Source: Raja brachyura
Taxonomy: Eukaryota
Length of the DNA: 64,000 nucleotides
Reading direction: 5' to 3'
Assembly (NCBI GenBank): GCA_963514005.1
Contig: OY740787.1
Span: 34,410,001 to 34,474,000, forward strand
Each line of letters begins with the position of its first letter. Within the stretch, counting starts at the first letter, position 1. The notes below the pieces were generated by a model. It searched no databases and was not told the origin of the DNA. It saw only the letters and a list, made by a program, of their open reading frames with translations. The position numbers and the translations under genes were made by a program. This document shows positions 1-64,000 of the stretch, one piece after another.

Positions 1-1404
1 ATGCTCATATAGCCACAGAGCATGTAAATAGCTTTGGCCCACATGGTCCACAGAGACCATTAAGCATCCATTTGTACAAATCCTATTTTTTTGAATGCAT
101 CCCACATTCTCATCAACACATCCCCAGAGTCTAACCCTCCTCTTACACACTGGGGGCAACTAACTGGGCCAATTAATCTACAAACTAACATATTTTTTGA
201 ATGTTGGAGGTAACCAGAGCACATAGTAGAAACATGCTATGCCACAGTGTCACTCAAAACATTTGTCCTGAAACATTAATTATTTCCCTTTCCACAGATG
301 CTGCCTGACCTGCTGAATGTTTCCAGCATGTATTGTTTTATTCCAGATTTCTAGAGTTTTTGTTACTTTCAATATGCCAGGCCTCCTGACTTAATTTTCT
401 CTCCAAACCAATCACCATATTTATTCCAGTCTACAGAGTCCTGAAAATCCCTCTTTGGCTCTTGATAAATGCCTGATAGCATGATACATCAGTTCAGCCC
501 CAATAACTCATCACATAAGCCACCTAACTAATCCTACATCCAACCCCAGGCACCCAACACAGTGTTTAACCAAATACTGGAGTAACTCAGCGGGACAGGC
601 AGCATCTCTGGAAAGAAGGGATGGGTGACATTTCAAGTCGAGACCCTACTTGAGAGATGCTGCTAGCATTTAGTGTCCACCTTCGATTTAAACCAGCATC
701 TGCAGTTCTATCCTACTCAGTGTTTCACCATCCAATTTCCTCATCGCACCATCTTCAGTCCCCAATATCTTGTGTTCTACTGTGAAAAATGAAGAATTAT
801 TCACCACTCAAGTTCCAGATGCTCTTGAAAATATATGTCATTGAGCAAATTACAATATATTTGTGGAATTTTAACTTGTTTTGTAGCTTGTGAAAGTAGT
901 TGACTACACTAAGATATTGTATTGCAGATTTCAACAATAAACATATGTCAAAGCTGTCCAAGGTCAACCGCAAAATGTTAATAAAAATAATGGCATTAAT
1001 GTAGTGCCTCATATCCTGTGAAGCAGTTTGAAAACATAGTCAATGGATTATTCTTGATCCATAACCTTACTTGCAACTCACAATTTCCTCCACACATTCA
1101 ATTTCTGTTCTCCGGTTGGACAGGAGCCTTGCTACTGTTGCAGTGGCTAGGTTTCAAGTGGCAGGTCCTGACTCCTCACCCCTGGGTAACTCTGATGATC
1201 TTTTGGTAGCCTGTGCTGTCCAGTGGGTCTTTTCAACTTTTTGTTAATATCTGTGATTGTCACTGATAGTTATATCAATTAAAATATAAATTATCTATAG
1301 AAATATGGACCAAATGCTGGCAAATGGAGCTAGCCCAGAACGCCAACTTGGTCAGCATGGACAAGTTTGGCCCAAGTACCTACTTCCATGCTGTATAATT
1401 TTAG

Positions 1405-1710
1405 AGGTGACACGGTGGTGTAGCAATAGACTAGCTGTCTAACAGCAGCAGAGACACGGTTCAATCCTGACTACGGGTGCTTGTCTGTATGGAGTTAGTA
1501 CCCGTAACCTACGTGGTTTTGCTCCGAGATCTTTGGTTTCCTCCCACACTCCAAAGACGTAGAGGTTTGTAAGTTAGTTGGCTTGGTAGAAATGTAAAAA
1601 TGTCTCTAGTGTGTGTAGGATAGTGTAAGTGTGTGGGGATCACTGGTCGGTGAGGACTCGGTGGGCCGAATGGCCCGTTTCCGCACTGTATCTCTAAACT
1701 AAACTCTAAA
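1405..1710 (+). mobile_element. tRNA-derived SINE (HE1-like)
   Basis: tRNA-like head with A box (ggtggtgtagc) and B box (ggttcaatcc), conserved body (gtttcctcccacactccaaagacgt) and (CTAAA)n tail. Related copies occur throughout the window. Confidence 0.75.
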
Positions 1711-2349
1711 CTAGGACTCTTATTCATTAAAAAATAAAAAATAAATGAAAAACATTTTTTTTTTAATATATTTAACTGATATAAGTTAAAAGTATTTGTG
1801 TTATGTAACATACTGAAACTACTTAATTCGTTTGATATTTCAATCCAGCCATCAAGCTTAAGGCTGGGAGTCAAAATGAGCTCTACCCCTGAACTGAGAC
1901 AAGCGGCAGAGCAGGATATGCCAGCAATTGACCAATGCAGATTCCTGCCTTTTGCATGATACTGTGGAGACGCAGAAGGCAGGAATGTAGTGACCAGTGA
2001 AGGGGACCTTGCCAAACCACTGGCAAAAACGAAGTACATTTCAACTCACAGTAGGTAAAAATGTCAACAAAGGTCTTCAGAAAATGTAGTGAGGCATATG
2101 AACAGCTAATCTGATTTTTTTTTCCTGTTATGAACACCTCATTTTTTTGACTAATGCCATAGGAACATGTGCATTAACCTTCAAAGTTAGTAAGGTTTTC
2201 ATGTTAATGCTAATCTGAAAAGTGACACCCCTTCAGTACTGCACTGAATTACTGTATCTGCTGATATTAAATGCACAAGGCAATAAGGGTTTCAGCCCTT
2301 AATTTAATTTTAGAAAATTCAGAGGTGAAGGTGCTATCACTGACCTTGG

Positions 2350-3421
2350 AAAGTGGTGAAATCATTGGACAAAGTCAGCATGGATTTATGAAAGGTAAAT
2401 TATGTCTGGCGAATCGTATTGAATTTTTCGAGGATGTAACTAGTAGAGTGTATAAGGGAGAACCAGTGGATGTGTTATATCTGGACTTTCAGAAGGCTTT
2501 CGACACGGTCCCACATAAGAGAGTAGTATGCAAACTTAAAGCACATGGTATTGGGGGTTCAGTATTGATGTGGATAGAGAACTGGCTGGCAGACAGGAAG
2601 CAAAGAGTAGGAGTAAACGGGTCCTTTTCAGAATGGCAGGCAGTGACTAGTGGGGTACCGCAAGGCTCTGTGGTGGGACCCCAGCTATTTACAATATATA
2701 TTAATGATCTGGCAAGGGAATTGAATGCAACATCTCCAAATTTGCGGATGACACTAAGCTGGGGGGCAGTGTTAGCTGTAAGGAGGATGCTAGGAGGATG
2801 CAAGGCGACTTGGATAGGTTGAGTGAGTGGGCAAATGCATGGCAGATGCAGTATAATATGGATAAATGTGAGGTTATCCACTTTGGTGGCAAAAACAGGA
2901 AAGTGAATGATGGACGATTAGGAAAAGGGGAGATGCAACGAGACCTGGGTGTTATGGTACACCAGTCATTGAAAGTAGGCATGCAGGTGCAGCAGGCAGT
3001 GAAGAAAGCGAATGGTATGTTAGTATTCATAGCAAAAGGATTTGAGTATAGGAGCAGGGAAGTTCTACTGCAGTTCTACAGGGTCTTTGTGAGACCACAC
3101 CTGGAGTATTGCGTACAGTTTTGGTCTCCTAATCTGAGGAAAGACATTCTTGCCATAGAGGGAGTACGGAGAAGGTACACCAGACTGATTCCTGGGATGG
3201 CAGGACTTTCATATGAAGAAGGACTGGATAGACTCGGCTTATACTCGCTAGAATTTAGAAGATTGAGGGGGGATATCATGGAAACTTACAAAATTCTTAA
3301 GGGGTTAGACAGGCAAAATACAGGAAGATTGTTCCCGATGTTGGGGAAGTCCAGAACAAGGGGTCACAGTTTATGGATAAAGGGGAAGTCTTTTAGGACA
3401 GAGAGTGGTGAATCTGTGGAA
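2350..3421 (+). mobile_element. CR1 LINE, 5'-truncated RT fragment (left part, split by the DIRS)
   Basis: ORFs 2271-2822 and 2798-3442 give QHGF, YLDFQKAFD, SGVPQGSV, FADD (frameshifted) and RPHLEYCVQFWSP, all CR1 ORF2 motifs. Confidence 0.93.
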
Positions 3422-3447
3422 TTTCATTTCGGAGTCACGTGAGTGAC

Positions 3448-3483
3448 TTCGTGAAGAGCCCGCCGGCGCGCATGCTCGACATA
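3448..3483. repeat. DIRS left inverted terminal repeat
   Basis: ttcgtgaagagcccgccggcgcgcatgctcgacata is the exact reverse complement of 8634-8669. Confidence 0.95.
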
Positions 3484-3557
3484 TCGTCGTAACGCGTTGC
3501 TGCGACGGCTGGCGGTGGAGCGCGCTCCTCGCCAGCCCTTCATAAGGGGCCACGGAG

Positions 3558-5357
3558 GTGAGTATTCCACCTTTAGTTGGTGGTCCTTGTTGTCTGATTA
3601 TGTCTTGCAGCAAGGACATGGATGGGAGTTCGAAGGGCCGGAGGACGTCAGGACGAGTTCGCCGGTCAACAGTTCCGGGGCCTTTACCATCGGCAGTACC
3701 TGCAGCGCGGGCCGGGACTCAGGCGGAGATGTGGGTAAGCCCTGTGTTCACAGGTCCAGATCCGCCAGCACACCACAGCTCGGAGGAGTTCGGTGAGGAG
3801 GAGTGTGGTGTGCCGCCAGAGCAGGGGGACCCTGCCATGGCAGTCAGGTTGTCAGCGGGCTCGCTGGCGACCTCGAGCAGGGCGCGTGCCGTTGCACGGC
3901 CTGTTCCACTCAGCCCTCCGAGAAGGGGGAGGGGAGGAGCCCAGAAGCCTAACCCTGTTAGGGCTAAGGCATTGCCTGTCGCGGAGGAGCGGTCAGGTTC
4001 CAGGGCGAGACCCGGGGCGGCTGTGAGGTCCAGCCGGCACACCCCGACTCTCGACGCCGGGACGGGTCGGTTGAGTCGGGTCTCGTCGCGGTCGCCGAGC
4101 CCCCCATGGATGGGTGGGCGGCACCATGCGTCGGCAACGTCCACGATGTGGGCAGCCGGCAAGCCTGCGCGGGCCCCAGGCAGCCATGCTTCGGCTGGTG
4201 CCGACACCTCGCCGCATGTGCCCTTAGTGGCAGCGGCTTCAGCTCTCGCTAAACGGAGGCGATTGAACACGCCCGCGCAGGAATCGCGCAGTTTCGCCTC
4301 GGCGGCTGTTAGCGACAACTACCGGCACCGGCAGGGCCTCGACGAGGTGCGGGCCGATGACAGGAGCCCGGTTTTCTTTTCAGAGCCGGAGGACTCCGAC
4401 CACCTGAGTGTTCAGGGTGAAGGGCGTATTGACCGTATGGAGCGGCTGCTGGAGCTCCTGCTTCAACGTCAACAACAGCAGGGCAGCAACAGGCACAGGG
4501 CGTCTTCACCAACATCTACTATCAGCCTGGAGCAGCACGAGGAGGAGGTTCTGGTGGATCCCGTACCACCTCCGGTGGAGGTGCCAGCGGAGGAACTTTT
4601 GGATGTGGCGACCAAATTCGCGGCCCCACATACGGCTGGTCTTCCTCTCAATTCAAAGCTGGCAGCCACAGTGGACTTTCTTAATAATCAGGTGCTGCAG
4701 GAAGAAGTCCTCATCCAGGCTATGAGCCGTCACAAGGCTCCATCAAACTGCAACTCCCTCAACGTGCCTGTGGTCAATACGCCAATATGGGGCAACATCA
4801 GTGCGGCTATCCGTCAACAAGAGCTACAATTGCAGCGGATCCTGAAACTCCTCACGGCCGGTATTACCGCCTTTGCGCGGTCGGTGGACGAGGACGAGCT
4901 GAATTTGGACCAGGAAGATGCTCTGGCCTTATTGTGCGCGACCCAGCACGAAATCAACGGGTTTCGCAAAAACAGCATCCGCCCAGCACTCAACCCGAAG
5001 TTTGCAGGATTGTGCAAACCACCGCCGCCGCCGCCGCCCCGTCAGCTCTTTGGTGAGGACCTCTCGAAGAGAGTCAAAGAGCTTGACGAACAAGCCAAAA
5101 CGGTGGGGATCATGCGCTCTAAGAGTGCCCCCACACCGTCCGGCTCAAAAGCTCCATACATTCGCTCACGAGGGTCGGCCAGTGCCTCGACGAGGACTCA
5201 CCCTCTAGCTCCACAACGACAACAACACCAGAACCAGCACCAAGGGTCTTTTTTAGGACAGGGTCGGCAGAGACCTTTTTGGAAATCGAAGACGCCGCGC
5301 CCTCAAGCCAACCCAGCACCTCCACGGCCACCCACACGTGTCAAGGACCGCCGGTAA
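3558..5357 (+). CDS. gag: DIRS ORF1, gag-like protein
   Basis: 599-codon open frame in the first ORF position, with a Ser/Arg/Pro-rich N-terminus and a conserved-looking C-terminal part (PSNC..L.VP.VN..IW, LFGEDL). First ATG is at 3600 and an in-frame ACG lies at 3552. Confidence 0.85.
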   Translation: MSIPPLVGGPCCLIMSCSKDMDGSSKGRRTSGRVRRSTVPGPLPSAVPAARAGTQAEMWVSPVFTGPDPPAHHSSEEFGEEECGVPPEQGDPAMAVRLSAGSLATSSRARAVARPVPLSPPRRGRGGAQKPNPVRAKALPVAEERSGSRARPGAAVRSSRHTPTLDAGTGRLSRVSSRSPSPPWMGGRHHASATSTMWAAGKPARAPGSHASAGADTSPHVPLVAAASALAKRRRLNTPAQESRSFASAAVSDNYRHRQGLDEVRADDRSPVFFSEPEDSDHLSVQGEGRIDRMERLLELLLQRQQQQGSNRHRASSPTSTISLEQHEEEVLVDPVPPPVEVPAEELLDVATKFAAPHTAGLPLNSKLAATVDFLNNQVLQEEVLIQAMSRHKAPSNCNSLNVPVVNTPIWGNISAAIRQQELQLQRILKLLTAGITAFARSVDEDELNLDQEDALALLCATQHEINGFRKNSIRPALNPKFAGLCKPPPPPPPRQLFGEDLSKRVKELDEQAKTVGIMRSKSAPTPSGSKAPYIRSRGSASASTRTHPLAPQRQQHQNQHQGSFLGQGRQRPFWKSKTPRPQANPAPPRPPTRVKDRR

Positions 5358-7288
5358 CCACGGAGGTGAGGGGGTCTGGTTCTCTCTTTTCTCTCTGTTT
5401 AACTTCCCATGTTGGTGGTCGTTTACGGTTGTTTTTGGATGCATGGGGTAATTTTACTGGTGATGAGTATGTGTTGCGGAATATTCAGGGGCATAAAATT
5501 GAGTTTATTAATGGCGACATTCCTCCATCCCAGCACATGCCTGGTCGTACATTCAAATTGTCTGCTGCAGAACAGGCAGCAGGTTACAAGGAAATTTTAA
5601 GTTTGGAACAGAAGGGTGTGATTGAGAAAACAGTACATGAGCCAATTGAATTTGTTTCGAACATATTTACTAGACCTAAGAAGGATGGAGGCTGTCGTGT
5701 CATTATTGATCTAACCCGTTTGAATACGTTTGTAACATATACTCATTTTAAAATGGATACGTTTGAAACAGCCAAATCATTGATTTCTCATGGCTGCTTT
5801 ATGGCATGCATTGATTTGAGGGATGCATATTATTCAGTATCCATCCAGAAAGATGATAGAAGGTTTTTGAAATTTATCTGGATGGGGCAACTTTGGCAGT
5901 ATAAGGCTTTGCCTAATGGGCTTACTACAGCCCCTAGATTGTTCACTAAATTGGTGAAGCCAATCATGGCTTATTTGAGACAACGACATCATATAGTTAT
6001 GGCCTATTTAGATGATGTCTTTATTGTGGGCCACACCCTGCAATTGGCTGAACAGGGTGTTGCAGCTGCTGTCAATATATTTCAACAATTAGGATTCATT
6101 GTCCATCCAGAGAAATCAAAGTTCTGCCCTGCCCAGGTAATTAATTACCTAGGGTTCACGGTGAACTCAATGAGCATGAGGATAACTATACCAATTAACA
6201 AAATTGAGGAAGTCACTAAGGTGTGCAGAGATTTAATTGGCACCAATATACCATCGATTCGGCATACAGCCACAGTAATTGGCAAGTTAGTGGCTTTGTT
6301 TCCGGCAGCACGATATGGACCTTTGCATTATCAGAATTTGCAAAGAGCTAAAATTACTGCGTTAAAATGGAACGCTGGTCATTACGATCGATCTATGCAG
6401 CTGCCGTCCGAAGCGATAACTGAGTTGCAATGGTGGGTGTGTCACATTAGCAACTCATTTAAGCCTGTCAGGGAGGCTAATCCGGTGGTATATTTACAGA
6501 CTGATGCAAGCTCCAATGGCTGGGGAGCTACTGATAATTGCTCTAGTTGTGGGGGTAGATGGGACACCCTTGAGGCATCGATGTTGTTGACTCAAGGGAT
6601 TAACTATTTGGAGTTGCTGGCAGCATTCCACGGACTTCGTGCATATTGTTCCAAGCTTGTTGGAGCACACGTCCGTCTCCAAATAGACAACACCACAGCT
6701 GTGGCATATTTAAACCATATGGGTGGTACCAGGTCAGTTTCGTGTGACAAATTGGCTAACTCAATTTGGCTCTGGTGTATTCAAAGAGACATTTGGATTT
6801 CAGCTACCTATTTGCCAGGTGAGCTTAATACTGTGGCGGACACCAGGTCACGCAAATTTAATGACAACATTGAATGGATGTTGCATCCTGAGATTTTTGC
6901 TAAAGTCACAGCCAAATTTGGTAAACCTGACATTGACCTTTTTGCGTCACGGTTGAACCATCAGGTACCAGCCTACGTTTCATGGGAACCAGATCCTGGG
7001 GCAATAGCGCTAGATGCATTCTCGCTGGACTGGGGGAATTGGGTTTTCTATGCCTTCCCTCCGTTTTGCCTCATCAGTCGGGTATTGCGAAAGATTCAGG
7101 CAGATGCTGCCAAGGGCATCCTTATTATACCCGACTGGCCCACACAGCCTTGGTATCCGGTGGTCTTTGACATGCTCAACGAACCTTGGGTCCTTTTGAA
7201 GGGTTGCCCACAATTGGTTACTCACCCTGTGTCAGGGGAGCCACATCCCTGCCATGGCTATTTAAATTTGTTGGCTTGCAGGTTCTGA
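5279..7288 (+). CDS. pol: DIRS ORF2: reverse transcriptase, RNase H and DAM-like methyltransferase domain
   Basis: VGGRL..F...W; RT motifs CIDLRDAYY, LPNGLTTAP and YLDD (6005); RNase H TDAS..GWGA, INYLELLA, DNTTAVAY, N.VAD..SR; C-terminal DIDLFAS and YAFPPF MTase-like motifs. The true start is uncertain (ACG 5360, first ATG 5537). Confidence 0.95.
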   Translation: MEIEDAAPSSQPSTSTATHTCQGPPVTTEVRGSGSLFSLCLTSHVGGRLRLFLDAWGNFTGDEYVLRNIQGHKIEFINGDIPPSQHMPGRTFKLSAAEQAAGYKEILSLEQKGVIEKTVHEPIEFVSNIFTRPKKDGGCRVIIDLTRLNTFVTYTHFKMDTFETAKSLISHGCFMACIDLRDAYYSVSIQKDDRRFLKFIWMGQLWQYKALPNGLTTAPRLFTKLVKPIMAYLRQRHHIVMAYLDDVFIVGHTLQLAEQGVAAAVNIFQQLGFIVHPEKSKFCPAQVINYLGFTVNSMSMRITIPINKIEEVTKVCRDLIGTNIPSIRHTATVIGKLVALFPAARYGPLHYQNLQRAKITALKWNAGHYDRSMQLPSEAITELQWWVCHISNSFKPVREANPVVYLQTDASSNGWGATDNCSSCGGRWDTLEASMLLTQGINYLELLAAFHGLRAYCSKLVGAHVRLQIDNTTAVAYLNHMGGTRSVSCDKLANSIWLWCIQRDIWISATYLPGELNTVADTRSRKFNDNIEWMLHPEIFAKVTAKFGKPDIDLFASRLNHQVPAYVSWEPDPGAIALDAFSLDWGNWVFYAFPPFCLISRVLRKIQADAAKGILIIPDWPTQPWYPVVFDMLNEPWVLLKGCPQLVTHPVSGEPHPCHGYLNLLACRF

Positions 7289-8265
7289 ACAGGCCGTTAG
7301 TCCAATACGGCCTCTCGGCTCGGACCATGGATACCATCGGGGCGTCGTGTCGAGAGTCCACAAGGCGAAGATACCCCTCGCATATTAAGAAGTGGGAAGC
7401 CTACTGCAGCCGCTCTCGCATCACGTACGATGACGTGACAATAACCGACGTCCTGGAATTCCTCGCGGGGTTGCACCATGATGAACACTTAAGTTACAGT
7501 GCCATCAACAGCGCCAGAAGTGCGCTATCATTCTACCTCAAGATTGGGGTAGGATCCAACAGGCTAGTGTCCAGACTCATGCGGGGTATATTCAATATGA
7601 ATCCGCCTACACCACGCTATAATATCACCTGGGATGTCAGGGACGTATTAACCCTGCTCAGGACGTGGTCTCCCATGGAAGGGCTCCAACTGGACCAACT
7701 CACCATGAAACTGGTGATGTTACTAGCGCTGACTTCAGCTCAGAGGGTACAGACACTACACAAACTGCGTGTCGACAGAATGACATCTACCCCTACAGAA
7801 GTAGTCTTTTTCGTTGACGAGCTACTAAAGCAGCATAGACCTGGGTGCACAGGGCTGCAGCTGAAGTTCCCGGCATACCCCGCAGATGCTAGGCTATGTT
7901 TAGCCTCACATATCCGCCACTATGTCAAGGTGACGGCACGCATCAGAGGAATGGAGAGATACCTGCTTGTCACTCATAAGAGACCTCATCATCGAGTGAC
8001 AGTCCAGACGATATCCAGGTGGCTTCGAGTCGTCTTGGGTAAGTCAGGTATCGACACTAATGTGTTCAAGTCTCATTCCACCAGGGCTGCATCGACGTCA
8101 GCGGCGAGGGTCATGGAGGTGCCCATGGACCAAATTCTCGCCACAGCAGGATGGGCGAATGAAGCTGTGTTCCAGCGTTTTTATAACAAGCCTGTTGCTG
8201 CTCCTCTACAGTTCGCAGAAGCCGTGCTGAATGCAGGTCAAGAACGTGGAGATGTCCCCGCATGA
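7186..8265 (+). CDS. DIRS ORF3: tyrosine recombinase
   Basis: Catalytic residues in SAQR, HSTR, AGW and FQRFY; N-terminal YSAINSARSALS and PRY..TWDV..VL are typical of DIRS YRs. Overlaps the ORF2 end. Kozak ATG at 7327. Confidence 0.95.
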   Translation: MGPFEGLPTIGYSPCVRGATSLPWLFKFVGLQVLNRPLVQYGLSARTMDTIGASCRESTRRRYPSHIKKWEAYCSRSRITYDDVTITDVLEFLAGLHHDEHLSYSAINSARSALSFYLKIGVGSNRLVSRLMRGIFNMNPPTPRYNITWDVRDVLTLLRTWSPMEGLQLDQLTMKLVMLLALTSAQRVQTLHKLRVDRMTSTPTEVVFFVDELLKQHRPGCTGLQLKFPAYPADARLCLASHIRHYVKVTARIRGMERYLLVTHKRPHHRVTVQTISRWLRVVLGKSGIDTNVFKSHSTRAASTSAARVMEVPMDQILATAGWANEAVFQRFYNKPVAAPLQFAEAVLNAGQERGDVPA

Positions 8266-8407
8266 GGGGTTTTTGATTTGTTATTAATAAATATGCTTTT
8301 GTTTTGCAGTATGAGCTATTGAGCCAGTTTGTTCCTCCCATCCATCCCTGGTAGTGGTGTGTCAGCATGGACGTGGTCCAGGGCGTGTAATCACAGAAGC
8401 TTTGAAG

Positions 8408-8520
8408 TCTTCACGAAGTCACTCACGTGACTCCGAAATGAAATAGTAAGATTGAACGAGAACTTACCAGTTCGAAGGTTGATCTTTATTTCATGAGGAG
8501 TCGAAGTGAGGGATTTCGTG
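8408..8520. repeat. DIRS internal complementary region (ICR)
   Basis: 8408-8443 is the reverse complement of 3422-3457, and 8444-8520 is the reverse complement of 8664-8740. No mismatches seen. Confidence 0.95.
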
Positions 8521-8633
8521 CCCTCCTCGCCCAACCCTCAATCACCTTCATCTGGTAATCTTAGTCAATTCAATCATACTATGCAAAGTCATTTCTATTG
8601 TTGGTTCTGTGATTCCACGCCGCTACTTTGAAG

Positions 8634-8740
8634 TATGTCGAGCATGCGCGCCGGCGGGCTCTTCACGAAATCCCTCACTTCGACTCCTCATGAAATAAAG
8701 ATCAACCTTCGAACTGGTAAGTTCTCGTTCAATCTTACTA
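8634..8740. repeat. DIRS right ITR plus right extension
   Basis: Complementary to the left ITR and to the right half of the ICR. Confidence 0.95.
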
Positions 8741-8957
8741 TTCTCTGCCACAGAAGGTAGTTGAGGCCAGTCCATTGGCTATATTTAAGAGAGAATTAGA
8801 TGTAGCCCTTGTGGCTAATGGGATCAGGGGGTATGGAGAGAAGGCAGGTACAGGATACTGAGTTGAATGATCAGCTATGATCATCTTGAATGGCGGTGCA
8901 GGCTCGAAGGGCCGAATGGCCTACTCCTGCACCTATATTATATGTTTCTATGTTTCT
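8741..8957 (+). mobile_element. CR1 LINE 3' end (right part)
   Basis: Continues the CR1 reading (NSLPQKVVEA), then the 3' UTR and a tatgtttc tail. Confidence 0.92.
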
Positions 8958-9589
8958 AAATTTGACATTGGTTTGTAGATATTGAAAGTAATTTCATATT
9001 TTCAGTTATTCTTCGGGTTCTAAATATTTTGTCCCTTTTTTGGTTCCATTTTATTCACTGTATTATAATAAAATGTATTTTTTATTTCCTAAATAACAAG
9101 TCTTGCATGATTTTTGAATGATACAAATTGTATCAATGGTAAATCAGTTGATGTAAGACAAAGCAAATGTTAACACACTTCTCAGTTATTCTATGGCTAT
9201 AAATTTGTGAACTGCTATGCATCTGTCAATAAAGTTAATGGTCAGTGTCAAAATTGAAATTCAAATAAAAAGGTTCTCATAACTTATAACTTGTGAGTCC
9301 AATTGTTTTGGAAGATATAGTTGGCATGTGGTGGTTAAAGTGGCGACAATACCAAAGCCTTTGACAGGAGTCCTGAGCCATTAATAAACCTCTTATAATA
9401 CCAAAGAAAATGTATCTACACTTCATGCTATTTATTGGTGGTTTGCCCATGGAAATGGAGGGAAATCAGGTATAACTCATTTCATTTATGCCCTGCCTCC
9501 GACTCTTAAAAGAGGTTGATACTTTTTATACTTTAAAAAATCCTTTCTGAGAAAAGATTAAAGGGATTTCTTACATATAACAGGCTTCC

Positions 9590-9960
9590 GGGCCACAGTT
9601 CGTCCCTCTCCTTTTGTAGTCAATTATGCACTTTTTGAAGTGTAGCCAAGGGTGACATCCAATTTGCACACAGCAAGCTCTTACAGACGATCATGTGTTA
9701 TTGACCAGATGATCTTGCTTCATTTTGTTGGATGAGGCATAAGCATTGGCCAAGGCGCAGAGAAAAACTCTTTGCAGTTAATCTTAGATCATTTATTTCA
9801 CGTGTGTGAGCAGACTTAGCCTCAGTTTATCTTCTTATCTGAATGATAACACCTCCAGATGCGCAGCAATCTGCAAAACTCAAATAAAATGTACCTCTAG
9901 ATTTCTGCTCCGAAGTAATACCTACCAAAAATCTTCCACATAAAAGGGAAATGCCACCAG
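9590..9960 (-). mobile_element. Ancient degenerate SINE, DeuSINE/SacSINE-like (tentative)
   Basis: Resembles, from memory, the Deu-domain consensus (ttggcca..., gcagac...gcctcagttta...atctgaa.ga...cacctcc). A similar segment lies at ~26930-27320. Confidence 0.4.
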
Positions 9961-10514
9961 TTGACCCGCGTATGATTGAACTAAGAATCCTTTCTTATTT
10001 GATGAAGATAACATCACATAATGTCATGTAATAGAGATTTTGGAAATAAGATATCTTAAGAAATTCACAAGAGAGAAAAGGCCTTGTATGATATACAGCA
10101 GAAATCCTGCTTAGAATTCAATGGCATGATTAGAGTTGGCAATTCTTCCCTTTACGATCTTGTTTCCTGCATTATTCCATAAAAAAAGCTTTACTCACCA
10201 CATCTAGTGTCTGTCGTACAAAAATAACAGACAACCCCACACATAATTTGCCACTCCGCTCACATCCTCTGCTGTCTTTATCACACACACCTGCTTTTTC
10301 TTATCCACAACACATATATTTACCACATTGTCTCACACATTTTCCCAATCCCACATCAGAGTATCGTAAATTAACAAATAGACATGAGAAACTCTGTTGA
10401 AATCCTTTCTATGCAATTGTTATACCAGTTTGGGAAACTGCTTCATTTCTTTGCAGAGTTGGAGAGCACAGAGTTGCAGATGAAAGTTAGGAAGATGTTG
10501 TAGCAGGCTAACAG

Positions 10515-11404
10515 TCTTCTTCTTCTTGCGTGGATTACTGGGTGGATGGCTTTGATGCCCCCAGGGAAAAGCCTCAATGGGCAGTCATTCACGATGTGTG
10601 GGTTGGTCTGGTCTGGATGTCCGCAGTCGCAAGCTGGGCTGTCTGTTATCCCCCACTTATGCTGGTGATGAGCTGTTTTTGCATGGAGGGTACGGATTCT
10701 GTTCAGGGTTAGCTATTGTTTGTGATGGAGGTCAAAACCCGGTGGTTTCACTGTGGGGTCTGTGATAACTTCTCCATTGTTGGTGTTGGCATCTTTCCAG
10801 GCTCTGTGCACTCAAACTTGGAGTCAAAGTCTTCCAGGAATTTAACGGAAGATCAGAAGGGTTTGCTGGACTTCAGGAGCATGTTCTGCAGATTGTTCAA
10901 GTGAGCGTGGATGGGAAGGTCAGGGTTAGCCTCCATAGTGCACCAATCTTTCAACATCGTCTCCCTTCTGCGTATGTTGGGAGTGGCGATATGCGAGAGG
11001 ACAGGGAGCAAGGTGTTGACTTAAGCATCCCTGTGATGACCCGCATTGCAAAGTTTAGGACAGTGTCAACTCATTTGGTGTGGCAGCTATTAGCCCATGC
11101 TGTTAAGCAAAATTCAGCTGTTAAATAGACTAGGGCTAAGCTTGCGGTATGGAGGGTGTGTGCATTGGATCATCAGCTGTTGCCTGCAAGTTTCCTGATG
11201 ATGTTGACTCTTGCTTTCAGTTTATCAGCCACCCTCATCAGGTGCTCACGATAGGTGTGGGTGCGATTCAGGGTGACTCCAAGGTACTTGGGGAATTCTT
11301 CATTCTTCACCGGCTTACTACAAAAGGACACTCGGAGCTTTGCTTTGGCGAGCCGATTGCTGAGGTGAAAGGAAGTGACAGTTGTCTTAGAAGCACAAAC
11401 AAAT
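10515..11404 (-). mobile_element. 5'-truncated Vingi/Ingi-like LINE fragment
   Basis: Minus-strand translation with stops gives AFHLSNR..., KYLGVTL.R...Y.EHL, KLAG, LALVY..AE.C..AW, MRVITG.LKSTP and a C-terminal CDCG.PDQT..HIVNDCP. (GAA)n tail; near-TSD aggctaacag/aggttaacag (10505-10514, 11405-11414). Confidence 0.7.
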
Positions 11405-11739
11405 AGGTTAACAGCATCTCTTTTTCTTTCTATGCTAATTCTGGCTTTCTATCTCAATACTCAGCATGATAATCTGGTGCTGCTTAACTTTGCTAAATAT
11501 CTCCTAACCCTTGTCCCTGTCTCCTTATTACAGATCCATTTGTGGCTGTGTTGCAGCTGAAAGAGAGGAGCCATTTGCATTGTGTTAAACTGAAGATAGA
11601 CACAAAATGCTTTAGTACCTCAACGGGTCAGGCAGCATCTAGCTGAAAAGGAATAGGCAACATTTTGGTGTGGAACCCTCTGCAATGTGTTAAATGTTTG
11701 GTGATATGTTTGATCGTCTTAATGTGTATGGTGATGTAT

Positions 11740-11868
11740 GTGTAGGACTGCAAATGCTGGTTGAAATCGAAGGTAAACACAAAATGCTGGAGTAACTCGG
11801 CGGGGTAGACAGCATCTCTGGAGAGAAGGAATGGGTGATGTTTCGGGTCGAGACCCTTCTTCAGACTT
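11740..11868 (-). mobile_element. Penelope-derived short insert with hammerhead motif
   Basis: Reverse complement reads gtctgaagaagggtctcgacccgaaacatcac...ccagcatttgcag. Confidence 0.75.
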
Positions 11869-12005
11869 ATGTATGGATTTAGGTGGTGTATGAGTGCTGC
11901 CTACACAGATGCCTCCACACAGAGGAAGAGACACGGTTTGGTTGCTCAAAAAAATGGAAGCAACAGGAAGTGTAGCTGATTTTCATACCACCAGTGTCCA
12001 ATTCC

Positions 12006-12215
12006 TGAAGATAGACACAAAATGCTGGATTAACTCAGCGGGCCGGCAGCATCTCTGGAGTGAAGGAATAGGGAACGTTTCGGGTCGAGACCCTTCTTCA
12101 ATCTTGACCCGAAATGTCACCCATTCCTTCTCCCTAGAAATGTTGCCTGTTCCACTAAGTCACTTCAGCATTTTGTGTCTTCAGTTTAAACCAGCATCTG
12201 CAGTTCCTTCCTACA
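12006..12215. mobile_element. Penelope-derived short insert, inverted pair with 14-bp TSD
   Basis: An inverted copy followed by a forward copy, flanked by cagtgtccaattcc (11992-12005 and 12216-12229). Confidence 0.85.
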
Positions 12216-13225
12216 CAGTGTCCAATTCCAATCTGAGAATTATGCTGTAGCAAACATGATCTGGTCTAAGCTTAAATTCAACTCTTGAATGTTGATAAAA
12301 TTGTTAGATTGATAGTAGATTGAATAAATCATAGGTATTTATGACAATTATAGATTTTATCTGACTACATTTCATTGGGAACATGATTCCATTAGAATGT
12401 TAATTTAAGAACACATTTGATTGTATATTGATTTTCTTTACTTAACTTTAGTTTTGTTGATGTTTCAGAATATGATTTTCACATATAAATACTGCTTTTT
12501 CAATAATTCAGTTTATTGAATAAAGAGCAAGGAAGCATTGTCCTGTTGCTGCACCATCAGTTGACATTCCTATTGAAAAAAAGCTGTTGTTACCACTGAA
12601 CCGAGCATCTATGTATCTGATAATCTGAAAGGCTAATCTTTACACAGACTGGAGCAAGTATTACCATATTCTTATCTCCTTATTCTCTCCCTTCACATGT
12701 GATTACTTCTTGTAACATGATCTTTTCCAATTTATCTTGGATATTGCACAGTGATAGCCTATAGCACTGGAATTCAGCACCAGCTTATTTGAGAAGTGAT
12801 GAGATGTGATGAGGAGATATTTTAAAGCAATAGCTGATAACTGGAATGAACTCCAATCTTAACTTTCAAAATAGAATTGGATAAAAAAATGAAAAGGAAA
12901 TACTTCAAGGCCATGTGTAAAGACAGAACTAAGATTAAAATGAAAAGCTCATTGAGATGGTACTGGCTTGATGGACTGATTGGTCATCTTTCGTCCTGTA
13001 TCACCCTACAACTTAAATGCAAGTGTGAGTAATAAATAAAAATAAAAATAATCAACATCTCTTCACAATCATTAGGACATGTAGCAGAAAACATGTTGAT
13101 GTAGAAATTGATAATGGAAGCTATTTAGATATGGGGGCAGGGGTACAGCACTAGATTCAATCGTCCCATAAAATAGCATGGTGATCAGACGGTATGACTG
13201 GCCCAACCCATTTAAAATAGATGTG

Positions 13226-13635
13226 AGTCATAGAGTGATACAGTGTGGAAACATGCCCTTCAGCCCAACTTGCCCACACTGGCCAACGATGTCCCAGCTA
13301 CACAAGTCCCACTTGCCTGCACTTGATCCATATCCCTCCAAACCTGTCCTATACATGGACATGTCTAACTGATTCTTAAACGATGGGATAGTCCCAGCCT
13401 CAACTACATTCTCTGGCAAGGTGTTCCATACATCTACCACCATTTGTGTGAAAAAGGGACACCTTGGATTCATATTAAATCTTTTCCCCTTTACCTTGAA
13501 CCAATGTCCTCTGGTCCTCGATTCCCTTACTCTGGGCAAGAGATTCTGTGCATCTACCTGATCTATTCCTCTCATGATTCTGTACACCTCTATAAGATCC
13601 CCCCTCATCCTCCTGTGCTCCATGGAATAGAGACT
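13226..13635 (-). mobile_element. CR1 LINE 3' fragment
   Basis: LYSME.RRMRGDLIEVY.IM.G.D...SRTRGH..K..G.RF in ORF 13228-13680, plus a 3' UTR. Confidence 0.85.
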
Positions 13636-16600
13636 GGAGTAAAATGTACGATGATCGATATTTGAAACTATTCCTCTCAACTCTGCTCTGTCATTAAATG
13701 ATTTATTTCCTTAAATATCACTGGTTAATCATATTCTATCAATCTCAGATTTAAAATTAGTTAACAACGAATCTCGCAGTAAGGCAGTTCTGATATTTGA
13801 CCACCCTCTGTGTGTAGAAGAGCTTTCTAAGTTTGTTCCTGAAAAAAAAACACAGGAAAAAAACACAGAAAATGCTGGGACTATTCAGAGAGTTGAAGAG
13901 TGTAAGCAATGATCTAGACCTCCTGTTCTGTGGAGGTATGGCTTGTACTTTAGTCTGCATCATCCACATTTTCAGTTGATAGCGCTGCCTGTTTGGTCAT
14001 CACCCTTTGATTTTTGTTGCAATACAATTGCACCTTAGATTGTACTGAAATTGAAGAAATTAGGACACTGCCAAATTAGCAGACATAGATCTGCCTGATT
14101 CATTGCCATTGTCCATACACCAGATGGATGTTAAAGGAGTGGAGTTCCCTTTGTTTCCACTTTAGGTCAGAATTGGCATTTGGTACTCATTAGAAATGTG
14201 CATACAGTGAACGTCTTTACCTGCATAGTGCAAAATTAACAAAGCCATGTCCACCAGTTGGTGTTGGCCAAGAGAGTATAACATTTATTTGCTCTCTTAG
14301 ACAGAGAGATTTATACATCACAATGCATGGCATACTGAAAATACTTCCAGTTTTAGTCAAGAAGGAACAAGATGCATAAATATTCATTGTTACCTCGACA
14401 GCACCTTACTATATGGTACTGTCTTGCTCTGTTCCATCTCCTCCACATCTCTTAAATTTCACTCAAAACTAATTAACCAACATTTCCGAGACTGATTTAA
14501 AATATGCTCAATTTTGCCATTTTCATTTGTGCACATAAACATGATATTGCATTGCAAGCTGCTAATTATTTTATTTGCTTTAATATACTTATTTTGTTAT
14601 GTTTTATTGTTTTATTAATCCATGTGTAGGATAGTCAAATATAACTGAATTGTAAATATACAACTGCACCTGATTAAAAAACAATTTGGACAGAACTCAC
14701 ATCTGCATTCATGTTACTTTTTTTATATCAGTATTTCTCATAACCAATATTCTGCATGAAAATCCAGTAATGCTTTCTGTTCAGTAAATTCACCCCAAAT
14801 AGTAAAACTGCTATCCTAATAATGGAGGAAGGGGGTGGAGTGAGTGACAATCTTTACAATACATTGAATAAACCTTTCAAAATAGAATCACCAAAACATA
14901 GATGTGTGTCAGGAACTTGTCCATTAAAAATCATTTGCTTCAGCTTCAGTTTTGACTCTCTGTCAGAATATATCTAAAAGTAACAAAATGTAATAATTTT
15001 GTTTTGCTGAATACCTGCAGATTATATAATTTCTCTGTCAACTTTATTTGTGCAATATTACAATTTGTGGATTTGCTGCTGGTAACAACAGGACCTGCAG
15101 GAACATTTTACCAGAGAATATTTGAGGATATGAATGATGTAATTAAAACATGCAATTTATTGAATGTGCTCAGTATGGTAATATACTTTTTGAAGAGGAG
15201 GTGGTTAGATAAAGTCCTTGTGAGTTCCTCAATGTTTGAACATTGATTACCTTTAAATATCCATATCTTCTAAACAAATTTTCAAATTTCAGTTTGTACT
15301 CACGCCCAAAGTCTTTGTGGCATGGCGTGGGAGCTTAAACACTGTCCTGATTCGATTAGTTGGTGGATGATACACTGGTGGGGCAGATCCACCAGACTGG
15401 TGGGGTGGTGCATCCATAAATCGGTGACTAGCTGTTGCCACTGTTTCATGGTAGTGGGAGGAGGGAGGTTGAAGAGATAAAGAGTAGGAAGGGTTAAAGA
15501 AGAGAGAGGCTGGTCTGGGCTTGTCAACAATGGGTGACTGCAGTACAACATGGTCCAAACATCCCTACAGTCTCCAAAATTCTTAAAACTTCTATCTCCA
15601 AAAGAAATTTACTCGGCAAGCAGTAGCATCCTGTGTGCCCATAACTCATGACAGGAAGTGCAAAGTCAAAATTCCATGGGGCACGATATAATGTAGAAAT
15701 AGACTTTACCCTGTTTCATTCATGGAAAGATAGATTTACAGTTGCATATCACGAAAAAAAAAAGTCATACAATTGAATTTCCAGGCATATATGTTGTAAC
15801 TGAATCATCTGTTACAGGTCACAGTATGTCTTCTAGGTTACAGAGTTAATTTGAAAAGGTCTTTCTTTCCCTGCAATATTTATCAAATGTACGTCCCACA
15901 GCGTGGCATAGAATTGTGCTCATGTGCAATAATCATAATGGCTGTCAACCTCAAAGAGCATTCCAGCATTCCAAGCCATTCTAAAAAACATGTGTCTTTG
16001 TGCTCTAAGAGAATTCAGTAATAATGGTATGTTTCAACTATATCCATTCATATTTTATGAGCAGCAATTGTAAAGGAATATTTATAATATCAGTGGGATA
16101 TTCCACAAGCATTTAAAAAAAAAAGATATAAACACATTTGAAATATGAAAATGTAAAATATTCAATACAAGGGATAAATCATTGCAAATCAAACTACAGA
16201 TCATTTAGTCACAGAGCACTTACTTTTAATGTGTAATCAGTAAGGATAAGAAAGATTTACCAGTTTCTAAAAAGAATCCTTATTTTTACAATAGCGGCCT
16301 GACATTTGCAGTCAGCAGTGGAAAAACAGTGCTCTGTGTTAATCTCACTGAATGCCACTCAAAGAGTTTTGACATGGATTATGAGCACAGGCTTCTCCTA
16401 ATCTCTTCCACTACATTTCTATCTACAGTTCATGTGAATGGTACACTGAGATTCATCAACCAAGCAGACTTAAGAATCTTCACTGAGAATCATATTCCAA
16501 GCTGGAAGAATAGAATGAGGAATTATTGAATTTAGATGATAAGCAAAACATTAAATAGTTAAGACTTCTAATGAAAAGGTCTTGAAATGTCAGCTTTGTT

Positions 16601-17998
16601 TTTGCTACACAGATACTGCCTAACTTGCTACATACAGCATTTCCACCCTTTTCTATGTTTACCTCGGAGTGCTACCATCTGTATTATTTTGCTTTGAGAT
16701 GAAGCCACACATACATAGTAATTGTTATCTAATATAATCCTGTCCCAACAGTGAAAACTGATACCCTACTGTTATTATTTCCCCGAAATCGGGTCCACTG
16801 ATTTTATTACTTGTTTTCCGCATGTAGCATTTTTATTCCCCAAGAACAAAGTAAATGATTACCGTTACATTTTGCTTATTGCTATGAGTTAAGTCGTTAC
16901 CTCGTACCTGGCTAAGCCACTCCAGTGCGAAATGTTTGCAGATATAATTTCATGACCTCAAATACATTGCTTTCACAATTGCATTTTGTACTGTCAATAC
17001 ATTAAAATATTCACCAAACCACCCAATTTGATTCAGTCATTACATGGCCATGAATTCAAGATTTATTTTAAAACCTGGTTCAGAATTTGAATACTTCATC
17101 CAGCCTAATGATCTGCTGCAATACTGAGGGTATTCTGCATTATCAGAAATACTGTGTGTTTTTTGATATAATGCAACACCCTTAATCCAAGTACAGCAAA
17201 GTGCCTTAATTAAACTATCTTTTTTCCCTAAAACATTTTCTGCTACAAACTAGTAACCAAGTTACAAACTTGCGACCAAGTTTCTGCCCGAAACGTTGCC
17301 TATCTCCTTCACTCCTTAGATGCTGCTGCACCCGCTGAGTTTCTCCAGCTTTTTGTGTACCCTCGATTTTCCAGCATCTGCAGTTCCTTCTCTAAGACCA
17401 AGTTATCGATGGCTTGAGGCCTACAACAGCCTGGAGCTTGCTAGAATTAGACACCGCTTATAAAAACTGGAGTGTGGAATGGACTTGGAAAATGGAACCT
17501 CTTGCATGGGCACTCAGTAGATTATTTCTGTACAGTTGCTAATTGGGGATATGCTTAGGTATGGCAAGCTTACTTGTCTGTTTGTAAGAAAATAATTTTA
17601 CTGTGTGTTTGTTCTTCACACATGTGACAATAAAGCATAATTGATCCATTGAACCATTGAATTGACTGTTGCTTTTTCTGAGGTAGCACTGCTAATTTCA
17701 AAATAAATAATTGGATATGAAGCACTTTGGGAAGTTGTGATGAAATCGTTAGGAAGTATTAAATGTAAGTCCTTTCTTTCTAAATAACAGAAGAACACGA
17801 GTTAACAGGTGAGGAGTAAGCTGCCATTTAATATAGCTAATTTATGCGAGCCTCAACTCCTATCCTGAGCCAGTTCCCCATTACCCTTAATTTTTCAACA
17901 TAAATATTTACCTATATCCACCTGATGGATATCCAATGAACTGGCCTCTGCCTCCCTCAGTGGAGAGAATGCCAAAGATTCACTACCCACTGCACACC

Positions 17999-19850
17999 CG
18001 CGGATGACTCAGTGGTGCAGTGGTAGAGTTGCCCCCTTACAGCGGCAGGCAACCGGGTTCTATCCCGACCATGTTTTTCTGTACGGAGTTTGTACATTCT
18101 CCCCATGACCTGTGTGGCTTTTCTCCGGGAGTGGTTTCCACCCACACTCTAAAGACGTATTGGTTTATAGGCTAATTGGCTTGGTAAAATTGTAAATTGT
18201 CTCTAGTGTGTGTAGGAGTCAAGTCAAGTCAAGTTTATTTGTCACATACACATATGAGATGTCCAGTGAAATGAAAAGTGGCAATGCTCGCGGACTGTGA
18301 AAACAAACAAACAAACAAACAAACAAACTACAAACTGAATGGAACAGAATCACATATTCTTTTACATATTACATATTGTGGGAGGAAGGAAAAAGGAAAA
18401 TAAAACAGCAATTTAAAAAAAAACACAGTAGAATGGTACAGTAAATTTTGTCCCTGGTGAGATAGGAGTTTACGGTCCTAATGGCCTCTGGGAAGAAACT
18501 CCTTCTCAACCTCTCCATTCTCATAGCATGGCAACGGAGGCGTCTGCCTAACCGTAGTAGCTGGAACAGTCCGTTGCTGGGGTGGAAGGGGTCTCCCATG
18601 ATCTTATTGGCTCTGAAGTTGCACCTTCTGATGTATAGTTCCTGCAGAGGGGCGAGTGAAGTTCCCATAGTGCGTTCGGCCGAACGCACTACTCTCTGCA
18701 GAGCCTTCTTGTCCCGGGCAGAGCAGTTCCTAAACCAAATTGTGATATTTCCGGACAAGATGCTTCCGGAATGGTGTATATCAGTGGTCCAATGTTCTTT
18801 CCCCCCTGGTGGCACAAGTGATGCATTGGCAGAAGTTCGGCATGACCTTCTTGAGATTTAATTTATTAAAATCTCCAGCCACCACCATAGCCGCATCTGG
18901 GTACTTGCTTTGATGTCGACATAGCACATCGTGTAGGGCCGATAGTGCAGCCTAGGTAGATGTCCGCCTGCGGTGGAATGTAGACTATGACGATCACAGA
19001 GCCGAACTCCCGGGGAAGGTAGAATGGGCGGCATGAAATCATCAGATGCTCCAGGTCCGGCGACCAGGAACGGGAAAGCATCTCGATATTTCCAGGGTTG
19101 CACCAGTTGTTATTGGTTACGAAGCAGAGTCCTCCACCCTTGCATTTCCCAGATTCTTCTGTTCTGTCAGCACGATAGACAGTGAAGGACTCGGCTGGGC
19201 AGATTACCTGATCCAGAATCAGCAGGGTCAGCCATGGTTCGGTCCGGCAGAAGATGTTGCAGTCCCCTATGTCCCGTTTGAATCTGACCCTCGCCCTGAG
19301 GTCATCCAGCTTGTTTTCCAGGGACTGGACATTCGCCAGAAGAATGCTGGGCAGAGGAGGACGAAAGGCTCAACGTGTTCTCTGGGTTTTCCTCGTAGCC
19401 GCGCTCTCATTGTTGTTGCAGCAGCCTCTGTTGATATCTGCTGGCCACGCTGGATCGGTAAGTACAGCGTTTAAAAAGTCTCCGTTTGCGCTATAGTTTA
19501 GATTTAAGAGTTTCCCTGCCATACTTCATTAGTACTAGGGAGTTAGAACTTAGAAATAAGTTAAAAAGGAACATGAAAGTTAAAAATACACACAGTTTTC
19601 ACGGAGCAGCCATAACGGCGACTGGACAGGGCCACGCCATCTTGTAGGATAGTGTCAGTGTGCGGGGATCGCTAATCGCCATGGACTAGAGATACGAGAG
19701 ATTCAAGAAAGTTTATTGTCATGTGTCCTTTATAGGACAATGAAATTCCTGCTTTACTTCAGCACAACAGAACATAGAAGGCATGACTACAGAACAGAAC
19801 AAAGTGGTCGAAGGGCCTGTTTCCGCCTTGTATCTCTAAACTAAACTATA
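17999..19850 (+). mobile_element. tRNA-derived SINE interrupted by LINE insertions
   Basis: SINE head and body at 17999-18217 resume at 19643 (tgtaggatagtgt) and end in the ctaaactaaa tail. Confidence 0.7.
18218..19642 (-). mobile_element. Rex1/Babar-like LINE, internally deleted, both ends present
   Basis: 5' end aagatggcg; endonuclease piece CRPFYLPREF..V...VYIPPQAD; C-terminal piece SILSGNIT.WF.N....DKKALQRVVR...HP...LF.LL..GRRLR; (CTTGA)n tail; tgtagga duplicated at 18211-18217 and 19643-19649. Confidence 0.8.
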
Positions 19851-19869
19851 CTCTAAGAGAATACATTTC

Positions 19870-20800
19870 AGGGCATCTCAGTATTAAATAAATGGTTCCC
19901 TACTTTATAACTATATCCTGGTGTTCATGACACTCCCACTACTGACAACTCAATATCTACCCTGACAAGCTTTTAATGTATGTAGCAGCTTCTTGACACC
20001 ACCTTGTCAAATGCCTTTTGGAAGTCTAAATACACTGCATCTATAAGTTTCCTCTATCAACTCACCCTGTCACATCTCAAAGAATTTGTCAAACACGATT
20101 AACCTTCCATTAAACCATATTGACTAGGTTTGATTATATTTAATTTTACTAAAAGATTTGTTATTTATTCTTTCATCATCGACTCTAACATTTTGCCAAC
20201 AATAGGTGTTAAACTAACTGGTCTGTAGTTCCTGCCTTTAAAGGGAGTTGAATTGGCTGTTTTCCAATCAACTTGCACTCTTCTGGAATCATTAAGTAAA
20301 ACAAAATCAACCAATGGGTCCACTTTCTCTGCAGCTGCTTCCTTTAAAGCCCTTGGATGCAGTCCATGGGTCTCAGCAGTTTCATCTGCCTTTAGCTCTG
20401 TGAATTTTTCTAATACTTTGTCCCTTGTGATCGGGATTTTTGTAAATTCTTCCCTGTTATTTGAAATTAGCCCATCTGTTATCTTATGAATATTTCCATT
20501 GTGGTCCATGGTGAAGAATGTTGCAAAAAATTGATTTAACATTTCCTCACGTTTCTTTGTTTCCTGTTATTAATTCACCACCTCATTCTCGAGAGGTCTG
20601 ACACATATCTTAGCTGCTTTCTTCTGATTTATATATCCATAGAGGCTTTCAACGTTTGCTTTAATATTACATGCAAGTTTTCTCTCAAAATCATTTTTCT
20701 CCATTCTTATGGGATTTTTAGTCTTGTGGATCCCTGCTGGATCCCAATAATTTTCCACCCCTCTAGCCTATTACCAGCCCCTGCCACTTTGTGACCTATT
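19870..20800 (-). mobile_element. Old CR1 LINE fragment
   Basis: NYRPVSLTPIVGKMLE, LNQFFATFFT and GLHPR.LKE motifs in ORF 20165-20542. Confidence 0.8.
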
Positions 20801-20847
20801 TATCAATTTAAAATGAGCAAAAAACAAAAGTCTGGAGGAATAAAAGG

Positions 20848-21130
20848 GGTGGCACAGTGGTACAGCAGTAAAGTTGCAGCCTCATAGCACTTGACACCCG
20901 GGTTTGATCCTGACCACGGGTGCTGTCTGTACAGAGTTTATATGTTCTCCCTGTGACTGCATGGGTTTTCTCTGGGTGTTCCGGTTTCCTCCCACACTCC
21001 AAAGACATAGGTTTGTAGGATAATTGGCTCCGGCAAAATTATTAAAATTGTCCCTGGTATGTAGGGTAGTGTTAGTGTATGGGGTGATCGCTGGTTGACG
21101 CAGTACCTCTGAAGTCTAAAGTAAAGTAAA
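20848..21130 (+). mobile_element. tRNA-derived SINE
   Basis: Same family as 1405-1710. Confidence 0.7.
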
Positions 21131-21619
21131 CTCAGCAGGTCAAGCAGCATGTGTGCAGGGAATGGACAGTTAACCTTTCAGGTTGGAAGAGTCTCGACTT
21201 GAAATTTGGTCTGTCTATTCCCTCCACAGATGTTGCCTGGCCCACTGAATCCTCCAGCCTTTATTTTTTTCCTTAAGATTCCAATATCTGCACCTTCTTG
21301 TTTATCAAATCAACATTATCCTTGACCTCCCCTTTAACCACAGATTGTGCATATTTCTCACGAATCTCTCTTTCTAATTGGCGTAAATTCCTGGTGATGA
21401 TTATAGACAGCTGTTAGAATACCTTCCCCAGTTCATCTACTGACGTCTCTTAGCTTATTTTCCCTCTCCACCTTGGAAACGCCACCTACATGCCATTACC
21501 ATTTCCTTTAATTAAGTTTGCCTTCAAACTGCATTTGGAATTGTATCATATTATAGTCACCATCTGCTAGGGGATCTTCAACCACAAATTCTCTTATAAA
21601 CCCTTCTTCATCCTGCTCC

Positions 21620-21936
21620 TTTAGTTTAGTTTAGAGATACAGCACTGAAACAGGCACTTCGGCCCACCGGGTCCGCACCGACCAGCAATCCCTGCACACT
21701 AACACTATCCTACATCCACTAGGGACCATTTTTACATTTACCAAGCCAATTAAACTACAAACCTGTACGTCTTTGGAGTGTGGGAGGAAACCGAAGATCT
21801 CAGAGAAAACCCACGCAGGTCACGGGGAGAATGTACAAACTCCATACAGGCAGGACCCGTAGTCGGGATCGTACCCAGGTCTTCGGTGCTGCATTCGCTG
21901 TAAGGCAGCAAGTCTACTGCTGCGCCACCGTGACCG
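21620..21936 (-). mobile_element. tRNA-derived SINE
   Basis: Reverse-strand copy with tttag tail and tRNA head. Confidence 0.75.
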
Positions 21937-22009
21937 CCTCAATTTAAATGATTTATGGATGTAATTCCCATTTATTTTATTGGCTGTATTCATGCCAACC
22001 TTATTATTG

Positions 22010-23270
22010 ACTGTAGATACCAAATGCTGGAGTAACTCAGCGGGACAGGCAGTATTTTTGGAGAGAAGGAATGGGTGAGGGGAGGGGGTGGGACAAAGAT
22101 AGAATGTAATCAAAGACCATAAGACTAGTGGAAGAACTGGGAAGGGGGTGGGAATAGAGAGAGAATGCAAGGGCTATCTGAAGTTAGAGACGTCAATGTT
22201 CATACCGCTGGGGTGTAAACTACCCAAGCAAAATATGAGGTGCTGTTCCTCCAATTTGCGCTGGGCCTCACTCTGACAATGGAGGAGGCCCAGGACAGAA
22301 AGGTTAGATTGGGAATTGGAGGGGCAGTTGAAGTGGGAGATCAGGTAGGTTATGACGGACTGAGCGGAGGTGTTCAGCAAAACGATCGCCGAGCCTGCGC
22401 TTGGTCTCACCAATGTAGGGAAGTTGACACCTAGAACAGTGGATACAGTAGATGAGTTTGGAGAAACATAGAAACATAGAAACATAGAAACATAGAAACA
22501 TAGAAACATAGAAACATAGACATAGAAACATAGAAATTAGGTGCAGGAGTAGGCCATTCGGCCCTTCGAGCCTGCACCGCCATTCAATATGATCATGGCT
22601 GATCATCCAACTCAGTATCCCGTACCTGCCTTCTCTCCATACCCTCTGATCCCCTTAGCCACAAGGGCCACATCTAACTCCCTCTTAAATATAGCCAATG
22701 AACTGGCCTCAACTACCCTCTGTGGCAGAGAGTTCCATAGACCCACCACTCTCTGTGTGAAAAAATTCCTTCTCATCTCGGTCCTAAAGGATTTCCCCCT
22801 TATCCTTAAGCTGTGACCCCTTGTCCTGGACCTCCCCAACATCGGGAACAATCTTCCTGCATCTAGCCTGTCCAACCCCTTAAGAATCTTGTAAGTTTCT
22901 ATAAGATCCCCTCTCAATTTTGGGAGTTCAGCAAAGAGCCTATAGCGCGCTATAGGATCTTTGCTCATCGGATCGCTCCGTGCCTCGCTCGGGTCCCCGC
23001 GAGGTGCAAGTGAACCTCTGCCTCATCTGGAAAGACTCTTTGGGTCCTAGGATGGAGTCGAGGTGGGAGGTAAAGTGACAGGTATTGAATCTCCTGCAGT
23101 TGCAGGGGAAAGTACCTGGGGAGGGGGTGGTTTGGGTGGGAAGGACGAGTTGACCAGGGAGTTTCAGAGGGAACGGTCTCTGCAAAAAGCAGAAATGGGT
23201 GGAGATGGGAAGATGTGGCCAGTAGTGGGATCCCGTTGGAGGTGAAGAAAATGTTGGAGGTTTATATGCT
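22010..23270 (-). mobile_element. Penelope-like element 3' part (GIY-YIG endonuclease), split by a CR1 insertion
   Basis: PGTFPCNCRR..TC...GPK.SFQ.RQRFTCTS, then LIYCIHCSRC.L.YIGETKRRLGDRFAEHLRSVR and RKLEEQHLIF.LGSL.P.GMN. Confidence 0.88.
22463..22918 (-). mobile_element. Young 5'-truncated CR1 LINE with (CTATGTTT)n tail
   Basis: LRGDLIETYKILKGLDRLDAGRLFPM...WNSLPQ, with about 9 units of aaacatag at 22464-22535. Confidence 0.92.
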
Positions 23271-24367
23271 GTATTGACTGTTCTATGTACTTAACACAAC
23301 ATGCATATACCATTAAAAATTATATTTTCTGCACTATGAATTATTTGCCTTATCATGCTAAATGTAAATGTAAACTTATTATGTAAATAATTGTAGGTAA
23401 TTGACAAAATGAGTAGTGGTGATAGACTATGTTTAATAGAACAGATTACTATAAATCTTAAATTATTGAATGCTCTTGGAAATGTTTTAATCACAGCTTT
23501 CAAAAGTGAGTTAAACAAAAATACTTGATCATAAACAATTTTCGGACAATGGGAAGAACAAGTCAGTAAGACTAACTAGAAAGAGTTGGGTTAGCATGCA
23601 AGATTGAATGGTCTCCTTTGGGTAGTATTGTTCCATGATTCATTACTTATGTGTAATTTTCCAACTATTTCTTTTGAAACTTGGGTGAGATGTCATTTTT
23701 CTCTCCATATTTCGCCCTTACATGCTCTATACCCATCATTTCTGTATTTATTCTGTTCTCCCGTAGTAATAATAATTGGTAGCATCTCTTCTTATTGAGT
23801 TAGAGTTCCATCAGTAAAATCACATTAATGCAATATTTCATTTGTTTTCTTTTATTTCAGATTTCCATACCTATAGTTTTTGTTTCAATTTTTGTTCTGG
23901 TGACAATCATATTTTATGAAAGCTACATTATACCAGACTAGTTATGTGTTTAATGGTTCAAAATTAAAGAAAGGAAAGAGGATTTTCTGATGTGATTTAA
24001 GGAGCTAACATCTTACTGTAGATTTATCTCCATTCACAGTTCAGGGTTATCGGGTTATTTTGTAGCTCATGTAGATCCTTTGAAATTTAAACAAGATTAA
24101 AAAAAAAACGATATATATTTTTAAGGCATAAACAGTTTTCAGATTAGAGGCAATAGGGAAGATTGCATCTTATTAGTGGGGCTAAAGGGGGTAGGAATTC
24201 ATTCCCTGAAATATTCTGATGTAGTTTTAGTTTACACCCCTTGCTTCTGACATAGTGAGTATGCCAAATTCATGCTACTTGCTAATTTACAATTGCAGCA
24301 TGCAACCAGTACAATTCATGCTGTTAAGTGGCTGCAGGTCTCAGAAGGTTGCTCAATATCATGAGTG

Positions 24368-25148
24368 TTAAAGAAGGAACTGCAGATGCTGGAAAATCGA
24401 GGGTACACAAAAGGCTGGAGAAACTCAGCGGGTGCAGCAGCATCTAAGGAGCGAAGGAGATAGGCAACGTTTCAGGCCAAAACCATTCCTCAGACCCTTG
24501 TGAAGAAGGGTTTCGGCCCGAAACATTGCCTATCTCCTTCACTCCTTAAGGGCCTGACCTACCAGCATGCAACTCCATGCGATGAGCACGACCAAACTGG
24601 CAGCGGGGACCGCATGGAGGTCGGGTGATCCCTGTACAGGGCTGTTCCCAACAGCATGCGCCTGCATGCGGCAAGCGCGACCAAACTGGCAGCGGGGGCC
24701 GCACGGAGGTCGGGTGAGTGGCGCAACGCGGCGCAAAGTGAGGCAAAGTTGGAGCGAAGTCTTAAAGGTAAGTTCGCCAGGAAAGAGAGGGACACACAGA
24801 GAGGGGCACAGAGGCACACACAGAGAGGGCCACGGAGCCACACACAGAGAGGGTCATGGAGGCACCTACAGAGAGTGTCACGGAGGCACGACGTCGAGAC
24901 TGTGTGTAATGCGTCGAGGCGACTGCGAGCCGACAAGCCGTTGCCGCGTGGAATTTCTGAACATGGTCAGTTTTTTGGAACCCCGCGCGATGTCGGGACA
25001 AACGCCGCACAATTCTGCTCGGCTCCACAACGCCGGATGGCTCAAGCGACCACGTTAGGTCGCGCTCATCGCATGGAGTTGAATGCTGGTGAGACAGGCC
25101 CTTTAGATGCTGCTGCACCCGCTGAGTTTCTCCAGCCTTTTGTGTACC
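24368..25148. mobile_element. Penelope-derived inverted-pair insert (16-bp TSD) hosting a MITE
   Basis: ctcaatatcatgagtg at 24352-24367 and 25149-25164. Confidence 0.85.
24549..25102. mobile_element. Non-autonomous PIF/Harbinger-like MITE
   Basis: TIRs agggcctg...cagcatgcaactccatgcgatgagc / gctcatcgcatggagttgaatgctggtgagacaggccct. TTA is duplicated, and the empty host site ctccttagatgc is seen in other copies. Confidence 0.85.
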
Positions 25149-25181
25149 CTCAATATCATGAGTGCCTAGCACCAGTTAAAG

Positions 25182-25717
25182 TTAAGAGATACGAAAAGCT
25201 GAAGTAGCACAGTAGGACAGGCAGCATCTCTGGAGAGAAGGAATCGGTGACGTTTCTGGTCGACACCTTTCTTCAGACTAATTATGGTAAAGGGAAAAGA
25301 GAGATATAGATGATGATGTAGAGAGATAAAGAACAATTAATAAAAGGTATGTAAAAAGTAACAATGATAAAGGAAACAGGCCATTGTTAGCTCTTTGTAG
25401 CGTGAAAATGAGAATCTGGTGCGACTTGGGTGGGGGAGGGGTAGAGATCGAGGGAACGCTGGGTTTACTTGAAGTTAGAGAAATCAATATTCATAGCACT
25501 GGGCTGTAAGCTGCCCTATCAAAGGTATGAATTGTTCTTTCTCCCTCTACATCATTGTCTATGTCTCTCGTTTCTCTTTTCCCTAACTAGTCTGAAGAAG
25601 GATCTCGACCCGAAACGTCACCCATTCCTTCTCACTAGAGATGCTGCCTGTCCCACTGAGTTACTCCAGCTTTTTGTGTCTATCTTCAGTTTAAACTAGC
25701 ATCTGCAGTTCCTTCCT
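25182..25717. mobile_element. Penelope-derived inverted-pair insert (13-bp TSD)
   Basis: gcaccagttaaag at 25169-25181 and 25718-25730. Includes the GIY-YIG C-terminal remnant and hammerhead motifs on both strands. Confidence 0.85.
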
Positions 25718-26604
25718 GCACCAGTTAAAGCAAGCCTGCCTTGCTTGAAATTAGTGTGCCTCTCTTCTGGAAAGTTTCGTAACCTTCAGCATCAAACCTT
25801 CCAACGTTATGACATTATCAACTGGTCATATTTCCACCCCCGTCCTCTTCCCTTGAACTTCACGTTTTTCCTCTTCTCTTCTAATTTTACATCTTCCATT
25901 TCCTTTTTATCTCTCGACTTTATACTCCCGATTAAGCCAATCAAACTCCCCTCACCTGTATCCACCACAGAGACAATGAGAGGTGAATACAGGTGAGGGG
26001 AGTTTGATTGGCTTGATCCCAGCAATGTGTTTTTTTTTGTAAACCAGCATTTCAGTTCCTTATGAATCCTATGAACATATTTTATGTTGCACATGACATT
26101 GAATGATTGACAAAAAAATTAAACTGGTGGAAGAGCTCAGTAGTTAGGCAGCATCTGTAAAGGCAAATGTAAGGTTAATGTTTTGGGCCAACACACTACA
26201 TCAGTAGTATTTTGCTTTTGCCATAACTCAATGTAATTTAAACCAACATTTTATATCACGAACATTCTCCAATTATAGTGTTGTAATCACCGTTTATCCA
26301 TTAAAAAAATATTTTTGAGTATGGAATTTGATTGTGTTGAGTGTTACTTCCATTTGCTCTTTACTGGCCAAAAACCTCACAAGAACACCACTTGATCCGA
26401 TTCAGAGGAATGAATTTTTTATCTTTTAAGTGCTGTTTATTTAGCTTTTATATCCTCTTGACCTAATACACAGCAAAATTTACAATCAAAAGATCTTTAT
26501 TGTTCTTTGCTTTTATCACCTTCGGTCCTTCAATAGCAATCTGCAGCCAATTAAATAATTTTGCTTTGAAGTAAGGTCATTTTTGAATGTAGATTATATG
26601 ATAA

Positions 26605-26886
26605 ATTCATGTGATACGAGCAGAATTAGACCATTCAGCCCATCAAGTCTACACTGCCATTTAATCATGGTGATCTATCTCTCCCTCCTAACCCCAATCT
26701 CCTGCTTTCTGCCCATAACCTTTGACACCCGTACTAATCACGACTCTCTCTATGCATAAATATATCCACTGACTTGGCCTCCACAGTCTTTTGTGGCACA
26801 GATTCACCACACTCTGACTAAAGAAACTCCTCCTCATCTCCTTCCTAAAAGAAAGTGCTTTAATTCTGAGGATATGACCTCTAGTC
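26605..26886 (-). mobile_element. CR1 3' fragment
   Basis: CR1-type 3' UTR and ORF end; flanked by a ttttgaatgtagatta duplication. Confidence 0.7.
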
Positions 26887-28789
26887 CTACTTTTGAATGT
26901 AGATTAGATGGAAGCCAAAATGAGCCAAGTAAAATTCCATGACAGAAGTAAGATGGCCCAGAGAATTGCTTTTATTTTGCTTATTTTGGTTGAGGAATAA
27001 ATATTGGTTAAAATTACTGGCATAATGCACTTCCTCAAAATCATGCCGGAGGTATTTTATGTCCATCTTATAATAAAGACAGGGCTGAGGTTTAACATCT
27101 GTTCCAAGAGATAGCACAACATACCCTCTGTACTGTGCTGGTATAGCATTCTGTGTTTTGTCTCCTGAGTGTGATTGAAGACAGCAACATTTTGTCTTGG
27201 ACGAACACATATTACTACTGACAGATTATGACTTTTTAAATTGTTTATGGCTGTTTCAACTGCACAGGTCTGAATCTGAGCCAAACTACATGCCACAGGG
27301 ACTGAAATCAATGCAAGGTGTTTGAGCTGGCACAAATAAATGTCCTGATGTCACTAGGCCTGTTCATCCTTGGTTCAGGAAGAAGTAATATTGCATTATT
27401 TTGTCAGCTTGATTAGCAATATATTTCCAACTGAGTTGACTCGACTTTACCATTTGAAGTGGCCTAGTATTACAGATTTATTTAAAAGCCTTTACAAAGA
27501 ATTCTCTCTGTAATGGTTTGCTATGTTCTGAGTGTGGGCAGTAAATGCCATCAATACTGCGAAACCAAGAAAAATAACAAATGTAGAGACTAATTTCGCT
27601 TCATATATTCCGTCACACACTGCAAATTCAGCAATTCCTACCAAAAACTGGTGGTGGCTCAGTTAGATCAGATTGCTCTATTATGGACTGTTTTTACTGG
27701 GCTTCTAAGGAACAGAACCTATGGCTGAACAATCTCTCCCCATTAACTACAATCAGAAGTGAAATTAAGAAAGTGTAAAACCAGCAGTGCACAGGATGCA
27801 TTTTTAGCAGGAACCCAAAGCAAAAAAAAACTTATAGGCACGTCAGGCTAAAATTGCCCTGATGCTGCTCAGGAAACCAACTGTTAGGCGGGCGGAGCGG
27901 GCAGCTCTAATTGAATGCCTGGTATGATTAAAATGAATCCATAACCAGGTTATAATCAAAAGAGGCAAACACTAATTGCTGGGAGAACTGCAGCATTAAA
28001 ACAAACTGTGTGCAAATATTTCAACACCTTTAGGTGATCTCATATCGTTTATACACATTCCAGTCTTAAAATATTACACCTTGCATCATTTTGAATAAGC
28101 TAAATAACAGTTGTTGATTTAACATCTGACCTTGTGAAACTGGACCATCTACTCCAAACAGATGTTTTGCAGCTTTGTCTCTGAGGGAAAGCTGGTATCC
28201 TGCGCTTGTCTATTTAAGGAGAAAAAAAGGCTTGAAGAATTTTTTTTGTTAAAGAAAAACATTGTTGAGCTTTTTGTTTTCAATCCACTGCTAGGTCAAG
28301 CACATTTAATTGAAATAATGTGCTGAGTCTCTGGAGCCCACTAATTTTTGTTTTATGTGAAAACCTTGACAAATAGTGCAGGTGTGGAATTTAGCTAAGC
28401 TGGAAACATTCTACATCCGTGTCTGCCCTGGAAAAAAAGTTTTCCGAGTCCTACACAGAGAATAAAAGCAGGTAGCAGCTTAAATTCTCAGTATAAACAT
28501 AGCCCAAAGGTTACTTTTGTAAAGGATATGAACATCTTTGTGCCTCTCAAGCTTTATTTCACAAATGTTGTGACCAATTCCTATTTTTCTATCACAGAAT
28601 AGCCATATCATGGCAGGAGGCCATTCAGCACAGTGGCACACGACCCACACAAGCACAATACAATGAGTCCACTCCTGTACACTCTCATTCTGCTAATTAT
28701 TTCCTTTCAGATAGAACTAATCTCTTTCGATTTGCACACAATCCATAGAAACATAGAAAATAAGTGTAGGAGCAGGCTATTCGGGTAGG

Positions 28790-29558
28790 TATGAGGGAGG
28801 GGGTGGTGTGGGGGATGGGGGGTGTGGGGGTAGGGAATTGTGGGGGAGGGGGGGTCATGGGGTGGGGCAGTGTGGGGTGGTGTGGGGGGGAAGGGGTTTA
28901 GGGGGAAGAGGAGAGGGGGAAGGGGTTGTGCGTGTGTTGAGGGGGGGAGGGGGGTTGTGTGAGGTGTGGGACTCCACTCAGCGGCCACCGGCCGTGGGAC
29001 CACACAGCACCACCCGGCTCCACTGAGCAGTTTCCCCGACTCTACACAGCTGCTTCCCCAACTCCACACAGCAGTTTCTCCGACTCCACACAGCAACTTC
29101 CCTGACTGCACACAGCGACTTCCCCGACTCCACTCAGCGGCTTCCCCAACTCCACTCTTGCGGGCTCACTCAGCACGGCTTGTGGACTCAATCAGCATGG
29201 CTAGTGGACTCAATCAGCATGGCTAGTGGACTCAATCAGCATGGCTAGTGGACTCGGCCCTGCCTCCGGGTCTTTATTCTCTTTGTCCCGCTGATTGACA
29301 GCGGGTGCCAGAAGGGGCATTACCTTCATGGTGACGGACAGGTGAGAAGACCAATCTGCTGATCCCACGATTTTTAAAACTTTCATAACCTTTGTAATAT
29401 TCCAAAGATTGGAACAAAACATAATGGGCTTGGAGCAGAGGAGAATGGTGAGTAAGGTGGCAAAAAAGCCTAGCAATATAGGGTACCGTTTTTGCGCAAA
29501 TTAAAAAAAGAATGCAAACCGGAAGAGGACAAGATGAGAGTTTTAGTAATAGTATAGA
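28790..29558 (-). mobile_element. Non-autonomous Helitron-like element, 3' end missing
   Basis: 5' terminus TCTATACTATTACTAAAACTC on the minus strand and a 5' arm homologous to 54060-54349. Internal G-rich tract and 21-22 bp tandem repeats. Confidence 0.7.
29182..29255. repeat. 22-bp tandem repeat x3
   Basis: gtggactcaatcagcatggcta repeated, preceded by degenerate ~21-bp units at 29019-29155. Confidence 0.9.
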
Positions 29559-30759
29559 TAATAATTTAAAAAAAGTCTCCACTACCACTCCCAGCAATGC
29601 ATTACAGATCATATCCATACGTTGCTTTGATTCTTTCCACCTTAATTCTACATTCCATGTTCATTAGATCATAAGGAATAGGAGCAACTAAAGTTAACTA
29701 AAGTCTCCCATCACCTCAATATTCCTTCTATAGACTTCACATCTTTCCAAAGCCATGGCACCCAGAATTGTTCATAACACTCCATTTATGGTTGAATACG
29801 AGTTACTTAAAAAAAGTTATGACTATATGGCCTTCATTAAAAAAAAAATCATTTTGGAAATCTGGGGAATGCCAGCAATTTATTGTCCATCCTTAATTGC
29901 TTGACAACATTAGAGCCATTCACTGGAGTCCTACTTTTAAAGGTTTCCTCCAAACTATTGGGCAGGGAGTTCCACATTTATGACACAGCAACATGAAGGC
30001 CTGGCAATGTATTTCCAAGCCAAGTGGTGTGTCTTGAAGGAAACCTTGCAAATGATGATAGTTTCATATGCTTGCTGACATTATACTTTTTGCCCCATAC
30101 CTCCATTTGTAAAGCTCCCATGATACCATGCACTTTTTCCAATACTATTATCAACCGGTCCCGTCACTTCAATGAATTGTAAACTCATATCTCCAGGACG
30201 CTGTCATTGTATTCCTTTTAGAACTGTGCCTTCCATTAGATATGTCTCTTCTCATTCTTCCTATCGAAATATAACACTACATATTTCTTACACATTCTAC
30301 CAGAGTATCTACATCTCCTTGGTCTATCACTACTTTCCTCACAATTCACCATCCCTTTGAGTTTGTCAAGTGCAAATTCAGAAATTATGCCATGTATTCC
30401 CAAGTCTGTCATTAATATTTATTAAGGGAACTGAGGTCCTAGCATCAAACCATAGCCTATCCTCTGTTCACATTTTTCCATTTTGAAACATGAACTTTCA
30501 CTACTGCAGGTTGTTTCTTGTTACTTAGCCAATTTTCTATCCAGACTGCTAAAACCCATTTTATTCCACAGGCTTCAATTCTGATGATGAACCTATGATG
30601 TGTTTTTTTTATCAAATACCTTTTGGTCATCCATTCATATTACTTCAATCACATTTCCCTCCATTGTCCTCAAAGTTACTTCATTAATGTATCACTGAGT
30701 TGATTATGTATGATTTCCCTTTAAAAGTAATCCTTATTTGCCCAGCAGCTACAAAATTA

Positions 30760-31037
30760 GGGCGTTACAGTGGCACAGCAGTAGCTACTGCCTTACAGCA
30801 CCAGAGACCCGGATTAGATCTCGACTACTGGTGCTGTCAGTACGGACTTTGTACGTTCTTCCTGTTACGTACGTGGGTTTTCTCTGAGATCTTCGGTTTC
30901 CTCCCACACTCCAAAGACTTACAGATTTGTAGGTTAATTTGCTTGGTAGAAATGCTAAATTGTTCGTAGTGTGGGTAGGATAGTGTTAATGTGGCTGAAG
31001 GGCCTGTTTCCATGCTGTATCTCTAAACTAAACTAAA
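30760..31037 (+). mobile_element. tRNA-derived SINE
   Basis: Same family, with ctaaa tail. Confidence 0.7.
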
Positions 31038-32517
31038 CATTGTGTAATTGGTTTTGTAACTTTTCTCACCGCAGACTTTAATGGCCTGTGTCATTAAATG
31101 ATCTTCTCATCTTTTTCAAGGCTGCATATTTTACTATATACCTGATCTAATGTATAGGAATACAAGTGGACAAGTTTTATTTGATCATACTAGAATTTAT
31201 GCAAAAGGTGATCAACCTAACATTGAAATCAGGAGCGAGTAAGGAGTATTTTAGGACTTCCACCTTCAACAATTTTATGGCTAGTAATTTGTTTTTCTGC
31301 TTTGCTGGTAATGGGTATGGCTCACTGGTAACATTCCTAATCCTGACATTGAATTTGAAGGTTCCAGTCTCACTTTATCGATTCATCCCTGACCTCACAG
31401 GGAAAGTGTAGATGGTACTGCTTAGTTAGAGGTGCTGCTCTTAGGATGAATTATAAAGCGGCTGTGGCATTAAAGAATCTTGCTGACACTTATTATTATT
31501 TGGAGAACCTACCATGGAAAGTTAAATACCCCATTTTAGATCTTAATTAAGGAATGTGTGCTTGCCAGAACTGTGGATAAATCCTTGATTTTCTTTCAAT
31601 TTTGCCTTGGGATCTTTGCCTTAAGCATCTTAAACTTAAATCCATGCTAATAAATCAGCAAAGCACTCAATACATTTGTGGATTTGCGTGTCCATGAAGA
31701 GGGGATAATGTCAGTATAATTTTCAATCGTGTAGTGAAGGGAAAGGCAAAAAGTTGAGGAAGATTGAGGCAATTGTTTTGCCTTGAGCTCCAAATGAAAA
31801 TGGGATGATTATATATATTTTTTATTAATATCTGATTTGCTGTTGTGTATATTTGTTTGCTTTGGCCAAGGTTTTCGCATCTCCTCTCCAGACACGGTTG
31901 TGTGTGGTATTCTGAAACCTTGCAAAGCAAAAGAGCACAAACCTCACCTGGGCCAAAAACTCATTCAAATCTGGACTATTCTCCATGTCAGAAAATTATT
32001 CTAGCTTTTTGCAGAAGTGACTCCATTTAAATGTTTCAAAGATCCCTAATATGCATCAATATCTTACTGTTAATGCCTTTATATCAGTGATGCTAAATTT
32101 ATGAATTATATTTCCACTCACCATAGAGTCATAGAATTACACAACAAAAGAGGTTCAAATCATTTTCATGGGGCTTTGAGAAACATTAATACTCATCTGT
32201 TCCTCAAGGTGAATGTGGAGTCTTGCCTCCCTTGGTTTCAGCTTCCTCCACCCCAGTCACCCCATATCCTTTTGTAGACAATAGGAATTGTGAATGCTAG
32301 AATCACGAGCAAAAAAAAAAGTACTGGAGGAAATCAATGAGTCAGGCAGCATCTTTGGAGTGAATAAACAGATGATATTTTGAGTAAGGACCAATGTCCA
32401 ACACAGCTCACATTCTAATGATATCCCAGCATCTTTCCCCAAACTCTTTCTTCACTACAATGATTACCACATTGGGGCAGCTTTTTGCACCTGTGCAGAA
32501 CTGATTGACTCCATCAA

Positions 32518-32724
32518 TGTAGATGATATGTGTGTACACCTTTAACAGTAGTGACGCAGCCCTTGCTAACCACTCCCCCATCATCTAGTATAACTGTGAC
32601 CTTCCCACCCATAGCTCTCCCTCTAGTGTCCGTGACAGACCACGTACAGCTAGGGCAGTGATGTGTGTGTTTAATTAATAAAGTTGAAGTAAAGATTCAT
32701 CTGTGTATGCGCCTATTCTTTACA
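32518..32724 (+). repeat. 5' LTR (207 bp)
   Basis: Direct repeat of 36207-36593 once the insertion there is removed; TGT...ACA ends; contains AATAAA. Confidence 0.95.
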
Positions 32725-32737
32725 TGGCATCAGAAGT
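32725..32737 (+). promoter_or_regulatory. Primer binding site (tRNA-Leu-like)
   Basis: tggcatcagaagt immediately after the LTR; close to TGGTGTCAGAAGT, the complement of the tRNA-Leu 3' end. Confidence 0.7.
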
Positions 32738-32806
32738 TTTTTATCCTGCGTCTCCTGTCTATCGGGTTTTGTTTCTTTAGTCCCAGTATCCCCTCCCTGT
32801 GTCGCG

Positions 32807-35790
32807 ATGGCTTCTGCTTGTCGTAAACCTGACATCCTGATCTTTGATGCAGACATCGTTCACCGCTGGAGCGTTTTCAGATGTGACTTTGAGCACAACG
32901 TTACCATCGCTCACCCTGCAGTTGCCCCTGCGGTCAAAGCCTCTCTCCTGCTCAACTTGGCCGGTCTCGAAGCTCTGGAATGATTGGAGTCGTTCATCTA
33001 CGGGGTCAACGAGAACGCTTAGGACCCGGTATGTCTACTTTCAAAGTTTACTGGAGTTGTGTGACATCCCTAGTAACTGCATCCTGGAGCGTTTCAAGCT
33101 TTTCAGCCACCGCCAAAACCCTGGGGAATCGGTCGACAATTTCATCGCCGCGTTGCGGCACCTTGCTCGCCGCTGCAGCCTGGATGCTTTAACCCCTGAA
33201 ACGTTAACACAAGACATTTTGGTCTATGGCCTCCAGGATGAGAAGCTGCGATCTGAGCTCCTTCGCAAGCCTGATCTGACTTTTAACGAGGCATTGCTTG
33301 CCTCTCGCCTGGCAAAGGCCGTCTCCTCCACCATGTCACCGCGGCCAGTGTCATGAGGTCCACGTGGCCAGTTTCACCGGCCGCCAGTACTCTGCTCCAC
33401 AGCGACAGAGGGTAAGCCCTGCGCCCAGGTCCAGACCCCGTCAATGCTGCCCGAATTGCAAGTTTGCTTCGCATTGTTTTAATGTTTGTCCTGCGCTGGG
33501 CAAGACTTGTAATTTCTGCCACAAGCAAAACCATTTCTCGGCGGCGTGTTGTTCTCGTGGGAAGCCTGCACAGCCACAGCAGAAGCCCTCTAACTACCTG
33601 AAACGTGCTGATACGGCGTCTGGTTCCCATCACCAGCAAGACAAACTCCCCGTCTGATTCGAGCTCTTCCCAGAGCGAGCTGAGTGTGTTTCCACTGTGA
33701 AATGTACTTGCATTGATAACGGACCCGACCGTGCGAGTCACTGTGAATGGCACCACCTTCTCTGCTAAAGTCGACACGGGGGCTGCTGCCAACGTTATGT
33801 CAACAAGCTTGTTCAAGAAGATAAGAAATAATGAGCTTGTTACCACTGACCGCTCTGTTTTGCGTGCCTATGGGGGAGACGTGCTTGTTCCTGTGGGGAA
33901 GGCCACTCTCCACTGCAAGGTACTGAAGGCCTCTCGACCCCTCTCTTTCTTTCTGCTAGACAGTAAATGTGATCTGACCAAGACCTCGGATTGGTGAACT
34001 TCCACCGTGACATTCGCTTAGTGTAGTCACCCCTGGACCCGCTGGCCGAATACCCAGACCGTTTCGACGCCAAGCTGGGAAAGCTTCCCTGCAGCTACAA
34101 AATCGCCCTCAATCCAGATATCGAACCCGTCATCCGCCCACCGCACCGGGTGTCCTTCGCGATGAAAGACAAACTGGTGTCTACACTTCGTGAAATGGTG
34201 ACCATGGGCATCCTGAAGGAGGTGAGTGAGCCCACCCGGTGGGTCTCTACCATGGTCGTTGCTGCAAAGAAGGATAAGAGTGAACTATAAATCTGTATCA
34301 ACCCAAAGGATCTGAACTTTGCTATCAAGCGCCCGCATTATCCCATACGAACCGTTGAAGATGTTGCTGCACAAGTCGGTCCAGCCACTGTGTTTTCGGT
34401 TCTCGACGCTAAGAGCTCGTTCTGGCAGATACCACTTGATGAATGGTCTTCATACCTGACAACGTTCAGCACACCCTTTGGCATGTTTTGTTTTCTCCGC
34501 ATGCCGTTCGGGATCAACTCTGCCAGTGAGGTGTTCCAAAGGACAATGGAACAACTGTTTGCCGGGCTCCCATGTGCCATCATTGTCGACGACATCCTAG
34601 TCTATGGGAAGGATGTCGCCGAGCACGACTATAACCTCCGCCAGGTCCTGGAACGAGCTCGGGAAGTCAACCTGAAGCTTAACCCAAAAAAATGCCGGTT
34701 TTGTGTCCCTGAGGTCACCTACGTGGGACACGTCTTCACAGCATCGGGGCTGAAGCCCAACCCGCAGAAGACGGCCGCTATATCCGAGATGCCTGCGCCT
34801 GCTGACGTGCCGGGCCTCCAGCGTTTCCTGGGCATTGTCAAATACCTGGGAAAGTTCATCCCTGACCTAAGCGAGCTGAGCGCACCTCTGAGAGACCTGG
34901 TAAAAAAGGACACTGCCTGGGCCTGGTTCCCACAACACCAGAAGACTTTTGACATTCTCAAATCCAGGTTAGTCAGCACCCCAACGTTGAAGTATTTCGA
35001 CCTCCAGTGCCCCATCGTTCTCACATGCGATGCGTCCAAGTTTGGCCTCGGGGCCCCCTGCTTGCAGCTCCACAACGGAGTACAACTGCCCGTGTCTGGC
35101 AACTGACATTTTCAAGTGGCGAAGAAAGCATTTTCTAGTGCTTGTCGACTCTTACTCCAGCTGGTTTGAGGTTGATCAGCTTCACTCTCTTTCTTCATCT
35201 GTCATAGAAAAGCTGCGCCGCCACTTCGCTACTTTTGGGTCCCCGGCCAGCCTGCAGTCGGACAACGGCAGTCAGTTCACCATTGCTGAGTTCCGTGCTT
35301 TTGCTGATTGCTAGAATTTCCGTCACTACACTAGCAGCCCAGAGTACCCGCAAAGCAACGGCCTGGCTCATCGCGCGGTCCGCAGTGCTAAAGGATTGCT
35401 GGAACGTTGTCGCTTGTCCCGCTCCAACATTTACCTAGCCCTCCTGAACCTCCGCAACATCTCCCGCGACCATACCCTGGGTTCCCCAGCTCAGCGCCTC
35501 ATGTCCCGTGTTACTCAGCCTCCGATCCCGGTAACACAGCAGTCGCTTGCTCCCACCGTCCTTAAACCTGCCACGGTCCGGAAGTTCATCGCCCACAAAC
35601 ACCGTATCCAGAAGCACTCCCATGACAAGTCCTGCCGTGTCCTCCGTCCTCTCTTTCCTAGCCAGGTCGTCCGCATGCGCTCGCCATTGTTGTCGGTGCT
35701 GCTGGTTCCCCTCGTTCATACCTGGTCAATCACGATGGTATGATCAACCGGAGATCTCGTCAACACCTCCGGCTTGTGAACGAGCCTCAT
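32807..35790 (+). pseudogene. Gypsy gag-pol pseudogene
   Basis: Gag (MASACRKP..., RQNPGESVDNF, CPALGKTCNFCHKQNHFSAAC), protease (VDTGA), RT (LDAKSSFWQIPL, IVDDILV), RH start (CDAS..GLGA) and integrase core (DSYS, SDNG.QF, PQSNGLA). Multiple stops and frameshifts. Confidence 0.92.
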
Positions 35791-36196
35791 CCCCCTCCGG
35801 CTGCTCCGTATGCCCCCCCCCCGTGCCGCCCTTGCCGCCTCGTCCCGTGCCCACCTTGCCCAGTCCTCCTCCCTCTCAGCCCTCTCTGGTGCATCCTCTC
35901 GCTGTGCTCCCTGGTTCTCCAGCCTTCTCGTCTCCCCCCTCTCCATCCTCTCCACTGCCTCCATCACCCCGGGGTTCTCCTGTCAGGGGCTCCCCTCCTG
36001 CCCGGGCGCCGGTCCCTCTCGTTCCCGTTGGGGGAGGATGTGATGGCGAGGTTCGGACCCGGTCTGGTCGCCTTGTCAAGCCGCTAGATCGTTATGGTGA
36101 TTACGTGTGATTTTGAGTTCCTGTATTACTGTTGTTTACTCTCCCTTACTGCATGAGACGTGGTCGCCCTGTCACTGCTCATTGTTTTGATTTTAT

Positions 36197-36206
36197 AGAG
36201 GAAGGA
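36197..36206 (+). promoter_or_regulatory. Polypurine tract
   Basis: agaggaagga directly before the 3' LTR. Confidence 0.8.
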
Positions 36207-36593
36207 TGTTGATGATATGTGTGTACACCTTTAACAGTAGTGACGCAGCCCTTGCTAACCACTCCCCTTATCATCTAGTATAACTGTGACCTTCCCACCC
36301 ATAGCTCTCTCTCTCTCTCTCTAGTGTCCATGACAGACCACGTACAGCTAGGGCAGTAATGTGTGTCTGAGTCTGAGTCCGAGTCTGACTTCAGAGTCTG
36401 AAGAAGGGTCTCGACCCGAAACGTCGCCAATCTCCTTTGCTCCTTAGATGCTGCTGCACCCGCTGAGTTTCTCCAGCTTTTTGTGTAACCCTCGATTCTC
36501 CAGCATCTGCTGTTCCTTCTTTAACAGTAATATGTGGGTTTAATTAATAAAGTTGTAGTAAAGATTCATCTGTGTATGCGCCTATTCTTTACA
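36207..36593 (+). repeat. 3' LTR interrupted by a Penelope-derived insert
   Basis: Matches the 5' LTR; the insert at ~36366-36524 is flanked by cagtaatgtgtg / cagtaatatgtg. Confidence 0.93.
36396..36427 (+). ncRNA. Minimal type I hammerhead ribozyme motif (Penelope-type)
   Basis: GU-CUGAAGA-A-GGGU(CUCG)ACCC-GAAA-C-GUC-GC: conserved core boxes, stem II, palindromic minimal stem III and GUC triplet. Stem I is only about 2 bp. Confidence 0.6.
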
Positions 36594-49766: not shown

Positions 49767-50959
49767 GACAAACCCAAAGTGCGATATACTGTATAAGTAA
49801 AGTGAAAGTAGCTTGGATGATAGAAACTGGAGCAATGATGTCTGATAGTCTTCATCAATAGGCCGCGCTTTCCTAGTCTTCATATGACTTCTCCGTGGCC
49901 GAATTGGTATACGACTTCCTGCTCTTGGAGCTAGCACTCGAGCTACCATTTTCATTCAATGCTTGCTGACTCGCATGCAGTCCCAACCTCAGGAATCTCA
50001 CAGGAAATAAAAAGCACAAAGTGGTGGAGTAACTCAGTGGGTCAGATAACATGTCTGGAGTATATGGATAGGTAACATTTCATAATGGAACCTTTCTTTA
50101 ATCTGAAGAAAGCGCAAAATGTCACCAATCCATGTCCGGCAGATATCCTGCCTGATGCACTGAATTACTCCAGTACATGGTGAGTTTTTTTTATTGGTAA
50201 ACCAGCATCTGTATTTCCTAGTGTCTGTAAACTACTGATATTGCCTAGAATATACCAGGATCTTAATGTGCATTTATGTGTCCAATGGCTTATTCTGACT
50301 TTAGTCTTAAATTTACCAACTAGACTCTGTAGAAGTGGAAATTGTAGGGGTTTGAATTAATGACATAGTCATGGTGAGCGAAGTAAAATTAGAAATGAAA
50401 GAAAGGTCAGAATATAGAGCCTGTTACAGCATGCACCTCAACAAAACTAAGGTGAGATCATCAAACATTTACAATGTTAGGCAAGATCATCTCCAGCAAT
50501 AAATTGCATTTATTGACATTCAACAGCCTTAACACAAGTCTCTCCACCATTAACATCCCTATAGAGCAGAAACTCAGCTAGACTATCTGTATAAATACAA
50601 GAACAGGTCAAAAGCTGGATATGCTATTGTACAAGACTCCCCAAACCTTTTCATAATTCACAACACAATTCATGGGGTGTTGGGATCTAGAATTATACGT
50701 TTGCAGTACCAAAAAAAATCATTGTATCCATGCTGGCTAAAAATAGAGCTGGTTTGGTTAACTTCCACCTCGTGACCCTTGGTCCTTGGATTTAGGCTCT
50801 AAAAATGCTTATCTAGATACTTTGTAAACAATGTGGCCTCACCACACTTCTTGTTAGTGAATTCCAGCTTCTTACTGTTTTCCACATGCCTGAAAGAGTT
50901 GCAGTCTAGAAACATATTGTATATCCAGTATAAAGTATCCCATTCAGCAGCCTAAATCT

Positions 50960-51645
50960 TAACTCAACGGGGCGATGGTTGAAAGGGTCAAGAGCTTCAA
51001 ATTCCTGGGCGTGCACATCTGTGAAGATCTTTCCTGGTCCGAGAACACAAATGCAATTATTAAGAAAGCTCATCAGCGCCTCTACTTCCTGAGAAGATTA
51101 CGGAGAGTTGGTCTGTCAAGGAGGACTCTCTCTAACTTCTACAGGTGCACAGTAGAGAGCTTGCTGACCGGTTGCATCATGGCTTGGTTCGGCAACTTGA
51201 GCGCCCTGGAGAGGAAAACACTACAAAAATTAGTAAACACTGCCCAGTCCATCATCGGCTCTGACCTTCCTTCCATCGAGGGGATTTATCGCAGTCGCTG
51301 CCTCAAAAATGCTGGCAGCATCATTAAGGACCCACACCACCCTGGCCACACACTCATCTCTCTGCTACCTTCAGGTAAAAGGTACAGGAGCCTGAAGACT
51401 GCAACAACCCGGTTTAGGAATAGTTATTTCCCCACAGCCATCAGGCTATTAAACTTAGCTCGGAACTCTGAACATTAATATCCCTCCATCAGTTATTTGC
51501 ACTTTATTAATTTATTAATTCATGCGTGTATTTACGTATAGAATTGTAGTCAATGCTATGTTCTGTTGTGCTATGCAAAGAAAGATTTTCATTGTCCTGT
51601 CAGGGACACATGACAATAAACTCTTTTGACTTTTGACCCTTTGAC
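50960..51645 (+). mobile_element. Rex1/Babar-like LINE 3' fragment (open 167-aa RT C-terminus)
   Basis: VERVKSFKFLGVHI..DLSW..NT..I.KKAHQRLYFLRRL...FYRCTVES...HPGH.L..LLPSGKRYRS; tail acatgacaataaa...ttgac. Confidence 0.85.
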
Positions 51646-51744
51646 TAAATCTTTACTTCCTCTGTTAGCAGTGCATTAGACCTTCCTATGAAGTGCACTG
51701 CATTACTTGCCAAGTTAACTCTGAAAGCATTTCCCAAATTTGTG

Positions 51745-51870
51745 GTCTGAAGAAGGGTCTCGACCCGAAACGCCACGCATTCCTCGCCAGAGATGCTGCC
51801 TGTCCCGCTGAGTTACCCAAGCATTTTGTGTCTATCTTTGGCTTAAACCAGTATCTGCAGTTCCTTCTTA
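51745..51870 (+). mobile_element. Penelope-derived short insert with hammerhead-like motif
   Basis: gtctgaagaagggtctcgacccgaaacgcc...gcagttccttc, with cccaaa on both flanks. Confidence 0.75.
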
Positions 51871-53668
51871 CCCAAAGTGTTATCACCAAGAATAGAGGCA
51901 CATGGCAACACCATCTTTGTCTTCCAATCCCATCCTCTAGACTTGAGAAATATTGTTACTTCGCTATCACTGGATCCAAGTCCTGTGACTCCCTACCCAT
52001 CAGCACTGTTAGGAGTGCCTTCACAGTTCAAGACAAGGACTATCCATCATGATGTAAAGGGCAATCGGTGATGAGTAATAGATAATCCAATCATGTTAAT
52101 TAAGTAAAAGGTTCTGGATGAGATAGAAATAGGATGCTTTTATTGAGGATTTGATACAAACATGAGGTATTCTGACACAATATTTGGCAACAGCTGAGAA
52201 TTCTGAAGCATGCGACTCCATACCTGCCAGCATCCTCTCCTAATTACTCTGTGGGTCTGTTACCTAGCTAGTATGCGCTGTGTAAGGTGGGATGCGTGCA
52301 AGTGCTAGACAACTGGCAAGTGTGTGGGTTTATGCTGTGGAATCCAGGCATTATGTAGGGATTGTAATGGGGATTGTTGTTAGGCGAGTGATGGGCATGC
52401 AGTGAGCACAACAGTGTGCAAGTCAATAAATAGTTGTGCTGCCGTTGTTAGCTGGGCTTTACTGATGCGCTCATGGAGCGCAGTTGCAGGTGTGAATTAA
52501 TTAAATTTCCTGTTGCACTCTGATAGGGTCCTAGGGAATTACTCCTGGCTTTTATATCTTTGACAATTTCCTTGCAATGCAGCTTCCTCATAGATTTGAA
52601 GGGTTTCCAGGGTCCCCTGAGTGTGTATGATATTTCCTAGATCAGTCTGTTCCTCAAGGATTTTGAGAGTGGTTTTCTGATGAATGGATGCCTGCTCTCA
52701 TGTCAGCCTTACCAACGGCTTGTGCTGTGTGTTCCTCAATCGATTCCATTGCAGACAGTACAAACCTCCTTTAAGAGATTTTGAGGCCTGACTTTTATCA
52801 AAGCAGGCTACATTCAGCTGGTTCGAAATTCCTGAAATTACTTCCTGTTACAGTGCTCTAATATGAAACATAGAATGATTGGCCACCACTTAAGCAATCA
52901 AATCATTGAACGTGAGGCACATGTAAATTTTTGGCAAGAATGCACCAGGGACACACTGTTTGATGCTCTCAGGAGAGGTGCCAGTCTTCCCAGAGTATTA
53001 ATGAAAATTGCCTGTTTCTCTATAGTACCATAGAAATAACTTCCAAAATTCTGCATCTCACATCAAAAATCACTCCTTAAACTGCAAACATCATACGTTC
53101 TATAACACTCCTTTGGTTTATTCTTCAGTGCTGTGCTCACAATGACATCATTCAGATTTCATCACTATGGAAACAGCTGTTACTATAATTATACTAACAT
53201 CCTTCGCTGTCCCAGTCCCAGTTCCACCTCACCCCTGAGACAACATTGGGAATTTAACAAAACAACGTAATGGAATTTTCAATCATAGAGTCAGTTATGT
53301 TAGAATCACTTTCACAGTCTAAAGATTTCATTGATTGCATCACCACACATGGCCATACCCTCAGCTCCATGTTGGACAAAACATCAGTGAAGAAAGAATA
53401 GAAATGACAGTGGTAGAAGAAAAAGGTAGCATTCAAGTAATGCATGGATAAAAAGTGAATTTAGGAAATGTGTTGTATATCAGGTAGTCAGTGCGAGTGT
53501 AATAATGGAGTGTGATTCTGATTCGTAACATAGGCAAAGTGACACAAACTGACTTCATGGAGGAAAAAAAAATACCATGAAAAAACAAAAGTGAAAAGGC
53601 TATGTTCCATAAAAACACCTCTAACAATCCGTTTCCAGAAGTAGTTCTCTTCCTATTTTTAATAACTA

Positions 53669-54349
53669 CTAGACTAAGTGGGACTCGTTGGGTCCCTGTC
53701 ATACAGGAGGCCTGGTCCTCCAACACTATCCATTCTCCAACACAATATTCCACGCCCACCCATCACCCCCAACTGGACAGGCACGGCTCATTTCCCCTCA
53801 TTCCCCTGCACTCCTTCCCCCACCTCTTCGGAGACGGGTGCATATGGGGGGGGAGAGGGGGTTTGTGTGGGGGGAGGGGGTTTGTGTGGGGGTTTGTGTG
53901 GGGGGAGGGGGTTTGTGTGCGGGGAGGGGGTTTGTGTGGGGGGGAGGGGGTTTGTGTGGGGGGGAGGGGGTTTGTGTGGGGGGGAGGGGGTTTGTTGTGA
54001 GGGTGTTTGTGGGAGTAACACAGCCCACACTCCGCTCCTTCAGCTTTATTCTAGGCGTTGGTGATTGACAGCGGGTGCTGGAAGAGGCGTCGCCATCCCC
54101 GCGAATAACAGACTAATAACTTTTGTAATATTTCACCGATCGGAACAAACCTTGGTGCGCTTGGAGCAGAGGAGACAGGAGAATAAGGTGGCAAAAAATC
54201 CAAGCGGTTATAGGGTACCGTTTTTGCGCAAGTTTAAAAATAACGCAAACTGGAAGATCATAAGATGAGAGTTTTAATAATAGTATAGAAATGTAAAAAT
54301 CACCACAAAACGGAAAAGGACAAGATGAGAATTTTAGTAATAGTATAGA
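53669..54349 (-). mobile_element. Non-autonomous Helitron, complete
   Basis: On the minus strand: A|TCTATACTATTACTAAAA ... hairpin GGGACCC-AAC-GAGTCCC (53680-53696) ... CTAG|T, with no TSD. Confidence 0.85.
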
Positions 54350-54610
54350 TAGAAGATAGATAGCTTATTGAAACCAAGTGCAAACTGGAATCATTTGCTG
54401 CTAGTGAAATATGTTTGAGATAAGCTTATCTTCATGTTTATTTGCAACTGTGTACGAATGCCACCAAAAACAAAATCATAACTAACCTTATAGCTTAAAG
54501 CACACCAACACATTTGTCAAAATGGATTAGAAATAATTCATAATCTTTCAAGAAAATCTGATTCATTAAGCCAAGTACTTTCTGGAGCACTAGCATGGGT
54601 GTTGTGGGTC

Positions 54611-54868
54611 CAGTCAAGTCAAGCACAGTGAGTGCAGGGCCAACAATGCATTTCAATCCAGTTCAAGACGACTTCAAATCAATCCATTTCAAGTCAAGTC
54701 AAGTCAAATCAATCCATTTCAAGTCAAGTCAAGTCAAATCAATCCATTTCAAGTCAAGTCAAGTCAATCCATTTCAAGTCAAGTCAATCCATTTCAAGTC
54801 AAGTCACTCCATTTCAAGTCAAGTCACTCCATTTCAAGTCAATTCAAGCCAAGTAAATCCATTTCAAG
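54611..54868. repeat. (GTCAA)n / TCCATTTCAA composite minisatellite
   Basis: Repeated tccatttcaagtcaagtcaa units. Confidence 0.9.
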
Positions 54869-54959
54869 GGTTACACAAAAAGCTGGAGAAACTCAGCGGA
54901 TGCAGCAGCATCTAAGGAGCGAAGGAGATAGGCGACGTTTCGGGTCGAGACCCTTCTTC

Positions 54960-55560
54960 CATTTCAAGGGCAGGCCATACAACTCATTGCATTGTCATTC
55001 TATTTCCAATTTTGCATTGCAGTTTTAAGCACAGGCAGGGCAGGCCAAACAACGCAGTGCATTGGTACTTCATTTCCAATTTTGCATTGTAGTTTTAAGC
55101 ACAGGCAGGGCAGGCCAAACAATACATTGGATTGTCACTTCATTTCCAATTTTGTATTGTAGTTTCAAGCACAGGAAGAGCAGGCCAAACAACTCATTGC
55201 ATTGTCACTTCATTTCCAATTTTTCCTTGCAGTTTCATGCATGGGCAGGGCAGGCCAAATAAGTCATTGCATTGTCACTTCATTTCCAATTTTGCATTGC
55301 AGTTTAAGCACAAGCAGGGCAGGCCAAACAACTCATTGCATTGTCACTTCATTTCCAATTTTGCATTGCAATTTCAAGTACATGCAGGGCAGGCCAAACA
55401 AAGCAATGCATTGTCACTTCATTTCCAATTTTGCATTGCAGTTTCAAGCACAGACAGGGCAGGCCAAACAACTCATTGCTTTGTCACTTCATTTCCAATT
55501 TTGCATTGCAGTTGCAAGCACAGGCAGTGCAAGCCAAACAACTCATCGCATTGTCATTAA
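54960..55560. repeat. ~70-bp tandem repeat, about 8.5-9 units
   Basis: caggcca recurs at 54971, 55041, 55111, 55181, 55251, 55320, 55390, 55460 and (variant) 55530. Confidence 0.95.
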
Positions 55561-55859
55561 GGGCTGACAAATCATTTATTGCAAGTACATTGCAGACTCA
55601 CAGTTCAGTTGATTCACAGACTTTTAGTTATATATATTAGACAGGTACATTGATAGGACAGGATGAGGGATATGGGTCAAACGCAGGGAAGTGGGACAAC
55701 TGCAGATGGTACATGTTGGTCAGTGTGGGCAAAAAGGGCCTGTTTCCACACTGTATGACTATAATTCTGACTATTGTAGTTTCCAGGTTTAATACATACA
55801 AGTTATTACAACCTAATTTAACTTGTATTGAATCATAGAAAAGTGGATGCTCCAGTGGT

Positions 55860-57135
55860 GTCCTGGGATCACCAACTACCTGACTGGACGACCACAGTAT
55901 GCAAGTCTACAGAACTGTGTTTCGGACATGGTAGTGAGCAACATAGGGGCCCCACAGAGACAGTCCCCTCTCTCCTTCTGTTCACCATCTAAACATTGAA
56001 CTTCAGATACAACTCTGACTTCTGCCACCTACAGATGTTTTTGGATGGCTCTGCAATTGTGGGCTGCATCAGTGAGTGGAGGAAAGCTAAATACAGAGGT
56101 GTAGTCAATGACTTTGTTCAGTGGTATGGGCTAGATCACCTGCAGCTCAACCCTGACAAGGCTAAGGAGTTAGCGGTGGACTTTAGGAGGAGAGGAAGAT
56201 CCCTGCCCCCTGCCTACATCAAAGGTGTGGATGTGCAGTTTACCAAGAAGCACAAGTACCTTAGAGTTTAGGGTAGACAAAAGTGCTGGAGAAACTAAAC
56301 GGGTGCAGCAGCATCTATGGAGCGAAGGAAATAGGCAACGTTTCGGGCCGAAACCCTTTTCCTCCATCAGTCTGAAGAAGGGTTTCGGCCCGAAACATTG
56401 ACCATTTCCTTCGCTCCATAGATGCTGCTGCACCTGCTGAGTTTCTCCAGCACTTTTATCTACCTTCGATTTTCCAGCATCTGCAGTTCCTTCATAAATT
56501 CGTTGGAGTTTACTTGGATAGTAAACTGGACTAGTCCAGGAATGCTGAGGCACTGTATAAGAAGGGACAGAGGCATCTGTTCTTTATGAGGAGGCTTTTC
56601 TCTTTCAACATCTGCAGTAACATGCTGTAGGTGCTCAATCAATCGGTGGTGGCCAGTGCCATCTTTGTTGCTGTTGTGTGCTGGAGTAGCAGAGTGAAGG
56701 CTGCGGATGTCAACATAATTAACAAGCTTATCAGGAAGGCAGGCTCCATCCTGGGAGTGAAGTTGGATTCATTGGAGGTGGTCTTGGAGGGGAGGATGCT
56801 CCTCAAACTACGGAGCATCTTGGACAACACAGCTCTCCTCCTCCAGGACACACTAGTCAACCTGAGGAGCACCTTCAGCAACAGACTGGTTCCACCAAGA
56901 CACAGCACAGTACACCACTGGAGATCCTTCTTCCCTGTGGCTATGAAACTGTACAACTCCTTCCCCTTCTGTTATGGGGTAGACTGACTCCCCTTCCCCC
57001 CCAACCCCGCTTCAATCTTTGCATATCCCCATTCCTGGACTTTCCACTCATCACTTTAATTTCATGTATCTTGTTGTCTTTTATGACTATTGGCAGACCA
57101 ATTTCCCTCCTGGGATAAATAAAGTTCTATCATAT
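55860..57135 (+). mobile_element. Rex1/Babar-like LINE 3' fragment, interrupted by a Penelope-derived inverted pair at ~56270-56495
   Basis: HLQLN..K.KEL.VDFRR, KYL, QSVVASAIF.AVVCW and RSFFP.A.KLYN; aataaagttctatc tail. Confidence 0.82.
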
Positions 57136-60059
57136 CGATGTGCCTCTGATTATTAGTTTTTGAGCAGTCACATGAATTTATCCTTATATAACCCACATAA
57201 ACTCTAATTAAGCTTCATACCTTTAAATGCTTCCATCGCTGCTCTATGGACAACAATCCCAATCTATCCAAATAACTATTCCCTACTCTCAGGAAATATT
57301 TGTTGACATGCTGTTGGTAAATTTTGTAGATGTCATTAATAACATTTGAGAAAGCTTATGGCTCTGAAACACATGGTTCTGAAAGGTTCGTGAGTGAAAA
57401 ACTAAGTTCTACAAATCAATCTTAGTGTTAACTCAAACAGTTTGTTCAATTTCTGTAGGATTAAGCAAACTACAACTGCTCATCATATTAGGATTTATAT
57501 AGAAATGTACATAGGAACTCAAAAGGGAGCAACAAACTTTGGCTTTTAAAATTGGAAACTCTGCTGGAGACCAGAATTAAGAACAGTTTCTCAATTGTTT
57601 AAATTTTCAGTTTTTCATAAATTTGATAAATAAATTCCATTTGTGTGTGAGAGGATGGATGGGGTTACTTTCCAAATAAATAATTCTTTTGATTACTGGT
57701 GACTGATGACTTGCGTGACATTTGGAGCTGCTGCCCAAACTTATGACAATTTATATATTATCCCATCTCTTACCATGATATTTACATCTTCGGTATGGAT
57801 TTTTGAATTGTACTAAGTCAATGTGTTTTTCCTGTCTGTAAGTAAATTGCTAAGTATCTCCAGTCAACAATCTCAAAAGGGTTGGGTTAAAAAAATGCAT
57901 GCACTTAGAATTCCCAGTATTCTTCTGTGAGCTAAACAATGCTTTGTTATTACATTAAAGGTCCATAAAGTCTGCTGGAGACATAAGAATCTGCAGATGC
58001 TGGAATCTTGAGCAAAGCATAACGTGCTGGAGGAACTCAATGGGTCAGACAGCATTCAGGGAGGGATTGGAGAAACAATGTTGTGGATTGGGATCCTTCC
58101 TCAGACTGATGAATGGCCCCAACTCAAAATGGTGTTTGCCCTTTCCCTCTGCATATGCTGCTGACCCATTGAGTTCCTTCAGTACTTCGTATTCTCCGCC
58201 ATACTGTCTGTATTTTGCTCCATACAGTTTGCCATGGGTACAGTCTCCATGATTATTGCTGCAATTCCTCCTCATTCTATAATTCTGAAAATGAAAACAA
58301 GGAAGAAATCCCAGACAAGTGTGCATTCATTACAGTTTAAAATATTCTGAAAAATGCAGTAATGCGGAAACAATCAAACCAGACAATGTTGCGACAACAT
58401 AAAGTGCAATATTGCAAGAAATACTCCTCTAACAGCCTAATACAGTTTTCAGAGAGGAAAAACTCAGAGGCTACAGTTGAATGCCAATCATAAACATTTT
58501 GCTTGTGGCATAAATGGAGCATGTATGATTCTATCTAATGCAGAAATATATCTTATCTCAACACACTCTTTATAGTCTGCAAAATCTTCCAGTTGTCAAC
58601 TTTATTATTCACACTTTATCCCTAATAACTTCTTAAATCACCATTTATTCTGCCTCTATTGATTAGTCATGCTCTAAATAAACCCTTCGGTTATTGGTGC
58701 TGCAGTAGAATTTTGGTTTTGCATTTCCTGTTTCCCGTTTCCCAGGATATACTGTACGGAAACATTTGAAGGCTTTAAGAAGAATTTCCAAATCCCTAAT
58801 GTTTTTTCAGGATACTCCACAATATCTTCGAAGCAGGCTTCAAATTCCACCATGGTCTTCCCTTCCACTTCATTTGAGATAATTTCCAATCTAGCTTCAT
58901 ATCTTAGACTATGGCTGCCATTCTTCTGGTTCTGGATTAAATATTTGTTCTCGGCTCAAGGCAGATCATTTGACTGCTAAACATGCCACTATTAGAGATT
59001 TTCCACTAAATCAACTCAGAGAGCTGTGGTTGACTAGGTCCCAGCTATTAATGGACATCCATTGCTGAACCCGTGGCCAGTGCCAGAGCTGTAGTGCTGG
59101 AAAATCATGGTGTGCCCATGTCTAACCTTGGTCTTACATTCCACCTATCCTTCAGCCCTTAGTCTTCTGATTTACAAGCTGCAGATGGCCCAGGCATAAA
59201 TTTCACATTAGCTCAGCACCATCCTGCTAACCACAGCACACTGCCTTACCTTTGACCCCCACACCCCCTTTTCATTTTACATGACGACAAAGAGCAACTG
59301 GACTCAGCAATGGGGAACAGAAAGACGGCAATGTTGTTAAAAAGATGCTAGAACTATGTCATACTCACAGACACTGCCTCATATATAGAGCCAGCCACAT
59401 AAGATCTTTGAAGGGTGTCGAAATGCAATGACGCACCAGACCTTGCTATCATGAAGAAAGATTCTTTGCTCTCAGCTATTCAGTAGAATATGAGCATCAG
59501 TGGCATGGACAGAATTTATAGCCTAATCCCTATCTAACCTAGAAGTGATAAATCACATTTATGAAATGTTTCAGTCAATTAAAGATAAATGTTTAAGTAG
59601 GAAACTCTAGTATTTTAACCCATTAAATCCCTTATCCCCTTCCACATGCTGCCATTCATCTACATTTGGGGCATTTAGAGTGACAAATTAACCTGCCAAC
59701 CTGTACATCTTTGGTATAGGCGACTCGTGACCTGCATATCCCAAACATTCACAGGTCACAAGTAGAACTGGCAGAGTACAGACTCCACACAGCCAACACC
59801 AGACGTCAGCATTGAACCCAGGTCACTGGAGCAATGTGGCAGCACAACTGGGTTGCTAATTCAGCGCGGGACACAATGCTTAAAATGATAGCTGGAGATT
59901 TTAATTTGGATTTTGATATTGTGGCCCTGAAATCTCACCAATTGTTCTTTACTGAAGTTTGTGTGGGAGTCCCTTCCTGACAAATAGAGAAGCAAATATG
60001 CTTTCCTGAGGAGAACCCTTCCATTCTTTCTCCTCATCCTAACTGTTGGAGCAGCATCC

Positions 60060-60850
60060 ATCTGGTGAGGAATGGCAGATGGGGTTTAATTCAGATCTGT
60101 GAAGTGTTGCATTTAGGTAAAACAAGCCAGGGCAGGACTTGTAAGTGGTAGAGCCCAGGTGCGCTGTGTACAATGGGGAAACTCTGAATGCAGATAGTTT
60201 CTTTAAAATAACATAGTTCCATGAAAATGGCAACACAGAATAGGGGAGAAAGTGTCCGGCATGCTGGCCTTTATTGGTCAGGGTAATGTCTGCAGAAGTG
60301 GGGACAGCTGTACAAGATATTGGTTAGGCCACATTTGGATTACTGTGTACCGTTCTGGTTGGCCTCCGATAGGAAGAATGTTATTAAATTTGAAAAGGTG
60401 TGAAAAAGATGTATAAGTTAGTTACAGGGTGGTTTGAGTTATAAGAAGAGGCTGGATAGGTTGGATTTTCCCTGGAGCATTGGAGCCTGAGGGGTGGCCT
60501 CACAAAGGTTTATAACATCATGAGGGGCATGAATAAGGTGAATAGACCAAGTCTTTTCTGCAGGTAGAGGAATCTAAAATTAGAGAGCATTTAAAATGAA
60601 AGGGGACAGATTTAAAAGTGACTCAAGGGGCAAATTTTTCACACAGATGGTGGAACGCATTTGTAATGAGCTGCAAGATGAAGTGGTACAGATGTGCAAA
60701 CGTACAACATTTAAAAGATTCAGACAAATACATGGATAGAAAAGGTTTGAAGACATAAGGCCCAGATGCAGGAAAGTGGGATTAATTCAGTTAGGCAACC
60801 TGTCTGGCGTGGCCGAAAGGCCTGGTCCATGCCGTATACCTCGATGACTG
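60060..60850 (+). mobile_element. Old CR1 LINE 3' fragment
   Basis: Degenerate WQMGFN..., LVRPHLDYCV.FW and a 3' UTR. Confidence 0.75.
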
Positions 60851-63231
60851 TGAATACTCCCATTTACGCTGTATTCCATGGGGAATTCCCAATGATGTAA
60901 CCATCTCTCCAAAGGATCTTTCAATCAGAAACACAAATCACTACCAACTACAACATTTACAGGAAAAGCTGGAGTAACTCAGCGGGTCAGGCAGTATCTC
61001 CGGAGAAAAGGAATAGGTGATGTTTCAGGTTGAGACTCAAGCTTTTTGTGTCTCTCTTTGGTTTAATCTGCAGTTCCTTCCTACATAACATTTACAGTAT
61101 TAATACAATTGAATCAATTGTGAAAAGCATCAAATACTCGCATTGAAAAAGCCAAAAATCAACCTGCAGTCAAATGGTATGGACCCTACGAATGGTGTTG
61201 GTATAGAGTGCGTCTGTTGCTGAACATGTGTTCAATTGAGAGTTCAAGCAGACTTTAGTTGTAGAGGTGAGATTCAAAACAGCAGCTTGTGTCAAATCAG
61301 TGTTACGTGTTGATTGATGTCACAATTTATATGTTCTGCATACTTTGTGTGTGGGTGCACTTCATATATTTATATCATCACTCAAAGTATTCTACTGTCA
61401 AGGCTCTTACTTCCTCTGTAACTTGTATAAGTAAAATATAAGGGTGTTTGATTATACATACATTTCCATTTTTTCATCTGCGGGCCTCCCAGTTCACTGT
61501 TAATTAACAAGATACTACATACATTGCAAAGTCTCACAAGCATGGAGGCAAGGAAAAAGAATATCTTATAGCTTAAATCTCAGATAAATTTAAATTTGGC
61601 ATGGGTATGGCCAACTGAATTGCTTTCCGTTTTTTTGTCAAAACACAGATTTTAATAAAAGCACATTTCACATTATCATAAATTTGAGGTACTTGCTCTT
61701 CTCAGTGTCAAAGTAGCTAACTGCACAAAAAATCTAACAAGGTTTTTTTTGAAGTATGTAATGCCATTGATGTAGGTCCCAGATTCTGGGACATTTTAAT
61801 GTGATTCATTAATGAGTTAATGAACCTTGAGACATCTAAAGCAGAAGGCATATGGCTTGAGATTCATTATAGCCAAGCATTTATGCTAAGGATCAACCAC
61901 AGTAAGAATGGGGAAATAAAAGTAACCCATCAAGCATGACCTTTTCAATGTCATGCACTTCCCATACTAAGTGGTTAGCCTATCAACTTTATATTATTCT
62001 GTAGATAATCACATAATCTTTACTGAAAAATATATGCAAAAATCTTTAAAATGAGTTTTTAAAGATGACAATGATACAAATATAATATTTAACATTGATT
62101 AACTTATTTTAGAGATAAGAATTTGGAATTTTACATATCTATCAAATGTTTCATTTACAGTCCATTTGCCTGATACTTAAAGTTACATTTTTTTGTTATA
62201 TTATAACAAGGAATTGCTTCTAAAAAACCCCGAATAAAGTAGATTCATACTTCGGTGTAAAGATGTTATAAATAAATACAATCTAAATTCACATTTTGCT
62301 TGATTAAATCCTGCATTTACATTTAGAGCTAAGGCTGCGAAGAGGAAATGAGTAACGTGGAGCAAAAAAATAAAGTGCTGGAGGAACTCAGTGGGTCAGG
62401 CAGCATTTGTGGAGGGAAATGGACAGATGTTTCTTCGGGATGGTGTCCCTTCTCCAGTCTAATCTAGATGCGATCCTTGGCTCACAAATCTGAAGCCTAA
62501 GATAACAGATTAACAGAGAAAGATTGTGGTGTTTGAGAATGTGGATTGGATTGTGAGGGGACTCGAACTCACTAGGAGGTTATGATCAGTGCAGAACAGG
62601 TATCAATACATCAAACATATGAATATATGTGAGAGGGTTGTTATGTATTTCAAATGAATGACCGAATAGATAAACTGACAGCATTTGCAGTTGGTATGGA
62701 ATGGTGGTTGATGGTTGTCAGGGGAAGCAGGCATTTTGGGGATAAATTGTTTCTTGTGTGACTTCCTGAGGCTGGCTGGCTGGCTGAAACACTGCTGTTT
62801 CTTCAGACCTTTAGCTGTGCAGTAAAAGTACATCCCATGGATTCATACCTTCTTGCTTCCCAGGTCTTTTGTCGTTAAATAGTAAAATGACCATTAAAAA
62901 AAGGAAAGCTCCTTAGAAAAGGTAAATGAGTAGCATAGTTTCTGCTAGAAAATTATTTGCACACCCCTCTCTAAACATTGGGCATGGATGAGCTTGAGGG
63001 TGGATTTGTTCCTGTTCTAGAAGTTTGGTTCTTTCATCCTGGACATAACCCTAACACACACATATACATATACATATGTTGTGTGTTAGGGATATACATA
63101 CACATACATATATATGGCCAAAAGGCTCTGAAAAGTTTGTGCATGCCCATGTTTTTTTAACTAATAAGTATAACAAGCAGAGATTACATATTGATGGAAG
63201 GTAGGACATATTACTTCATGGGTGTACGACT

Positions 63232-63990
63232 TAACATAGAAAATAGGTGCAGGAGTAAGCCACTTGGCCCTTCGAGCCAGCACCGTCATTCAATATGATC
63301 ATGGCTGATCATCCAAAATCAGTAATCCGTTCTGGCTTTTTTCCCCTTAAGAGTTAAATCTAACTCTTGAAAACATCCAGTGAATTGGCCTCCACTGCCT
63401 TCTGTGGCAGTGAATGCCACAGATTCAACAATCCTGGGTGAAAAAGTTTTTGCTTATCTCTGTCCTAAATGTGTGACCCCTGGTTCTGGACTCCCCCAAC
63501 ATCCGGTACATTTTTCCTGCATCTACCCCGTCCAATCTTCTAAGAATTATATATGTTTCTATAAGATCCTCTCTGATCATTCTAAATTCCAGCAAACACA
63601 TGCCCAATCGACCCATTCTTTCATCATACGTCAGTTCTGCCATCCCGGGAATTAACCTGGTGAACCTACGCTACACTCCCTCAATAGCAACAATGTCCTT
63701 CCTCAAATTAGGAGACCAAAATTGCACAAAATATTCCTCCTTGCTCCTAAAGTCAAATCCTCTTGCAATGAGGGCCAACATGCCATTGGCTTTCTTCACT
63801 GCCTGGTCACTTCACTGCAGGATTACTTTCAGTGACTGATGTACAATCTTGCCACCAAAGTGGATAACCTCACATTTATCCACATTATACTGCCTCTGCC
63901 ATGCTTCTGCTCACTCACCCAACCTATCTGTCACCCTGCAGCCTCATAGCATCTTCCTTGCAGCTCACACCGACACACAGCTTTGTGACA
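63232..63990 (-). mobile_element. CR1 LINE 3' fragment
   Basis: catagaaaataggtgcaggagta tail; EDLIETY.IL..LD.VDAG.M..MLGESRTRGH. Confidence 0.88.
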
Positions 63991-64000
63991 TTGTGAAAAA

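What the first reader, a model, noticed from the sequence alone, without database searches (positions are those of the whole stretch)
560..56495. Abundant Penelope-derived mini-retroelement family carrying a hammerhead ribozyme motif, often inserted as inverted pairs with 12-16 bp TSDs
Seen: about 15 or more copies of a ~130-bp unit (gtctgaagaagggtctcgacccgaaacgtc...ccagcatctgcagttcc). Several are flanked by their own TSDs (11992/12216, 24352/25149, 25169/25718, 36354/36525, 44935/45064), and many consist of an inverted copy plus a forward copy. The unit also terminates GIY-YIG-coding Penelope fragments (39610-40212). It matches the hammerhead core CUGANGA-stemII-GAAA-UH, and stem II pairing is kept in two variants (GGGU-CUCG-ACCC and GGGU-UUCG-GCCC). 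Established: Penelope terminal repeats carry minimal hammerheads thought to act as dimers through a palindromic stem III. Inference: these terminal-repeat-only units form a high-copy non-autonomous, ribozyme-bearing family (retrozyme/SINE-like), and they would litter any host pre-mRNA with potential self-cleavage sites and inverted-repeat dsRNA.
Basis: partly seen in the sequence, partly recalled or inferred. Interest (0 to 1): 0.7.

Follow-up and report, generated by a model that had tools for sequence, protein, structure and literature searches.

The report
Penelope retrotransposon stubs carrying hammerhead motifs
These short repeats are stub-sized insertions of the ribozyme-motif-bearing end of a Penelope-like jumping gene, likely in a skate or ray, laid out in the already known 'inverted copy plus one-sided tail' pattern; the one extra is that about half of them begin just before the ribozyme motif, which likely marks the start of the copied RNA.

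Summary
All five named target-site duplications are real (one has a mismatch). The unit is the terminal repeat (pLTR, with or without a 30-35-nt tail) of a GIY-YIG Penelope-like element. It carries the published minimal-hammerhead motif. A separate retrozyme/SINE family is not supported. Short and ORF-bearing copies interleave on a weak tree, every pair has its own junction, no tandem array occurs in the window, and no copy starts at the cleavage site. Only 2 of 38 hits keep the whole motif, and stem II covariation does not exceed shuffles. Inverted copies, a one-sided tail (10 of 10 pairs) and long TSDs are published Penelope anatomy. The 5' ends are not random, though: 18 of 37 lie within -6..+7 of the CUGA, and contigs of related animals show the same edge. 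My inference is run-off reverse transcription from Penelope's internal start sites to the RNA's 5' end. No RNA start or cleavage was tested. This scan has already reported the same family and the same edge in other windows and genomes.

The parts
570..717 (.). Inverted pair: tail-less minus arm from -1, tailed plus arm; imperfect TSD about 562/720
11590..11680 (-). Solo tail-less arm starting at about +6; 14-bp TSD with one mismatch (11576/11681)
11743..11868 (-). Solo tailed arm starting at -3; core kept, ACGU palindrome lost; weak TSD
11992..12229 (.). Inverted pair with exact 14-bp TSD; tail-less minus arm from +2, tailed plus arm from +11
17283..17395 (+). Solo tailed arm starting inside stem II (no CUGA); 9-bp TSD
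21128..21299 (.). Old inverted pair, no TSD found
22013..23290 (-). 5'-truncated ORF-bearing copy (linker and GIY-YIG), interrupted by other repeats at about 22465-23010; hammerhead core deleted internally
24352..25164 (.). Inverted pair with exact 16-bp TSD; arms start at -2 and +2; plus arm split by a ~555-bp insert with terminal inverted repeats
25169..25730 (.). Inverted pair with exact 13-bp TSD; tail-less minus arm reaches the ORF end (about -240), tailed plus arm from -66
36354..36536 (+). Solo tailed arm from -3 with whole hammerhead motif (C3 at 36398, predicted cut after 36425); short repeats of the arm's first bases lie between TSD and arm; 12-bp TSD with one mismatch
36594..37903 (+). 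Old 5'-truncated copy from RT end through linker and GIY-YIG to a tail-less pLTR
38606..38814 (+). Solo tail-less arm from about -84 with exact 16-bp TSD
39596..40226 (-). 5'-truncated copy with GIY-YIG fragment (39947-40208), 3' UTR and tail-less pLTR with whole hammerhead motif (C3 at 39702); 14-bp TSD with one mismatch
41612..41749 (-). Solo tailed arm from about -6, G5 mutated, no TSD found
44935..45079 (.). Inverted pair with exact 16-bp TSD; both arms lack the hammerhead
46905..47208 (+). Copy of a third subfamily from the ORF end through 3' UTR to the tail
50013..50219 (.). Old inverted pair joined at the hammerhead 5' edge
51744..51871 (+). Solo tailed arm from -2; U16.1 mutated; no significant TSD
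54858..54970 (-). Solo tail-less arm from +3 inside a satellite; exact 13-bp TSD; 96-98% identical to the ORF-bearing 39702 copy
56270..56498 (.). Inverted pair; tail-less minus arm from +7, tailed plus arm from about -16; TSD not significant
57981..58195 (.). Old inverted pair joined through a short quasi-palindrome at the hammerhead 5' edge
60952..61097 (.). Inverted pair with exact 11-bp TSD; arms start at +11 and about +69, neither has CUGA
62366..62465 (-). Old solo arm; further old solo arms at 265-354 (+), 16575-16681 (+), 26121-26204 (-), 32283-32392 (-)

Best explanation
The units are stub insertions of the terminal repeat of a GIY-YIG Penelope-like retrotransposon, likely each made anew by the autonomous element's own enzyme at insertion, with the hammerhead motif likely riding along uncleaved and mostly decayed. 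Shown here: Penelope origin, TSDs of 9-16 bp, two classes of 3' end about 30-35 nt apart, one tailed and one tail-less arm in every inverted pair, a different junction in every pair, and a pile-up of 5' ends at the hammerhead's 5' edge. Inferred from the anole Penelope work (protein cuts and extends both strands, RT starts internally at two sites bounding the tail, ribozyme cleavage not needed): the enzyme nicks both strands 9-16 bp apart and primes one strand at the distal start (tail) and, in pairs, the other at the proximal start (no tail); the two cDNAs are joined head to head. Inferred and untested (about even odds): when RT starts at the upstream pLTR copy of the transcript it runs off the RNA's 5' end after 90-130 nt, which gives the fixed edge at about -3/-2; priming at the downstream copy gives the longer, variably truncated ORF-bearing copies.
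For: Five arms run on into ORF sequence homologous to RT/GIY-YIG proteins. ORF-bearing and short arms are not clustered on the tree: 6 label changes against 6.4 shuffled, 232 of 500 shuffles as low; a short copy is 97.8% identical over 91 bp to an ORF-bearing one. 10 of 10 pairs have exactly one tailed arm, p=0.001, as described for Penelope (PMC8557442 and PMC3846280, passages). No two of the 10 junctions align beyond score 10 in 25 nt. 0 of 37 arms start within 3 nt of the cut site, 18 of 37 within -6..+7 of C3. In public contigs of related animals, hundreds end at -2 and go on into unrelated DNA (389 and 444 in two runs; 194 in a third). In 4 of 10 pairs the tail-less arm reaches further 5' than the tailed arm, which fits two primings better than a fold-back on one cDNA. 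All six long copies printed have a pyrimidine-A-G or similar context at the edge; five match YYAGTCT, which fits the initiator consensus YYANWYY (recalled).
Against: The tree has 63 columns and no strongly supported branch, so it does not exclude small short-only lineages. The fixed 5' edge is also what a short non-autonomous master would give. The same bases read as a splice acceptor after a pyrimidine tract, and in Drosophila virilis Penelope it is an intron end, not the RNA start, that abuts the hammerhead. An extra G expected from a copied cap is the plurality letter in two runs but not in a third. My 5' table was curated by hand; with only boundaries fixed by a TSD, partner arm or ORF it is 13 of 29 arms. 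Part of the depth step in public contigs comes from subfamilies that share the core but differ upstream. No full-length element, genome, raw RNA read or empty site was available.
Confidence: 0.75

Rival explanations
1. Independent short non-autonomous family: a ~130-nt RNA transcribed from stub copies, starting at the hammerhead edge, is mobilised in trans by the Penelope enzyme (SINE-like, without a role for cleavage).
For: Sharp 5' edge; the terminal repeat is 3.8- to 6.1-fold deeper than the bin just upstream in four runs (depth is no copy number); pLTRs suffice in cis for mobilisation in rotifers (PMC3846280 passage); putative non-autonomous PLEs are described for Chlamys.
Against: No short-only clade; 19 of 37 arms do not start at the edge; each of at least three subfamilies has both short and ORF-bearing copies.
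Confidence: 0.13
2. Retrozyme: tandem copies self-cleave as dimers, circularise and reinsert as ribozyme-delimited units.
For: The motif has the bulged base before stem II, the G10.1-C11.1 pair and the ACGU palindrome typical of dimer-acting minimal hammerheads. Rare head-to-tail joints repeating the 34-39-nt core exist in public contigs (12 of 49,033 laid in one run; 2-9 per run).
Against: No tandem array in the window; pairs are on opposite strands, so one transcript holds one sense core locked in a hairpin; 0 of 37 boundaries at the cut site; 2 of 38 whole motifs; the active-like dimer scores -12.7 against -25 to -28 kcal/mol for other folds (no tertiary contacts modelled).
Confidence: 0.04
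3. The edge is a reverse-transcription stop or annealing hot spot, not an RNA end: RT copying ordinary long RNA stalls at a splice-acceptor or protein-bound site, or the two cDNAs anneal through the short quasi-palindrome just 5' of CUGA.
For: Junction 57981-58195 is centred on that quasi-palindrome; palindromic junctions are reported in rotifer Penelopes; acceptor-like context.
Against: Solo copies bounded by TSDs show the same edge (36395, 54959, 11680), where no partner arm exists; most junctions are not centred on the palindrome.
Confidence: 0.3

Closest known systems
Insertion unit of endonuclease-bearing Penelope-like elements: pLTR, adjacent inverted 5'-truncated copy, one-sided 30-40-bp tail, TSD (PMC8557442, PMC3846280; passages read)
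   Same: Head-to-head inverted copy, tail on one arm only, strong 5' truncation, solo pLTRs, TSDs, C-terminal GIY-YIG with a CX4CX2C linker (Neptune/Nematis type).
   Different: TSDs here are mostly 11-16 bp (8-10 bp in the rotifer passages); stubs are very dense (27 in 64 kb); half the arms start at one short stretch at the hammerhead edge.
[quoted passage not shown]
   Same: CUGANGA core, extra base before stem II, G10.1-C11.1, palindromic CG at 15.2/16.2; mostly single motifs, and opposite-strand doubles 100-700 bp apart ascribed to truncated PLEs.
   Different: Stem II is 4-5 bp (7-8 in Schistosoma) and stem I has two contiguous pairs (4-5 there, 2 in D. virilis). No cartilaginous fish is named in the text I read; supplements not read.
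Poseidon of Anolis carolinensis, PAc (Frangieh et al. 2024, PMC11167929; parts 1-2 of 4 read)
   Same: Two 3' ends bounding a tail; copies keep the uncleaved hammerhead; both-strand cutting and extension would explain tailed/tail-less pairs.
   Different: PAc is of the Penelope/Poseidon clade; the paper did not address short run-off cDNAs in the parts read.
Animal non-LTR retrozymes (PMC7229834 passages; bioRxiv 10.64898/2026.07.22.740005 parts 1-3 of 5)
   Same: PLE-pLTR-derived, type I hammerhead, non-coding; reported in one chondrichthyan genome.
   Different: Defined by head-to-tail arrays of ribozyme-bearing units and circular RNA; here copies are single or inverted and are not bounded by the cut site.

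Membership tests
EN+ Penelope-like element | Unit lies 3' of an ORF with RT and C-terminal GIY-YIG endonuclease | tested here: met
   Five arms continue into sequence matching P0004/P0005 by tblastn, E down to 1e-41; P0004 has GIY-YIG above Pfam cutoff and a partial RVT_1 below it. The window fragments alone had no Pfam hit.
EN+ Penelope-like element | Inverted 5'-truncated copy and a 30-40-bp tail at one end only | tested here: met
   10 of 10 pairs have one tailed arm.
EN+ Penelope-like element | Target-site duplication | tested here: met
   12 of 27 events at p<=0.033.
EN+ Penelope-like element | Full-length partial tandem pLTR-ORF-pLTR and RT phylogeny | not testable with these tools
   No full-length copy in the window, no genome held, no reference set.
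Neptune or Nematis clade | Zn-finger-like CX2-5CxxC linker between RT and EN | tested here: met
   CX4CX2C in homologues, decayed forms at 23000-23146 and near 37200. Which of the two clades was not tested.
PLE minimal hammerhead | CUGANGA, bulged base, stem II with G10.1-C11.1, GAAA, palindromic CG, UH | tested here: met
   Whole in 36398 and 39702, the majority state of the family.
PLE minimal hammerhead | Stem I of 4-5 bp | tested here: not met
   Two contiguous pairs in most intact arms; predicted pairing probability 0.0 in 7 of 7 folded.
PLE minimal hammerhead | Covariation in stem II | tested here: inconclusive
   29 arms: covariation 0.237 against 0.213 shuffled, 71 of 500 shuffles as high; two old copies share a G-C to A-U change.
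PLE minimal hammerhead | Self-cleavage as dimer or with protein | not testable with these tools
   Needs an in vitro assay.
Non-LTR retrozyme | Head-to-tail array of ribozyme-bearing units | tested here: not met
   None in the window; rare core-only repeats in public contigs.
Non-LTR retrozyme | Unit delimited by the cleavage site; circular RNA | tested here: not met
   0 of 37 arms start at the cut site. Circular RNA itself could not be tested.
Independent non-autonomous family (SINE-like) | Own lineage apart from autonomous copies | tested here: inconclusive
   No clustering seen, but the tree has no strong branch.
Independent non-autonomous family (SINE-like) | Fixed 5' end | tested here: inconclusive
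   18 of 37 arms at one 14-nt stretch, 19 elsewhere.

The most novel reading that the evidence does not exclude
Skate Penelope stubs are a genome-wide footprint of the Penelope replication intermediate: the RNA starts 2-3 nt before the hammerhead core, the enzyme primes both DNA strands at two internal start sites (tail and no tail), and run-off from the upstream repeat mass-produces ~130-bp ribozyme-motif stubs with fixed ends, a SINE-like population that needs no master copy.
Probability: 0.4. Interest if true: 0.45.

Novelty: new member of a known kind. Interest (0 to 1): 0.25.

Why it matters
As a class it is known. Its use is as material: how Penelope elements make inverted copies and one-sided tails, and what their hammerhead does, are open questions. 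Thousands of young skate copies with two fixed 3' ends and one preferred 5' end would let twin priming, fold-back and run-off be told apart by counting and by one 5'-end mapping experiment. The dense inverted pairs are also a possible source of double-stranded RNA if they lie in transcripts, which was not tested.

Tried and rejected
Rfam: no hammerhead family at E<=1; the hits are sub-threshold microRNA models on the inverted pairs and were rejected. No whole genome is held, so no genome-wide consensus or strand-bias test. A degenerate 31-letter pattern found nothing in metagenome or viral contigs. PDB sequence search with P0004 gave nothing relevant. A copied-cap G at the 5' edge was considered and left inconclusive (disagree). 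Simple fold-back of the tailed first strand was judged less likely because the tail-less arm is the longer in 4 of 10 pairs, though central deletions could mimic this. Higher conservation of core positions (0.915) than of the rest (0.84) in 20 arms was not counted as evidence: the arms were selected for a gap-free core and the rest holds subfamily differences. The run X15 is only guessed to be RNA and is contigs, so it shows no transcription or start. The Lunse et al. dimer paper is not held and is cited only through a review. Searches for a printed description of this family in cartilaginous fish listed none; the skate genome paper does not contain the word Penelope. Repbase and Dfam could not be searched and may already name it; supplements of PMC4209133 were not read and those of the 2026 preprint are closed.
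Full report
Verdict. The repeats are real and more numerous than reported. They are stub insertions of a Penelope-like retrotransposon's terminal repeat in the published layout. A separate ribozyme-driven family is not supported. One feature, a preferred 5' edge at the hammerhead, remains unexplained by the papers I could read. Positions such as -3 or +29 count from the C of CUGA (+1).

1. Observation. A profile from nine window copies gives 38 hits and none in the reversed window. These are 37 arms in 27 insertions, 10 of them head-to-head pairs; 19 hits lie on each strand. Over all 27 events, 12 have a TSD at p<=0.033 against 1500 random position pairs, with event edges set by eye. Rfam finds no hammerhead family at E<=1.

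2. Parent element. The fragment at 39947-40189 (minus strand) is 85% identical to a protein named from Leucoraja erinacea and 63% to a whale-shark protein, P0004, so the host is likely a skate or ray. P0004 has a GIY-YIG domain above the Pfam cutoff and a partial RT match below it; the window fragments alone gave no Pfam hit. tblastn places ORF remains 5' of five arms: 22013-23290, 25182-25520, 36594-37903, 39609-40212 and 46905-47208. The linker motif CX4CX2C points to the Neptune or Nematis clade by the definition in PMC8557442 (passage); I did not separate the two.

3. Anatomy. 3' ends fall in two classes, 20 arms ending by +103 and 17 running to +109..+128. Every one of the 10 pairs has one arm of each class (p=0.001 against a coin flip); 7 of 17 solo arms are tailed. 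[quoted passage not shown] The 10 junctions all differ, so the pair is not copied as a unit. On a tree of 26 of the 38 hits (63 columns, no strongly supported branch), ORF- or UTR-bearing and short arms are not clustered: 6 changes against 6.4 shuffled. The short 54959 copy is 97.8% identical over 91 bp to the ORF-bearing 39702 copy.

4. Hammerhead. The family's majority state has CUGANGA, an extra base, a G-C-closed stem II, GAAA, the CG palindrome and UH, matching the published minimal motif. Only 8 of 38 hits keep the core and 2 keep everything (one search adds one row that is an alignment artefact). Stem I has two contiguous pairs. On 29 arms, stem II pairing and covariation do not beat shuffles (36 and 71 of 500 as high); some rows include flanking bases where arms are truncated. 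In 6 of 7 folded monomers stem II has probability <=0.16, and an active-like dimer scores -12.7 against -25 to -28 kcal/mol for other folds (tertiary contacts and protein not modelled). Published minimal motifs are inactive as monomers and weak as dimers; the anole one needs the protein, and its cleavage is not needed for insertion in vitro (PMC11167929, parts 1-2 of 4). Nine of the 10 pairs were folded and give hairpins of -33 to -252 kcal/mol.

5. The 5' edge. Of 37 arms, 18 start at -6..+7, 11 at +9..+74, 3 at -16..-84, 5 in the ORF, and none within 3 nt of the cut site at +29 (automatic values, several overridden by hand using TSDs and ORF matches). Among the 31 arms starting between -66 and +80, 18 in one 14-nt stretch was never reached in 200,000 uniform draws. 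Using only boundaries fixed by a TSD, partner arm or ORF, it is 13 of 29 arms and 10 of 19 events. Public contigs of four coded organisms agree: summed depth drops 3.8- to 6.1-fold across the edge, and 389 and 444 contigs in two runs leave the element at -2 with 0.31 agreement, that is into varied DNA; a third run gives 194. Limits: depth is no copy number, subfamilies that share the core but differ upstream add to the step, ORF-end bins remain well covered, and only 24 of 2341 and 12 of 304 loose-end rows were shown; none shown lies at the cut site.

6. Mechanism. From the anole work: the protein cuts and extends both strands, is predicted to be a dimer, and starts reverse transcription inside the RNA at two sites that bound the tail. 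Inference: one strand is primed at the distal site and, in pairs, the other at the proximal site, and the cDNAs join head to head inside a 9-16-bp staggered cut. In 4 of 10 pairs the tail-less arm reaches further 5' than the tailed one, which fits two primings better than a fold-back, barring central deletions. Further inference, about even odds: priming at the upstream repeat of the transcript runs off the RNA's 5' end, giving the fixed edge. Five of six long copies read YYAGTCT there, fitting the initiator consensus (recalled). The same bases are an acceptor-like AG after a pyrimidine tract, and in D. virilis an intron end abuts the hammerhead while the start lies about 120 nt upstream (passages). 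A copied-cap G is inconclusive.

7. Retrozyme test. Animal retrozymes are head-to-tail arrays, which I read in PMC7229834 (passages) and in a 2026 preprint that derives them from pLTRs and finds them in one cartilaginous fish (parts 1-3 of 5; supplements closed). The window has no such array. Rare joints that repeat only the 34-39-nt core occur in public contigs (12 of 49,033 laid in one run; 2-9 per run) and were not followed up.

8. Novelty. Searches listed no paper describing this family in cartilaginous fish, but Repbase and Dfam were not available and unread supplements may list it. This scan holds 12 notes with the same words in at least 3 genomes, 8 shown, reaching the same reading and three of them noting the same edge. 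My reading was written down before I saw them; their agreement is not independent evidence. Score 0.25: a new member of a known kind, with one testable lead on Penelope replication.

Noticed in passing
window 3546-8265 (+): DIRS1-type retrotransposon with long open frames: RT/RNase H region with a Dam-like tail (5123-7288) and a tyrosine recombinase (7171-8265); looks young.
   Followed up: partly
window 32841-35743 (+): Broken Gypsy-type LTR retrotransposon remains (gag-like, RT, RNase H, integrase-like frames).
   Followed up: no
window 24549-25103 and 38992-39582: Two copies (82% identical) of a ~560-590-bp element with ~50-bp terminal inverted repeats and TTA/TAA-like ends, MITE-like; one splits a Penelope arm.
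   Followed up: partly
window 36366-36394: Between TSD and arm lie several imperfect repeats of the arm's first six bases and a short inverted piece, as if RT re-primed repeatedly at the template's 5' end.
   Followed up: no
window 36395-36432 and 39668-39706, public contigs: Rare joints that go back 34-39 nt, i.e. head-to-tail repeats of the hammerhead core alone, which would be natural dimer candidates.
   Followed up: no
window 22078: An ORF-bearing copy has lost the hammerhead core by an internal deletion whose 3' end falls within 2 nt of the predicted cut site; single case.
   Followed up: no
window 54653-55558: TCAAG-based satellite followed by a 70-bp tandem array (8.4 copies); a Penelope stub sits at their border.
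   Followed up: no
window 46264-46812 (-): Transposase-like fragment matching DUF659.
   Followed up: no
window 40981-41055: Near-perfect 75-bp hairpin unrelated to the Penelope unit, seen as a sub-threshold Rfam hit.
   Followed up: no

Follow-up and report, generated by a model that had tools for sequence, protein, structure and literature searches.

In DIRS1-like retrotransposons, which are common across animals, usable start codons are often absent from the pol and recombinase ORFs. How both proteins are made is the question raised by a skate copy in the window, a 64,000-nt stretch of DNA from Raja brachyura, in which one 13-mer, CCACGGAGGTGAG, stands at the beginning of both ORF1 and ORF2. 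The original prediction interpreted this repeat either as a pair of ACG start codons, with termination-reinitiation for pol, or as a splice signal. We assign a probability of roughly 70% to the reading that the 13-mer represents an exon end followed by a 5′ splice donor, which operates together with a −1 ribosomal slip and a splice that removes pol. A single slip leading to pol, or to the recombinase after splicing, would explain the synthesis of both proteins. Neither gag-pol frameshifting nor pol-removing splicing in DIRS1-like elements was found in the literature searched, an earlier mention in reviews, Repbase reports or supplements being possible, and the excerpts of four papers (PMC3266345, PMC9210276, PMC5633606, PMC7192593) state nothing on the expression mode of pol or the tyrosine recombinase (YR).

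The element carries the following parts:

3421..8742, + strand: full-length DIRS1-like retrotransposon, ATT at both ends, three intact ORFs
3421..3483, + strand: left terminus, repeated in inverted orientation at 8634-8696 (89% over 64 nt)
3600..5357, + strand: ORF1 (gag-like), frame open from 3546
5123..7288, + strand: ORF2 (pol) with reverse transcriptase, RNase H region and Dam-like methyltransferase
7282..8265, + strand: ORF3, tyrosine recombinase, 327 codons counted from the predicted acceptor
8408..8520, + strand: internal complementary region (ICR), halves complementary to 3421-3457 and 8664-8742
8634..8742, + strand: right terminus with extension

With a reverse transcriptase in pol, a tyrosine recombinase, inverted termini and an ICR, the element is DIRS1-like. 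It shares with the described members, as portrayed in the excerpts of PMC3266345, PMC9210276, PMC5633606 and PMC7192593, the three overlapping ORFs (gag-like, RT/RH with a candidate MT, and YR), the inverted termini, the ATT ends and the ICR halves overlapping on a 3-bp junction, here the AAT at 8442-8444 as the circular junction. ORF1 is homologous to ORF1 of related elements and gave no match in a Pfam search. The reverse transcriptase of ORF2 matches RVT_1 (E 5.6e-20); its methyltransferase region reaches Dam PF05869 below the cut-off (E 0.0026), and ORF2 homologues bear PF05869/PF12237. ORF3, whose frame is open from 7171 and whose first ATG (7327) is codon 16, matches Phage_int_SAM_4 above the cut-off and Phage_integrase with E 1.6e-5, and has 405 homologues at E of at most 1e-15. 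A 6-codon upstream ORF starts at 3472 within the left terminus, and the host sequence around the insertion, which shows a weak RVT_1 match, is presumably a CR1-type LINE.

The 13-mer occurs at two positions and has no further exact match in the window:

3550..3562, + strand: site 1 of the 13-mer, donor-like GAG/GTGAGT (3557/3558), ACG at 3552
5358..5370, + strand: site 2 of the 13-mer, phase-0 donor GAG/GTGAGG (5365/5366), 8 nt after the ORF1 stop
5411..5420, + strand: second copy of the 10-mer GTTGGTGGTC, encoding V-G-G-R of pol

As originally described, both ACG triplets are in frame with the following ORF (3552 with ORF1, 5360 with ORF2), lie in a strong context with a purine at −3 and a G at +4, and closely follow a TAA (3543 and 5355-5357); in ORF2, no in-frame ATG precedes that at 5537, downstream of the VGGRL motif. 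The description had overlooked the second shared word, GTTGGTGGTC, at 3576 and 5411, which makes the repeat a two-part one. The accompanying argument was that a chance 13-mer at both ORF starts is unlikely. None arose at these two places in 1000 block shuffles of the element; some 13-mer direct repeat appeared in 178 of 1000. A 13-mer accompanied by a downstream 10-mer was obtained in 4 of 1000 shuffles, and if both sites are assumed to be donors, six free bases remain to be matched (p about 4.5e-4). On the basis of these counts the pairing of the two sites is more than chance, the places having been chosen after the fact.

The same figures bear on a neutral explanation, by which site 2 is a real donor and site 1, without a function of its own, is either an old, short duplicate or a fortuitous resemblance of a leader hairpin to donor-like sequence; we regard it as possible, at somewhat worse than even odds. 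For site 2, it can stand alongside our preferred reading. Besides the frequency of some repeat in the shuffles, it can draw on the donor consensus, which accounts for 7 of the 13 bases, on the constraints on the 10-mer, which encodes V-G-G-R at site 2 and pairs within the predicted hairpin at site 1, and on the broken identity of the 13-mer within the family, many sister contigs having an A at 3560. However, this common change (G3560A) gives GTAAG and thus retains the donor, and the positional count, the two-part count and the six-base estimate likewise speak against coincidence. Duplication of the donor flank as a general trait of DIRS elements was ruled out, as none of 28 relatives repeats it upstream over at least 11 nt. 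On this count the doubling is specific to the family, and the splice model does not account for it.

The access of ribosomes to pol is suggested by the end of ORF1. The open frame of ORF2 reaches back to 5123, its beginning overlapping the end of ORF1 in the −1 frame, a feature missed by the original prediction:

5249..5255, + strand: slippery heptamer T_TTT_TTA, in phase with ORF1 and predicted to shift ribosomes by −1 into the frame of ORF2
5255..5365, + strand: predicted transframe linker, 37 codons read in the frame of ORF2, with T-T-E as its last residues before the donor

Because of this −1 overlap behind a slippery heptamer, ORF2 would not need a start codon of its own. TTTTTTA is present in 23 of 36 DIRS families; in 22 of them it is in phase with ORF1 and the ORF2 frame is open from the heptamer onward. 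The pol body, taken as background, contains 5 occurrences in 63,476 nt. Fourteen families have no in-phase TTTTTTA (two with in-phase variants, one with an out-of-phase copy and eleven with none in 270 nt). The dipeptide F-L occupies the slip position in all ORF1 homologues, including sister family P0003. According to an excerpt of PMC5009743, U_UUU_UUA is the shift site of HIV-1, whose gag and pol also overlap and which uses the heptamer in the same phase. The skate copy differs from HIV-1 in that no stable stimulator hairpin is predicted downstream of the slip site (z −0.23 and +1.29, folded without pseudoknots); across families, structure behind the slip site with z below −1.5 was found in 9 of 22. 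The linker, predicted to be common to Gag-Pol and Gag-recombinase, has no detectable similarity to that of S. purpuratus. A splice acceptor at TTTTTTAG was also considered and ruled out, since the G following the heptamer is absent in 6 of 22 families.

For site 2, the conservation pattern supports the splice signal. A phase-blind scan for the best donor before GGRL covered 36 of 46 families and placed it in phase 0 in 29, in a tie including phase 0 in four and in phase 1 in three, compared with 38% phase 0 in control windows. A donor score of at least 5 of 7 is reached by 33 of the 36 families and by 79 of 530 control windows, and in all 34 scored families the donor lies 2-53 nt downstream of the ORF1 stop. 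The same interval contains an ATG in 2 of 34 families, an ACG in a single one, which is the skate element itself, and a near-cognate codon in strong context in three; in families L068 and L079 the spacer comprises just 2 nt. The proposal that ACG 5360 starts pol by termination-reinitiation and, on spliced RNA, also the recombinase, while ACG 3552 starts ORF1, therefore conflicts with an unconserved start codon, with the slip entry retained in the skate element and apparently, given its F-L, in P0003, and with the absence of a UGGGA TURBS core 40-90 nt before the stop (+ strand, scanned from 3628 to 6559). We consider it very unlikely as a whole, and the idea of ACG initiation is probably wrong.

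Several observations nevertheless favour ACG starts in addition to their frame, context and proximity to a TAA. P0003, the nearest family in the tree (59-60% identical), begins M-E-V-G-G-S-G-S as opposed to T-E-V-R-G-S-G-S in the skate element; a few distant pol calls among 150 representatives, an indirect source biased by the gene caller, place Met directly before the donor residue; and ACG is absent from the majority changes in sisters, among the changes listed. Near-cognate codons are, moreover, tolerated in calicivirus reinitiation, as stated in an excerpt of PMC5972666. However, the Met of P0003 was assigned by the gene caller, for which ATG, GTG or TTG can be a start, and decay of one CpG suffices to turn ACG into ATG. 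ACG 5360 is thus most likely a mere Thr codon, although a minor start there may occur in view of the M-E-V of P0003. An ATG at 5360 in close copies, which would have marked the skate copy as defective, was not encountered: in two close copies the called ORF begins at GTG 5366, and the skate copy accordingly does not look privately defective. Termination-reinitiation has been described for caliciviruses, influenza B, LINE-1 and SART1 (excerpts of PMC3542737 and PMC5972666). The skate element resembles these systems in a candidate start 2 nt past the upstream stop, and differs from them in the missing UGGGA core, in relatives without a conserved start codon and in an ORF2 already open through its overlap with the slippery site.

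At the 5′ end, two in-frame ATGs of ORF1, at 3600 and 3618, had been overlooked; the latter lies in strong context, and three related ORF1s start at the aligned position. The start is likely ATG 3618 (579 aa) or ATG 3600 (585 aa). Sister contigs from six of the seven runs listed (X1, X2, X4, X5, X6 and X7) were compared. Frame-breaking indels occur at 3593-3606, i.e. after ACG 3552: the sole X4 contig covering the position (about 98% identical) and minorities in X2 and X6 lose 1 nt at 3594, and both X1 contigs lose non-triplet lengths, which argues against ACG 3552 as the ORF1 start. Sendai virus C′ uses ACG initiation (excerpt of PMC3542737), and an in-frame ACG upstream of AUG would similarly create an N-terminal extension, of 16-22 residues on the skate ORF1; in contrast to C′, some sister copies have lost the ACG-to-ATG frame.

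Two further ideas around the donors were abandoned. An acceptor at 5410/5411 has a pyrimidine tract followed by CAT instead of CAG, and the 98% and 95% copies also encode His-Val there. Donor-hiding hairpins are not a general rule, 20 of 34 families lying above their shuffles with a mean z of 0.26, and both donors in the window are no harder to open than shuffles.

The splice from site 2 would end shortly before the stop of pol:

5366..7281, + strand: predicted intron of 1916 nt within ORF2
7262..7282, + strand: predicted acceptor TTGCAG/G (7281/7282), phase 0 in the recombinase frame, inside the L-A-C-R codons of pol

Judged by the familiar consensus motifs of GT-AG introns, 5366-7281 qualifies as a candidate intron, with donor and acceptor motifs in phase and conserved, and recombinase homology begins at or near 7282. 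An AG at exactly this position is present in just 8 of 38 families, and families could not be told apart from controls by a crude acceptor score computed around the start of the recombinase. The alternative position at the FPPF motif, about 215 nt upstream of that in the skate element, was spotted after this result and is post hoc. FPPF is followed by Ser in 31 of 43 families, encoded by AGY in 28 of the 31 (background 456 of 1893), which provides a phase-0 AG; the recombinase frame is open from this AG in 25 of the 28. Among ten families with FPPF-Cys, seven, including the skate element, have the AG at C-R and a frame closed upstream, and three have no AG there; forming one clade, the C-R families count as one event. 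Four echinoderm RefSeq models (XP_072032829.1, XP_072043497.1, XP_011683648.1 and XP_030847864.1), whose joints are model predictions, fuse the recombinase to a linker in the pol frame, with the junction at the residue equivalent to the donor. For the last of these loci, isoform X2 (XP_030847865.1) shows an unspliced M-L-Q start, and Gag-fused models cross the gag/pol frame change via a separate joint. The 15 of 23 joints listed in each of two comparisons of contigs, none on record as RNA, include no GT..AG joint, which has no bearing on splicing; a degenerate junction pattern had no match in viral contigs, and Rfam gave none.

From the frames, the heptamer and the donor- and acceptor-like sites, whose phases and conservation can be read directly in the sequence, we infer that slipping and splicing occur. 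Ribosomes would start ORF1 at an ordinary ATG, and a fraction would slip −1 at T_TTT_TTA into the pol frame. The splice from 5365/5366 to 7281/7282 would replace pol by the recombinase in the same frame, so that the slip would yield Gag-Pol on unspliced RNA and Gag-linker-recombinase on spliced RNA, plain Gag being made from both. Site 1, set in a leader hairpin, would duplicate this exon end as a feature specific to the family. If true, the recombinase would be packaged as a Gag fusion, and two exact junctions are predicted. Retroviruses also reach a 3′ gene by partial splicing of genomic RNA, as proposed here. In contrast to HIV-1 and other retroviruses, the donor of the skate element is positioned after gag and not before it, and the 3′ gene would therefore become a Gag fusion via the same slip. 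Beyond what the excerpts on DIRS1-like elements describe, the skate element has an inferred −1 slip and pol-removing intron, and its family has the second donor-flank copy in the leader.

The role of this leader copy is the weakest step of the model:

3507..3537, + strand: second predicted leader hairpin
3545..3588, + strand: predicted leader hairpin (−22.3 kcal/mol, z −3.0)

In the latter fold, site 1 is predicted to form the 5′ arm and the 10-mer copy (3576-3585) to lie within the 3′ arm. A splice-donor role is plausible, and site 1 is probably a leader donor or a U1-binding site. Its best local acceptor would leave an intron of just 53 nt. This shortage of a good acceptor in range is one argument for a second splice from site 1 to 7282 in addition to frameshift and splice, by which ACG 3552 would start a Gag-free recombinase with a T-E-V-L junction. 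ACG-GAG (3552-3557) matches the recombinase acceptor in phase, the sister indels at 3593-3606 would fall harmlessly inside the intron, and G3560A preserves the donor. However, site 1 is predicted to be base-paired, the upstream repeat is confined to the skate family among the relatives compared, a leader donor before the first ORF1 ATG exists only in some of the few relatives with a placeable 5′ end, and the contig joints listed contain no such junction. We consider this route unlikely, and equally so its origin in an exon-end module copied into the leader, giving two donors for one acceptor and both Gag-tethered and free recombinase. If true, one retrotransposon would join frameshifting, alternative splicing and non-AUG initiation and would make its integrating enzyme both in packaged and in free form.

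The recombinase of Ngaro elements has been proposed to be expressed by a programmed frameshift (Poulter and Butler 2015, quoted in an excerpt of PMC13003380). As in Ngaro, YR of the skate element overlaps the pol end in the −1 frame, here over 118 nt; it differs in its inverted termini, which are not split direct repeats, and in an overlap that holds an acceptor-like site relocating between clades. This relocation points to splicing rather than to a second frameshift, and the apparent shift of the acceptor between clades with its phase kept offers a natural control for the model.

The element was compared with 79 loci; at a threshold of 85% nucleotide identity, these loci and the window fall into 46 families. 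Protein homologues and contigs from six public runs were added. A profile search assigned a reverse transcriptase (RT) match and a weak Dam match to ORF2 (pol) and integrase matches to ORF3 (tyrosine recombinase). The termini are inverted, and the two halves of the internal complementary region (ICR) overlap on AAT. RT, integrase, termini and ICR agree with the DIRS1-like features in the accessible part of PMC3266345. The closest named homologues come from skates, which makes a cartilaginous fish the probable host. ORF1 (gag-like) is ca. 90–180 residues longer than its skate-type relatives (403–486 aa), and its 5′ region looks lineage-specific, because the extra length lies mainly in the N-terminal half (window 3552–4300).

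Features of the retrotransposon
3421–8742, forward strand: full DIRS1-like element with RT and integrase matches, inverted termini and ICR
5249–5255, forward strand: slippery heptamer T_TTT_TTA in the ORF1 frame

The 13-mer CCACGGAGGTGAG was confirmed at 3550–3562 (site 1) and 5358–5370 (site 2), its sole exact matches in the window, and the frames, contexts and neighbouring stops of the ACG triplets at 3552 and 5360 as well as the late first ATG of ORF2 (5537) agree with the original prediction. Absent from the latter were a 10-mer also common to both places (3576 and 5411), in-frame ATGs of ORF1 at 3600 and 3618, and an ORF2 frame open from 5123 and overlapping ORF1 in the −1 frame. When the element was block-shuffled 1000 times, a 13-mer repeat arose anywhere in 178 cases, at these two places in 0, and combined with a downstream 10-mer in 4; the six free bases match at p ~4.5e-4 if both sites are donors. 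Based on these values a plain chance origin of the pair is unlikely, as had been claimed, with the caveat that the places were picked post hoc.

Site 2 was analysed by a phase-blind donor scan over the 112 nt preceding the conserved pol residues GGRL, with scores against the splice-donor consensus; it took in 36 of the 46 families, the other 10 having no anchor or too little upstream sequence. The best match lies in ORF2 phase 0 in 29 families, ties with phase 0 in four and falls into phase 1 in three, compared to 307/256/241 for the three phases in control windows within pol. Scores of at least 5/7 were reached in 33/36 families versus 79/530 controls. A phase-0 donor with a score of at least 4 is present in 34 families (tied donors of two families being hand-picked), where it follows the ORF1 stop by 2–53 nt. 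This gap contains an in-frame ATG in two families, a near-cognate codon in nine (three in strong context) and ACG in the present element only, while the 2-nt gaps of loci L068 and L079 leave no room for a codon. Since the donor is kept across families while start codons in the gap are rare, the conserved portion of the 13-mer is, as judged from this comparison, AG|GTRAG rather than ACG. The predicted fold of site 2 is not unusual (z −0.7). Just inside the donor, a long pyrimidine tract (5378–5408) ends with CAT and not CAG; pairing of this tract with the purine-rich donor, or a role as a U-rich splicing enhancer, is conceivable. Locus L001, from a viral contig collection, carries a DIRS-like pol on a long branch with a phase-0 donor; the same comparison scans gave neither a recombinase match nor a slippery TTTTTTA.

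The proposal that pol starts mainly at the ACG was thus not sustained, a predicted slip route also being available, and we regard it as very improbable. The nearest sister family P0003 (59–60%) is indeed called M-E-V-G-G-S-G-S versus T-E-V-R-G-S-G-S here. This codon is ACA or CAA in closer invertebrate relatives, and ACG to ATG is a single CpG decay step. The called start of two close copies is GTG 5366, so that ATG is apparently not the family norm at 5360. UGGGA, the core of termination-reinitiation signals (TURBS) according to the accessible text of PMC3542737 and PMC5972666, is absent from the plus strand between 3628 and 6559.

Instead, pol is predicted to require no start codon. TTTTTTA is present in 23/36 families (270 nt tested), compared to five occurrences in 63,476 nt of pol bodies; in 22/36 the ORF1 frame divides it as T_TTT_TTA, and ORF2 is free of stops between this heptamer and GGRL. 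All four aligned skate-type ORF1 proteins read F-L at the position of the present heptamer (5249–5255), and U_UUU_UUA is the HIV shift site (PMC5009743, accessible part). Against a slip count the 14/36 families devoid of an in-phase heptamer (two with in-phase variants, one out of phase) and the failure to predict a frameshift stimulator in this copy (z −0.23 and +1.29). TTTTTTA as a splice acceptor was rejected because the following G is missing in 6/22 families.

The recombinase homology starts at or near 7282, 15 codons ahead of the first ATG and immediately behind a phase-0 TTGCAG. In a first test only 8/38 families had an AG at exactly that place, and a crude acceptor score around the recombinase start did not separate these 38 families from controls. 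In the other families the recombinase frame is open ca. 215 nt farther upstream, and on this basis the FPPF codons, which are rich in pyrimidines, were singled out post hoc as candidate acceptor. Ser follows FPPF in 31/43 families, encoded by AGY in 28/31 (background 456/1893), thereby providing a phase-0 AG from which the frame is open in 25/28. Cys follows in ten families; seven, including this element, carry AGR at a C-terminal C-R with the frame closed upstream, and three have no AG at C-R. Because six of the seven sit in one clade (quick tree; the seventh was too short for inclusion), they are on phylogenetic grounds one relocation, not seven separate observations, and p-values calculated over the families overstate their independence. 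Among loci L002–L079, the positions in the two clades, FPPF (window 7055–7070) and C-R (7276–7282), differ by ca. 213–216 nt. The acceptor appears to have moved between clades, leaving the recombinase N-terminus ca. 71 residues shorter in the clade of this element.

Four RefSeq models fuse a linker straight to the recombinase (Amphiura XP_072032829.1 and XP_072043497.1; Strongylocentrotus XP_011683648.1 and XP_030847864.1), these joints being gene-model predictions and the Gag-fused models crossing the gag/pol frame change by a separate joint. In locus L048, the pol-frame stretch that begins with F-F-R and ends at the donor residue can be aligned with the Amphiura linker (43%, E 4e-5); the urchin linker aligns weakly with the pre-pol stretch of homologue P0019 and ends at the same residue (E 0.03). 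A second isoform at the urchin locus carries the unspliced M-L-Q start.

With a probability of roughly 70%, the likeliest products are Gag (579 aa), Gag-linker-Pol and, once 5366–7281 is removed, Gag-linker-recombinase. Unspliced RNA would yield Gag-linker-Pol by a −1 slip, and splicing out 5366–7281 would yield Gag-linker-recombinase. Such a scheme for DIRS1-like elements was not found by literature searches or in the accessible parts of PMC7192593, 10.64898/2026.05.21.726589, PMC9341512, PMC4157794, PMC13003380, PMC3266345, PMC9210276, PMC3783388, PMC5633606, PMC5941688 and PMC5009743, a selection outside the main subscription reviews.

The originally considered splice signal is supported for site 2 with its conserved phase-0 donor and plausible for site 1. 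Position 3560 is A in all covering depth of public runs X1 and X4, in ca. 60% of X2, 73% of X6 and 23% of X5 (contig depth, not copy number); this base breaks the 13-mer identity, retains the donor and is silent for Val. An ACG-started free recombinase produced from site 1 is unlikely. The ACG-to-ATG frame is intact in X5 and homologue P0256; between ACG and ATGs, the sole covering X4 contig (~98% identical) lacks 1 nt at 3594, as does a minority each of X2 and X6, and both X1 contigs have non-triplet losses. Three related ORF1s have their called starts aligned with ATG 3618, whose context is strong. Leader donors are no general trait of the relatives, the best local acceptor for site 1 gives only a 53-nt intron, and the donor flank is repeated upstream in 0/28 relatives; in this comparison its doubling is family-specific.

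A hairpin is predicted at site 1 (z −3.0), with the 13-mer as its 5′ arm and the shared 10-mer within its 3′ arm. Three consecutive leader hairpins are predicted (3507–3537, 3545–3588 and 3593–3624; z −3.2 for 3500–3630), possibly a packaging or translation-control signal. A six-codon upstream ORF (3472–3492) starts in weak context inside the left terminus. A GCGCATGC(GC)-like word occurs in the left termini of this element (window 3433–3480) and of the distant families L003, L004, L044, L060, L070 and L073, some of which also contain TCACGTGA; these words resemble NRF1 and E-box promoter motifs.

Metagenome contig L007/L008 (1–6876) contains two same-family copies in tail-to-tail arrangement, which may have arisen in assembly. 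Elsewhere in the window, a second reverse transcriptase/RNase H fragment, decayed and of LTR type, lies at 34108–35106 (RVT_1 3.1e-23, RT_RNaseH_2 1.9e-10), and a short interspersed repeat is present several times, in both orientations, at 554–723 and 11587–12221.
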